Source: Mytilus californianus (taxonomy: Eukaryota). Taken from it: a DNA stretch of 64,000 nucleotides. This document shows positions 1 through 64,000 of this stretch, piece by piece; positions within the stretch are counted from its first letter, which is position 1; the number at the start of each line of letters is the position of its first letter. A model generated the notes under the pieces. That model searched no databases. It was given only the letters and a program-made list of their open reading frames with translations, and was not told where the DNA came from. The stretch spans positions 2,542,001 to 2,606,000 of the forward strand of contig NW_026262690.1 of the NCBI RefSeq assembly GCF_021869535.1, read 5' to 3'. The translations under genes were made by a program, and so were the position numbers.

Positions 1-1829
1 ATAGATCAATTTGGTCATTATTTTCTTGTTATATCGATTCCAAAATACACCAATAAAACAAAGGACTAAAAGGTAAACAATGTTTTATGTCGCATTTAAA
101 GTAGCACCTGATTTAATTGACGGATTTGACAAATCCCTTATAACCAAAGGCTTTAATATTGTTTTGTCCTGTGTTCGTCTTTCGTTGTTGGTTCGTACAT
201 CTGTCTTGTTGCTTTTTCTCGTTCGTTTATTTCATACTGGATTGAGATTTCTTACTCCTTTTCTAAAACAAATATCTTTGCTTGTTTCTACAATCCATTC
301 TTTAACTTCTTTGACCTCGTCTCTATGCGTTTCTGGTTAAAGGCACTTCAGAAGCAGCTAAATTAATATGTTTCACTGTTACAAGTACCTTTTGTAAGTT
401 CCATCTGGGTTATAATAGATATGGTAAATACATCATCGGACAAGGGAAGGCATCGACATTGGCCCTGTTTTGAGACACAAATTATTTGGGTTTTTTTTTT
501 CAATTCTAAAAATGTTCTTAAAACTTTAAAAATTAATCGAAAGATTTATAAAATTTCGGAATATACAAATCAAGTGTATACATTTCGGCTTGTAAAATTT
601 TTGGCTTTGATAGACTAAGTTTAGGGTATATTCAAAAAAGCGTTTCGAAGGCAACAAATCAAATATGTTTTACTTGAGTGTACATATAGAAAATTCAGTG
701 TATTATGATGTTTGTCTCCGAAATCTTATAAAAATCTCTCTCTCTCTCTCAGTTGGTTGATAACGTTTGATTTTGTCAGTTTTATTCATTGTTTGTCGCT
801 AAGATTATTTTAATTTAAAATAGTTGATTAAAATTAGTGGAACATGCATCTTTTGCTATTCATTTTTTTTAATTTTCCGATATGATAATTTTAAACAGTT
901 AGAATGCATAATTAATCAGATGCTGTTAAGATTCTATTTCAATACAAGTTCAGCCCTGGACTTCATGTACACTTTACATGAAAAAAGACGTACATTCAAA
1001 TTGTAATCTACCGCCTTTGTTAGTTGCATCATAAAAAAGCGCAAAACTATATTTCTGCCTGATAAAGATTTGATAGGCGCATCATGCAGAACACATAGCA
1101 TTCATCGAGTAACAATGTTTGATCACTCATGTAGTGTAATCCTTGTTCTATTTAGCTATTGTGAATTGTATAGAAAGTTGTTGAGGAAGTGTCATTTTGT
1201 CTCCTGCATTTTCAAGAACCTTGTCGCAAACTGCGATTTACTAGTACTTCCTTTTTGTAAAATCAACATCTAAACAATGACTACAATATGAAGTGTGGTC
1301 AGATAATTTATAAAATAAAAGAAGAATGTGTCTGAGGACACGAATGCCCCCAATCAAGCTTCAAACAAACGAAAATGGGACGGACGGACGGTCAAAGGTA
1401 ACACTAAATACCCCGTCGCCTACGGCGGGAGCATAAAAAGGAATCTGGGCATGTTCATTTGTTTTTGCTGCGCATAATCCAACCTCAGTCAAATCCAATG
1501 GCAAGTTGAACATGTCACAAGAAAAAAGAATATCTGAGGAAAATTAATATGCAATGAAGTATTTTTTAAACCCTCGTCTCCGCCAAATCGAAATTTTGAC
1601 CATAAAGTTATCGTAGATATGATGCCAGTCAAGCATGTGTTTAGCTTTGACTAGGTAGATTATGTGACCAATTATTAGGATTTTTGTAAAATGAAAAGGG
1701 TTAACTTAGAATAAATTGAAATACATGTAAATATTTGCATTTAATACAAATGTATTTATATATGTCGTCAAGATAGTATTACTATAGTTTTTTTTTTCAA
1801 GAGGCACGATTTGAAGAATGAATCTATAG

Positions 1830-3251
1830 TTAAGAGTCGGCGCAGTTTATACCGGAAGGACAAGCCGCTAGATCTGTATCCAAATAATCCTGAATTGATT
1901 TTGCCACAGTGTCACAATTTCCTACAATTCTGAAACGTGTGCGAGTATGTCTGTCATTTTTAACATCAAATAGCCATTTGAGTCCACAATTGCATTCAAT
2001 TTTATTGTTTGACAAATCAACAATAATGTATCCGGGTTGGTGTCTCCGAATCATAGCCTCTAACGCACATGGTACCCGTTTAATCTGGATACCTTTCAGT
2101 TCAAGTCGGCGAAGCTTTGTTTGATTAATGAACGCTTTGTCGGAAATGTATAAAATAGGGTTGTTATTCATTTTCAAGGTTAGAAGCTCGGCTGACTCCT
2201 TTAGGTCATTTGTTTCTATTGCATGTATACTGTTGTTTGACAGATCTAAAATGTTTAGGTATGTAATGTCCTGGATAGCTCCCGGAATCCGGGTTATTCC
2301 AGAATGTTGGAGACTAAGGCTGGTAATTTGGGTAACAGCTTTTGCCGATTTGTCACTTACGAATTTTAAGTTGTTTTCGTCCATGTTAAGTTGATCAAGT
2401 CGATCAAAACTTTGTAGAACTTCTGGAAATGTTGTGATATTGTCATCTTTGAGTGACATTTGATTGAGAAATGGTAGAAAACCTTTAATGAGAGGGATCC
2501 GAACTCCATAATCTCCTACCTCCTGGTTATGGTCAAAATGCAAATCTTGAAGATATCGGAGTCTAGAAATAGCCAACGGTACAGATCGAAGTTTGGTGTT
2601 TGCTAATGTCAGTCGAAGCAATGTTCCTTCAAATCCATGAAATGAACGGATTGGCATGATTGTAATGTCTGCAGCAGTAAGTATAAGCTCCTGTAATTTT
2701 ACCAGATGTGTCAACGTTGTTGGCCATCTAGTAAGTTCAGTTCCACCGATTTTTGTTCCGAATGAAAATGATAATAAAGTATCTCCTATATCACGTAAGA
2801 TATTTTCGTTAAAGTTATAGTAACGGATTGGATTTCCAGAAACGTCCAGGGTTTCTATGTTTGTAAGTTTTGACAACGATCGTGGGAGTATAGTTAAGTC
2901 ATTATCTTTTAAACTTAATAATCTTAAACTATTTTCCAAACCACCGAAAGAGCCATAACGAAGGCTATAATCCGTAAGCTGACAATTTTCAAGAAGAACT
3001 TCAGTGAGCCCCCAGTTAGTAAATGAAGTATCGTTAATTGTTAAGTTACTGTTTCTAACTTCTAATCGTAGAAAGGCACTGCCTCCAGTCTGTGGCACTA
3101 TCTGGTCAAGATCTTCACATTTTACTATATTACCTTGACATTGACATTTACCCTGCATTGCAGGAGGTAAAATGCATGTTTGACGTCTCTGCAGTGTAAT
3201 TGACGATATCAACTGAAACAGACTAAGCGAAAGAACCTGAAAATAAAGCAT
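1830..3251 (-). CDS. Secreted LRR-only protein LRR1 (~473 aa): signal peptide, LRRNT, ~13 LRRs, LRRCT; no TM, TIR or GPI tail
   Basis: 1.5-kb open frame with LxxLxLxxNxL repeats, N-cap CILPP..CQC..VKC and C-cap IECNCGLKW...CDT...CP. Start is either the ATG at 3251 (MLYFQVLSLSLFQLISS) or a splice into the tttattttcag acceptor at 3237/3236 (phase 0). The track's start at 3347 is probably intronic or UTR. Confidence 0.9.
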   Translation of the reverse strand: MLYFQVLSLSLFQLISSITLQRRQTCILPPAMQGKCQCQGNIVKCEDLDQIVPQTGGSAFLRLEVRNSNLTINDTSFTNWGLTEVLLENCQLTDYSLRYGSFGGLENSLRLLSLKDNDLTILPRSLSKLTNIETLDVSGNPIRYYNFNENILRDIGDTLLSFSFGTKIGGTELTRWPTTLTHLVKLQELILTAADITIMPIRSFHGFEGTLLRLTLANTKLRSVPLAISRLRYLQDLHFDHNQEVGDYGVRIPLIKGFLPFLNQMSLKDDNITTFPEVLQSFDRLDQLNMDENNLKFVSDKSAKAVTQITSLSLQHSGITRIPGAIQDITYLNILDLSNNSIHAIETNDLKESAELLTLKMNNNPILYISDKAFINQTKLRRLELKGIQIKRVPCALEAMIRRHQPGYIIVDLSNNKIECNCGLKWLFDVKNDRHTRTRFRIVGNCDTVAKSIQDYLDTDLAACPSGINCADS

Positions 3252-4333
3252 ACACACTAACACAAGTGAAACAATAATGAAATCACAGAATGCGCACAAA
3301 TACTCATGCAAATGACTAAACCTGGTGATATATGGTGCATGATGCACTTTTCACCAAACTCGACTGTCTTTTTAAAATTATAAATTGTCCTCTAACGTAT
3401 ACGTATAGACAGAGACGATTAAACTATGAAGGTCAATGTTCATTAAATAGGGTCTCTAATAATTGGCGATGTGGCGCATTTTTCAAAAAGTTGCATACAC
3501 TAGAGGCCTGTTGAGGTTGGAATAAAAATCGAAAGTTCTCTTTTGTGTTCTGAAATATGATAAATGACCATATCTTAATATGATACAAGACTTTACAGTC
3601 TAATATCTTCCCCTCAATTATGATAAAATTGCATTGAAGAAATGGGGGAAATAATTGGGTACCCGTTCCAGATCGGGTGTCTTCCGCCATCTTGGATTGT
3701 TAAATAGCAGAAAATAATAGGGTTATATCTTTAATGAATTGTACATATTTTGAGAGGAATGCAATACATTAGTAATGATGTTCATCTTAACAAAGAAAAT
3801 TATGTGTTATATCTTATTTTGATAACTGTTTTTTTTTACTAATGCAGAATCTTTTTGCTTGATTTTTGTTCAACTTTGCAATATAAGGGGAGATAACTCA
3901 GATACTATTAAATTTATAAAGGAATATGTTAGGAATTTACCTGTTTTGTTTTGTGGCAAGACAACGAGGCTCGTGACCCCAATTTTTATTTGTATTTTCA
4001 GAAAGTCCATTATACGAGCTATCTTCTCATATTTTAACTTAAAATTCAATGATCGTGTGTTTTCTTTTTTATCACACAATATTGGATTTTTCATGCATAA
4101 TCTTTACAAAATCTGACAATTTTGCACAACCTGTAGCTTGAAAAAATCCCTGTGACCCATTCCTTTTATTAAATTTATAAAAAAAAAAGCCTGATATGAA
4201 CTACATTTGGTATATTATTAAAAAAATTTATGAATTCTAGTTTAGACCTCTCACCTACATTAAGGTTCAACCTAACAAATGGGTAAAAATGGCTGTGTTT
4301 TCAGCTAAAAATATACTCTGAGTACAGACAAAC

Positions 4334-4351
4334 CTGTACAGATGAAAACAT
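4334..4351 (-). CDS. Candidate small start-codon exon of LRR1 (MFSSVQ)
   Basis: ATG TTT TCA TCT GTA CAG|gtttgt is a phase-0 donor matching the phase-0 acceptor at 3236. A plausible acceptor (tatatactag) lies ~10 nt upstream of the ATG. Confidence 0.3.
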
Positions 4352-4839
4352 TTGTTAGGCCTAGTATATATATAAAAGTTAAATGCATTTTATGTTTCAA
4401 GCAGATAAAACTTCTTTTTTTTTTAGATTTTGATGGGCATTTTTTATTCGTTCCTGTAGATGGCGTAAAAATAAACTAAATTGGGTTAAATCTTCGAGAT
4501 TGCCTTCTCAGCTAACAACTGTATTGTATTGTACTGATCAACTCGGACAATAGAAGGCAATCGGTGAGTTGAAGGGTGTAACTGAGTGGACAGTATTAAA
4601 TTTAATTCAGTTGTTTGTTTGTTTTTACACCAACAGCAGGAACGAAAAAAAATGTTCATCGAAATCCAAAATTGTTTAAACTTTCTGAAACACATAATGC
4701 ACTTAAATTTTATATATCTAGTGGATATCAGGCCTTAAAACTTTTCCAACTGCACAGGTTAGTCTGTACTCGGAGTAGTTTTTGCGGTGTAAACACAGCC
4801 ATGTTTGTCCATTTGTTATGATGAACCTTGAAACGTCTA

Positions 4840-7000
4840 ATAGTCACTTAGACTAGACCTATGTCACTTAAACTACACTTATGTCTCTAAGACAAGACAT
4901 ATCTCTTAGACTAAACTTATGTCTCTTAACCTAAGCATATGTCTCTTAGACTAGAATTGTGTCACTTAGACTAGATTTGTCTCTTAGACTAGATTGATTG
5001 ATTGATTGTTGGTTGCTTAACGTCCTCTCTTAAACTAGACTTATATCTCTTAGACTAGACAAATATCACTGAGAATAGACAGATGTCTCTAAGACTAGAT
5101 ATATATCACTTAGACTAGACTTATTTTTACTTAGACTAGACCTATTTTTCTTACAGTAGACCTAATATCATTTAGACTAGAAATATGTCTGTAAGACTAG
5201 ACTTATGTCACTTAGACTAGACTTATGTCTATCAAATTAGACGTATGTCTATCAAACTGGACTTATGTCACCTGTACTAGACTTCTATCACTAAGACTAA
5301 TTTTACTGTGCGTATTGTCGTGTGTTTGTTTATTCCACATAGGCTAGAGGTATAGGGGAGGGTTGAGATCTCACAACACATGTTTGACCCCGCATTTTTG
5401 CGCTTATCCTAAGTCAGGAACGTCTAAACTTTGTTAGTCTTGTATGTTTTTTTTTTTAATTTTGGTTCATTTATATGTTTCGGAGTTTAGTGTGATGTCC
5501 ATTTTCGCCGAACTAGTATACATTATTGTTTAGGAGCCAGATGAAGCCCACCTACGGGTGAGGGATTTTCTCGCTGTGTTGAAGACCCATTGGTGGCCTT
5601 GGGATGTTTTCTGCTCTTTGGTCGGGTTGTTGTCTCTTTGACGCATTCCTCGTTTCCATTCTAAATTTTATGTCACTTAGACTAGACTTTTCTTAGGCTA
5701 GACTTATATCCTTAAGACTAGACTTATGTCTCTATGACTTGACTTATATCACTTAGACTGGACTTATCTCTCTTAGACTAGACTTGTATCACTTGTATTA
5801 CATCACTAAGACTAGACTATGTTACTTAACATGACCTCATGTCACTAACACTAGATTAATATTACTTAGTTTAGACTTATGTCTCTTAGACTAGACCTGA
5901 TGTCTCTTAGACTAAACGTATGTCACTTAGACTAAATTTATGTCTTTTAAAATAGACTTATGTCACTTAAACTAGATCTTTTGTCTCTAAGACTAGACTA
6001 GTACCCTGCCACGTTCACTCTGTGTTTTTGTTACTTGTTTTTGCTTTGTATCTATCTGATGAGTTAAGCCCTTTTCAACTGAATTTTATAGTTTGTTCAT
6101 ATGTTATACTGTTATACCACTGTCCCAGGTTAGGGGAGGGTTTGGCGCCCGCTAACATGTTTAACCCCGCCACATTCTGTATGTGCCTGTACCAAGTCAG
6201 GAGCCTGTAATTCAGTGGTTGTCGTTTGTTGCTGTATAGACTAGACTTATGTCACTTAGACTAGACTTATGTACCTTAGACTAGACTTATGTCACTTAGA
6301 CTAGACCGATGTCACTAAGACTAGACTTATGTGACTTAGACTAGACTTATATTTCTTAGTCTAGAAATATGTCTTTATGTACAGACTTATGTGACTTAGA
6401 CTAGACCGATGTCACTAAGACTAGACTTATGTGACTTAGACTAGACTTATATTTCTTAGTTTAGACTTATGTCACTAGGTACAGACTTATGTCACTTAGG
6501 CTAGACTTATATCACATAGACTAGACTAATATCTCTTTTACTAAACTTAAATCTCTTCGACTAGACTTATACCACTTAGACTAGACTTATATCACTTAAA
6601 CTAGACTGATGTCCTTTAGACAAGACATATGTCTCTTAGACTAGACTATATCACTTATAATAGTTTTATGTCACTTAGACTAGAAGACTTATGTCTCTAA
6701 TTCTAAGACTGTGTCTCTTAGACTAGACCTTATGTTTCTAAGACTAGACTTATATCTCTTAGACTTAACTTGTGTCTCTTAGACTAGACTTATGTCTCTT
6801 AGACTAGACTTATATTATTTGACCTATAATAATTCTTAACTTTTTATACATTGTGACTTGGATGGAGAGTTGTCTCATTGGCACTCATACCACATCTTAT
6901 TTATATTATGTCTCTTAGACTAGACCTTAAATCACTTAGACTACACGTATGTCTCTTAAACTAGGCTGATGTCACTTAGACTAGACATATGTCACTTACC
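4840..7000. repeat. ~20-bp satellite (CTTAGACTAGACTTATGTCA)n interrupted by dispersed repeats
   Basis: Unit directly visible in many degenerate copies, with interruptions at ~5300-5670, 6000-6237 and 6815-6905. Confidence 0.95.
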
Positions 7001-9784
7001 ACACTTAAAGTCTTCATTCTGTTTCTGTAAATATATGAAAATATGCGTTTGTTATAGACAATATGTTAGACTACATAGTTGAACTAAGATTTACTAAGTT
7101 TATTGTCGATACGGGTAGATTCAGTAGCCATCACAAACGAGATATCACAGTCATCCTAATTTTTACGGTGATAATGTTTATAATAAAGCCCGCAAATATA
7201 GATACGATCCATGTAAACTTATGGCTCCTTTGAATGAACTTTTCACTTAAAGGTTATCAATTCAAAACAGTGGTAAAAATCTTTAAATATTGATTATATT
7301 TGTACCAACATTGATTTTGTTTTTGAAAAATTAAAACATAACTAAATATATATTGCTATATATGAACATTATTGAGAACTCATTATCTTACATCCTACCG
7401 ATTCTGTTTATATGTTATTATAATACTTATATTTTGGCATTGCACAAGATCATGCGTTTCCCAAACTGTTTATGACGTCATTACACTAAATCCGTTGGAT
7501 GTGTACTGATTAAGTCTTAAGTCTGGGTGAAGTCTGATTTATTTTAGTTGATTGACTTTGAACTAGGTTTCAGTAACTGCGAGTACTCTTATTTCGGTGC
7601 TTTGTGTCTATTGTTTTAGTTGTTTTTGCGTCTCGTACAGATTTTTGAGGTAAGCTAATTGCAACTGAAGTTTACAGTTTGTTCTTATTTTGTGCTGTTA
7701 CACCATTGTCCCAGGTTAGGGGATTCAGAGGATTGAGCGTAAACAAACATGTTTAACCCCGCCACATTATTGATGAGTCTGTCTCAAGTCAGGAGTCTGT
7801 AGTTCATTGGATGTCGTTGGTTCGTGTTCGTCATATTTGTTTTTCGTAAATTGTTTTGTTATAGATAAGGCCGTTAATTTTCTCGTTTGAATGTCGGGGC
7901 CTTTTATACCCAACTATACGGTATGAGTTTTTCCTCATTGTTGAAGGCCGTAATGTTGCCTATGCCACTTCATTTGAACTTTGGTGGATAGCTGTCTCAT
8001 TGGCAATTATACCACTTCTCCTTATTTTTATATTTATAATATTTCCCAATTCTTGTGTAATTAGCCTCTCGATTGAAAATATCCCATTCCAACTATATTG
8101 TTTTTAAAATGGTTCAATTTTGATAAACCTTTTTTACAGTGAAATTAAAAAATCAATTAACAAAGGGTGATTGATGACTTACGTACTGAATTTATGATGC
8201 TATTTTGTGAGCTTACTTTTTTTGAATTTTTTTAATGCTCGCGAACGTTTAATATTTTTCAGCTCAAGCGTATTTAAGACGAGTTGTTTAACTAACACGC
8301 GTCGTTAAAACAAAAAATAGTTCAAATTCTTATTAACTTTGCTTTGAAAATTGCTTTCCTACCTTTCACAGATCTGGCTAATCTACCAAGTCAGACTTCC
8401 TGTAAGATATGCAGGGTGTTAGTATGCTGATAAGTATACCATTTGATGGTCTTCCCAGCACGTAGACAGGGAAACCACATAGATAATCCTGTCAATGTTT
8501 TCAGGTGTGGGCTGCATGTCTAACTTGCACAGCAGGTACATTTCACATCTGATTTTTTATCTTTTCTATTTTGGTTCCTTTCAAAGTAAAGATACCGACG
8601 ATGTTAAATATGTTTAGATTCATCTACAATAGTGCTTTATGGAAAGTTCCCCACCACTTATATTGCTTGTATCAAGAGTATACTTCGGAACATTTGTTTC
8701 ACAGCTGGTACATGTACATATGTACATGTAAGCTTTGTAGGGCCATATTTGCATGATGGAAACTATAAATGCCGATTTGTATAAATAACCGGTTGACACA
8801 AGTTCACTTACCAAAGCTACAATCCACGACTAACTTCATTATCAGGATTTATAAGAAGGATTCGTTGAAGTTTGATCATGTTTTATAACCCTAGCTCGTT
8901 GTATGAGAATCTTCATGCCCGTCCGTCTGCCGGTGCGTCACACTTTTGATTTCTAGAGGATAGATAGAGAATAGTTTTTAGAAATTAATTCAAAATTTAA
9001 GGGAATGTTTTGGAGTACTTAACACAGATTAGGTTTGAATTTCGTCGTTCTAACTTCTACCTCTTCAGAGTTATGGTACTTGATAGTTGGAAAAAATAAA
9101 AATTTTGTGGTTTCTGGATGATGAATGGAGAACAATTTTTTAAATTGGTTGAAATTTTAACGGATTGATTTGGACCGTTTGATAAAAGTATCCCCCCTCC
9201 CCCCCCCCCCAAAAAAAAACCCTTAAAAATGAACCAGAATATTTTATGAATTTATTGTTATTTTCCTGTCACAATTGAAATAAATAATTTTGATGTGTTT
9301 TGTTTGTTTATCTTAACATTAGCATTCAGGTGAGAATCTGACTCGATCTGAAATAAAGAAAAGGCATCTATTTCTGTGGTTAGCATTGCTTTTCTCTGTT
9401 TTCATCATATTTATATACAATTGCACTGAATTGCACAAAGAATTTTTACGGTAAAACTATACAGAAAAATGTTCTACATATACACAACTTTTGAACTATG
9501 TCTAAAACATTACACCTTATAAAATTTCACAGTATGCTGCTACAGAAAGAAAATCATGCTATCTCATGAGGGATCTGTTATCAAACATTTACTCCTTTAG
9601 TTTTGTTTCACTTTTCTAAATAAAATACTTGACAATAACACTAGAAACTTCAACATGTAGAATAAAGCGGTATATTACAACAGACTATTAAATAGTCAAA
9701 ACGAATTATTTAAAACATTTTATTAATCTCATTATTTGAGAATACTTTTTATGTTGCCAATCTATACGCAAAAGCAAAACAGTT

Positions 9785-11200
9785 TAACCAAAAACCAACT
9801 TAGTAAACATTAATCAATACAAAACTAAATAAACATTAACCAATACAAAACTAAGTAAACATTAACCAATACAAAACTTAGTAGACATTAACCAATACAA
9901 AACTAAATAAACATTAACCAATACAAAACTAAGTAAACATCAACCAATACAAAACTAAGTAAACATTAACCAATACAAAACTTAGTAAACATTAACCAAT
10001 ACAAAACTAAATAAACATTAACCAATACAAAACTAAATAAACATTAACCAATACAAAACTAAGTAAACATTAACCAATACAAAACTTAGTAAACATTAAC
10101 CAATACAAAACTAAGTAAACATTAACCAATACAAAACTAAGTAAACATTAACCAATACAAAACTAAGTAAACATTAACCAATACAAAACTAAATAAACAT
10201 TAACCAATACAAAACTAAGTAAACATTAACCAATACAAAACTAAGTAAACATCAACCGAAACAAAACTAAGTAAACATCAAGCAAAACAAACTTAGTCTT
10301 AGATACAGGTTTTTTTTATAGTTGTTATTGGCTTTGAACTAGCTGTCAGGAGCTGCGAGTATTCTCAGATCTTAACTTAGTGTCGTTTTTTGTTGTGGGA
10401 TGTATAGATACTCTGCCACGTCCGGTCTGTGTTTTCTGCTTTGTATCAATCTGGTGAGTTTTCAACTGATTTTTAAAGTTTATTCCAATGTTGTACTATT
10501 ACACCACTGTCCCAGGTTAGGGAGAGGGTTTCGCACCAGTAAACTACTTTAACCCAGCTACATACTGTATGTGTCTGTCCCAAGTCAAAAGCCTGTAGTT
10601 CAGTGGTTGTCGTTGGTTCATGTCTGTCATATTTGTTTTTCGCAAATTGTTTTGTTATAAATTAGGCCGTTAATTTTCCCAATTGAATTATTTCAGTCTA
10701 TAATTACTTACATTTGAATTTTTTGAACTTTGTGGACAGTTGTCTCATTGGCAATCATACCACATCTCGATATTTTTTTATATTAGTGAACATGAAACAA
10801 AACAAAACTAAGAAAACATCAACCAAAAAAACAACTAAGTAAACATTAAGCAAAACAAACTTTAGTAAACATTACCTATAACAAACGTTGGTAAACACTA
10901 ACCAAAACAAAGTTAGTAAACATTAACCAATACAAAACTTAGTAAACATAAAAGAAGTTTAGTAAACATTAATCAATACAAAACTAATTGAACATTAACA
11001 AAACAAACTTATGAAGAACATCAATAAAAGCGCTGTTCCTTTGCTTTTTGTGTGTTTTTTTCTGTGCATGAACTGATTTTGTGTCATGGATGGATACCCC
11101 ATATCCTTTGTTTTTCTATTAGTAAACATTAACCAAAACAAAACTTATTAACATTAACAAAAACACACTTAGTAAATATTAACCAACGCATAACTTGATA
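9785..11200. repeat. 26-bp minisatellite (AAGTAAACATTAACCAATACAAAACT)n
   Basis: Period of 26 measured (10089 to 10115). Homogeneous over 9800-10290, more degenerate after an insertion at ~10300-10790. Confidence 0.95.
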
Positions 11201-11299
11201 AACATCAAACTTGGTAAAATAAACCAATTCCTTTTGAAAAAAAATTTAAAATTCAAAATCCTTGTTTATTCTTAACGTACATGACGACCTAAATGCCAC

Positions 11300-11326
11300 T
11301 TATCTTTAAGATAGTCCAAAGATAAC
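11300..11326 (+). promoter_or_regulatory. Palindromic double GATA site (TTATCTTTAAGATAG) plus a third GATAA just upstream of the LRR2 first-exon donor
   Basis: Motif read directly. A 13/15 match (TTATCTTCAAGATAA) occurs at a similar distance from the LRR3 first-exon donor. Confidence 0.4.
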
Positions 11327-11386
11327 AGTGTGCAGCATTCTCTGACAGACTTCTGTTGGGATTTAAGTGAACAAGAGACCGATCCA

Positions 11387-14300
11387 ATGGTAAGTTTAAT
11401 AAAAACTTTGCATCACTGTTTTTTTATAACTTATCATAATTGTTTCTGTGACTTATCATAATTGTTGTTAATTAATAATAAAAAAAGCTTATGATGCTAA
11501 AGCATAATCTGTAGTAACATCTTTAGTGGTCAGAAATATGAATTGTGATATTTTTAAAACTTACGTCATTACTTGACAGCAATAGAAAAATCGGAGAAGA
11601 TCATTTTATTTTCTAAAAACTAAGTACAAAATGATATTAAATGAATGCAAACTCTTAACATGGTTGCTTGTCAATATTTGTACACCTCAAAAAGACCCAT
11701 TTTTTAGTATATATTTGTAAATACGAAATATGTTTCCTCGAGGACGTTATCGTTTATGTTCCCATGGATACGGTCACCTGTCAACCAAGCATGCTGTTTT
11801 ATGTTTTTTTTATTTTAGCCAGTTTGTTTGTTCATGTGGTATTAATCATCATTTCAAAACATTACAATGATGTCTGCTTGTTAATCCAAATCCTTTTCCC
11901 CGCCAAATTAGTGTTTTCACATTAATGACTAAGGAATGCATGTACTTTTGAAAACGCACTCATGTGCATCTAGTAGACTCTACGAATATTGTAGTATATA
12001 TATATGTAACACTCCCAAACGTGTCCATCCCCCCAAACGTGTCCGATTCCCCCAAACGTGTCCATTCTCCCCAAACGTGTCCGTTATATTCAATATTGCC
12101 CAAACGTGTCCGATTTCATAACCCCCAAACGTGTCCAATAATTGTTTTTCGCCAAAACGTGTCCACTGTTAAACGCCAGAACGTCTCACGTCTTTTAGCG
12201 CTAATACATGTACAAATGACATCAATAACGTTTACGGCAATTCTATGATGGGGGACACAGTTGATGAAGTGGTCATTTATTATCATTAGTTTGTTCAATG
12301 CCGGTTGTTAATGATTATCATAATTGCAAATTTAATCTGTAACATATGAATTAACTTTTGACTGAAATGCAAGTTGCAAGTATTGCATTCTGATTTAGAG
12401 CGAACATACAAATAATTTTAGTACAGTTGAATTAATCGTTTACCAAGTGAATTATTTTGTATTATTACATTGGTAGCAATGAATTACATTGATTTCCCAG
12501 TCAAATAAAAACCGATAATTTCACATGTGAAATAAACGTGGTTATTTCACTCTCTGACGTCATACAACAATAGGCGTTGTCAAGACGTCGATAACGTCGG
12601 ATCAAAACAAATTGTGAATGCGTAGAAAAAAGATATAGTTCCTTACATTTTCTACATTAATTTCATTAAAAAAAAGCCATTTGTCAATGTAATAAAAAGA
12701 ATAACTAATCAAAGAATTCAAATATCGAAAAATATTCAACTCGTGACCGAACAACACTGATAATTAACTCATGCGCTACGCGCATTCGTGAATTAATGTG
12801 TTGTTCGGTCACTCGTTGAATATTTTTCTCTATTTGAATTCTTCGATTAGTTATTCTATAACTAATAAATTCTGATGATGCCTTTTATATTAAACCGAAT
12901 ATTGCACGGCGGGCTTTCCGCAGAATTGACTTCCCTTTTTTCAACAGTTCTGGTATTTTAAAAACTCTTCAAATCAAAAGTTTACTGTTTATCAGGTTTT
13001 TTAATAAATTTTAGGTTTCGAGCATCACTAAAGACACACAAACAAGAGACATAACGTCCAGTGCCAAATATTTCATGCATTATTTGAACGACATCATGTT
13101 AACAATAAATACTGTACATAGGTTTTATTATCATACCGGGAATTTAGGATTAGGCCTAAATTTTTACAGTTATTCGGGATTGACACTAGTTGGGGTTTTA
13201 ATCTAAAAAATTTAAGAGCCAGTAACAACCAATTTTTTTAAGACTTCAGTAAGAAACTACTTCAATCTCCGTTATGTAAGAGGCCGTTTTAAATAAAAGT
13301 TGCGGAAATTAAAAAAAAAGAATGTTGCCTTCCAAAATACAACTGATGGCACCATGAAAGAGTGAATTGCTACACAGGTTTTAATGCGCAGAGAGAGTGA
13401 CATTCTCCCTACACGAGGTATTTGATTTAATATCTACAAATTAACTGAGCATGGCTGCTTACATTTACATCCAACATAGCCGAACATATTGGCACTTTTA
13501 CCCAGATTATACTGCCGGTTAAAAAAAGACCTAAAGTAATTTATTTCTATTTTTTTAATGAAATAGTAAAATGAGTATACGGTAATGAAAAAGCAATAAC
13601 CAAATAACCTACGAATTGATAATATGGACACGAATGATAGTTCCAGTAAAGGAAAAAAAATTAAGCTTGATATGGACGCGTTTGGGGGATTGGACACGTT
13701 TGGGGTATTGGGCACGTTTGGGTGTTTATACAAATGACATGCTTTGGTGCCCTTTTACATTAGGACATGTTTTGCAGTTCAGTGACGTCATGTGGACACG
13801 TTTGGGGGAATCGGACACGTTTGGGGGGAAGGACACGTTTCTGAGTGTTACATATATATAAGGTTTATTGACATAATTTAATTGATTCATTTTGCAATAT
13901 GTCAGTTTATTGAATATGTTATCTTATTAAACTGAAGTTGTTCTCCTTCTAACAAAGTGGCTTTGAGTTGCGATGCTCACAAATGATATAAGTACATGCA
14001 TTGTTTTCTGTACCTTTTATCTCGACCGCACCAGATAAAAGTTTCTTTTGTGTAAGATAGACAATCCAATTTTCAATAAGAACTTCTGTTACGCCTACAC
14101 AGTTCAACCTGTTATGAAATAACATAAACGGTACCAATTTTTCTGCACCAGATGCGCATTTCGACAATCAATGTCTTTTCAGTGATGCTCAAGGTCAAAA
14201 TATTTGAAAGACCAAAACTTATTAAAAAGATGAAGAGCTATAAGCCAAAAAGGACAAAAAAAGTATAGCCAAAGCCGGGCACAACTTTTTTGCGAAATTT

Positions 14301-16135
14301 TACATCATTTATATGCCTTAATGTTCTACCAATTATAAGTATTACAAGATGTGTGTACTGCCCCTTCTTTTTTTAGTCTTCCAGGGAATTTACTTGACTG
14401 TTCTCCGAATTTCATCCTCATAAAAACTATAGTCTTTTAAACACGAGCGACATTAAAAACGATATTGTTACAGTATATACTTAAGAAACACATACTGGAA
14501 TGATATTTTATCAGTACATTCGTTCTGAAATATATTCTTTGAATTATTATAATCTCGTGTTTATGTTTGAGACACATTTTACATGAATGTTTTTGTACGG
14601 TTTTATAATATATTTCTGTTCGACTTCTACCATAAATTATTTATTACACGTTTCATATAAAGTACGTTAAATGCGATTGCTGGTACGAAATGTGCATTTT
14701 AAAGACAAACTTCTTTCTTTTCCTATAATTTCAGAGGTACCTACCGTTTATTCTAGTGGTGATTTGTAGTTTTGCTACCGTACACACATGTCCAATGTCG
14801 TGTTCGTGTATTGCAGATACAATATCATGCAATAATCGAGGTCTTACAAGTCTTCCAACCTTCAGTATTGCCGAAATGAGAGGTGTCAAAGTATTAGACC
14901 TGAGTCACAATAGCTTTACCAGCCTACCAGTCAACGCTTTTCCGAATAGTCATTTTGAAACATTGAAACTAGACCACAATCGACTTCAGACACTACCTAA
15001 CGGTACCTTTCAAGGTGTAGCTCGTGATATAAAGTACATCGACTTAAGCAATAATCAACTCTTAACCCTTCCGGATGCTCTTGCGTCTTTAGAAAAGTTA
15101 ATATCATTGAACGTGTCCAATAACTATCGAGGGACAAATGATATTACCTTGCCAAACAATGTAATGAGGGCTTTGGGAGATACATTGGAAGAGTTTACAT
15201 TCGGAAGTATTCAACAACGGGATTGGCCGAGAACTCTCAACCATTTCCAGAATCTGCATCGCTTAGAGATTACAGCTCTCCATCCGGACTTGACTATACT
15301 TCCGCCCACTGGTTTCCATGGTTTCGAAACAACCCTTGTTGAATTGTCTATTCATGATACAAACTTGCTAGCTGTACCACTGGGTATTTCCAAGTTACGC
15401 AATTTACTGACGCTGAACTACGACGACAATCATAATACCGGAGACAGTGGAATACTTGTTCAGTCATTCCCGACAAGCAGAATTTCAAAACTTGCAACAT
15501 TGTCGCTTAAAGGAGACTCGCTGACAGTGTTTCCACTTGTCTTGAAATATCTCCAGAAGTTGACAAAGTTTAGCATTGATAATAATCCACTTGATTTCTT
15601 AAGCGAAACCTCTGTGGAGGGACTACATACTCTTCGTGAATTAACAATAAGAAATTGTTCTTTGGAGCGAATACCGGCCGCTTTGGCAACAATTGCAGCA
15701 TTAAACGCTATTGACTTCTCTTTTAATGCAATAGAGACTGTAGAAAAACGTGACTTACAAGGCTTCTCCAATATACAAAAGTTAACCCTTTCAAACATGC
15801 CACTGAAATATATTTCACGTGACTCCTTAGCGCCGCTGCATTCTCTACAAATTCTGGAGCTAAATAATACTGCCCTCAGAGAAGTACCACTTGCAATTAA
15901 TTTCACAGATAATCTGAAGAACGTCAGCATTGGACATAACCGCATTGACTGTATGTGTGAAAACATGGTCTGGCTATTCCACAAGGCAGTCGAGTGTAAC
16001 CCAAGTGGAACCCATGGGTTTCAGGTCATCGGCGAATGTGATACAATTCATGCAACTGTGGAAGAGTATTTGACGGACTTTGTGAAGAGATGTCCGGGCT
16101 ACAAAGAAATTTGTAATATCATGCCTTATGGCTAG
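11387..16135 (+). CDS. Secreted LRR-only protein LRR2 (467 aa), two coding exons: 11387-11389 (ATG only) and 14735-16135
   Basis: ccaATG|gtaagt donor at 11389 and ttcctataatttcag| acceptor at 14734 give MRYLPFILVVICSFATVHT-CPMSCSC. An in-frame TAA at 14726 forces an intron. LRR array and LRRCT (IDCMC..W..ECDT..CP) present; AATAAA at 16176. Confidence 0.9.
12005..13852. mobile_element. Non-autonomous DNA transposon (~1.85 kb) with TGTAACACTC..GAGTGTTACA termini and subterminal CCCAAACGTGTCC repeats, inserted in (TA)n in the LRR2 intron
   Basis: The two ends are reverse complements over >60 bp and are flanked by TATATA. TGT..ACA ends resemble Ginger-type elements (inference). No transposase ORF. 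Confidence 0.85.
12698..12857. repeat. ~160-bp imperfect palindrome (hairpin) centred on GCGCTACGCGC
   Basis: Arms agaataactaatc..gtgaccgaacaacac and gtgttgttcggtcac..gattagttattct are reverse complements. Confidence 0.85.
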
Positions 16136-16384
16136 TATCCGACTCGTTCTTTTTTTATTTGACAATCAAAACTAAAATAAATTCCCACATATCTCGGTTT
16201 TCTTTTTCCTAATATATATATACATTTGAATTGTCTGTGATTGACATTCCATAGTATTTTATATAAATGTTCTCTGAAAACGCAGTATTCGTCACCAATC
16301 ATTATAATGAAACATTATGTATACATTTTTAAAAGAATTCCAACAATATTTTTGACTGACCAGGTGTATGTACAAATCTATAGA

Positions 16385-19300
16385 ACTGAAGGCAACAGTA
16401 GTTTACCACATAAATCTATTGAACTTTAGGCAACATTAGTATATCACATATATCTATTGAACGTAAGGCAACAATAGTTTACCACATAAATCTATTGAAC
16501 CTTATGCAACAGTAGATTACCTCATAAATCTATGAACTTAAGGCAACTGTAGTTTACCACATAAATCTATTGAACGTTAGGCAACAGTAGTTTACCACAT
16601 AAATCTATTTAATGTTAGGCAACAGTAGTTTACCACATAAATTTATTGAACGTCAGGCAACAGCAGTTTACCTCATAAATTATATAACTCAAGGCAACAG
16701 TAGTTTACCTCATAAATCTATTGAACTAAAGGCACCAGTAGTTAACCTCATAAATCTATTGAACTGGGGGCAACAGTAGTTACCACATAAATCTATTGCA
16801 CTCAAGGTAACAGTAGTTTACTTCAGAAATCTATTGAACTTTAGGCAACAGTAGTTACCACATTAATCTATTGCACTCAAGGTAACAGTAGTTTACTTCA
16901 GAAATCTTTTGAACTTTAGGCAACAGTAGTTTACCACATATATCTATTGAATTTTAGGCAACAGTAGTTTACCACATAAATCTATTGAATTTTAGGCAAC
17001 AGCAGTTTACCACATATATCTATTGAATTTTAGGCAACAGTAGTTTACCACATAAATCTATTGAATTTTAGGCAACAGTAGTTTACCACATATATTTATT
17101 GAATTTTAGGCAACAGTAGTTTACCACATAAATCTATTGAACTTTAGGCAACAGTAGTTTACCTCATAACATTAAATCTATTGAGAAGGTACGAATCAAG
17201 GTTACACTAAAGGGAATCGTATGAACTTCAACAGGTGCGTCGACAGGATAAGTGTCTCCTGATATAGATGCATCACCTGTCATGCTAATCGACACTCAGT
17301 CAAAATGTCAACTTAAGAACGATGTTTCTACTTTTCTACTCCATACATTGTAAAAATCAAAACACCAATAAAACACTACAAAGTACGGTTACAAGTAACT
17401 TGCATCAAAATAAACGGTACATGTTATTGGTGTGTTTGTGTATTGTGTGCCGATGGTAAACTAGTAAAGAAAGATACAGGTGTTGGTTGTGTGTCGTTAA
17501 CAAAAAGAACACTTCTAATGGATTGCCTTATGCCAGTAAAGATCTGCGATTCTATAAAAGAGAATATGAATTGCTACTGGAATTTGCAAAAGTGACCATG
17601 ACAGCATGCTCTTTCGTAGATGGTAAACAAACTTCTTTCTTTATATTTATATGATAAAAGAACCGTACAATAACAATAATGAAGACAAATATAGAGCATC
17701 TAGGTGTTCAGCTTAATAAATTACTGGTTTGTCATTAGATAGCCATCACTTTGATTTTAACCGCTTAATCACAATACCTTGTAATTCAGCTCTGAGCATC
17801 TTACCATTTACCAGTTAGACTCGATATGGTGCATGGATCTTACCATTTACCAGTTAGACTTGATATGGTATATGGTCGAAAAATGCATTCTTTTTTTTTA
17901 TTTATATTATTTGTGTTTCATGTTTACAAAAAATCATGTTATATTTTAAACCGTGTTGACCAGGACAACAAAAAGTTTAGTATGAGACAGAAAAATATCA
18001 GAACTTTGTATAAAGTATAAACAGATAGACTTGTCAACAAAACAGAATAATGATTAAATCTTTTTGTTTTATGCTTTACCACATAAACCTATTGAACTCA
18101 AGGTAACAGTAGTTTACCACATAAATCTATTGAACTCAAGGTAACAGTAGTTTACCTCATAAATCTATTGAACTTTAGGCAACAGTAGTTTACCACATAA
18201 ATCTATTGAACTTTAAGCAACAGTAGTTTACCACATAAATCTATTGAACTTTAAGCAACAGTAGTTTACCACATAAATCTATTGAACTTTAAGCAACAGT
18301 AGTTTACCGCATAAATCTATTGAACTTTAAGCAACAGTAGTTTACCACATAAATCTATTGAACTTTAAGCAACAGTAGTTTACCACATAAATCTATTGAA
18401 CTCAAGGTAACAGTAGTTGACCACATAAATCTATTGAACTCAAGGTAACAGTAGTTTACCTCATAAATCTATTGAACTCAAGGTAACAGTAGTTTACCTC
18501 ATAAATCTATTGAACTTTAGGCAACAGTAGTTTACCACATAAATCTATTGAACTCAAGGTAACAGTAGTTTACCACATAAATCTATTGAACTCAAGATAA
18601 CAGTAGTTTACCTCATAAATCTATTGAACTCAAGGTTACAGTAGTTTACCTCATAAATCTATTGAACTTTAGGCAACAGTAGTTTACCACATAAATCTAT
18701 TGAACTTTAAGCAACAGTAGTTTACCACATAAATCTATTGAACTTTAAGCAACAGTAGTTTACCACATAAATCTATTGAACTCAAGGTAACAGTAGTTTA
18801 CCACATAAATCTATTGAACTCAAGGTAACAGTAGTTTACCTCATAAATCTATTGAACTCAAGGTAACAGTAGTTTACCTCATAAATCTATTGAACTTTAG
18901 GCAACAGTAGTTTACCACATAAATCTATTGAACTTTAAGCAACAGTAGTTTACCACATAAATCTATTGAACTTTAAGCAACAGTTGTTTACTACATAAAT
19001 CTATTGAACTTTAAGCAACAGTTGTTTACCACATAAATCTATTGAACTTTAAGCAACAGTTGTTTACCACATAAATCTATTGAACTTTAAGCAACAGTTG
19101 TTTAACACATAAATCTATTGAACTTTAAGCAACAGTTGTTTACCACATAAATCTATTGAACTCAAGGTAACAGTAGTTTACCTCATAAATCTATTGAACT
19201 TTAGGCAACAGTAGTTTACCACATAAATCTATTGAACTTTAAGCAACAGTAGTTTACCACATAAATCTATTGAACTTTAAGCAACAGTAGTTTACCACAT

Positions 19301-19780
19301 AAATCTATTGAACTCAAGGTAACAGTAGTTTACCACATAAATCTATTGAACTCAAGGTAACAGTAGTTTACCTCATAAATCGATTGAACTCAAGGTAACA
19401 GTAGTTTACCTCATAAATCTATTGAACTTTAGGCAACAGTAGTTTACCACATAAATCTATTGAACTTTAAGCAACAGTAGTTTACCACATAAATCTATTG
19501 AACTTTAAGCAACAGTTGTTTACTACATAAATCTATTGAACTTTAAGCAACAGTTGTTTACCACATAAATCTATTGAACTTTAAGCAACAGTTGTTTACC
19601 ACATAAATCTATTGAACTTTAAGCAACAGTTGTTTAACACATAAATCTATTGAACTTTAAGCAACAGTTGTTTACCACATAAATCTATTGAACTTTATGC
19701 AACAGTTGTTTACTACATAAATCTATTGAACTTTAGGCAAAAGTTGTTTACCACATAAATCTATTGAACTTTAGGCTTGT
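16385..19780. repeat. 38-bp satellite (AACAGTAGTTTACCACATAAATCTATTGAACTTTAAGC)n in two blocks (16385-17180, 18070-19780) just 3' of LRR2
   Basis: Period of 38 measured. Variants CTCAAGGT, CTTTAAGC and CTTTAGGC are visible. Confidence 0.97.
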
Positions 19781-20487
19781 TTAGATTACTGTTTTCGGCG
19801 GTAAATAACTTTTTCTTATGATAAGCAGATTATCGAATTGGCAACACCCTGAAGCAAACATTGGCTCTTAATTCAAAATTCACTGTTCTGGTCTAGGTCC
19901 GTTTCGTTTCGTTTTACGTTCCCATAAAATTATATATTTTGGCTAACGTGAAATCCTTTGACCTTGATCGTACCTGATGAAATCAGAAAGTGAGCACAAA
20001 CATTGTATTATACGATGTACATTTGTTTATCGCTAATCTTTATAAAGACGGAATACTAGTACATCACTTGATATATAATTTCAATATACAACTGTGCACT
20101 ATTGCGAGGACCTATTTTCTGTAAATAATCTAATACCTATTCAATTTATCAAAATGATCATGCTATAACTGAATCAAACGTGTGCTTTCGATCTTAATAT
20201 AAGGATTTTCACGGTAATCTTCACACTAACAAAAATGTATGAAAAACGGGACCATAATTCCTTTCCTTTGGTAGATAACGTTTGATTTTTTCAGTTTAAA
20301 GGACTTCCTCCTTTTTAAATTTAGCTTGTTTCTTATACTTTTTTCCTATTGTTTAATTTCTTAAAGACCAGTTGAGTAAACTCCCCTTCGCAAGTAATTT
20401 CCATTAAACACAAATAAGTGTGTATATTATATTTGAATATTCACATCAGCGAAAGGACCATCACACTTCCCAACAGACCATCGCACT

Positions 20488-21350
20488 AAAAGACCAAAAA
20501 AGTGAAAAAAGTATATTTTAACAAAATGCATTTGACTAGCAGGTCGAACAACGGATGTTCTTAAACCCTGCTGACTGCCATGGCGATTGCCAAATGAACT
20601 GATCACCAGATGTAACAAAATGGGTCTTAATTATTAAATTAATACCAAACAGAAAACAATAAACTTGCGGAAAAGATGGTATACCGCAAACATGAGGTGC
20701 AAAAATTTGTACACCATATCCGGATTTCGACAATTAATGTCTCTTCAGTGATGTCAAGAATAGAAACGATATTTGGAAGGCCATATAATTTACCTCAATT
20801 TAGGATTGACTCTTCAATTTTGAAGAGTAGAAATAGGACGAACGGGTCATAAAAGCCCGAAGGCAAATATAATACAAGCCTGATCGAAAAAATATAAACA
20901 AGTCTAAATTTAAAACAACGTTCAAACCTATGATTGTGTTGAATAAAAACCGCAATTTTTATACGTGTGCATGCAAAACAAATGTCGGTAGAGGGGTCTT
21001 AATACAGCACAAACAACATTTTCCAAAAGACCAAAAAAGTGGAAAAGTATATTTTAACAAAACGCATTTGACTAGCAGGTCGAACAACGGATGTTCTTAA
21101 ACACTGCTGACTGCCATGGCGATTGCCAAATAAACGGATCACCAGATGTAACAAGATGGATCTTAATTATTAATTTAGTACCAAACAGAAAAAAAAACTT
21201 GCTGAAAAGATGGAATACCGCAAACATGAGGTGCAAAATATTTGTACACCATATCCGGATTTCGACAATTAATGTCTCTTCAGTGATGTTAGGAATCGAA
21301 ACGGTATTTGGAAGGCCATATAATTTACCTCAATTTAGGATTGATTATAT
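20488..21350. repeat. Local ~540-bp-offset direct duplication of a dispersed repeat
   Basis: 20488-20820 aligns by eye with 21027-21350 at high identity. Confidence 0.8.
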
Positions 21351-22810
21351 ATACAGTGCCTAGATTACCAACTTAACAATGTTAGAAAAGATCTGATTCT
21401 TTACTTCCTCCCCAACCGGGCTGGAACCTGCATTTTACTTCTCACGGAAACACTGCCTATATATACATTAAAACAGTATTGCAAATTTTACATAATGTAT
21501 AACATACATTTCTAAAATTCCCCGTTGATAAATTAAGAAACTTAGGTTCCAACTCCTTCAGGCAAAGTTGACTTAGACAAATTTGGTAATTCTTTTGAAG
21601 TTTCTTTTAATAAAATGTCTTATAACGTTTCTGCGTATTTTTACATCCCTGACTTTCAAATACTTATGTTTGAATGTTCTGGATGAAGGTAAAGCCAGAA
21701 AATCACTTTGGATGTACGGAATTTTTACGGTGTTATGTTCATTTACATGCTTTTGTTAAATTTTGCATCAAAGGGTATCAAAAACTAAAATAACATAGTT
21801 TGTATCTGTAAATTAAAATTCAGTTTTATACACCACAGAATGTTTGGAATATTCTCAAGTCTAAATTTTAGCCTACCAACTGCAAAGGTTTCTTTCATAT
21901 ACGATATGCTGTTGTTATAACCATGAAGTGTGCATTTGAAGCTGTGGTACCTAGCATTCTAGTAAAGATTGAAAGTTTTTTTTCAGTAGCTCTGTTGAAA
22001 AATTATGAGTTGAAGATTGTACCAGTTCTTTGGTACATATAACTAGAAATGCAAAAGGATAAGACATTAACCAACACAAATATAATTGTTCTTATATTAT
22101 TATGTGTTAACATGCATCTATTCAACAAATTATACAATAGTTAAAACAAAACATAAACCTTAATGAAATTTTTGAAAGAAAAAAAAAAATAATATGCAAA
22201 GTTATATAAATGATTATCAAGCATAACCAATAACGTATTTTTTTTTAAATATGGATTATAAGATTTAGTGCATTTTTAGTTTAAAATATCGGTAAGTAAA
22301 AACTTAGTCTGAGAATACATGTAATATTGTAATGTTATGGTCTTTATTATTCATGGTAGTATAATCAGTTTATTGATTGTGGCCATTATCAGGCAGAAGC
22401 AGAAGACGAGAGTGTTTTCCAAGTAACGGTACCAGGACAAGATTTCACAAAATAAACTGCACTGCATTACATACACAGTGTATGCTATAAATCTGCAACA
22501 GTCAGTTTGGAATCCATTAGTACTCAGAATCCTCCTCGTACATACATGTATTGAAATTGTTTCTGGAAGTATGAATGGGAATTCTGATTTATATTTATTA
22601 AAATCCAGTACAAATCAGAATTCTAATATCATCAATTAAGATATACATATTTGTACTATAGGAGGATCCTGGATTGTACTACATGAATATTCATAGACAC
22701 ATTATGCATGACAAAATTTTATCTAATCTACTAAACTGAAATAACCGTTTAACCATTTTAATTTCTTATTTAAACAAAACAACATAATAATTTATCATCT
22801 GCATTCCTTC

Positions 22811-22845
22811 AGGGTTAGGGTTAGAGTTAGAGTTGGGGTTAGGGT
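22811..22845 (+). repeat. Short degenerate interstitial telomeric tract (TTAGGG-like x6)
   Basis: agggttagggttagagttagagttggggttaggg read directly. Confidence 0.6.
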
Positions 22846-23768
22846 CACAGTAATACTCGATGTGTTCTTAACACAATTTTGTGTGAGTGTGACAGGTTGC
22901 AAATTTTCCTAAAGTTATGAAATTGAAACTATCACTGGATTCAACACCGGTGAAATTATTTCAGAAAAGGGCCTTGCGTAGATTATGCCATCAGATGGAA
23001 CCGTATCTCGCAAAGAAGAATTGTAACAGGTTAAAATGTTGGAATTACCAGACTGAACAAATGCAGATTAAAGTTTACTACCTTGGTTAATTCTTAATTG
23101 AAATTTATTAACGGTTCAAAGTCAATCTATACGATTTTTTCAGGAGATCAATTAAAATTGGTATTGGTATTTGGTGCTTCTACGCTAAACCCGTAGCGTT
23201 TAGAATTTATAGCAAAGAATAGTTGGCTCGGATTCAAAGCAGTATATCTTATCATTACATTAATATGTAATAAGTACAATAATGCCATATTGTATTTCAT
23301 TGATTTTGTTTTCCTACTTATACAATTTGAAACAAACCCAGTACGATCTAAATCATATAAGCTATAGTTTAGTAATATTCGAAATCCTGTGTACTGGATG
23401 GAAACTTAGTACAATCAAGAATTATCCTGGTACAAATCTTGACATCCCGAGTTCTACTAGTAGATATTAAAATTTCATTTGTTCTGAATTTAAAGTAGTA
23501 TAAATCTGAATTCCTATATGTACCAGTAGAAACTGGAATTCTCGATTGTACCATGGTGATTCTAAGCCCTACATAATTCACATTTTAATTGTAACCTATA
23601 CATAAAGATCATTTCAATGTATGTCATGTATGTTTTTTCAAAAAATGCTTCGTGATCACAATTAGATTTACAATCTAAAACAGATTTCTTTACTTGAATG
23701 GCACTAACTTATGAACAATATTATCCATTCAAAGTGAATCCTGATATAACTTATTTCTTCTTTCCTTT

Positions 23769-26700
23769 CTACGGTTTAACTGTTGGTATTACTTCCTCAT
23801 ATTCCTCTCCTGATTCATTTTTTTCACCTTCAAGTTTTAAATATAAGTGTGTTTGACCTGGATGTTCTACTGGCTTTTCGTAGCCTAGAACTTCTAGCTC
23901 TTGGACATTCTGATAAACGCTAGCTTCTGTATTTCCACTTTTATCAGTGCTGTTTATTACACGTTGTTTTATATTAACATCTTCATATTCCTTCTGTCCT
24001 TCATTACTGTATAAACTGCCTGTATGTTTATCTGTTTGGTCGTCAGCCATCGCCACATACTCCATTTGAGGTCCGACGTCATGAATATTGCTCTCGCCTT
24101 CCATTGGAATGTACTCTGCGTCATATGTATTATCTGATCTCACTCTATCCGTCTCGTTTTGATAAATAGTACTTGTATCTAATGGTTTCTCTTCATCAAT
24201 ATTACAACTGCTTTGCTTAGTTTGTTCATAATGGTTGGGCTTTGATTTCTGTCCAGTTTTGAAAACATCTTTGCTGGTGCCCTTTATCTCTTCACTTGTA
24301 AGAGCTTCATGAGATGGAATGGGGTCAAATTTTCGTTTATGAAATCTGCAATTTAATTGTACAACATGATAACAAATATAAGAATGATTATACCAAAACT
24401 ATATCTTCGTGAAAGATAGAATAAGAATAAGAATGTTTATTGTTCCAATGAAGGGCCCTTGATAGGAAGCATGGAATTTACACACACACAACAATACACC
24501 TTTATTTTGTAAAACTTAAGATATGCCTTTGGTAATATACATGTAGGTAATTTCACACGGATCTGGTACCCTAATACTAAATATTCAAAAAGAAATGAAT
24601 TTGCTTTATTGTAATAATTACACTTCTCAGTAAAAGTCTCTTTTTTTCACTGATCAAGCCGTTGATTTTTTTCTCGTTTGAATTGCTTCACATATTTTCA
24701 TGTCGGGGCCCGTTTAACTGACTACACGATATGGGTTTTGTTCATTGTTTAATGCCATACGGTGACCTATAGCTGCTTGTGCACGTCATTTGGTCTCTAG
24801 TGGAGAGTTGTCTCATTTGCAATCATACCACACCTCCTTATTTTTATATTTATTTAGTTTTTTTCCATATTGTTAAATGGCCATTTTGAACTGTGGTATT
24901 ACTTCGGTCCCTTCTTGCATTGTTTGCAGACTCTTTCGCTACGCCTGTATCATCTGAAGTGACGGTAAGAGTTCCAATCACGAAATTTAATTATTAGGTT
25001 AGGAATTTCGTTATCAGAAATTTCTAAAAACCTTTACTAAATAGTTTCTAAGATACAAAGATTTAGTTTGGACGTTTGCTTGTACATGGACCTACAGATT
25101 TTACGAAGATGTTATAATTCTATTTTGACAATACAAATGTCATTTTAAAAATAAGGAGATGTGGTATGACTGTCAATAAATCGACTATCGAACAATAGAC
25201 CTAAGTACATAAGTGAAAATAGCTATATGACACCGTTCGGCTTTAAAAAACAAAGACTTACTGTAGAGTAAATAAAAAAAAATGATAACAAAATATGAAA
25301 CGAAACAGAAAAAAAAACTATTGTCGTAATTTAAACTAAAATCAAACGTAAATAGATATAAGCAGATGTGGTATGAGTGCCAATGAGACAACTCTCCATC
25401 CAAGTCAAAATTTATAAAAGTAAACCATTATATGTCAAAGTACGGTCTTTAACACGGAGCATTGGCTCACACCGAACAGCAAGCTTTAAAGGGCCCTAAA
25501 AATTACTAGTGTAAAACCATTCAAACGAGAAACCCAACGGTCTAATCTATATAAAAAACGAGAAACGAGAAACACTTATGAACCACATCAACAAACGATA
25601 ACTACTGAACATCAGATTCCTGACTTAGGACAGGTGCAAACAATTGCAGCGGGTTTAAACGGTACCAAACCTTCACCCTTATCTGAAACAATAGTGTAAC
25701 ATCACAACATAGAAGGACACACTATAAAATATCAATTGAAATGGCTTAACTCAATCAAAAGACATATTAACACCAGTAAACATACACTGAACAAATAAAT
25801 TTGATCTATGATACAATGTAAATACAAAATAAATAAACTAAGGGAAGAATAATTAAAGTAACATGTTATACCGCTGTGAAATGTTAAACAATTTAAGAAA
25901 AACTATATGCTTGAACAAAAATATCAGCCATTTGCAATTACTTCAAACACAGGTAAATGAAAATAGTTTTGTTGTTAGGTATACGTGTACAGTTCAAATG
26001 GAGAAAGGAAATATTTCTACAAAATGAATAATTTTGATGTTCATAGTACGAAGAAGTGAAAATTTATAGTAATACTCAACACTTATCAAAGCTGGTATAT
26101 AGACCAGATATAACTCTGAATAACATTAAATAACAATAAAGCATTACAATTAGTATCAAAAGGTCAAATAAACAAGAAAGTACGATTTGAGAGTACTCGC
26201 AGTTACTGACAGCTAGTTAAAAGCCAAAAATAATTAATAATAAAAAATCATGCATCAGAGACTAAAATCAACTAAAACACATCCCAGGGATTTAGTATTT
26301 TAGCGTCATGGACAGTAAATGAAGACATGACTTGTGCAATGCCAAAAATAAATGTATCGACAGGCAGTAGGATAGTTAGGAGTTAAATTCTTTATAGATC
26401 AAAATGAACGTGAGTGTGTCTTTATACATCCCGTTTGAAAAGAATACAAATTTAGTTATGTTTTAATTTGCTGATGACAAAATCGATATAAGTGCCAATG
26501 TAAACTATATTCAAAGATCTAATCACAACGTTGGTAAGATAACCTTTACTAATAAGTTTGTTTAAAGGTTCGATGAGTTTACACGGATCACATAGGGATT
26601 TCCGCGCTTTAAGTACAATATTACCGTAAAATTAAACGTAACTCCTTATTTCTACTTATTTTTATGTAAAAGCTTGATTTCTTCTTATGAATCATATTTC

Positions 26701-29700
26701 ATTAAATTTTCCCAATTGTTTTTGCAGGCGGGCTGAATAAATAGATCCCAACACTACTCTAACCCCTTACATGTGTATACCTTTTACAGATGATTATTGC
26801 CACGGTTATTATAATAACCATGACAACCAAGACACTTCCTGCCACTGCTGCTACTAATGTGACTGAAAATGTAATAACAGTAAGATATAATCAACCTTCT
26901 TTCTACAAATGAATGTTATTTCATCGACATAGAACAAATCAAAATATTTATTGCATATGAATCACGTTTAAGATTTTATTGAAGACTACAAAAATATAAA
27001 ATTGAAACAACTTCTCTTTGTGAAAACAAGCACTCCAAAATTTAATAGGGAAAATGAAAAGTTACACTTTAACCTTTCGGTAAGGAAATATTTATTCTAT
27101 ATTTTATTTTTATTGTTTATTGTTCTTGGTTTTTGTGTATAAGCCAATTTCTGAAAGTGACTAGCTGTCCAGCCTAAATTAGAGGTTAACACACATCATA
27201 ACTATACGACTAATCACAAAAAAAAACAGAGTGAAAATGTAAATGGCATTAATTGTAGTTTCTCTAACATTTTCCTGGTTAAATATATGATTATAAAAAT
27301 AAGAACATGTGGTATGATTGCCAACGAGACAACTATCCACTAGAGACCAAATGACATAGAAGTTAACAACTATAGGTGACCGTTGCTCGTTTTACCTCCC
27401 TAAATGTATTACAATAGATATAAGAAGATGTGGTATGAGTGCCATGAGACAACTCTCCATCCAAGTCAAAATTTATAAAAGTAAATCATTATAGGTCAAA
27501 GTACGGTCTTCAACACGGAGCCTTGGCTCACACCGAACAGCAAGCTATAAAGGGCCCCAAAAATTACTAGTGTAAAACCATTCAAACGAGAAAACCAACG
27601 GTCTAATCTATATAAAAAACGAGAAACGAGAAACACTCATGAACCACATCAACAAACGACAACTACTGAACATCAGATTCCTGACTTAGGACAGGTGCAA
27701 ACAAATGCAGCGGGTTTAAACGTTTTAATGGTACCAAACCTTCACCCTTTTTCTGAAACAATAGTGTAACATCACACAACATAGAAAGACACACTGTGTA
27801 TAATTTGGAGTTTAGTATGACGTTCATTATCACTGAACTAGTATACATATTTGTTTAGGGGCCAGCTGAAGGACGCCGTCGGGTGCGGGAGTTTCTCGCT
27901 GCATTGAAGACCCATTGGTGGCCTTCGGCTGTTGTCTGCTCTATGGTCGGGTTGTTGTCTCTTTGACACATTCCCCATTTCCATTCTCAATTTTACACTA
28001 TAAAATATCAACTGAAATAGCTTAACTCAATCAAAGGACATATTAACACCAGTGAACATACACTGAACAAATAAATTTGACCTATGATACAATGTAAATA
28101 CAAAATAAATAAACTAAGGGAAGAATAATAAAAGTAACATGTTATACCGCTATGAAATGTTAAACAATTTAAGAAAAACAATATGCTCGAACAAAAATAT
28201 CAGCCATTTGCAATTACTTTAAACACAGGTAAATGAAAATAATTGTGTTGTTAGGTATACGTGTACAGTTCAAATAGAGAAAGGAAATATTTTTAAAAGA
28301 CTGCCTAGTCTAACATTAATAAAACACGAAAATTGGGTCCTCCTGCCTCAACTACACGGTCTTTATATAGCATCTCTAAATAAATATAATCCTTTTCGAA
28401 AATTATATCTACTATTGTATATTTTTTAATTGTATTTATTTAAAAAAAAAAAGTAAAAGAAAATACCGAACTCCAAGGTAAATTAAGAAAAAGGAAAGTC
28501 CATAAAATCTGACAAAATCAAATGTTGGATTATATCAACCAACGGAACGAATGGAAAACAACTATCTTTTTCCTAAATTGAAAAGGCATTTTCCGAAGAA
28601 ACGCCCTTAAGGAGTATCTAATACTTCTTTTTTCTTTATTGTTTTACATAGTTTGGTCTTGTGTCTTGTGCCGTTACACTACTGTCCCAGGTTAGTGGAA
28701 GGGTTGGTGCCTTCAAACATGCTTAACCCCGCCACATTCTTTATGTGCCTGTCCCAAGTCAGGAGCCTGTAGTTCATATAATTACTTACATCCACTTCAT
28801 TTGAACTTTGGTGGATAGTTGTCTCATTGGCAATCATACCACATCTCCTTATTTTTATAGAGTAGGAGATTCCTGTCATGTTTACATACAACCATGAAAT
28901 TAGTTTGGACACATTTCGGTATGTTGTCATTGTCCATTTTTTGTGAAAAAAAAATTGTTGAGTTTGTCAGGCAAAATTGATTTTGCAAGTATAATATGTA
29001 ATACAACTTCCTTAACATGTTCAACTTTCATACTTCAGTTGATTATTTAATCCATAAAGTTTTACTTACTGTTTACAGCGTATGTAGCATTGCTGTCTGT
29101 AAAGAATAGTAAAAGAATAGAATTATATACACCCAAAGAATATTTAAAATTTTTTTTTTGCGAAATTAATAACAATACGAAAGCTGCTTATTTTGTCGAT
29201 GTTTATACGCTTATCCCTAAAAGTAATCCACTAATTAAGTTGTATATCTTAGATAAAATTGAGAATGGAAATGGGGAATGTGTCAAAGAGACAACAACCC
29301 GACCATAGAACAGACAACAGCAGAAGGTCACCAACAGGTCTTCAATGTAGCGAGAAATTCCCGCACCCGGAGGCGTCCTTCAGAGCATGCATTCCTTATT
29401 ACATGTAACTATCACTAACTTAACTTCAAAGGGTAATATAAATTCTGTTTCTTTTTTGTTTTTGTTCGATTTATTAACAACTTTTATAGAGCTTGACATT
29501 TTGTGTGGACACCTGTGTAATGGTGGACTGCATGTTACCATAAAGAGTTCGTTTGGAATTATTGTTGTTGGGTTACTGTCTCATTAACGTTATACCAAAC
29601 TTTTTTTCAATTCCACCTGCATCTGAAATCATTTTACTTTTGGTCTTTGAGGATTTGCCTTTTCAGAATATATTATGTATTATCTGGGTGATATTTTTAA

Positions 29701-32700
29701 GTGTCAAAAATCAAACTTCCAATGAAGGTGATAGATTGATCTCTCGCTTGTGTGAAACTCATTTCCTTTCATACATTGAAAACTTAAGTATGTTCTAACA
29801 CTCATATCTTAATTAACTTTAGAAATAATTAAGGTTGATATGAAGGTTGAATATTGTGTTGCATAATTGCTGAAGTAATTGTCCATGATTCTATATAACA
29901 AGTACACATACCGTCTGGAACTATACTATACATTGACACAAATGTTGTATTTTGACCCCCGCATGTTTCATTTCCGTTTCCTGGACAAGGAGAATTACAG
30001 AGTGTCCCGTTGATTTCGGTTTGTGGCGGTTGTTTACTGCAGCTGCAAGTAGCAACAGGATGTGAGTCCATAACCCCTCCGTCTATCTGACCCTTTGACA
30101 CAATAAATTTAAACAAATATAAGTGTCCTCTTTTTTTTTGTCATATTTTTATTAAGTTGAGTTAACAGTAAATAAAATGATAGAATGACCTGAAATTACT
30201 CCCTTTACATATCACATTTGGAGAGATAGATAATACTGTGTTACTTTCCTGTTGCCATTCTGATTTGATGCATTTCATGTGAAAAGAGCAGAAAGTAACA
30301 ACTAAATGTACTATACTCAAATGTCGTAGTATCATATTGACCGACTGAGGTGCGTATGGTGACCAGTAATTTTTCACATCTATGTCCTTTTCTCTTTGAT
30401 AAAAAGTTGTCTCTTTGGCAATAATACCACATCTCCTGATTTTTAAACTAACAATTATTACTGCGAACAATTTATACATGACTTGATCAGACATTTTCAT
30501 TATGAAAAGAAAAAAAAAGAAAAAAATTATAACAGAGATGATGAGTCGGATTTTTAGCGTGAAAGCTCACAATGTAAGTGTCAAGTGTAAATATCATACT
30601 CAAACACATTATTCCGAGACGACTCATCCTTGCTTTGATTTCGAATGCGGCTTGCGCTTGGCAAAAACAACGAATAAAAGTAAAAAAGTCAGAAGTATGT
30701 TCCAGCCAGATATCGAACCCACGACCCCTATCCCGCATTCGAGGCAAACACGCTTCCCAGGAATAGATTACCTTAGATGTATTTTGCAAAACTTTTCGGA
30801 ATTTATTATAAGGTCCTCAATGCTCTTCAACTTCATACTGTATTTGGTCTTTTTAACTTGTTTTATTCGAGCGTCACTCATGAGTCTTTTGTAGACAAAA
30901 CGCGCATCTGGCATACCAAATTATGATAATATAAAAAAAGAAGTGGTGGTATCGTTGTCCATGAGACAACTCTCCACCTGAGACCAAATGAAGTAGAAGG
31001 TTAATAACTATAGGTCACCGTGCGGCCTTCAACAATGACTCAATGAGCAAAACCTATACCGCATAGAAAGCTATAAAAGGCTCCGAAGTGACATATGTAA
31101 AACAATTTAAACGAGAAAACTAACGGACTGGTGTATGAACAAAACAATAAACGAAAAAAACAAACATGAAATACAGTAACAAACAACAATTTATAACTGA
31201 GTTACAAGCTCCGGACTTGGGACAGGCACATGCAGAATGCGGCGGGATGAAAAGTGTTTGCAGGCGCACTAACCCTTCCCCTAATCTGGAACAGTTGTGT
31301 AAGATTACAACATAAGAACAACCTATAAAAACCAGTTAAAAAGGGCTTAACTCATCAGATCAATACAAAGCACAAAAGCAACTAATAAAATCACAAGACA
31401 CAAATTAAAGATCTGAGAAGTTACAGAAAGCTACTTCAAAGCCACTTACAACTAATAAAAAATATCATGTATCTAAGACTAAAATATCAATCAGTTCACA
31501 TCCAACTCCTAATGGATTTAATGTAAAGACATAATTAGCAGTCTAAGAAAAACATGATCTTTTGAATCTCTTAAGCCTAGTATCTTTGATGTGTTTATTT
31601 CCACGAGACCCCATGCTGATGCTTTTGATATTATACAGACAATATAGTATGTTAATGAAGATCGTAAGTTGACCTCCAAATTTCGTTTTATTTTTGTGTC
31701 GTTTTTTGCTGTCTCTTTTGACGTATACCTACATTTCCATTTATAAATTTATACCTTGAACTATATGGATGTGGTGGGGATCTTCATAGACAATAGATAG
31801 AGAGAAGCAATGAAGCCGATTTAAATAGAATAACCTACCGAAGTTGCTATCCAGGTGTAGTGTCGCTCATCACAAAATTTAGAACACATTTCAATCGACA
31901 TATAGTTACTGCTGAAGGATTTGTCCGAATCGAAACCCGTATAGCATCCATGAAACAGGAACAGTAAACCTGGAGTAAAAAATTAAAAAAAAAATCATTT
32001 TTTAATTGTATAGTATTTTGAACAGATATATCATTTTCAGGAAGGGTTTTGAAAAAATACCGGTACTAGTAGAGAGGAAGCCAAATATTTGGATTTAGCC
32101 TTTAATCGAAGGAAATTTCTCTTCAAGACTGGTATTTTTGCCAGTACCCTCCTAAACATGATATATATCTGTTAATTACACCAATAGAGATGGTAAAGTG
32201 AAACATTTTATTTATGATTCCATCATTCTTTCGCTTCAAGTCGTTATTTATCAAAGACAACCACATTGATAAAACACACAAATGACCAAGCATCTCCGTG
32301 ACGGGTAAAAAAAGCATAAATGTATTGTCAAATACCCATACTTAGAGGGTAAAAAAGTCACATCTTTGTGCATATATCCCGGCGAAGGTGAAATATATAC
32401 AATATTCAACGTATAGAAAGACCCAAAGTCTCTAATAGGTATAATTCTAAGCAAGTTATCCTACCAATCAGTTTATTTGGAATAATTGTGACGTTGATAC
32501 AAAGTGTGAACTTGAAAGCGACATATCCTTATACTCTTATCGGAGGCAAATTTTGTCAAAGTTTGAAAAAAAAGAATAATAATCAGAAAAAATACAGTTA
32601 GGTTTTTACGTTTTGGAAAAGGAAAGACCTTAATTTAAAAACAACTACATTGTCAATATACTTGTAAAGGTTTTTCAATATATACAGTATCTTATAAAAT

Positions 32701-34077
32701 TGTAGGTTATGTTTCGATTGTCAATTTGCTTATAAAACACTACCTAAATGTATATTTCATTGTTAAACAAGAAAACACGAAGCAACCGAAACGGTAACAG
32801 AATCCGCCTCTTTCCTATTATCGCCTAGAATGCGAGGAAAAGTTACTTCTTCCTCTCAACCTAGATTAGCGGTTGACGGCCGACTCCCACCCGTACCGTG
32901 ACACCTCTCTACATTAATTTACTTAGTAGTACATGGCTGGAAAGTTGGATATACTACTTGCCTCCGGTACATTGTACATGAATGTAACATATATTCTTTA
33001 AATTATACTCGTCCTACCGAATATATATACATTGTGAATATACACTTTTCACACACTCGCCCACTTTTAAAAAATATATATAACCACTTAAAGAAACTGC
33101 AAACTCCTCCCGCCTACGATATGATATGATATATAGTATATTGTTTTATACTAGTACTTTTCCATTACTCTCCTACTAATTATAAACCCACTTATAAAAT
33201 TTGCCGGCCGATGTTGCCGGGATTAAAAAATGATTACTGCACTTATATTGAGGAATATTGTCCCTCGTAGTATATATCATATTGCACCTGCAGGCTCGTG
33301 CAATGTGATATATTGCTCGTAGTTGCATAGGAGTAGACTGAAAAGGGGGTAAAACTTCTGAAAAAGAACAAGCAAACAAAAATCTATAGGCTACAAGTTA
33401 GCAGTGCTCTCTGTCATTTTCATTTTTTGCTTTCAGTATTTGTTTTCCAGGAAAGTAACCGGGGCAACTGCCTCCCTTCCCCCGCCAGCTCCTATCCACC
33501 TGGCTCGGGACAATATTCCTCAACATCATAACCCTAAAGTTTCTACACATTTGTACTTTTTTTCTGGATATTTGATTTGATTAACATAGGGAAGTTTGAA
33601 AAAAAGGTAGCATATATCATTTTTCCGATATAACATACAGTTCGTTATGCTCTAGTTAAATGCAAAATTTCATTCAAATTTGTGTAATAGGTCATTAACG
33701 TACCTATAGAAATAAACAGTCTATATATTTGTTTTCATAAATTATAATATTCTTTATTTTATAAAAGATTGTTTGTAAACATAAATCAAATCAGATTCAT
33801 ATGATTGTATAAAGTTTCCGTTGGTGTAAGTATTGTATTATCACCATATATTTTTTACAACAATGGTAGTAACTTTCTTTTTGAGTTGACATTTTTCCTA
33901 TCATCAAAACCAAAAGCCCGACATAAAGGCAATTATACAACGTAGTCTGGGTTTTAACATTTGAGAGACTGTAGAAAAGCATATAGGGGAATTCTTTTTC
34001 TGTTTGCTCAATAATTTAAACAACTCTAAAAGAAAAAGCAGTGACCCCGCCTGCAGGAATCTCTTTGTAAAGGGGAC

Positions 34078-34117
<40 letters not shown>

Positions 34118-34922
34118 GCATTGCTAAACGCACAATGACAAATATTTCATGCATATTCAGGACGAGAAAAAATCTCATAGGTAATTTCTGCAAAGTTGGT
34201 TGACCGTGATGAAAAGTGGGGATTTGGACTGCCACTGGAAAATGAGGGTATGTTGGATATCGGAAGGAATGTGGTCTTGCAAAAGGCCACCTACGGAGAT
34301 CCCTCAAAGAGTTGTTGCAATGGTTCTTACATGTGCGCAGAGAGCGTGGCACTCGCCATACACGAAACATTGGATTAAACGTTTCCATATTCCGACCGGA
34401 CGTGGCTGTGTATTCATACATCCTGCACAGACAAACAGACGCCTTTCATTAGCACGATTTTTATGAGTAGATTGGAGGATTCCAGTAATGACCATATTTC
34501 TATACCTAAACCAACCTTTGTGGTTGTAAAGGGGTAGTACCAGATGATATCATTATTTTCGGCGACTACAGTCATAAGGGGTAACACCCAATTTACTTTA
34601 TATTTTTTTTCTTTTAAACTGAAAGTGACAATACCATGGAGTTTTATTGTGCGTTAAGCAAAGCAACAATCAATCAATCAATCAGTCCCCTTTACAAATG
34701 AGGTTCCTGCAGGCGGGGTAACTGCTTTTTCTTTTGGATTTGCTTAAATTATTGAGCAAACAATGAGAGAATTCCCCTATATGCTTTTATGAGGGGTTGT
34801 TGTTTTATATTTAATATTAAACGACATGAACTCTAAAGATTGACATCCCTATACTCACATTTTGACTGTCCGGTGTAAAAAATCAATAATATCAAAGCAA
34901 CAACATAAAAATTCCTTTCCAT
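23769..34922 (-). CDS. WSC-domain type-I transmembrane receptor A with tyrosine-motif-rich tail (~344 aa; ~353 aa if the micro-exon is used)
   Basis: Exons: 34859-34922 (MERNFYVVALILLIFYTGQSK, AT|gtgagt); 31839-31969 (FHGCY..MSIEMCSKFC); 29912-30092 (CSCS..LCNSPCPGNGNETCGG); optional 29596-29622; 26781-26862 (TM LVAAVAGSVLVVMVIIITVAIII); 23769-24345 (tail, 11 Tyr). All junctions are GT-AG with compatible phases 1,0,1,2; total 1035 nt is divisible by 3. Confidence 0.85.
25353..26016 (+). mobile_element. Young dispersed repeat (class unresolved, MITE- or HINE-like), copy 1 of 4
   Basis: Near-identical copies at 27415-28292, 57924-58570 and 62403-62687 (gatgtggtatgagtgccaatgagacaactctccatccaagtc...). 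Confidence 0.85.
27415..28292 (+). mobile_element. Same young repeat, copy 2, carrying a nested ~200-bp insertion (~27797-27995) bounded by an ACACT duplication
   Basis: Comparison with uninterrupted copies (gacacactataaaat) shows ACACT on both sides of the insert. Confidence 0.8.
33248..33523. mobile_element. MITE-like element with perfect 17-bp TIR (TTGAGGAATATTGTCCC)
   Basis: 33248-33264 is the exact reverse complement of 33507-33523. Confidence 0.75.
33975..34788. repeat. Fold-back structure: ~150-bp inverted arms (33975-34136 and 34646-34788) containing (GATT)n, enclosing a SINE-like core
   Basis: The arms align as reverse complements (aaaagcatataggggaattc..ccccgcctgcaggaa..gtaaaggggactgattgatt). 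The core resembles copies at ~56780-57160 (+) and ~58870-59060 (-). Confidence 0.85.
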
Positions 34923-35589
34923 AGTTATCAAAATCTCTCTACGTGAGGCTTATTTCTAACCACTTTAACGTCGGTAAAACACACAAATATCGTATTCCTT
35001 TGGAGTGTTTTAAAAATAACCTGTTCACAAAATATTTGATATATTTATTATATAACGATCTGATCTATTGCGTGTGTAGTGTGTAAAAGGTAAGTTGGCA
35101 TGACGCTACCGAAATTGGTATGTTATGAGTTTGAATATCCCCTTGGTACCTCTCTTTTATCATGTTTATCTGGTCAACAGAAGGAAGTTTGGAGAATGCA
35201 AAAAAGAATTATTAATTCTTAAGATATTTTCTTTTATCTATTGTTAATGAAATTTAATTTGTACTTGTCAAAACTACTACGGACTCGCTTTATGTTATGT
35301 GTATCTGCATAAGTTCGGGTATTTATCGCAGATTTTTTTATAAAAGTCCATCGCACCATAAAATCTGTTTCTTAATTCCAGTGTAAATAGAAAATGTGCA
35401 CTTTTTGTCCTGTTTTGACGTCAAATATATTGTGAAAATTTGACCTTTCTGATATGAAAAGTATCTCTCTAATAGATAATACAGAACGGTATGTCCACGG
35501 TGAATGTTTGTCGTTTGACCAAAAGGACAATGACACTACGTACAAAGGTACGTTGACATTAGACTATGTCATTTTTTTTTTTTTTATGT

Positions 35590-35780
35590 TAGATATGTCA
35601 ATACTCCTCATATTGTTGCTCCGATTCATTTGTAGTTTACGAAATAGCAGCAGTATCCTCAACTTTGCAATTGAAATGTACATATAGATGATCTGAATTT
35701 TCAATTCCCACATGAATCTCATACGCAAGCTCGTCTGACTCACTGTTGAACAAGACTTCTATAACATTCAGACTTCGACC
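35590..35780 (-). pseudogene. Decayed fragment of a third receptor tail exon
   Basis: Translates EVLFNSESDELAYEIHVGIENSDHLYVHF..IS*TTNESEQQYEEY*, matching the YExP-x7-HLY..EEYE cassette of receptors A and B. Contains an in-frame stop and is truncated by a repeat at 35780. Confidence 0.75.
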
Positions 35781-36366
35781 TTTTATAGCTGACTATGCGG
35801 TATGGGTTTTTTTGCTTATTGTTGAAGGCCGTACGGTGACCTATAGTTGCTAACTTCTATGTCATTTGTTCACTTGTGGAGAGTTATCTAATTGGCAATC
35901 ATACCCCATCTTCTTATTTTTACCGTGAGGGCATTCCGGTATTATGCTGCCGCAGAACTTTCTACCCACGTGACTTGCGTTTTTGACTGATAACCGAACG
36001 TATTGCGTATGATTACGCGGATATTATCGAGTGTAAAATAACATTCCTTATCGCTTGTTATATATTAATTTCATCAATAAATATTCATGAAAATAATTTT
36101 TAAGAACATAGATAAATGATATGAAAATGTTTTATCGTGAGAAATATATAAACGCATGCGGAAGAATATCTCAAGAACGTTTTGTAACAAACGTGGGAAA
36201 ATATGAATGCCTACTCAAATCCAATTTATTAGAAAAACGAATTATTACAGAAGAGTGTCCACCATGCACTTGCACTGCACTATCATTAGAATAGTAGAAT
36301 AGAATGATATACAAATGGATGAAAATTATATATAACTGTTATACAAATATTAATATAATAAATAAC

Positions 36367-37762
36367 AACAAGAGGCTCTCAAGAGCCTGAATCGCTCACC
36401 TGTTATTTTTTTGCTTAAATCTTTCATCAATGATTCTTTTTGTAGATCTTACTTTGCTGAACATTTTTGATGTTTACAGTTTATCTTTATCTTCAATAAT
36501 ATTCAAGATAATAACCAAAAACTGCAAAATTTCCTAAAATAACCAATTTAGTGGCAGAAACCCAACAATGGGTTGTTCGGTTTGTCTAAAAATTTCAGGG
36601 CTGATAGATCTTGACCTTTTAAACATTTTTATCCCATATTAGATTTGCTCTAAATGCTTTATTTTCTGAGATATAAGCCAAAAACTGCATTTGTCCCCTA
36701 TGTTCTATGTGTAGCCATGTCGGCCATGTTTGTTTATGGATCAAAAATTCGGATACAATTCATAAACTAGATTCCTAAAGGAACATTCATTTAAAGTTAA
36801 GAACAAATTGTGCAAAATTGTCTTTAAAGGGCAATAACTCCTTAAGCGGTCAATTGACAATTTTGGTCATATATACTAGTACTTTTTTGTAGATCTTACT
36901 TTGCCGAACATTATTGCTGTTTACAGTTTATATCTATCTATAATAATATTCAAGATAATAACAAAAAACTGCAGATTTGCTCTAAAAGCTTTAGTTTTTT
37001 AGATATAAGCCAAAAACTGCATTTGTCCTCTATGTTCTATTTTTAGCCATGGCGGCCATGTTTGTCAATGGATCAAAACTTCGGATACAATTTATAAACT
37101 AGATACCCTAAGGAACATTTAGTTAAAGATTGAAGATACTTGACCCAGTAGTTTCAGAGGAGAAGATTTTTAAATGTTAGCAAACTTGATGAACAAATTG
37201 TGTAAAATTGTCTTTAAAGGACAATATCTCCTTAAGGTGTCAATTGACAATTTTGGTCATATATACTTTTTGTAGATCTTACTTTGTTGAACATTATTGC
37301 TGTTTACAGTTTATATCTATCTATAATAATATTCAAGATAATAACAAAAAACTGCAAAATTTCCTTAAAACTACCAATTTAGTGGCAGCAACCCAACAAT
37401 GGGTTGTTCAATTCGTCTGAAAATTTCAGGGCTGATAGATCTTGACCAATTGAACAATTTTAACCCATGTCAGATTTGCTCTAAAAGCTTTAGTTTTTTA
37501 GATATAAGCCAAAAACTGCATTTGACCCTTATGTTCTATTTTTAGCCTTGGCGGCCATGTTTGTCGATCGATCAAAACTTCGGATTCAATTTATAAACTA
37601 GATACCATAAGGAACATTTATTTAAAGTTTGAAGGTATTTGGCCCAGTAGTTTCAGAGGAGAAGATTTTTTAAATAGTTTACGACGACAGACGACAGACG
37701 ATTGACGCCAAGTGATGGCATAAGCTGACATGGGGCCCTTTGGGCCCCGATGAGCTCAAAAA
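36367..37762 (+). mobile_element. Helentron-associated non-autonomous (HINE-like) element with internal tandem subrepeats
   Basis: 5' acaagaggctctcaagagcct palindrome, three internal ~400-450-bp subrepeats, (GAC/GACA)n tract and a 3' ggggccctttgggcccc hairpin before gagctcaaaa. Elements of similar design at ~1318-1438, ~55014-56190 and ~62760-63150. Confidence 0.7.
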
Positions 37763-37879
37763 CCAGAGTATACTATAACAAATGATTATATCACTACAAT
37801 ATAATAGTTATAACGGTGAGGTTGAATTCCTTGTCATTTATTCATCATCCACACAGGAACTTATCTCAGAAAAAATATA

Positions 37880-38130
37880 TCTATGTTCCTTAACCTAACT
37901 TTCAGGTATAGAGATGTGATTTTTTTTCTGAGACAAGTGCTTGTGACCATCCACCAGAACTTGCGGTCATCCGATGTTCAGTACTTCAGTACTTCAACTG
38001 TATTAGAAGTTCGTCTGGTTTATTGTTGTACAAGACTTCTGTAACAACCAGACTTAGAAACTACCGTTACTGCAACTTATTTTTCGTCGATATATTTTCG
38101 TACTCGTTCTCAACTATACTTTAACTTTCA
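37880..38130 (-). pseudogene. Decayed fragment of a fourth receptor tail exon
   Basis: Translates VENEYENISTKNKLQ*R*..TEVLYNNKPDELL..KY*..SHLYT*KL. DNA aagtctggttgttacagaagtcttgtacaac is homologous to the 35590-35780 fragment. Confidence 0.65.
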
Positions 38131-38485
38131 TTTTTCTTTGACATTTTGCTTCTACGTAGTGCTGCTGTAGAGGCCAAGGTCATAGATAGGACACTATTTA
38201 AAGATTCACCCGTTGACATTTTATTTTTATTTTTAAATTGTATTCATAAACGAGAAAGGTGTAGCATAGAAACCCCACGACTGACCAGAAAAGTGATGGA
38301 TGTTTGATTAGTTTCTGAAGTGGAGTTATCGTCAAGCTTTGTACAGATTATGTGGTTCAGCGTGGAAAGCCCACGACTTACAAAAAGAATGCAGGCGCTT
38401 TCTTATGTATTTAAATTTGATTGGGGATTGTGGTTTAGCATGGAAAGCCCACACTCACACCGAAATAATTATTCTTGAGAAATGT

Positions 38486-39200
38486 TTAGTACCAACAATT
38501 TCTGGTTATTTTATTGTTCGCTTCATCGAGCGACACATTTCATAAAAGATTGTTTTGATGAATACCGTCAGTGTATAAGTCGAAATGATATCTAGCTATC
38601 TCTGTGTTTGCCTTTCTTGTATTTAGGATTGAGAATTGCGAAGTCCAAAGAGAAGTATGTACAATACTGTTTCTATGTTATTGTTTTGTTTCTATCAATC
38701 TCTTGATATATGATGAAGAGTCGGTTCCAAAGTATGTTATCACTTTCTTTGTAGTCTATGTAGTGGTGACCTTTTTTATAATTATTTTGTAAAATTCCAT
38801 TGAATAATGTGGAATTTTAGAAATGGTACTCTTAAAACTTTTGAGAAACAGGATAGGAAATTGCCAAGTTCTTGAAGTTGCTCAATGAAAAGGTTAACGG
38901 TAGTGGTAGTGTCTGACGTTGACCTTATTCCAATTCTATGATCTCTCTCTTTGGTCGTCTAATCACAGATATCAACCCAAATGTATATCCAAATATTACC
39001 GAAATGCCTTATTGATCTATCTATATTTCGATTGAAATATCGAAAACCATCTGCTGCAGTATATTCAGAATGACCCCACCATTGAATTTCTCGATCTACA
39101 GTATTAAGCTTTCTTTGATAGTATAACAAGTTAGTATTTGTATTTAGTTGTTAATTTTAGAAAAATCAAAATACTTCAACAACGAAAGGCAACACAAATG
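38486..39200 (-). pseudogene. Decayed SGNH/GDSL-hydrolase-like ORF (stops and frameshifts)
   Basis: Fragments IQWWGHSEYTAADGFRYFNRNIDRSIRHFGNIWIYIWVDICD*, KIPHYSM and YHFDLYTDGIHQNNLL..RNCWY*. DGIH (38558-38569) fits the block-V DxxH motif; block I was not found. Assignment rests on motif recall, not a search. Confidence 0.45.
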
Positions 39201-39346
39201 TAATACAAATGCTCCAGAAAACCTATTAAGGGAAAATAAAAATAAATTTAATTTTCCAAGATGGCGGACAATGGCAGCAAATTAAAATTGTCTAATATTT
39301 GTTGTTGGTCGTAAAAACGTCTCTCAGGGAAGAATTATGTACAACG

Positions 39347-40420
39347 TTATTTATAAACATTGTTTGTGCATATGTTCACTAAAATTATGTGCTTAAACAG
39401 TAAAATTGTCCTACAAATCTTCGCTCTTCTTTTCAACTTTTGTCTTCCTGTCTTCAAAGCCTCACGTTCACGCAAGATGCACTCACAAACTTTATATAAT
39501 AGTCCGAAAAGAAAACATGTGTTTACTCCAATAATAAAATACAGAAACAACACAAATTCCCAAATATTTGTTTCGGGATAAACATTGGTAGAATGCTTAG
39601 GTTTCGATAGATCACTGAATTTTGTGGACAGTTTCCTCAGCAGAATATTGACATTCTGATCAGCTTTGAATGTGCAAAACTCTCTAAACGAATATACGGA
39701 AGCTTTATTTTGAATTCGGTAAGACTACGAAACATTGACCTTTTCTTTTGAATAAAATACATTTAAGGCAAAGTACCACAAAGATAAAAAGTAAAATCCT
39801 TTTTTTTTCAGTTTTCGCCATTTCAAGGACGTAAGTAAATTTAAATAAAGGTACACATAAACTATATACCAACCAATCCCGATAGCATAGTAAACAAAAA
39901 CAATGGTTTCCTTTTCGTAAGTTTTTAATTTTGTCCAAAGAAGTAACTTCCTGATTAATTCATATCACGAATTATTTCCGTTGTTCGTTTTATCTGTACA
40001 CTTGCTAGTACAGTGTACTTTTAATTTGTTCCTTGTCGTTTCTGTACATTTGTCTCGTTTCTTTTGATTTGTCTCTTTTTCTTTCTGTAGATTTGTGTCG
40101 TTGCATTTGATTTGTCTCTTTTTCTTTCTGTAGATTTGATACGTTGCTTTTGATTTGTCTCTTTTTCTTTCTGTAGATTTGTGTCGTTGCTTTTGATTTG
40201 TCTCTTTTTCTTTTTGTAGATTTGTGTCGTTGCTTTTGATTTGTTTCTTTTTCTTTCTCTAGATTTGTGTCGTTGCTTTTGATTTGTCTCTTTTTCTTTC
40301 TGTAGATTTGTGTCGTTGCTTTTGATTTGTCCGTTGTGGTTTCTGTAGATTTGTGTCGTTGCTTTTGATTTGTCCGTTGTGGTTTCTGTACATTTGTGTC
40401 GTTGCTTTTGATTTGTCCGT
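39347..40420 (-). pseudogene. Decayed intronless ORF: K/R/Q/T-rich repeat N-terminus followed by three hydrophobic segments
   Basis: A single frame over ~358 codons with only three internal stops (40261, 39967, 39727). Hydrophobic runs: TIVFVYYAIGIGWYIVYVYLYLNLL, GFYFLSLWYFALNVFY and IWEFVLFLYFIIGVNTCFLFGLLY. Confidence 0.6.
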
Positions 40421-40435
40421 TTATTCTTTTCTCTA
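40035..40435. repeat. 43-bp minisatellite (TTCTGTAGATTTGTGTCGTTGCTTTTGATTTGTCTCTTTTTCT)n, ~9 copies
   Basis: Period of 43 measured (40085, 40128, 40171; 40343, 40386). Confidence 0.9.
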
Positions 40436-40931
40436 GATTTCGATTCCTTATTTACTTAGCTGGGTTACCGTTTTTCTACCCGCTATTCAAACATATTTTT
40501 GATTTTTCTTTTTTACTATCCTTTTGATTGACATTTTGGGGAATATAATTTGAAGAGTTTCAATTTAGAAATTCCAAAGAATTACAATGGCAAATAATCT
40601 AAGCACAGCACTTTCTTATTTACCCACACGTCGTACTTCTTTTATATAATATTCCTTTTAGTTATATAGAATGAATCAACCTGGCTTTGACAGATGATGA
40701 ATGTTACAGAAAAGATTTTTGTTCCTGTGCAGACAACTTAAATAAACCATAGTTCGTATTAGAAACTATTGCATCTAATATATTTAATGTTCATTGCAGC
40801 TGTTATATAGTTCCTATTTGTCTGATTGTGGTATATTGTATCACATAAGGTTTCCGAAGTTGCTACTTATTAATACTCTATATTTCTTCCGATTAAATCG
40901 TTGTTGCTCATTTCTCTTTTTTTTTCAATGC

Positions 40932-43900
40932 TTACTGTGGCATCATAAATTCATATTCTTCCTCTGTGTTTTCAAGGACTTGTGTTTCACTTTTTATGGT
41001 ATCTTCTTCCGAGTCGGCATTAAGCGTTGAATACAAATGTGGTGCGCTTTCTGTTCTCGTCGGAATTTCGTATTCTTCAGATTTATGTTCATCAATATTG
41101 TAATAAAGCTCATCATTAGCATTTGCCTTTTGATTTAATTTTTTTTCGACTGTGTCAGAGTCTGCATTAATATTCATATATTTTTCGATACTTTTATTTC
41201 TATATATATTTCTGACAGCTCTGTCCCTCTCGATTTCCTCAACAGTTTCGTATTTGGCGTCGTCTTGGCCATAAGTGTTATTCTTCATCCCTGATTCATT
41301 AGTACATATGTTGATCGACTGTTCATTATTACTTTTGTCCTTATAGACAACAGTCTCATAAAGTTCTCTTTCGCTGATATTACTATTACTATGATCTGTG
41401 TGGACATAATAGTTAAGCGTTCCTTTACTTTCTGATTTCATGTCACGTGACTTTATGTCATTGTTTTTGTCTAATACTAAACTCTTACATTTAAGGTTAG
41501 ATGTTGTCGTAAAAGAACGTGTTTGATATCTGAAAGAAATAAGAAAACGAAGAAAACAGTAGTACAGACCAAGGACTGACAACAAATATGGTACTGAAAC
41601 AGAATTTCCTCCTCATTGCTATACCTATTTATTTTATCCATCTGTTCGTATCTTTTGAAATTTATATAAGCCAGCCCAGTAGCCAGTATTTCGGTACTGG
41701 CATGAAAAAAACGGATATTGTATTATTTAAATTTGCTGTAACAAAATTTGGAAATTATTTCAAATTCAGAAATATATCTCCCTCATGCAATGCCCGGCTT
41801 TGGCTATACTTTTGGTCTTTTTAGGTTTATAAGCCCATTAATTTTTTTAAATAAATTATGGGTTTTCAAATATTTTGGCCTCCAGCATCACTAAAGAAAC
41901 ATTTAATGTCGAAATGTGCATCTGGTGGAGAGAAAAATTGGTAAGGTTAATGTTATTACTACCACTGGGTCAATAACTCTGCTGGTGGACTGTTAGTCCA
42001 AGGGTGTTACATCAGCCCATGAGCCAGTACTTCGGTTATGACATGAAAAAAACGGATATTGTGTAATGAAAATTTGTTGTAACAAAATTTTGAAAATTAT
42101 TTTAAATTCATGACTATATCTCCCTCATACAAACTCGGATTCTTTGTCCAACTTTGGCTATACTTTTGGTCTTTTAAAGTTTATAAGCTCTTTATTTTTT
42201 TAATAAGTTTTGGATTTTAAATATTTTGGCCTCGAGCATCACTGAAAAGACATTTATTGTCGAAATGCACGTCTGGTGCAGAAAAATTTGTACCGTTAAT
42301 GCTGTTATACGTTACATTTATAAACGTTTTATATTGCATGTTGAAAGGTTCTGTGTAGTTAGACCATTAAGGAATATTTAGATAACAGATGTCAAATATG
42401 TGTTTGATATTGTTTTTGATTATTTTTTATTTCCTTTTTCAAAGCCTAAATTTGTACCAGTTTGAAAGTTTTCTCATATTGTGTGATGTAAAGGAATCTC
42501 TTTTAATATTCTTCAAGGGGTGAAATTTTGCCCTTTTTTCTTATATGATATATTATAATATTAATCTATTAATTTTGCCAGTTTGCAACTTTGCGGTAAC
42601 AGATAACCCAAGTTTCTGTGACATCCCTGCACTGTGACCATTAAGGCATATGTGTTAACTCCCCCTACACTGTGTCCAGTGACCTAGACCAGTGTTCGAG
42701 CGATTACTTATCAATATTTAATAACCTCATATAATGTTTTCTTACCTTCTGTAAAGAATCAGAATAACAACGGTTATCACCATGACACCAATAACTGCAA
42801 AGACTGCTCCTACCACTATACCTATCGTATTGCATGAAGTAAAGACGATGACTTCGATGTTAATTTATTGTTCATAATATATATATATGATATTTTCCTA
42901 TTTGTGAAAAACTGTGTATGAAGCTTATATGCTCAGCACATATACATTAAAATCAACAGCTCAAGGAAAATTGACAAAGCATTTTAGAGAATATTTTTTT
43001 TTGGTAAACTATGAAAGAATTGCCATCTTTTGATGAAGCCTACAATACTATTCAAAAACGTTTCCCTTCAATATATTAATAGGCAGTATATATATCAAAC
43101 AATATTTTATATATTCTAAGAAAGGCTATTATTGCTTTTGGTTAATTGTTTTGTACATAAATCAGGCCGCTAGTTTTTCGTTTGAATTGTTTAATATGTG
43201 TAATTTCGTGGCCTTTTAAAGCTTACTATACTCTATGTGTTTTATTCATTGTTGAAGGCTGTGCGGTGATCTAGTATTATTGCTGTACGGTGATCTAGTA
43301 TAATTGATAACTTCTACGTCATTTAGTCTCCGGTGGAGAGTTGTCTCATTGGCAAAATACGATATCTTCTTATTGTTATATCCAAGAACTGACAGTATGT
43401 TTTTTCTTTGAGTTAAGCAGGATTTTTTCATGTGTAGTAATATATATATTCCATGTTTTACTAACAGGGTCAGAATCTAAGTTTTAAATCCTACTTAAAA
43501 TTGAATATTTAAGAATATATATCATACATCAAAAAGTCGATTTTTTTTTCATTTCTGAAAAATCTTATTGAAAATGGCCCTGATAGAGTTAAGGAAAATT
43601 GGACCTGTCTCTTTCAGGAAAAATTCGTAAAACTTATTTATTGGCCCTTTTGTGAAATAAATTCATGGAAAATTCTCCCTTTCTCTACATCATAAATTTT
43701 ACGTTATCGAGAAAGTGTATATTATAAGTGGGAGGTTAGGCTAGCTATAAAACCAGGTTTAAATTACTAGTATCATTTTTTTCGGGAAATGTCTGTTCTA
43801 AGTCAGGAATATGACAGTTGTTTTCCATTCGTTCCCTTGGGTGATAAAGTCTAACGTTTGATTTTGTCAGTTTTTATGGACTTTGCCATTTTTAAATTTA

Positions 43901-46900
43901 CCTTGTAATTCGATATTTTTGTCATACTATTTTTCCGTGTATACTTATAAACAGGATATTATAATTAAACATGACATCACTTACGATCATTATTTCCTGT
44001 GTTCTTGTAACCTATAAAACATATATTTATAATGGTAATATTTCCATTTACACTGTATACTCTACTTTTCACATTACACAAAACAGAAATTTTCTTCAAT
44101 TAACTTTGATATGAAAACAAAAACAGCCTCCAAAAACACAAGTTACTTTAAAGCAAATGATGTCAGTAATGTGTATACTTTAATGCTTGAACATCCACAT
44201 TTCGGACAAAAAATAGGATGAAAATAAAAAATAAATATCTGTTGTAAAAAGATAACACCTATATGCTTATCTACGACCCAGCTTCAGTTCCACTTGTTCA
44301 TCTTAACTAAGAGTTGAACTGTTCTAGTTTCGGTATATGCTTTTGATTTGTGTCAAACATTCTGCAGATATGTTGATTACAAGATAGTAAGAAAAAAGGT
44401 GTCCAAAAGCTATATATTCAAATGTCATTGTACAAATAGTGTTTGGGAAATACCCAAAAAAACCACCGCCTTCATATACGTACATACCACGCATAGCCAC
44501 ACCATGAACAGAGTAAATTGTTTGGTTGTAGCCACCGCATATTTCATCCGGGCTTTTTGGACATGGAAAATTACACAAGCTTTCATTCACTTTATTCATA
44601 AGAGTTTCATTACTACAGCTACAAATGCCATGTGCCTCATAAGCATTTGTCAGAAAAAGTGCGCCAGTTATCTTGACCTTGAATTAAGAAAAAAAACAGA
44701 TAAGTAATATGTTATGAAGTAATATTGAAACAAATCAATTTTTATATTTGTTATACAATGTATCTGTTACAGGTTCAAACCTAGATTTTAAGGAGATAAA
44801 ATCATATGTAAGACATTTGCTTATACCAGCAATAAAAATGACTATACTGAACTTTTATTATATATAGCTTTAACATATTTTAAATTAAATTTAGAATAGG
44901 ATAAAAAGACATGAGAGGTTCTCTTGTGGCATATATCAAAGATTCTTACACAATTATATAGTGCAGAAAACATTTATCTTTCAACAAGTCACGAATATTT
45001 ATGAAACGAACACAAAATTAATTTCATGATATTGAAATTTAATAACTTTACGATATTAAGAATTGTGATAAAATCGTTTAATTGGTAAACGATAACTTAC
45101 AGACAACGCAGCTAGGCTATAGTGACCTACTTTACAAAATTCTATACAGATGGAACTGGACATAAATGTTTTATTCACATACGAGGTATTTACTTCAACA
45201 TTCAGATAACATCCATAGTACCTAAAACTTGATCCTGTTAAAAAAATAAAACAAAAAAGCAAAACATTATTTGTTCCATTCGCAGCAATTTTATACTACA
45301 CTTTATTTTTCATTGTTAGAGATGATATTGTGAACTATAAAGTAATTTATATACAATTACGTTGTTTTATTCTTACGCTCTGTGGTTTCGTTTTATTACC
45401 GATTCGCCTTATATTATGTACTAATTGCAATGGGTCAAATGTTTCATTGTTTGCTGCTTTTCCCACACCCATTAACGATATGCACTGTTCATATCGTTGC
45501 AGTAGTTTTATGAATGAATGTGGTCCTGTCAATAAATGCTACAAATAGCCTTTTTATACTAGTGGGCCATAATATATGTTATAATATTTTGGATAGTGAT
45601 GAAAATCACGGGTGGTGCGATACTTTTTCCAGGTGTATATAAGATGTAATTTTCACTAAAACTGTAAGTTTACAAATTGAATGTGTTATCCTCTGGTATA
45701 ACCATATTATATTTTTCTATACCTTTTGTAATCTTATGGTCAACGTAAAAGATTGGCATAGGCTTACAAAAGAAGTTAACCTCGCTATATATTAATGAAC
45801 ATGTCAGAAAATCTGTAGTTTTTGTTTTGTCTTTTCTTAATATTTTTTGGTCATTATTATACTAAAAATAAAAAGCAAGGTGTATTCAAATAACTACAAA
45901 AAAAATGATGATTTGTAAAAAGTAAAATAAAAAGAATACCGAACTCCAAGGAAAATTCAAAACAGAAAAGTCCCTGTTCAAATGGCAAAATCAAAAGCTG
46001 AAACACATCAAACGAATGGAAAACAACTGTCACCCGACCCGGCGCAGGCATTTCCCTACGCAGAAAATTGTGGATTAAATCTGGCCAATCCCCTCACTTG
46101 TATGACAGCATAAAATTCCATTATATTGACAACAATGTGTGAACAAAACAAACAGACATAATAGGTAAAAATGTCATAAATATGTACAGCAGTCCACATT
46201 GTTATAATGTTAATCACTTAGTCTATAAAACAAAGAAATATGCCAACAAAGAAAACAAAATGGCATATAGACAAAGCACATAGCAAAAATGAAAGACAGA
46301 AATACAAAAAATGACCATAGCACAATAACACAATGACGGGACCGTATAAGAACCGAGCCATGCCAAAGGATATTACCAAAATAGGACTAAACAGTAAAGG
46401 TTAATTATTTACAAAGACGAATAAAAGAACACTATAACACGTAATTAAGATGATAAACAATCTATACACCAAGACCATCATGTATTATTTGTGAAGTTAA
46501 TGCGGAATATTTATCTACAAGGTCTTGGTTTTTTCCGATGAACTTTTTTAGAAAAAGGACGAGACGTTCTTTGACATGACCCTAGTTCATCAACTCTCTG
46601 CTCAGATACTGGTGGCGTTTTATAAAGTCTGAGTAGCAGCTGAAAGCTCTTGGATACCGAATAAGTTGGGAAATGTATATCCCATATGCAGGTGAAATTG
46701 GTATATTGCTACTAAGGTGAGAGAAATTGATAATTTCAAAATTAAAATCGTCTCGTTTGTCATAGATTCTGGTACTGAGACGACCGCGTATGTCAAATTC
46801 GAGGTATAAGTCTTAAAATGTGGCGGAGGAAGCCGTGTTTGTTATTTCTTTAATTTCTAGTTCTAGAGGATATATTAATGGAACCCAATCAGAAAAGTTT

Positions 46901-49900
46901 GGATTGTTAATGGAAAGAACATCATCAATATAACTGAATGTGAAAATTAAATGAGCTGGCTTCTTTGATCTTCTTGTTTTTGACAAATGTTTGAGGGAAC
47001 TCCGACTCATATTAGCAAAAGAAGAGGTCGGAAAGAAGAAGCAAACAGTTCGTTCCCATAGGAATGCCGACAATTTGTTGAAAAAGTCTACCTCAAAATT
47101 CAACAAACATGCTGTCAATAAGAAACTCCTGCATACTGATCACTTGTTCCTCTGTGTAGCATGGTTTACCTTTTTGTTCACTATTAACAAAATATGCAGT
47201 ATGGTATCTCAAAGTAATAAATTTATAGTGTGTGCTACCATTTTTATATAGAAAAGCATTGTGGATTATTTCTTTTCTGATTGAGTTCCATTAATATATC
47301 CCCCAGAACTAGAAATTAACGAAACAACAGACACGGTCCTCCGCCTCATTTTTAGATTTATACCTCGAATTTGACATACACAGTCATCTCAGTACCAGAA
47401 TCTATGACAAACGAGACGATTTTAATTTTGAAATTATCAATTTCCCCCACCTTAGTAGAAATATATAAACTTCACATGCATATGGGATATACATTTCACA
47501 ACTTATTCGGTTTTCAAGAGCTTGCAGCTCCTACTCAGACTTTGTAAAACGTCACCAGTGTCTGAGCAGAAAGTTGATGAACCAGGGGTATGTCAAAGAA
47601 CGTCTCGTCCTTTTTCTAAAACGTTCATCGGAAGGTACTAAGACCTTGTTGATATATATTCCGTATCAACTTAACAAATAATACACGATGGTCTTGAAGT
47701 ATAAATTCTGCGTACTGACGTTGTTTATCATCTTAACAACGTGTTATAGTATTCTTTTATTTGTCTTTATTAATATCACTTTTAGTGTTAAGTCTGTTTT
47801 TTGTGATATCCATTTGACGTGACTCTGTACTTATGTATCCCGTCATACTTTGAACGACAAAATTATTTTATATCTACCTGTGTGACGTCAAACGTGCGAT
47901 TCTACGCCAGCACTTAAAACCTTTCATCCTTTATGGGTGGATTTTACATAGATAAATAAAATCGTATAATAAAAAAGCAAAATGAGGATGTTAAAAAATT
48001 TAAAACAACACGGTTAATAATTTCATGCGTCCGAAGCGCTTTTCTGGATTTACCTTCATCAGGAATGCTCAAAGGTCAACTTTGCCTGCGGGAGTTGAAA
48101 CCTTAGTTTCTTTATAATTTCAAAATTTATAAACAGTCGATTTTAGAAAGGTTTGTTATAAATCATGTCAGTACCAAAGTACTGACTACTGAGCTGATGA
48201 TACCCTCGGGGACTGATAGTCCACCAGCAGAGGTATCGACCCAGTGATGTAAAAAATTGAAAACAACACGTTTAATAATTTCATGCGTCCGAAGCGCTTT
48301 TCTGGATTTACCTTCATCAGGAACGCTCAAGCCAAACATTTGAAATCCGAGGGATGTATAAGTACCGAAACAGTTGAAGAGCTATATGACAAAAATACAT
48401 AAAACAAATAGCCAAATTCATCTAAGGTCAACTTTGCCTGAGGGAGTTGAAAACTTGAGTTTCTTTATAATTTCAAAATTTATAAACAGTCAATTTTAGA
48501 AAGGTTTGTTATAAATCATGTCAGTACCAAAGTACTGACTACTGAGCTGATGATACCCTCGGGGACTGATAGTCCACCAGCAGAGGTATCGACCCAGTGA
48601 TGTAAAAAAATTGAAAACAAAACGTTTAATAATTTCATGCGTCCGAAGCGCTTTTCTGGATTTGATGTATGCCTTTTTGTGCTTCTTTGTTACATTTGTT
48701 TGTTTTTATAGTGATTAAGATGATAACACAATTTTGACTGCTGTACCCCTATTTTTGACATTTTTAATTATTGTGTCTGTTTGTTTTGTTCATGCATCGT
48801 TGTCAATATAATGGAATTCGACGCGACTGTCATACAAGTGAGAGGTTTAGCTAGCTATAAAACCAGGTTCAATCCACCATTTTCTACATAAGAAAATGCC
48901 TGTACCAAGTCAGGAATATGACAGTTGTTATCCATTCGTTTGATGTGTTTGAGCTTTTGATTTTGCCATTTGATTAGGGACTTTCCTTTTGAATTTTCCT
49001 CGGAGTTCAGTATTTTCATGATTTTACTTTTTAGACGATTTTTCAATTTTACATGGGGAATGGTGGTATACAGTGTTGAAAAATCAAAAGTTTTGATAGA
49101 ATTAATTTCAGAGAAAGATCGAGATTTCAAATTATCAATAAGTTCTTAAGTGGTTTTTTTAGAATCCACATATTGTAAATACTACTACGCGAGTAAACAG
49201 TTTCACGGTATTTTTGAAGACCCTCTTTCAATGCGGCCAGATTGTTGGTCAATCTAATGGACAATTCCTTTGTAGAACATGCAAATGAGCAGACAATGTA
49301 TCGTTGTTTGCACGGAATTTTGTGACGCTTAGGTATCCAATACAAACAAGGTAAGTCCTCAGATTTGCTGTTCAATGTAATGTTCATTGAAGCCATGAAG
49401 GACTTATGATTGCCAAAATCTCATCTTTGTCAAATGATATATTTTTGCGATTATGTGGGATTACCTGAGTGCTCATTTATTCCTAATTCTTTTACAAGCC
49501 ACTCGTAGTCGTACGATTTAAATACAAAGATAATATTATTTGAAGCTTTATCCGCAGGAACAACACCATATTTATCGCGAAGAGATGATAGACATTTCAC
49601 AGCTTCTTTGTTCCTGAAAACGGACTTTGGTCGATCGTTCACAGTTTTTCAACTTATGAATTCGACGTTTGTAAGATATCCCGAGAATAATTGCATCATA
49701 GCACGCAAATGTTTAAACTTTGTTTTCATTCATTATTGTCAAACTGCCTAGAACAAAATGAACCAGACACAAAACAAATCAAACAAAATGAGATTGAAAA
49801 TCCCACTCAACACAAAATCCTAAATGCGACACCGAGTCATGAATTGCATGTGATCACTACCTGGGATCAACGAGAAAGTAATAAAGACCTAAATATTTAG

Positions 49901-50303
49901 ATTGGAAGAAGAGGCTTGTGTATGTTTATGATCCACCAATGTTATTCAATTTGATTAAAGTTAAGGGGGCAACCATTTAACTTCAAGAGGGGGGGGGGGG
50001 GTTATGTTTTTTGTATGTGTCAGAAATTTTTTTCTTAGTTTTTCGACGCTATCAATCAAATTATTTTTTTTCAAAATTTAACGCTATAAGGTATGGGGAA
50101 AATCTGGATTCAGAATATTTTATTTTTGTCATCTGCTTGACCACAATATTTTTTTCATCGAATTGGTGATCAGATTATTTTTTTAGGGAAAACCATAACA
50201 CCCCCCACATACTATACAAAGTAGTGTAAATCTATCCAGTCTTACCTTGTAAGGAAATTACACAACACAAGTATAACGTACACAATGTGTAGATGAAAGT
50301 CAT
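40932..50303 (-). CDS. WSC-domain type-I transmembrane receptor B with tyrosine-motif-rich tail (~351 aa; ~360 aa with the micro-exon)
   Basis: Exons: 50246-50303 (MTFIYTLCTLYLCCVISLQ, AG|gtaaga); 45101-45234 (YYGCY..MSSSICIEFC); 44488-44677 (CSCS..ESLCNFPCPKSPDEICGG); 43985-44011 (27-nt, tag|..|gtaagt); 42746-42821 (TM IVVGAVFAVIGVMVITVVILILY); 40932-41529 (tail, 14 Tyr). Intron phases are the same as in receptor A. Confidence 0.88.
46430..47135 (-). mobile_element. Penelope-like retroelement RT, 3' part (decayed)
   Basis: GIPMGTN, FTFSYIDDVLSINN (YIDD catalytic motif) and the downstream IYDKRDDFNF-type segment. Confidence 0.85.
47265..47860 (+). mobile_element. Second Penelope-like RT 3' fragment, inverted relative to 46430-47135
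   Basis: LDLYLEFD..STRIYDKRDDFNFEIINFPHLS..YGIYISQL..RACSSYSDFVKRHQCLSRKL. Confidence 0.85.
48001..48665. repeat. Tandem duplication of a dispersed repeat (gcgtccgaagcgcttttctggatttaccttcatcagg family)
   Basis: The motif recurs at 48027, 48286 and 48639; family members also at ~52725, ~54830, ~63370-63560 and ~21550-21720. Confidence 0.8.
49035..49690 (-). mobile_element. Penelope-like RT, 5' part (decayed)
   Basis: DKYGVVPADKASNNIIFV, LYWIPK.HK, MWILK and IKTFDFSTLYTTIPH motifs across frameshifted ORFs. Confidence 0.85.
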
Positions 50304-51167
50304 TTTTTTTCTATTTTGTAAAAGTTATCCGTTGTATATTACACAAGTCCGTTGTACACAAATATATGTAGAAGTATTTAACTTGAAAACATAAACGATA
50401 GTACATTACATTTGTTTGTGTAAATTTCAAACATAATCGTAAGTACAAAACACTCAAATGTACATCGTTATTATATGTCAAAGCTCAACGCAATAGGTAA
50501 TTGTGAATTAAAGTGTACTTATGACTTACAAAATATGTATGTATTTTGATGGTTGTCAGAATGTCATTGCTATCACAGTAAGTAATCCTTGTGCTATTGT
50601 TTTATTAGGGTTTTTCTTGTGTTTAATTTTTAAATAGAACGTTTTATCTTGGCGGGTCCATTGCAAGTTTGCCCCCTCCCTCCTCAATACTACCGAATAC
50701 TTGTGTTTTTTTAGTATACTTTTCTGATTTTTCACTGTCGGGCCTACTCCTAACACTTTTCAGTTATTCCCTCTACCTGCATCCCCTTCTCCCTCCCTAC
50801 CAATATTTTAAAATTCTGAATCCGTTATTATTCCAATGACTGCTATTTAAAAGGGAGTTTTTGAGGCTTTGTATAAGTTCGAATTTGCATTTCAATTGCG
50901 CCACAAACCATCAAACCATATATCAATTGGACCAAATTCAAATTTTCCATTATTACAGGTAATAGTATAAATAAACTACCGGTAATACAGTTATGCTATT
51001 CAGTTTATATTATTTAAAAATAGTAATCTCTTTAATTCGTCTTTATTACATGTCACCCCTCTGCAGCACAGGGATGTTGATATACGAGGATATCGAGCAG
51101 GATAAGTTCATTAAAGTTTTAATAATAAGGTTGATTAAGGCGTCAGTAGTTTACCGATGTTCAAATC

Positions 51168-51490
51168 TCGTAAAACGATTAGGAAGAGATATATCATGGT
51201 AACAAACGATTAGGAAGAGACATATCAGGGTAACAAACGATTAGGAAGAGACATATCAGGGTAACAAACGATTAGGAAGAGACATATCAGGGTAACAAAC
51301 GATTAGGAAGAGACATATCAGGGTAACAAACGATTAGGAAGAGACATATCATGGTAACAAACGATTAGGAAAAAGAGACATATCATGGTAACAAACGATT
51401 AGGAAGAGACATATCATGGTAACAAACGATTAGGAAGAGACATATCATGGTAACAATCGATTAGGAAGAGACATATCATGGTAACAAACA
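51168..51490. repeat. 31-bp minisatellite (GGTAACAAACGATTAGGAAGAGACATATCAK)n, ~10 copies
   Basis: Period of 31 measured; no spacers. Confidence 0.95.
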
Positions 51491-53284
51491 AAAATTGAGA
51501 TCACAGGAGCAAGACCAGGTGTTTCGACAGGGTAACCGTCTCCTATATGCATACATCACCCGCCATGCAAATTCATCCTGAGTCACAATCAGTAAAATTA
51601 CAGATCAGACGACTACTAGTTTATTGGTATCCTAAGATCTAAGACAGCGAAAACATGTCGTTAGTGAGTTGAGACACCGACACATCGTATCGGTTAAACA
51701 CAAAATATATGTACAGTTTTTGTTTGCATCATAAATATGTTTGTTCCCAAATGTTTTCACAATGATTCTTCTTAGCGTCTACGAGACTTTTCTCTTTTTT
51801 GTCAATACACTGGATAGTCTGTATGTGTTGTCATAAATAATACTCTGTTAGACTAGCATTGAATTATGTCCATCTTATCACCTCAAAATGTGTATATTGT
51901 ACAATCTTATACCGTAGTGACTTTCAGTCATGTATAAGAAAAAAAGTATGACCTTACTTACATTCTCAGGGGTACTCTACAAGATTTCTGATACGAGCCT
52001 CTCATTTGGGATACAACTTTCATTAAAACTTTAAAAATAAATATATACCGTTTAAGCCATTTACATCTTTATGCTTGTGGGGTTATCTAATTTAGGGAAT
52101 TTTGTGTTGGATGACAGATTTTTTTTATAGTTTCTGTTTTTATTAATATTTTAGACTAGACAAACATTTTAGCTTGACATATGTTATGACACTTGTCTAT
52201 GGTTGAAGACCGTGTGTTAACTAACCACTTTATTTCTCTTGTTTCTGCCGTTGGACTGCTGTTTAATTAACGTAAACCTACATCTTATTTTCATAATAGT
52301 TTGTAATTAAACAAGTCACATATGATAAAGGAGCGAAATTATTACGATAGAAAATAAATTAAAAAACAACACGTGCTCCATGATTCTGTATTGATTATTG
52401 GCAATCATACCATATCTCCTTATTTTTATATGGCGGACAGTACCAAAACACAACCACTGAATTACTGGCTCCGGACGACTTGGGACAGTCACATACAGAA
52501 TTTGCTGGATTAAACATGTTGAGGAGCCTCCCCTAACCTGGAACAGTTGTGTGAAGCAGCACAACATACAAACAAATTTTGAAAATACAATTGGAAATGG
52601 AACTACTCATCAGATCTGCACGAATTACCAGAACACTAACGAAAGGACAAAAGATACTAAGTACCGATCTAAGTGTCCTTGCAGTTACTAAAAATAAAAG
52701 ATAACTTTTTTAAGATAATTTTAAGCGTCCGAAGCGCTTCATCACAAACGCTCAATGTCAAACATTTAAAGCCATTGATGTATAAGTACTGAAACACTTG
52801 ATGAGCTATATGACAAAAATGAACCTAAATTGATACAAGGTCCAACTTTGCCTGAGGGAGTTGGAACCTTAGTTTTTTAATAATTTTAAATGTATTAACG
52901 GAGATTTCAAGAAAAGTATATTGTAAATCATGTTCGTACCGAAAGCTAATTCAAAGCCAATTACAACTAATAAATAAATCTTAATCAATCAATCAGATCA
53001 TATCGACCAGATTTAGTGTAAAACAGAGAAAAGCATGACCTAAGGCAATGCCAAAATATAAGCACAGAAAGGAAGGAGGATCATAAGTGTTCAAAGCTAC
53101 ACGACTATTCATATTTAGTAATGTTCTAATTCATTAATGACAAAACCAATGTGAGTACCGATTAAAACAATATTCAATACTCTTACTGCAGTTTTAACTT
53201 GATGACCTTTAAGAATACGTATATTCAATTAAGTTAGAAGTTTACATGGATCGTATCTAAATTTATGGTCTCTATAAACAACAT

Positions 53285-53680
53285 CAATGTAAAAAATAGG
53301 ATGATATATCCCGTTTTTAATAAGGTTTCTACAGGTACAACCAAACGTTTAAGCCAGATCATTGTATCCATATACGAATTTGGTAAATTTTTTAAGAAAT
53401 TTGTGATAACGGAAGTCCTGTATTAATCATTTACTAGTTATACATATGACGATCACTGAAATCTAAAAGACACGGGAATAGCTAACGAGTTGGGGGAATA
53501 TACACATCGTAAGGAGGGGCCATTGGAAAAATTCCCATTTAAAAAGGAAAATTAACAATAGGGAAAACAAAATCGTCTCTTTTGTCGTAAATCTTCGTAT
53601 ACATTTTTCTTTGTGAAACTAATATATCCAAATTTAGAAAAGGACAATTCTCATTATAATTGCTGCTTATATTTGAGCAC
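53285..53680 (-). mobile_element. Penelope-like RT 3' fragment of a different subfamily
   Basis: FLNLDILVSQRKMYTKIYDKRDDFVFPIVNFPFL..PPYDVYIPQL..FRYHK. Confidence 0.75.
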
Positions 53681-56538
53681 GCAATGAGATTTGAATTTTT
53701 CTGCCTATAGGAATGCTGTTATATTTGAACTTGAACTTCAGACCCGAACAATCTCTTCCTGTTTGACAATACTTTGAATAGTAGTACCCACTTTATATGG
53801 AATTTTTCGACAATGTGTAATAAGAGCAAGTAGTGGTATTCTTTGCACGACATCCCGTGCAACTCCGTGTTTGTTTTTGTTGGTTTTTTTTTCCATTTAT
53901 TTATTTACATTTTCTCAATACTCAATGCCAGCTCTTTGATACAGTGGTATTTCGAACTGAATAAAGATAATGGAATGAAAAACTTATGGCAAAAAAAATA
54001 AAATGAAACGACAAACCATGATTTAATGGTGGACAGTAGAAGTTGATTTACATACATGAGATTAATGACATACTTGTTTATTTAAATTTTGAATTTGAAA
54101 TTGTTCATGATTGACGGTTGATTCTTTTTTTCTCTACACATATTATATCATCTCTTCAATCAATAAAAAAATGCTTACGTAAAAAGGTCTATATGAAAAT
54201 GATTTTTTTTTTACATTATAGAACTCTCATACCCAATTCCCCAGTTATTGATTCCTTAATGCTTATTAAGATTTTCTAAAATAGAAATCGTTGTGCAATT
54301 TCTAGATATATAACAGTACTATACAGTTCATGTGTACTTTGTAACACATCAGCAGGATCTTCAGTACACTTTCGACACAGACAAAAAATAGATCGGGGTC
54401 ACTTTTACAATATGTCAATTCTCAGACATCTCTAACCAGGAAATAAAGTGACATAATCATTGGTCAGATTTCATCCAATCATATCAAAATACAAAATCTG
54501 TTGAGAGAAAGACAGACTTCGAAGCAAGACATCAATGTCCTTTGTCACGTTTGAGATTAAGATGTACAATTTTAGAACGTTGATAATGCATGCTATGAAA
54601 CAATGCAAACGAAAGGCGACAATGTAAATCTGAGATATCATTTTACAATCATATGACATGTGACGATTGGTTTAATTTCTTGACACTGCTTTGCATCAGA
54701 TATTATAATGTGTGGGCATTATTATATTAAAAAAAATAGAAAATTCGGTTAGCTTATTTTGACAGTCAGACGACATCTGTTATTATTACATATACTCTCA
54801 AAAAAAGAAAATATCTTTATAATTAGTCTGCGTCCAAAGCACCTTTCTGGATTTACCTGCATCAGGAAAGCTCATATACTCCTAAGTGACTTGAAAGTAA
54901 CGATGGTTAACAAATGGTTAAAGCAAAAATCGTGAAAACTAAAGATTCTGTTCAGTACATGAGTTTCACTAGTGTTTTTTTTTTTAATTATTATTTCAAC
55001 TCAGTAAATAAAAACCAGAGGCCTGTAAGAGCATGTGTCGCTAACCTAGATATCTATAACATTGAAGACTAGAATATGATATAGACTAAAGTCTTTTTTT
55101 ATTGATCTTGTTATACTGATCATATTTTTTCTTTTTTTATTTTCTCTCTATCTACTATTGTTTTGGTCCAACACGTTAAAAGGGCAAAGATCGCAATTTA
55201 ACGGCAATAACTTATATAAGGAGTAAACTGACAATGTGGCCGTGTTAATATACTTGCATAGTTTCTGTTGCAGATCTTGTTATTCTGATCATATCTGTTT
55301 TTTAGTTTTTCTTGATCTACAATAGTTTTGGCCAAAATCCAAAAATGGGGAAAAACATCATTAAAAGTTTGACCGATGATTTCTGCCGTGTTGACAGATT
55401 TGTAGACGTTTTACATGTACTTCTGATCTTTTCTGCTGTTTACAAATTTTCTTTTCCTACTTTAACGCTGGCCAAAAATGCGAACAAATGGTAAAAATCG
55501 TCGTTCAGGGACAACATCTTATGCAACGCAATGTACGATTTTGACAATATGACAAATTGGTAAATCTTGTCCTGTTGAAAATATTTCTATCAAAAGTTTC
55601 TCTTTGTCTGTTTTGGTTTGTCAAGATCATAAGCAAACACACACAACATGTTAATAATCGTCATTTTGGGGCCATCGCTATCTCTTTTAAGGAGCTGACT
55701 GACGATTTCGATTAAAATACTTTTTGTTATCTTGTCTTGCTGATAACTTTTGCTATATTGAGTCACTCTCTATCTATTATAGTTTTCAAGACAATAGCCA
55801 AAAATGAAAAATCTTAAATAATTCGTTATTTAAGGACAATAACTCCAATTAGGAGTCGTCTGACAGTTTTGGTGTAAAAAAGAAAGTAGGTAGATCTTGA
55901 CGTTCTGAACACTTTTGTCCCTGTCAGATTTTCCTTTATGTCTATAGCCGTTTTTAAGTTTGTGGATATTACTTGCATGTTACCCCTATGATCTATTGTT
56001 AGTCCTGTTAAGGAGCAGGTTGGAAAATCGGTAACATTTTTTAACTGGATACCTCAATGATGATCGTGGGTAACTTTGGTTCCCCAATGGTCAAGCAGTT
56101 TCAGAAGAGATCGTTTTGTAAAAGTTAACGGAAGACGACGGACTAAGGACGCCAAGTGATGAGAATAGCTCATACGACAGATTGGGTCAGGAAAGGACAA
56201 CATGGGTAACCGGTTCAAACTTTGAATTTGAAAAACAAGATGTGAGGTATACGTGAGTTAGGTGGCAACCACACGAAACAAATAATCAAAAGTCGTTTAG
56301 TAATTGTCTAAACAATGGGTCAAGCTAAAAATCAGACCCCGAGTTTACATTAAAGTTATGAAAACACTTAACAAAGATAGTCAAAGATCTGCCATTAATA
56401 TCAAATTCTCCAAATCACAAATCGGTAGTTTTATTTTGTTAAACCTTTTTTATCCTAAAACCATCGCTTAAGTGGGACTTCTGTTTGGCTATGTGGGATT
56501 TATAAATACGCATCCACGTTCGGTCGTTACGGGGACCT

Positions 56539-56670
56539 TAATCCAACACCTCTATTTGGAGTACGCTGGACTAAATCCAACACCTCTATTTGGAGTACGC
56601 TGGACTAAATCCAACACTTCTATTTGGAGTACGCTGGACTAAATCCAACACCTCTATTTGGAGTACGCTG
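56539..56670. repeat. 34-bp tandem repeat, ~4 copies
   Basis: AATCCAACACCTCTATTTGGAGTACGCTGGACTA; period of 34 measured. Confidence 0.9.
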
Positions 56671-59439
56671 CCCTCAATCCAATTACATACCTTCATCTTC
56701 GAGTGACAGTCCTGCATCAACGTACTTTCATCCATGTCGACCTATATCACAGACCCTACCAATTGTATTGTGAACAACAAATCTAATTTGATTGTTGTTT
56801 GATTAAACGTCCAGTTGCAAATATTTAAAGAATATTTGTTGACGATACAAAGTTAATGATTAATACACAAGGCAGGTTCTACTAGATTGGTCGACCGAGA
56901 TGATGGGCCGGAAATTTGGACTGTCATTTGAAAATGGGGTTATGTTATACAACAGGTCACATATGGACCCCTCAAAAAGTTTTTCCAAGCCGGCTTCTTT
57001 AACGTGTATAGAACGTACGCATTTGCCCTACACGAGGCATCGGATTAATGTCACCATTCCAACCTGACGTACCTGCGTATTTATATGTTCTGCACAGCCA
57101 AACGGAAGCCACAATTTAGCAAAGGTTTCACTGCCGGACGGAAGAAGTCCTGGAATCATTTTCATATACTCAGTACTCCCAGTCAACCCTTGGGGTTATA
57201 CAGACATAAATATTTTTAGTGTAGAGAATAGGTTCTCTGTAAGGATGTTGAATGGAACAGAGGTCAAATATTTAAAAAAAAAAGGCACACACAAAAAAGA
57301 TAATATAACTTTTCAGCAAGGCAACCTTATTGGATTTTAATATAACCGATGAGTAAATAACTTTTTATTTATTTCATTATTAATTTTCTACCATTATTTG
57401 GTATGATTGCCAATAAGACAACTCGCCACCAGAGACCAAATGACGTAGAATGTTAGCAGTTAAGCATGTCACGTCTGTGTTATTAAGTAGTGGTGGAATC
57501 AGGAGACAAACATTCGACTGAATACCCGTCGATCATGATGCAAAACTAAGAAAAACCTATCCACTGAAAGAAATATTCATTCGAACACTATCTTTCCAAA
57601 TTATAGAGTGAGAAACCGCGGCAAGAGTAAGAGAGAACTTTTTTCCACCAAATCCACATCTTAGAACCTGGTGTTTTATTAAATGAAATAGATGCAGAAC
57701 AGTAAAGGAAAGATAAAGTTTATCTGTGACATCATCCTCAATATTTTGTAATATTGGCCAAATGACCTTGCAAACTTACTTTACTACAATAACAGTTTTA
57801 TCATAAATCAAACGTAAAAATCTTAAAATACATAAAATTTTACGCAGCATAATCAGATTTACTTGTACGAACCGTAAAAAACTGCAAAAGTTCCATATTA
57901 GCATCCGATTTCACCTGGATATATAGATATAAGAAGATGTGGTATGAGTGCCAATGAGACAACTCTCCATCCAAGTCAAAATTTATAAAAGTAAACCATT
58001 ATAGGTCACAGTACGGTCTTCAACACGGAGCCTTGGCTCACACCGAACAGTAAGCTATAAAGGGCCCCAAAAAAATTACTAGTGTAAAACCATTCAAACG
58101 GGAAAACCAACGGTCTAATCTATATAAAAAACGAGAAACGAGAAACACTTATGAACCACATCAACAAACGACAACTACTGAACATCAGATTCCTGACTTA
58201 GGACAGGTGCAAACAAATGCAGCGGGTTTAAACGTTTTAATGGTACCAAACCTTCACCCTTTTTCCGAAACAATAGTGTAACATCACAACATAGAAAGAC
58301 ACACTATAAAATATCAACTGAAATAGCTTAACTCAATCAAAGGACATATTAACACCATTGAACATACACTGAACAAATAAATTTGACCTATGACACAATG
58401 TAAATACAAAATAAATAAACTAAGGGAAGAATACTAAAAGTAACATGTTATATCGGTAAGAAATGTTAAACAATTAAAGAAAAACAATAAGCTCGAACAA
58501 AAATATCAGCCATTTGCAAAAACTTTAAACACAGGTAAATGAAAATAATTTTGTTGGTAGGTATACGTGTACATGCATACCTAATGAAGCTAGTTTTTAA
58601 AGTGGAATATTGCATTTATTATTCATCACATTATATTTATTTCATTCATTTACTTACCAAAAAGTCTTATTTTTATTCGTGTAATTTTCTCGACTTTTTT
58701 AATTCGCAACTCGACTTTCGACACTCGACAACAAGAAACTCTCATTTTTGTCAATCTTTTTTGGATGTTATTTGTTGCTATGTAAAGAAACTTATTCAAT
58801 TTATTAAATATTTATTTGAAGATGTCATTGAATATAAATAGATATCCTCCTAAATTATTGAAACTTAACCTCTTGATATAAGTTAGATACAAGCAAGCGG
58901 GTTAAAAACTTCTGGTCACAATGGAGACGTTTGATCCGATGTCTCATGTAGAGAAAGTGCCACTATCTTTGCACTCTCTCTGCACGTCAAAAACACTTTG
59001 CAACAACATATTCAGGGGTCTGTAGGTGACCTGTTCCAAGGCAAACTTTCTAAACATTATCTAACATACATTGTTTCCTGTGACGGTCATAATTATGCAT
59101 GAAATAATTGCCACTTGAAATTAAGCTGCAACAGTCTTATAATCAATTATTTTAGGTTTTAAATTTTAACCTCTTTAGACAGACTTCAAAACGTATGACC
59201 GACTGTATGTTAAATTTATTCAACCAATTTTGATCATCTACACACGGTTTAAGACAATACTATAAGAATTTAATCTAATCAAGAACCCATAAAGGGCATC
59301 ATTTACAACAATATTAAGCACAATATGATTGGAAAAAAGAAAAACTATATCCTAATATAATACTATCATATATTGGACAGGATCAGAGCCTAACACATCA
59401 TGTGTCTTACATAACATTAACAATAATTGCATAATAATT

Positions 59440-59900
59440 TTATATATTTTGTATCCACCTGGATCTTATTTCTAAACACTTAATTATATAATTGCCTAGG
59501 CACATAAGAGTTGGTAAATGCTCATTTGTGAACAGCCAGAAATATTTTTTATCCTTGGGTAATTCTTTAAAATTATTACAAAAACTGTTTACTTTATCCC
59601 ATAATAATTTTCTCTGTTCGTTATATAAAGGACAACTTACTGTGAAATGGGTCTCATCTTCAATATATGAAAACAAAGGATAAAGGACCTGCTATTAAAA
59701 AATACTGTACAAGAGATCCATTTAAGCAAAACTATTTCTTCCAAATTAAATAAACAATACCGGTATTACAATGTATACCAGTAAAGGATCGCAAAAGAGA
59801 CCATGGGAGTCATTTATATAAATAGTATTTTCTTATCCAGAGATCAAAGTCGCAAATGAATCAAATCTGGCCTTTCAATCGAAAGCCTCTTAGACAAAGC
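59440..59900 (-). mobile_element. Decayed non-LTR retrotransposon ORF2 C-terminus
   Basis: IEDETHFTVSCPLYNEQRK..GNYIIKCLEIR resembles the EDExHF..CPxY..R C-terminal zinc-knuckle region of LINE ORF2. Confidence 0.65.
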
Positions 59901-60164
59901 CATTAAGAGTATACTAGTGTAAACCTTTGAGTACTTAATATAATGGAGAGAATGGCCATGAGTAATAGTATGGAGAGATATTATTATAATTATTATTGAT
60001 TGAATCGTATAAACCGAAAACGATTTCCGTGTCGATTGCAACTCAATTATAAACCATACATGACCAAAATTTCTTGTCTGGTTGGACTAATGATGGACAC
60101 TATTAATGGACGTGATCTTACGTCAAATATATATATGAATAAACTGAATATGCAAATATTTTTA

Positions 60165-61538
60165 TTAACGTCTTGCTGGACAGGTTGGAACGCGTGTCTG
60201 TATATAAGATTCAACAGGTTGTTCAATAGTTTCACAAGTCCCAATAAATGTCTTTCCTTGATGTAGACGCCTCGTTATCCATGTCAAATCACAGGTACAT
60301 TCTATAAGACAATTGGCCAAGTTTAAAGTCTTGAGTGCGGGGGTATTTATGATTGCTCTCGGAATCTGAGTCATGGCAGTGGATGAGAAATCAATAACCT
60401 CTAATGCCGGTAACGACTGAAATGCTTCAGTAGAAATGTATGCCAGAGGGTTGTGAGATACGTTCAATTTAGTTATTGTAGGCTGGTTACTCATATCATA
60501 CCGTTCAATGCTTTGTATATTATTGTTCGATACATCAAGCTCTGCCATGCTGGGTAATTTAAGTAAAGCTTGTGGAATTCTATCAAGTTGGCATCCACTT
60601 AAACCCATTTTTGTGATGGAAGCATTAATGAGTAGTGACAAGGCATCATCGGCCACGTACCATAAGTTGTTTCTACCCATATTCAATTCTTTAAGATTGA
60701 CAAGATTTCTCAAAACTGCAGGGAATCTTGATAATCCGTCATTTTGTAGACTTAACACTTTTAGTGGACTAGTTGTATGAGTTAAGGTGGCAAAAGCTTG
60801 GGCAAATATTCCACTGTCATGTACATGAATATTGTCATCAAAATATAGTTCCTGGAGCTGTGTAAGTTGTGATATTGCCAGTGGTATTTGTCTAAGTTGT
60901 GTGTGAGATATGTGCAACTTTCTTAACGTGTGTTCAAACCCATGAAATCCATCATAGGGTATATTTGCTAGATACCCTCCCTCATAGTTCAAGGTATCTA
61001 ATTTCGGAAAATGGGTTAAGGCAACTCTCGGCCAAGTAGCAATATTTCTTCCTCCAAAGTGAAATTCCGTTATTGTGTCCCCAATTAGACGAAACACGTT
61101 ATCAGTAGAACCTCTATCCAATGTTGTTCCATCTGGAAAAGCGTTCTCCTTGATATCTAAATACGACAACTTATTCAATTTGCCAATATCCTGGGCCTGT
61201 GACAAATCCCTCAAATTATTAGATCTAAGTGTTAATTTTACAAGTGTATCATAAACAGCATCAAAAGCTCCATCCTGAATGGATGTTATATGATTGTGAC
61301 CTAAATTTATCTCTAAATCTTTGTGTGTTAGTCCTTTAAATGCATGAATAGGAACGGTTCGTATGTTATTATTATTGAGGTTTACAATTGTTATTGAATC
61401 AGGATTTGGGATCGTTGTAAAATTTGGTATTGAAGTACGTCCAGAGTTTGCGCAATCGTACACATGTCCAATCGTTTTACACGCTCCATCCACCGTCACC
61501 GTGGTACTAACCAACACTAATGCCAATAATAGCAACAT
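60165..61538 (-). CDS. Secreted LRR-only protein LRR3 (457 aa)
   Basis: ttttgtttcag|ATG at 61538 followed by signal peptide MLLLLALVLVSTTVTVDG, N-cap, LRR array and LRRCT IECTCDLTW..TCET..CP. No TM segment. Confidence 0.92.
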   Translation of the reverse strand: MLLLLALVLVSTTVTVDGACKTIGHVYDCANSGRTSIPNFTTIPNPDSITIVNLNNNNIRTVPIHAFKGLTHKDLEINLGHNHITSIQDGAFDAVYDTLVKLTLRSNNLRDLSQAQDIGKLNKLSYLDIKENAFPDGTTLDRGSTDNVFRLIGDTITEFHFGGRNIATWPRVALTHFPKLDTLNYEGGYLANIPYDGFHGFEHTLRKLHISHTQLRQIPLAISQLTQLQELYFDDNIHVHDSGIFAQAFATLTHTTSPLKVLSLQNDGLSRFPAVLRNLVNLKELNMGRNNLWYVADDALSLLINASITKMGLSGCQLDRIPQALLKLPSMAELDVSNNNIQSIERYDMSNQPTITKLNVSHNPLAYISTEAFQSLPALEVIDFSSTAMTQIPRAIINTPALKTLNLANCLIECTCDLTWITRRLHQGKTFIGTCETIEQPVESYIQTRVPTCPARR

Positions 61539-62194
61539 CTGAAACAAAATATTATTGAATTAAGAGACGTACCGATCAATATAACAGAAGAATAACCGTG
61601 ATAATGTGCAATGTTCTGCATTATATTTGAAAATGCTGAAAAAGTTCTCGTTCTCATTTACACTGTGTGCATCTCGTTATTGTAGAATGAACAAAGGGGT
61701 TTCTTTGTATTATATGGTTTAAGGTCAAACATTTTGTTTCTTTGTATTATATGGTTTAAGGTCAAACATTTTCCAATAAAACTGATTTTAACTTCTTCAG
61801 ATCTTATTATTTATTTGAATGTTTTATTCTATCGGAAGATTTTTTGAAATTTTGTAATTAAATTAAATCGTACGGAAAGTTTTTATATATATATCGTTAT
61901 TAAACAGATAAGACATATATTAGAATTATTTCGTTGGACATTTTTGGTGGTTCACATTGCTGGAAGCCTTACGGTGACCTTGAGTTGTCAACACTTGGTA
62001 ATTGATGGATAGTCGTCTTCTCAGTGGCACTCATACCATATCTTCTTTTTATATCTAACTCAATTGTTTAACATCTTAAGAAGAAGAAAAAATATTGCAT
62101 GTACAAAATAAATAAATCGAATTACAAAAAAGATTTGTGTTAATGTTTCCACGCAATAGCTTCAGTATGTTTACGATAAAAATGTTTGTCTTAC

Positions 62195-62275
62195 CTGTTA
62201 AATCGTTGTCACAGTTCTAAAAGTAAGGGTACAGTTTGTCATGTGCATATTCTCTTATCTTGAAGATAACATATT
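62195..62275 (-). promoter_or_regulatory. Candidate non-coding first exon of LRR3 with double-GATA palindrome (62255-62269) and a 16-codon uORF
   Basis: CAG|gtaaga donor at 62195/62194. TTATCTTCAAGATAA present. uORF MHMTNCTLTFRTVTTI* ends 3 nt before the spliced main ATG. Confidence 0.5.
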
Positions 62276-64000
62276 CCACCTATATCTAAACAATGTATTG
62301 GAATATACTTTTTTTAAATAAATCTATTAAATGTGATTATACAGAACTCAATATTTAGTTTTATTATAAACATCTACAGTGGTAAACGTTTTGACCAGGT
62401 TATAGATATAAGAAGATGTGGTATGAGTGCCAATGAGACAACTCTCCATCCAAGTCAAAATTTATAAAAATAAACCATTAATAGGTCAAAGTACGGTCTT
62501 CAACACGGAGCCTTGGCTCACACCGAACAGCAAGCTATAAAGGGCCCCAAAAATTACTAGTGTAAAACCATTCAAACGGGAAAACCAACGGTCTAATCTA
62601 TATAAAAAACGAGAAACGAGAAACACTTATGAACCACATCAATAAACGACAACTACTGAACATCAGATTCCTGACTTAGGACAGGTGTACTAGTAATCTA
62701 TATCCCTGTTGTAGTATTTTTGTATATACAAATGTAACGCTAAATTCTTAATTGACATTCACTGTAAACTTGCTGATATTAAATCAATTTCATAAAAGAT
62801 AGTAATTCTATTTCTCATAATAATTCAGAAATTCACATGACAAAAACTATACATTTTTTAAGCAGTGATTAGTGCAATGACGGCATGGTCAAGTGAACCC
62901 TGTTTGACGGACACGAAGACCTTGCAAGAATCTCATATACCAAATATAGTTATTCTATTTCTCATAATGATTTAGAAATTTATATGACAAAAAAACTAGA
63001 CATTTTTTTATCAGTCGCTAAACCATAGAAACGAGGTTAGGGACAATGGACATATGACAGACTAAAATTTCGTAACATTATGCATTCTTTTTTCTATCAT
63101 TTTAATACGACCCCAGGGTAGACTTGGTATGTCGGAATGGGAACGTTAAAACCGATGACCCGTGTATTGTGAGTGCTCCGTATGTGACTTGTTGAAAAGC
63201 AAAATTTTGTCTTCCCTCATGCAACGTAACCTCATTTTCCAATATGTGTCGGACTTGTTAATTTGGTATTGCCCTAAATATACATTACATATTGACTACT
63301 GTACGTTAAGCAAACAACAATCAATCAATCAATCATCTTTGTTTCTGCACTTATCAATATGATCTTCTAGTAAAGTAGTTATAAGAAACTAAGGTTTCAA
63401 CTCCCTCAGGCAAAGTTGACCTTAGATGGATTTGGCTAATTTTTTTTTATCTTTTTGTTCATATAGCCCTTCAACTGTTCTTATTCATCCTTGAATTTCA
63501 AATATTCGGCTTTGAGCGTTCCTGATGAAGGTAAATCCAGAAAAGCATTTCATACACATAAAATTTAGAAAGTGTTGTTTTCATTTTGTATAGTTTCCCA
63601 GAGTAACCGCTTTGAAAAAAATATAACAAACAATACATCTCTAGAACTAAGAGGAATTGCTAGGCTAGAGGCTAACAATAAGTTTCTAACCGATAAAAAA
63701 CTTTCGTATCACAAACCGTTCTTCGAATAAAAGAACAAATAATTCAGAAGTTTCAGCACAAAAGAAGCAAAATTCGGTTCGTTTTGTCTCTTATAGAAAA
63801 GACATTTGGTAATATTTTATCTATAACTTATGCATAAAAATGTGTTATTCTGAGAAAACGTATTTGATTACACTGCAAAGATAAGACTAAATTATTCCAA
63901 TATAAAATCTGCTTCCCAATGGGAAAAGAACTGTAACTCCCTTTCTCTTCCGTCACATTCAAAATTTGTTTAAGGAATTTATTTTTAATGTGATCCATGT

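What the first reader, a model, noticed from the sequence alone, without database searches (positions are those of the whole stretch)
23769..24345. Conserved phosphotyrosine spacing code in otherwise unalignable tails
A and B share Y-(+16)-YxN-(+8)-Y-(+24/25)-YxN[VI]-x7-YExP-x7-HLYxxL...EEYE. A reads YVAM/YSN/YEDV/YQNV/YEKP/HLYLKL/YEEV; B reads YETV/YRN/YMNI/YYNI/YEIP/HLYSTL/YEFM. Known SH2 preferences: YxN for Grb2, YxxM for PI3K p85, YxxP for Crk/Abl/Nck-type. SVYQNV in A fits the ITIM consensus, and YxxV/I-x7-Y has ITAM-like spacing. Conserved spacing implies selection on tandem-SH2 geometry. Motif differences (two YxxM plus an ITIM in A, one YxxM in B) hint at paired receptors with different outputs.
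Basis: partly seen in the sequence, partly recalled or inferred. Interest (0 to 1): 0.75.

Follow-up and report, generated by a model that had tools for sequence, protein, structure and literature searches.

The report
Mussel WSC receptors with phosphotyrosine-docking tails

Summary
The stretch 23769-24345 (minus strand) is the last exon of a six-exon gene, A (353 aa: signal peptide, WSC-like ectodomain, one TM helix, 192-aa tail). Its tandem paralogue B (360 aa) ends at 40932-41529.

- **Shared pattern:** the tails share the stated tyrosine pattern. Alignment score is z = 8.6 over shuffles and falls to z = 1.2 when Tyr is masked.
- **Third clade:** sequences from vent-site metagenomes and unnamed runs keep YxN +8 Yx[ND][IV], then YxN[VI] +11 YExP +13 HLYxxL. 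The longer spacers vary (22-27 and 14-26).
- **Selection:** among Mytilus orthologues, motif codons have dN/dS of 0.05-0.11, against 0.47-0.66 for the rest of the tail.
- **Expression:** gene A is transcribed and spliced in three RNA-like runs.

- SH2-type docking (Grb2/Drk-type YxN, Crk/Nck-type YExP, p85-type YxxM) fits what is conserved.
- The ITIM -2 residue is not conserved.
- The "ITAM" second half has an invariant Pro at +3.
- The two genes are not paired receptors.
- Selection on spacing is not demonstrated.

Best reading: a mytilid-restricted, kinase-less WSC receptor or scaffold that works like LAT or NTAL. Phosphorylation is untested. The scan's first stage had also noted the tandem WSC-TM family on this same window (s1-340037).

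The parts
23769..24345 (-). Gene A, exon 6: cytoplasmic tail (192 aa) and stop codon TAG. This is the finding's stretch.
   Evidence: Translation. The RNA-like contigs of runs X1-X3 cover 23700-24345 and splice 24345|26781 with GT..AG on the minus strand. It is identical to the M. californianus protein LOC127737285.
23790..24059 (-). Conserved motif block of tail A: YVAM, YSN, YEDV, YQNV, YEKP, HLYLKL, EEYEEV.
   Evidence: Motif table. dN/dS of motif codons is 0.05-0.06, against 0.47-0.53 for the rest of the tail.
26781..26862 (-). Gene A, exon 5: transmembrane helix.
   Evidence: Joints 24345|26781 and 26862|29070 in contigs of three runs. tblastn with the M. edulis and M. coruscus orthologues.
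29070..29096 (-). Gene A, exon 4: 27-nt juxtamembrane mini-exon with N-glycosylation sequons.
   Evidence: The donor at 29070 is given by the RNA joint. The acceptor was chosen by open frame and match to orthologues.
29912..30092 (-). Gene A, exon 3: C-terminal half of the WSC-like domain.
   Evidence: Pfam WSC E = 0.0009 on this exon alone. Exon model.
31839..31969 (-). Gene A, exon 2: N-terminal half of the WSC-like domain.
   Evidence: tblastn. Exon model.
34859..34922 (-). Gene A, exon 1: start codon and signal peptide.
   Evidence: tblastn with P0003 residues 1-22, 86% identity. Exon model.
40932..41529 (-). Gene B, exon 6: cytoplasmic tail (about 198 aa) and stop.
   Evidence: Translation. 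Orthologues P0006/P0012, P0013 and P0015. Exon model.
40944..41252 (-). Conserved motif block of tail B: YETV, YRN, YMNI, YYNI, YEIP, HLYSTL, EEYEFM.
   Evidence: Motif table. dN/dS of motif codons is 0.09-0.11, against 0.57-0.66 for the rest of the tail.
42746..42821 (-). Gene B, exon 5: transmembrane helix. The acceptor is predicted only.
   Evidence: The acceptor AG used in three other species reads AT here, and a new in-frame AG lies 12 nt downstream.
43985..44011 (-). Gene B, exon 4: 27-nt mini-exon.
44488..44677 (-). Gene B, exon 3: C-terminal half of the WSC-like domain.
   Evidence: Pfam WSC E = 0.00018..
45101..45234 (-). Gene B, exon 2: N-terminal half of the WSC-like domain.
   Evidence: Pfam WSC E = 0.0017..
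50246..50303 (-). Gene B, exon 1: start codon and signal peptide.
   Evidence: tblastn with the N-terminus of P0013, 73% identity over 22 aa..
35604..35819 (-). Possible decayed remnant of a further tail copy between B and A: YEIH-x7-HLY...QQYEEY-stop, with in-frame stops. Weak evidence.
   Evidence: tblastn E = 0.2-0.6. Frame view. A 28-nt DNA match of 86% to the EEYEEV region of A, E = 0.05.

Best explanation
**What it is.** A and B are tandem paralogues of a mytilid-restricted family of type-I membrane proteins. Each has a signal peptide, one WSC-like (putative carbohydrate-binding) ectodomain with 8 Cys, a short glycosylated stalk, one TM helix and an acidic tail of about 190 aa that is predicted to be disordered. 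Neither has a kinase domain.

**How it most likely works.** The tail is a string of short linear tyrosine motifs held by selection inside freely drifting linkers:
- two or three YxN sites (Grb2/Drk-type);
- one YExP (Crk/Nck/Abl-type);
- at least one YxxM (PI3K p85-type);
- HLYxxL;
- an acidic C-terminal EEYE[EDFA][VM].

After ligand-driven clustering, a cytosolic Src- or Syk-type kinase would phosphorylate these tyrosines. The tail would then nucleate a multi-adaptor complex. That is how the transmembrane adaptors LAT and NTAL work, and how the tail of a receptor tyrosine kinase works.

**Shown.** Gene structure, transcription and splicing of A, homology of the tails, motif conservation, and site-specific purifying selection.

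**Inferred.** Phosphorylation, the identity of the binding partners, glycan binding by the ectodomain, and the biological role.
For: **Gene models.** Both genes have six exons, all with GT..AG boundaries, matching intron positions and intact ORFs.

**Transcription.** Spliced contigs of 1.7-2.7 kb in three runs join the tail exon to the TM exon and to the mini-exon. The B orthologue P0006 comes from a 1452-nt spliced contig.

**Synteny.** B lies upstream of A on one M. coruscus contig, on the same strand.

**The similarity is carried by tyrosine.** z = 8.6 falls to 1.2 when Tyr is masked.

**Conservation across three clades.** 21 columns are invariant and 6 of them are Tyr (Fisher p = 2.8e-4). 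The others include the +2 Asn, the +3 Pro and the H-L of HLY.

**Selection.**
- Motif codons: dN/dS 0.05-0.11.
- Rest of the tail: 0.47-0.66.
- Whole tail: 0.35-0.45.
- Ectodomain: 0.24-0.49.

**Disorder proxies.** Mean hydropathy is 0.36, below the charge-hydropathy boundary of 0.44. 72% of residues are disorder-promoting.

**Readers exist.** At least 41 SH2 exon hits in this genome pass Pfam's cut-off.

**Literature.** pYxN is the Grb2-family motif, and three such sites drive cooperative assembly on LAT (PMC6669380). The fly homologue Drk reads pYxNx on Sevenless at LpYANEG, which resembles LYSNEG in A (PMC11203457).
Against: - No data show that any of these tyrosines is phosphorylated or binds an SH2 domain.
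- SH2-class assignments from 3-4 residue motifs are degenerate. Several sites also fit the YxxPhi sorting signal.
- The WSC match is just below Pfam's gathering score (22-26 bits against 27.8), and the AlphaFold model was uninformative (mean pLDDT 35).
- Raw RNA-seq from the genome's own study showed almost no coverage of the tail (depth 0-1), so expression may be low or tissue-specific.
- The motif set for the dN/dS partition was chosen from paralogue conservation. That is independent of orthologue divergence, but it is not a blind choice.
Confidence: 0.58

Rival explanations
1. A and B are paired immune receptors with different outputs. A carries an ITIM (SVYQNV) that recruits SHP-type phosphatases. 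An ITAM-like YxxV/I-x7-Y pair is read by a tandem-SH2 kinase (Syk/Shark), and the spacing is held by tandem-SH2 geometry.
For: - SVYQNV in this genome and SVYKNV in the third clade fit [S/I/V/L]xYxx[I/V/L].
- The Tyr-to-Tyr distance of 11 between YxN[VI] and YExP is invariant in 16 sequences and lies within the ITAM range of 10-12.
- There is a precedent. Amphioxus BbLcLRR is an LRR+WSC+TM receptor whose tail tyrosines are phosphorylated by Lck and recruit SHIP1 and SHP1/2 (PMC8211107).
Against: - The -2 residue is G, D or E in M. coruscus, in M. edulis and M. trossulus, and in all B sequences.
- The conserved positions are +2 Asn and +3 V/I, which is a Grb2-type signature.
- The second half of the 'ITAM' has Pro at +3 in all 16 sequences.
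- Both paralogues carry the same motif set. The ectodomains are only about 35% identical. Neither TM helix has a charged residue for an activating partner.
- The long spacers vary (22-27 and 14-26).
Confidence: 0.1
2. The tyrosine motifs are not phospho-docking sites. They would be trafficking signals (YxxPhi for AP-2 or other clathrin adaptors), or aromatic contact points for some constitutive partner. The family would then be a cargo or endocytic receptor for a glycan ligand.
For: - YVAM, YEDV, YQNV, YLKL and YEEV all fit YxxPhi, as the sequence shows directly.
- Single-pass lectin-like receptors often carry such signals (general knowledge, not tested here).
Against: - YxxPhi does not explain the invariant Asn at +2 at two sites, or the invariant Pro at +3 where a bulky hydrophobic residue would be required.
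- Seven or more conserved tyrosines is far more than sorting needs.
- Most sites have Glu or Asp just upstream, as kinase substrates do.
Confidence: 0.17
3. There is no function in the pattern. The shared tyrosines and spacings are just what remains of common ancestry in two slowly decaying tails.
For: - The invariant short spacers are only 8-13 residues long. By a rough count from the alignment, the chance of no indel there is about 0.05-0.15.
- Some third-clade copies carry in-frame stops or have lost the HLYxxL motif.
Against: - dN/dS at motif codons is 0.05-0.11, against 0.47-0.66 elsewhere in the same exon.
- Both ORFs are intact in at least four species each.
- A is spliced and transcribed.
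- Tyr is about 13-fold enriched among invariant columns.
Confidence: 0.05

Closest known systems
Transmembrane adaptor proteins LAT and NTAL/LAB (vertebrate)
   Same: Single-pass membrane protein without enzymatic domain. Long disordered acidic tail. Several pYxN (Grb2-family) sites plus sites of other SH2 classes. On LAT, multi-site cooperative assembly is documented (PMC6669380).
   Different: - No sequence homology. The exhaustive profile search found only mytilid-type sequences.
- LAT and NTAL have almost no ectodomain and a juxtamembrane CxxC palmitoylation motif.
- Here there is a WSC-like ectodomain of about 110 aa and no conserved juxtamembrane Cys.
- This is a functional analogy only.
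Amphioxus BbLcLRR (LRR + WSC + TM receptor with tail tyrosines)
   Same: Invertebrate single-pass receptor with a WSC domain outside and tyrosine motifs inside. Its tyrosines are experimentally phosphorylated by a Src-family kinase and recruit SH2 phosphatases (PMC8211107).
   Different: - BbLcLRR is 699 aa with LRRs and three ITIM-like tyrosines.
- The mussel proteins have a lone WSC-like domain and 10-14 tyrosines, dominated by YxN and YExP.
- No homology of the tails was found.
Yeast Wsc1-3 cell-wall stress sensors
   Same: Same overall layout: signal peptide, WSC domain, stalk, one TM helix, cytoplasmic signalling tail (general knowledge).
   Different: Yeast tails are short and signal through Rom2/Rho1, not phosphotyrosine. 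The stalk is a long Ser/Thr-rich rod. Homology is at most limited to the WSC fold.
ITIM/ITAM immunoreceptors (e.g. KIR, PIR-B, Fc receptor gamma chain; Drosophila Draper)
   Same: Kinase-less receptors that signal through tail tyrosines. One site fits the loose ITIM consensus in this species.
   Different: The defining positions are not conserved (ITIM -2) or are incompatible (Pro at +3 in the would-be ITAM). See the membership tests.
Sevenless C-terminal Drk site (Drosophila)
   Same: The pYxNx site read by the invertebrate Grb2 homologue is LpYANEG. Tail A has LYSNEG and the third clade has VYANEN (PMC11203457).
   Different: Sevenless is a receptor tyrosine kinase that phosphorylates itself. 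The resemblance is a six-residue motif, not homology.

Membership tests
ITIM-bearing inhibitory receptor | Consensus [S/I/V/L]-x-Y-x-x-[I/V/L], kept among relatives | tested here: not met
   The residue at -2 is S in this genome's A and in the third clade, G in M. coruscus, D in M. edulis and M. trossulus, and E in all B sequences. The conserved positions are instead +2 Asn and +3 V/I.
ITIM-bearing inhibitory receptor | Phosphorylation-dependent recruitment of SHP-1/2 or SHIP | not testable with these tools
   Needs phosphopeptide pull-downs or cell assays.
ITAM | YxxL/I-x6-8-YxxL/I | tested here: not met
   In YxN[VI]-x7-YExP the spacing fits. However, the second motif has Pro at +3 in 16 of 16 sequences, and the first has Val in A and in the third clade. 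YExP to HLYxxL is Tyr-to-Tyr 13, outside the 10-12 range.
Paired activating/inhibitory receptors | Near-identical ectodomains, with one long inhibitory tail and one short tail plus a charged TM residue | tested here: not met
   The WSC exons of A and B are 33-38% identical. Both tails are about 190 aa with the same motif set. Neither TM helix has a charged residue.
WSC domain (Pfam PF01822) | Match to the family model above the curated cut-off | tested here: inconclusive
   The full-length domain match (model positions 1/2-82 of 82) scores E = 1e-5 to 2e-4 but only 22.2-25.8 bits against the 27.8 cut-off. The nearest ESM Atlas clusters are all WSC, at scores of 0.84-0.85, which is lead level only. 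UniRef names the M. edulis and M. coruscus proteins 'WSC domain-containing'.
WSC domain (Pfam PF01822) | Eight conserved cysteines | tested here: met
   Eight Cys lie between the signal peptide and the stalk in both models, including the ...C-x-C... and C-G-G landmarks. This can be read from the sequences.
WSC domain (Pfam PF01822) | WSC fold | tested here: inconclusive
   The AlphaFold2 model from a 9-row alignment had a mean pLDDT of 35. Only the TM helix reached 66-73.
LAT/NTAL-type transmembrane adaptors | Very short ectodomain and juxtamembrane CxxC palmitoylation motif | tested here: not met
   The ectodomain is about 110 aa. Only this species' A has a single Cys at the membrane boundary (IIIC-KRF). 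The orthologues have Tyr there.
LAT/NTAL-type transmembrane adaptors | Disordered tail with multiple pYxN sites and no catalytic domain | tested here: met
   There are three or more YxN per clade, two of them with invariant Asn. No Pfam domain was found in the tail. Phosphorylation itself was not tested.
LAT/NTAL-type transmembrane adaptors | Sequence homology to the vertebrate families | tested here: not met
   A profile search of 1.84 billion representatives gave 5 hits. All were the A, B or third-clade sequences.

The most novel reading that the evidence does not exclude
A mytilid-specific glycan sensor. The lone WSC ectodomain would detect a microbial or matrix carbohydrate. The kinase-less tail would couple it directly to Ras/MAPK, PI3K and actin pathways through a LAT-like signalosome. 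The exactly invariant 8-, 11- and 13-residue spacings would be needed for bidentate or cooperative reading by dimeric Grb2/Drk or by adaptor pairs. This would be an independently evolved 'transmembrane adaptor with its own sensor' in invertebrate immunity.
Probability: 0.15. Interest if true: 0.6.

Novelty: new variant of a known kind. Interest (0 to 1): 0.4.

Why it matters
- **A testable candidate.** Bivalves lack adaptive immunity and rely on large, poorly characterised receptor repertoires. A small receptor that joins a carbohydrate-binding-type ectodomain to a multi-site phosphotyrosine scaffold would be a compact entry point into mussel signal transduction.
- **A teaching case.** It shows short linear motifs under strong selection (dN/dS about 0.05-0.1) inside a tail that otherwise drifts (about 0.5-0.7).
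- **An annotation lesson.** The current RefSeq model for this species (205 aa) starts inside the TM exon and misses the ectodomain.
- **Limits.** The family is narrow and nothing has been tested at the bench, so the immediate impact is modest.

Tried and rejected
- **Own-genome searches.** Tail A alone found only itself. The A+B profile and the third-clade protein found only A and B. No further paralogue was detectable, though this tool is a lower bound.
- **Other WSC exons.** Weak WSC-exon hits on contig C143 were fetched (40 kb). They showed no Tyr-rich tail exon nearby and were dropped.
- **Structure.** The AlphaFold2 model of the M. edulis orthologue was too poor to use (mean pLDDT 35), so no fold search was run.
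- **ESM Atlas on the tail.** It returned only unnamed mollusc clusters.
- **Pfam on the tails.** No family was found.
- **Literature.** No paper on this family turned up.
- **Third-clade organism.** It could not be named. Its records are hydrothermal-vent metagenomes (Manus Basin study PRJEB15554) and unnamed runs. Vent mytilids are an inference. No TM or WSC exon was found on its contigs, so its full architecture is unknown.
- **Reads for gene B.** None were laid, because the single read-laying run went to gene A.
- **Complex prediction.** It was not used, because phosphotyrosine cannot be modelled there.
Full report
**Where we are.** The window is AT-rich animal DNA (GC about 0.33). The best protein match to the finding's frame is 'uncharacterized protein LOC127737285 [Mytilus californianus]', identical over the exon-encoded part. 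The assembly has 1.65 Gb in 175 contigs. I take it to be M. californianus or something extremely close to it.

**The observation.**
- Translating 23769-24347 on the minus strand gives an open frame of 192 codons ending in a stop.
- A six-frame search for HLYxxL finds the second tail, B, at about 40.9-41.5 kb on the same strand.
  - A: YVAM +16 YSN +8 YEDV +24 YQNV +11 YEKP +13 HLYLKL +14 EEYEEV.
  - B: YETV +16 YRN +8 YMNI +25 YYNI +11 YEIP +13 HLYSTL +26 EEYEFM.
- BLASTP aligns the two tails at 23% identity, E = 4e-6.
- In a shuffle test the global score is 8.6 SD above the mean. Nine Tyr-Tyr matches are seen against 3.1 +/- 1.6 expected.
- With Tyr masked the score drops to z = 1.2.
- So the detectable similarity is carried by the tyrosines.

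**What the genes are.**
- Orthologues from M. edulis (P0003, 360 aa), M. coruscus, M. trossulus and M. galloprovincialis gave full-length templates.
- Using them with tblastn and splice-site logic I built both models.
- Gene A (353 aa): exons 34922-34859, 31969-31839, 30092-29912, 29096-29070, 26862-26781 and 24345-23769.
- Gene B (360 aa): exons 50303-50246, 45234-45101, 44677-44488, 44011-43985, 42821-42746 and 41529-40932.
- All boundaries are GT..AG, and the two genes share the same six-exon plan.
- Each protein has a signal peptide, a domain with 8 Cys, a short stalk with N-glycosylation sequons, one uncharged TM helix, a basic stop-transfer stretch and the tail.
- The 8-Cys domain matches Pfam WSC over its whole length, but just under the curated cut-off (22-26 bits against 27.8; E down to 1e-5). 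I therefore call it WSC-like.
- Feature-based look-alikes are all WSC clusters, at lead level only.

**Transcription.**
- In three runs of one study, contigs of 2676, 2613 and 1739 nt cover 23700-24345. They skip to 26781-26862 and skip again to 29070, with GT..AG ends on the minus strand.
- These runs therefore hold spliced RNA. Gene A is expressed with the tail exon joined to the TM exon.
- About 500 nt of contig lie upstream of the TM exon, so the ectodomain exons are very likely on the same transcript. The 205-aa RefSeq model, which starts inside the TM exon, is too short.
- Raw RNA-seq from the genome's own study gave a depth of only 0-1 on the tail.
- For B, a 1452-nt contig encodes the 349-aa M. 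coruscus-type protein. A gene spanning more than 9 kb can only fit there as spliced RNA.

**How wide the family is.**
- A profile of eight A and B tails was searched against 1.84 billion representative proteins. It returned five hits: the A and B clusters, plus two sequences of a third clade (P0009, E = 7e-21; P0010).
- A word-based search with P0009 added nine more variants.
- Their records are hydrothermal-vent metagenomes and unnamed runs. One study is from the Manus Basin.
- The simplest reading is DNA of vent-dwelling mytilids. That is an inference.
- This genome has no third-clade gene. P0009 hits only A (35% identity, E = 5e-9) and B.
- The third clade mixes A-like features (SVYKNV, HLYLKL, a basic C-terminus) with B-like ones (HSNSNI-ELYE, C-terminal YExMMP). 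It may therefore resemble the state before the duplication.
- In M. coruscus, B lies upstream of A on one contig and the same strand. The tandem pair therefore predates the split of these Mytilus species.

**Does the spacing hold in further members?** Across 16 sequences:
- YxN to the next Tyr is +8 in every one. The first Tyr is His in three B sequences, yet the +2 Asn is kept.
- YxN[VI] to YExP is +11 in every one.
- YExP to HLY is +13 in twelve and +14 in one. The motif is deleted in three third-clade variants.
- The long spacers are not fixed. They are 22, 24, 25, 26 or 27 before YxN[VI], and 14, 21-23 or 26 before the C-terminal EYE.
- The Tyr at -16 is missing from the third clade.
- From the 9-row alignment I count about seven indel events between A and B in about 200 columns. 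The chance that none falls in the 48 columns of the fixed blocks is roughly 0.15, or about 0.05 when the third clade is included.
- Fixed spacing is thus real but not, by itself, strong evidence for selection on geometry.

**Selection on the motifs.**
- In the three-clade alignment, 21 columns are invariant and 6 of them are Tyr. Tyr makes up 6% of the tail (Fisher p = 2.8e-4).
- The other invariant columns include the +2 Asn of two YxN sites, the Pro of YExP, the H-L of HLY and the Glu residues around the last Tyr.
- I codon-aligned the tail exons of four species per gene, using DNA fetched.
- The 40 motif codons have dN/dS of 0.05-0.06 (A) and 0.09-0.11 (B), for this species against the edulis group. 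The other ~150-158 codons have 0.47-0.53 and 0.57-0.66.
- The whole tail averages 0.35-0.45 and the ectodomain 0.24-0.49.
- The motif set was defined from the paralogue comparison and tested on orthologue divergence, so the test is not circular.
- This is the strongest evidence that the tyrosine motifs are functional short linear motifs in a disordered, drifting tail. Mean hydropathy is 0.36 against a boundary of 0.44, and 72% of residues are disorder-promoting.

**What the motifs say.**
- The conserved positions are those that define SH2 classes.
- pYxN is the Grb2-family signature, and three such sites on LAT drive cooperative assembly (PMC6669380).
- The fly homologue Drk reads pYxNx on Sevenless at LpYANEG (PMC11203457). 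Tail A has LYSNEG.
- YxxP for Crk/Nck/Abl-type SH2 domains, YxxM for p85, and acidic EEYE[EI]-like sites for Src-family SH2 domains are textbook assignments that I did not test.
- The genome encodes many SH2 domains, with at least 41 exon hits above the Pfam cut-off.
- Every clade keeps three or more YxN, one YExP and at least one YxxM. A has two internal YxxM (Y[IM]PM and YVAM), while B and the third clade have one at the C-terminus.

- *ITIM.* SVYQNV fits only in this species and in the third clade. The -2 residue is G, D or E elsewhere.
- *ITAM-like.* The second motif has Pro at +3 in all 16 sequences, which the consensus does not allow.
- *Paired receptors.* The ectodomains are about 35% identical. 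Both tails are long with the same motifs. Neither TM helix has a charged residue.
- These parts of the interpretation are not supported.
- Nearest experimental precedent: an amphioxus LRR+WSC+TM protein whose tail tyrosines are phosphorylated by Lck (PMC8211107). It shows that such a WSC-bearing receptor can signal through tail tyrosines, but it is not homologous in the tail.

**Verdict.** The family is an uncharacterised, mytilid-restricted, kinase-less WSC-like receptor with a multi-site tyrosine docking tail. It works most like a LAT- or NTAL-type scaffold without being a member of that family. Phosphorylation, partners and ligand remain to be shown. No paper on it was found. The scan's first stage had independently noted the tandem WSC-TM family on this same window (s1-340037), and my gene models agree with that span.

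Noticed in passing
window 35604-35819 (-): Between the 3' end of gene B and the start of gene A, one frame reads ...YEIH-x7-HLYVHF...ESEQQYEEY-stop with two in-frame stops. It has the same YExP-x7-HLY spacing as the family, and an 86% match over 28 nt to the EEYEEV region of A (E = 0.05). It may be a decayed third tail copy. The evidence is weak.
   Followed up: partly
window 23769-23771 (-): Gene A ends at a TAG where M. coruscus, M. edulis and M. trossulus have AAG (Lys) followed by KGKKK and a stop. This species has lost the basic six-residue C-terminus through a nonsense change. The contigs of three RNA-like runs show no difference at this place.
   Followed up: yes
window 42821-42835 (-): The acceptor AG of B's TM exon used in M. 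coruscus, M. galloprovincialis and M. edulis (ttcag|GCAAT) reads ttcaT here. A nearby T-to-A change creates a new in-frame AG 12 nt downstream. The predicted protein lacks four juxtamembrane residues (NTIG). This was not checked with RNA.
   Followed up: partly
window 26781-34922 (-), against protein P0001: The RefSeq model for gene A in M. californianus (LOC127737285, 205 aa) starts at a Met inside the TM exon and omits the signal peptide and WSC exons. These exons are intact in the window, and about 500 nt of spliced contig lie upstream of the TM exon.
   Followed up: partly
loci L020 (nt 800-1408) and L023 (nt 1429-2034); proteins P0021-P0023, P0025: The third-clade copies from vent-site metagenomes are heterogeneous. 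One contig has two in-frame stops in the tail exon. Several variants have an 11-residue deletion that removes HLYxxL. One copy carries a tandem triplication of the C-terminal MMPVKNVKKHV.
   Followed up: partly
window 1833-3350 (-), 14729-16132 (+), 60168-61559 (-): Three long single-exon open frames (464-506 aa) encode LRR proteins (LRR_8 E = 1e-20 to 1e-37, with an LRRNT and Cys-rich C-caps). They flank the WSC pair. No TM segment lies in the same frame.
   Followed up: no
window 39968-40455 (-): Overlapping open frames rich in K/R/T/Q come from a tandem repeat (units like ...KSNDTNLQKEKETNQKQRHKSTERKRDKSKATTQIYRKKKRQI...) just downstream of gene B. It lies inside the stretch another first-stage note called a decayed two-ORF unit (s1-340129).
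   Followed up: no
window 25300-25700, 27300-28100, 28700-28900, 29100-29500: The introns of gene A hold highly repeated elements with very high summed depth in all four runs, and many loose ends. They look like transcribed interspersed repeats.
   Followed up: no

Follow-up and report, generated by a model that had tools for sequence, protein, structure and literature searches.

The window analyzed here, a stretch of 64,000 nucleotides from the genome of Mytilus californianus, contains two adjoining tandem paralogues on the minus strand, genes A and B, that are real and lie where the original prediction placed them, with the stop codon of gene A at positions 23769-23771 and the ATG of gene B at 50303. 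Both encode the architecture that had been proposed, comprising a signal-like N-terminus, a single WSC domain, a linker of about 10 to 20 amino acids, a transmembrane (TM) helix, and a tail that is acidic and about 190 to 200 amino acids long. On balance, we lean toward viewing the products of genes A and B as type-I single-pass, non-catalytic, tyrosine-phosphorylated receptors of about 355 amino acids. The "tandem family" suggested earlier shrinks to a pair, given that the 1.65-Gb genome has just two such genes.

Gene models and transcripts

Every exon boundary in the two rebuilt gene models is a canonical AG...GT, and the entry phases 0,1,0,1,1,2 are the same in gene A and gene B, so that the prediction of two complete genes with identical intron phases holds for six exons each (Table 1). 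In both genes, the WSC domain is cut into two exons by a phase-0 intron, and each gene includes a mini-exon of 27 nt; a first five-exon model that joined the WSC domain directly to the TM segment was replaced after these mini-exons had been found. The TM exons were located via a hydropathy scan, and the signal-like segments were judged by eye.

Table 1. Genes A and B and their exons in window coordinates.
Feature	Position	Strand	Content
Gene A	34922-23769	-	353 aa, 6 exons
Gene A exon 1	34859..34922	-	ATG and hydrophobic, signal-like segment MERNFYVVALILLIFYTGQSK; exit phase 1 with donor AAT/gtgagt
Gene A exon 2	31839..31969	-	N-terminal WSC half with 3 Cys, phase 1 to 0; matches positions 1-47 of the Pfam WSC model at 23.2 bits
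Gene A exon 3	29912..30092	-	C-terminal WSC half with 5 Cys and 3 N-glycosylation sequons, phase 0 to 1; matches positions 49-82 of the Pfam WSC model at 19.9 bits
Gene A exon 4 (mini-exon)	29070..29096	-	27 nt, D-SNATYAVN-I, NAT sequon, phase 1 to 1
Gene A exon 5	26781..26862	-	TM helix TLVAAVAGSVLVVMVIIITVAIIICK, phase 1 to 2; hydropathy 3.14
Gene A exon 6	23769..24345	-	Acidic cytoplasmic tail of 191 aa, 11 Tyr, and stop codon
Gene B	50303-40932	-	360 aa, 6 exons
Gene B exon 1	50246..50303	-	ATG and signal-like segment MTFIYTLCTLYLCCVISLQ; donor AAG/gtaaga, phase 1
Gene B exon 2	45101..45234	-	N-terminal WSC half; Pfam WSC 19.0 bits, model positions 1-45; junction seen in L002/L003
Gene B exon 3	44488..44677	-	C-terminal WSC half; Pfam WSC 22.1 bits, model positions 44-82; transcript junctions match
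Gene B exon 4 (mini-exon)	43985..44011	-	27 nt, G-YKNTGNND-R, phase 1 to 1; flanked by tatag and gtaagt; present in L002/L003
Gene B exon 5	42746..42821	-	TM helix, hydropathy 3.07; predicted exon start
Gene B exon 6	40932..41529	-	Acidic cytoplasmic tail of 198 aa, 14 Tyr, and stop codon

The M. edulis protein P0003 maps to every exon of gene A, with 86% identity between exon 1 and the first 22 residues of this orthologue and 81% identity for exon 2. A candidate first exon of gene A at 39821 was dropped for the one at 34922 because of the orthologue evidence. The gene A mini-exon is homologous to an M. edulis mini-exon (DSNHKDTIN) with conserved flanking cag and gtaagt; it is present in P0002 and P0003, missing from P0005, and probably skipped in some isoforms. 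Exon 6 is 100% identical to M. californianus LOC127737285, the RefSeq model of gene A (P0001), which is truncated to 205 aa and begins at a Met within exon 5.

For gene B, exon 1 matches the N-termini of the RefSeq orthologues P0071 and P0073, and the anticipated spliced transcripts exist in the form of contigs L002 and L003, which align to the gene in six blocks whose junctions coincide with the predicted bases (L002 spans the exon 1 junction). This transcript support is that of a congener, and a congener transcript also extends the 3′ UTR of gene B to about 40685. The orthologues in M. edulis, M. galloprovincialis, M. coruscus, and M. trossulus, all of them uncharacterized, agree with the gene models, and the tandem order B-A with its LRR neighbors is kept in M. 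edulis. Secreted LRR proteins are encoded on both sides of the gene pair.

The description of these genes as largely invisible to ORF calling is fair, with long ORFs covering the tail exons only; the ORF fragments within intron 1 of gene B and an ORF at 34029-34445 gave no Pfam match. Both are small genes whose tiny exons are set among long introns full of repeats.

The ancestral exon-5 acceptor of gene B at 42833 reads cat/GC in the window versus cag/GC in M. edulis (compared with L001 and L002), and a new AG, arising from a change of ATTGG to ATAGG, lies exactly 12 nt downstream in frame; we infer the exon-5 start from this loss and gain. It is because of the mutated acceptor that gene B is the main suspect for the view that one or both copies are relics, i.e., non-functional, unexpressed, or mis-spliced. 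This view could also draw on the truncated RefSeq model of gene A and on the lack of an M. californianus gene B protein in a collection of 5.8 billion proteins (nor was a gene B entry found for this species in RefSeq), but missed annotation is expected for genes with such tiny exons and long, repeat-filled introns. Moreover, 12 of 12 exons are open and in phase, the new AG preserves the gene B frame, and dN/dS is below 1, which makes it very unlikely in our judgment that either gene is a relic.

A divergent WSC domain as the ectodomain

The ectodomain of genes A and B is a divergent WSC domain with borderline Pfam scores, the sole family match for this part in Pfam searches of the exons and the full-length orthologues. 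The predicted match to WSC (PF01822) was obtained with each exon half by itself: scored separately, the halves reach 19 to 23 bits, and they adjoin and slightly overlap on the model, with summed scores above the Pfam gathering cut-off of 27.8 bits. Full-length orthologues score 22.2 to 29.7 bits with full model coverage, and P0009 alone exceeds the cut-off; the lower scores are due to an insertion of 10 to 14 aa that the WSC domain of the mussel proteins carries at the position of the intron. When we looked for the WSC signature (C-x-C ... C-x-x-P-C ... C-G-G), all 8 cysteines were present in both genes, with exon 2 contributing 3 and exon 3 contributing 5, and they align with those of diverse WSC domains, the invariant CGG included.

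An AF2 model of the ectodomain of a gene B orthologue (pLDDT 80.3) has WSC domains as its only significant Foldseek matches, namely those of Wsc1 (7PZ2), glyoxal oxidase (9N3U), and Kremen (5FWS), with a Foldseek probability of 1.00 for seven matches that are all WSC (7PZ2, 9N3U, and 5FWS-5FWV). Most ectodomain exons show dN/dS values of 0.09 to 0.6. The original prediction was also right about the absence of kringle, CUB, and kinase domains and of a Ser/Thr stalk, as seen from Pfam searches of the exons and full-length orthologues and from the length of the WSC-TM linker, which consists of the end of exon 3 and the 9-codon mini-exon. Judging from the fold, the WSC heads probably bind glycan.

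Tyrosine-rich cytoplasmic tails

Neither tail exon has a Pfam match, and no kinase domain was found in them, even at E values up to 10, or in the orthologues. With about 20% Asp+Glu, no Trp, and net charges of -18 (gene A, inside the Uversky disordered zone) and -15 (gene B), the tails lie in the charge-hydropathy disordered zone and are probably disordered. A full-length AF2 run of P0003 with a 5-sequence alignment (mean pLDDT 33, with the TM helix alone confident) says nothing on tail disorder because even the WSC part came out unfolded.

The tails of A and B are about 23% identical. When the ORFs of gene B were compared with gene A by tblastn within the window, the alignments covered the WSC exons alone (about 33% identity) and not the tails; that the tails are "unalignable" was ruled out by BLASTP of full-length orthologues, which aligns them over their full length (E = 2e-36). 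Across three paralogue groups, 6 of the 7 aligned tyrosines are invariant versus 15 of the 117 remaining columns (P = 7.6e-5, hypergeometric test), with invariant flanking residues that form the contexts YxN (N at +2), YExP (E at +1, P at +3), and HLYxxL. Each tail carries 2 to 4 YxN motifs, a single YxxP, and one or more YxxM, and most tail tyrosines are preceded by acidic residues. A canonical ITAM (YxxL/I x6-12 YxxL/I) occurs in no tail, and single matches to the ITIM ([SIVL]xYxx[IVL]) are sporadic, found in some sequences only, with a -2 residue that is not conserved. Values of dN/dS of 0.35 for gene A (versus M. edulis) and 0.47 for gene B (versus L002) indicate that the tails are under purifying selection. 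As far as sequence can tell, these tails, which are kinase-less and have conserved tyrosines in SH2-ligand contexts, fit non-catalytic tyrosine-phosphorylated receptors or transmembrane SH2-docking scaffolds, and their use as SH2-docking sites is plausible. The M. californianus genome contains at least 41 SH2-domain exons.

Such a receptor would consist of a cleavable-looking signal segment, one divergent WSC domain (PAN/apple-like, with four disulfides), a short N-glycosylated linker, a TM helix, and an acidic tail without an enzymatic domain. A ligand would cluster the WSC heads, upon which cytoplasmic Src- or Syk-type kinases would phosphorylate the conserved tail tyrosines, and the phosphotyrosines would then recruit SH2 proteins. 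By motif, candidate partners are of the Grb2/Drk type (YxN), the Crk type (YExP), the p85 type (YxxM), and the Src type (YEEV/YEDV). We infer tail phosphorylation, the identity of these partners, and an immune or environmental-sensing role for genes A and B.

The same tyrosines could instead serve sorting, with a WSC domain that captures a glycan ligand and YxxPhi motifs and acidic clusters that bind AP-2/AP-1 for uptake or trafficking rather than for phosphotyrosine signaling. The tails are indeed rich in acidic residues and have 4 to 7 YxxPhi matches each, and V, I, L, or M stands at +3 of 4 of the 6 invariant tyrosines. However, AP-2 does not read the invariant N of YxN (+2) or the invariant P of YExP (+3), the NxYxxT site, also invariant, lacks a hydrophobic residue at +3, and one or two motifs usually suffice for sorting while six conserved tyrosines over 150 residues are generally typical of docking scaffolds; we therefore consider an endocytic or sorting receptor rather unlikely. 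Less probable still seems a protein for surface adhesion or matrix anchoring, or a decoy, with a tail that plays no part in signaling and tyrosines that are kept by another constraint, e.g., a cytoskeletal or lineage-specific partner. It would agree with a tail that has no recognizable domain and with fast-evolving genes of one genus (gene A orthologues of M. californianus and M. edulis are about 75% identical), but the tyrosines and flanking motif residues are selectively kept in tails that are otherwise down to 23% identity, and tail dN/dS is below 0.5.

Within the reading as phosphotyrosine receptors, we entertain as a tentative idea a Mytilus-specific "lectin-headed LAT", in which a WSC glycan sensor with its own multi-site scaffold would build, with no need for a co-receptor, a signalosome of the Grb2, Crk, and PI3K type and may act together with the flanking secreted LRR proteins.

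Distribution, precedents, and significance

Genes A and B are a Mytilus-restricted pair, with one further tail type (P0010/L004) beyond the Mytilus entries. In a profile search of 1.84 billion representatives, tail matches were confined to Mytilus, P0010, and P0050, and all other matches covered the WSC part or the TM region except for the weak P0054 (E = 3.4e-4), which has no WSC domain. A DNA search with L004, the third tail type, against the M. californianus genome gave a single short match of 77%. An ESM Atlas search for look-alikes returned one weak mollusc cluster (0.81) and no lead, and the literature on WSC in Mytilus or bivalves yielded expression-list mentions only. Of the suggestion that this may be an undescribed receptor family, one part stands, since no orthology to a characterized receptor was found and all orthologues are uncharacterized; the other part does not, since the proteins are already public (labeled "uncharacterized" or "WSC domain-containing") and this kind of receptor has precedents.

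Fungal Wsc1-3 resemble the mussel pair in being type-I proteins that cross the membrane once, with a single 8-Cys WSC domain at the N-terminus and a cytoplasmic tail without enzymatic function after the TM helix, and among known structures S. cerevisiae Wsc1 (7PZ2) matches the mussel ectodomain model best (TM-score 0.64/0.71). In the fungal Wsc sensors, a long O-mannosylated Ser/Thr stalk lies between WSC and TM, and signaling runs via Rom2/Rho1, whereas the mussel proteins have their short linker instead of the stalk and a Tyr-rich acidic tail; no homology of the mussel tails to fungal Wsc tails was detected in the profile search. Kremen1/2 are animal single-pass receptors with a WSC domain (5FWS matches the mussel model with an rmsd of 2.6 A) but are built as kringle-WSC-CUB, and neither kringle nor CUB is present in the mussel proteins or their orthologues. 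The Logan transcript product P0049 (WSC-FN3-TM-tyrosine kinase) is likewise a WSC-headed single-pass receptor tied to phosphotyrosine signaling, but it contains two modules of the FN3 type plus a kinase domain of its own, both of which the mussel pair lacks. The transmembrane adaptors LAT, NTAL, and PAG are similar in that they lack a catalytic domain and have a disordered acidic tail in which YxN and related SH2-docking motifs occur several times, and they are palmitoylated and have almost no ectodomain. Unlike these, the mussel proteins have a folded WSC head, and there is no sequence homology.

A lectin-type head combined with a kinase-less tyrosine-motif tail is already known from two invertebrate systems, i.e., amphioxus BbLcLRR, which has a WSC domain within its ectodomain and three tail tyrosines that are phosphorylated by the Src-family kinase Lck and recruit the SH2 phosphatases SHIP1 and SHP1/2 (PMC8211107), and oyster CgCLec-TM1 and CgCLec-HTM, whose hemITAM-type tails bind the Syk SH2 domain and drive ERK and IL-17 (reviewed in PMC13027682). 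Likened by description, BbLcLRR and the mussel pair are both kinase-less with WSC in the ectodomain, but the former has a mainly LRR ectodomain with the WSC domain embedded and three ITIM-like tyrosines, whereas the mussel tails have no conserved ITIM. If the pair acts with the secreted LRR proteins, the LRR+WSC ectodomain that is fused in the inhibitory receptor BbLcLRR would be rebuilt as separate chains. The oyster receptors share with the mussel pair the bivalve host, a carbohydrate-binding-type head, a single TM segment, and a kinase-less tail, but they differ in their C-type lectin head and a single hemITAM or non-classical ITAM, compared to WSC and six conserved tyrosines in the mussel.

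Our work provides corrected gene models for a locus at which the M. californianus annotation truncates gene A and appears to miss gene B, and it illustrates how 27-nt mini-exons and split domains conceal such genes in ORF-based scans. Bivalves, which have no adaptive immunity, depend on glycan-binding receptors in large sets that evolve fast. To our knowledge, the path from glycan binding to an intracellular signal is known for few bivalve receptors, e.g., the Syk-coupled oyster C-type lectins. If our favored reading is true, a receptor that pairs a WSC head with six conserved docking tyrosines would bring a second lectin fold into this bivalve scheme, and proteins of about 355 aa would offer a compact, testable model for the origin of kinase-less phosphotyrosine receptors in a lineage.

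Gene models and transcripts

The window is AT-rich (GC ~33%), and its minus strand holds two long Tyr/Asp/Glu-rich and two pairs of short Cys-rich stop-to-stop ORFs, with one strong transmembrane (TM) segment per gene between the WSC and tail exons in a hydropathy scan. First exons were sought as hydrophobic exons that open with ATG and close at a phase-1 GT donor, and they were located for both genes, that of gene B starting at the very base at which the original prediction had ended the locus. All exon boundaries show AG...GT, frame continuity of the final models was verified by phase arithmetic, and the entry phases (0,1,0,1,1,2) agree between the genes just as predicted.

RefSeq P0001 ([quoted passage not shown]) matches the gene A tail exon without a difference, and this tail also retrieved M. 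coruscus, M. edulis, and M. trossulus orthologues. LOC127737285 (205 aa) begins at a Met within the TM exon, so that its entire ectodomain is missing. The M. edulis orthologue P0003 (360 aa, N-terminus MERNCYVVALLLLFFYTGQSKC) aligns to all gene A exons in the window, which settles exon 1. For gene B, no M. californianus protein was found in the protein collection searched; its N-terminus (MTFIF...) is common to RefSeq M. galloprovincialis and M. edulis proteins (362 aa, "uncharacterized"), and its tail retrieved proteins from Logan assemblies; the contigs of these proteins represent spliced congener transcripts (L002, 1452 nt; L003, 1278 nt). These align to the window in six blocks ending at the predicted bases of gene B (~91–96% identity for exons 2–6, ~84% for exon 1) and exposed a 27-nt mini-exon between the WSC and TM exons. 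Its gene A homologue was located by alignment to the M. edulis locus, with the preceding cag and the following gtaagt intact. The two complete genes of five to six exons originally proposed are thereby upheld as complete and refined to six exons each, mini-exon included.

At the TM exon of gene B, the M. edulis acceptor reads ttcag followed by GCAATACTATTGG, and the same place in the window reads ttcat followed by GCAATACGATAGG. The ancestral AG is lost (cag/GC to cat/GC), and 12 nt downstream a T-to-A substitution yields another AG, which preserves the frame with the loss of four residues (NTIG); this new AG is probably the acceptor used in vivo. In the tails, dN/dS is 0.35 (gene A, M. californianus versus M. 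edulis) and 0.47 (gene B, window versus L002), and for most ectodomain exons it lies within 0.09–0.6, which indicates purifying selection on fast-evolving genes, and we regard it as very improbable that the copies in this genome are non-functional. Two tandem arrays flank gene B, and short open frames in series within its intron 1, one with a YIDD-like motif, look like a decayed retroelement, with no Pfam match at E ≤ 0.01.

Coordinates of features in the window
Feature	Position	Strand	Remarks
Gene A model	34922-34859, 31969-31839, 30092-29912, 29096-29070, 26862-26781, 24345-23769	-	353 aa; mini-exon is fourth
Gene B model	50303-50246, 45234-45101, 44677-44488, 44011-43985, 42821-42746, 41529-40932	-	360 aa; mini-exon is fourth
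Tyr/Asp/Glu-rich ORFs	23772-24398, 40935-41612	-	stop-to-stop
TM segments	26762-26890, 42745-42864		gene A, gene B
Gene B TM-exon acceptor	42821-42833	-	
LRR ORFs	1830-3347 (-), 14756-16135 (+), 60165-61547 (-)		single-exon, 459-505 aa; LRR_8 72-128 bits; either side of WSC pair
Tandem array	40018-40440		43-bp unit, 9.8 copies; ~500 bp 3' of gene B stop codon
Tandem array	51173-51489		31-bp unit, 10.1 copies; ~900 bp upstream of gene B exon 1
Intron 1 open frames	46585-47139, 48858-49648	-	gene B

WSC ectodomain

All four Cys-rich ORFs match Pfam WSC as half domains, bearing out the predicted WSC head (gene A, 23.2 bits over model 1-47 and 19.9 bits over 49-82; gene B, 19.0 bits over 1-45 and 22.1 bits over 44-82). 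Full-length orthologues cover the whole model at 22.2–29.7 bits (cut-off 27.8), and the scores are low because the Mytilus proteins carry a 10–14 residue insertion precisely at the WSC intron position. Alignment to 17 diverse WSC domains shows each of the eight cysteines, and also the CGG motif, at its expected position. Confident Foldseek matches of an AF2 model of a gene B orthologue ectodomain (pLDDT 80.3) are WSC domains only (yeast Wsc1 7PZ2, Fusarium glyoxal oxidase 9N3U, and Kremen 5FWS-5FWV). As originally stated, kringle, CUB, and stalk are absent from exons (Pfam), full-length orthologues, and models. Each ectodomain has 4–5 N-glycosylation sequons. This genome abounds in WSC exons, of which at least 150 were scored; the majority are split near model position 45/46, the split position in genes A and B. 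Dense tandem arrays of them lie around C110:88147018-88291824 (~88.15–88.29 Mb), and WSC exons also lie on other contigs.

Tyrosine-rich tails

No Pfam family was found in the tails, in exons or orthologues. They are acidic (Asp+Glu ~20%, Tyr 5.5–7.5%, no Trp; net charge -18 for gene A and -15 for gene B), and both fall within the Uversky disordered zone. Orthologues of the two genes can be aligned along their whole length (28% identity, E = 2e-36). In an alignment of nine sequences from three paralogue groups, between-group tail identity is ~23%. There, 6/7 aligned tyrosines are invariant versus 15/117 other columns (P = 7.6e-5), and invariant neighbours set the motifs N-x-Y-x-x-T, Y-x-N (N invariant at two sites), Y-E-x-P, H-L-Y-x-x-L, and E-Y-E. 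Each tail contains 2–4 YxN motifs, a single YxxP, and one or more YxxM; a canonical ITAM or a conserved ITIM occurs in none of them, which sets the pair apart from classical ITAM/ITIM receptors by their defining feature.

Known SH2 ligand classes include YxN (Grb2), YxxP (Crk), YxxM (PI3K p85), and YEEV-like motifs (Src). The conserved tail contexts fit these classes, and the M. californianus genome contains SH2-domain exons. On balance, we favour the tails as putative phosphotyrosine docking sites. Four of the six invariant tyrosine sites also fit YxxPhi, but sorting through such motifs seems unlikely because the specificity residues of the SH2 contexts are conserved too, beyond the tyrosines alone. 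A non-signalling surface protein would be a distinctly improbable reading.

A gene pair among known receptors

A profile of five full-length orthologues, searched in six frames against the whole genome (1.65 Gb, 175 contigs; window at C110:2542001-2606000), matched exons of genes A and B only, apart from a weak WSC exon at another locus. A search of 1.84 billion representative proteins with this profile yielded 59 matches at E ≤ 0.001, with the tail covered only in Mytilus proteins and in P0010 and P0050. The latter two form a third tail type. On its genomic contig, L004, the tail is again preceded by a phase-2 intron; the M. californianus genome lacks this type, and P0010 as query matched only the gene A and gene B tails there. 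P0010 (183 aa; L004:413-964, sample SRR23320469) carries the same invariant tyrosine motifs as Mytilus tails. A weak match, P0054 (551 aa, E = 3.4e-4), aligns to profile 84-268 via TM region and acidic tail and has no WSC domain. Within this genome, the "tandem family" originally proposed thus shrinks to two genes. The pair predates the Mytilus radiation, since several species carry both paralogues and their B-A order is kept in M. edulis, where LRR genes likewise follow the pair (L001).

The original reading as an undescribed receptor family is borne out in part. No paper on these proteins was found in the literature searched; they already have database entries (as uncharacterised or "WSC domain-containing"), and their receptor kind, a lectin-type head with a kinase-less tyrosine tail, is familiar. 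In oyster, CgCLec-TM1 and CgCLec-HTM link a C-type lectin head via hemITAM-type tails to Syk (PMC13027682), and amphioxus BbLcLRR has a WSC domain within its ectodomain and three tail tyrosines phosphorylated by Lck, recruiting SHIP1 and SHP1/2 (PMC8211107). BbLcLRR, the one characterised phosphotyrosine receptor known to contain WSC, joins LRR and WSC in a single chain; separate LRR genes flank the mussel pair. The pair also differs from fungal Wsc sensors (defined by their stalk), from Kremen (kringle and CUB), and from RTKs (kinase domain); one Logan transcript, P0049 (727 aa), encodes an RTK with a WSC head (WSC, FN3, PTPR-type FN3, TM, tyrosine kinase). Overall, the two proteins are built as small type-I receptors, each joining a lectin-type head to a kinase-less multi-tyrosine tail, and this layout is confined to one genus and two genes.
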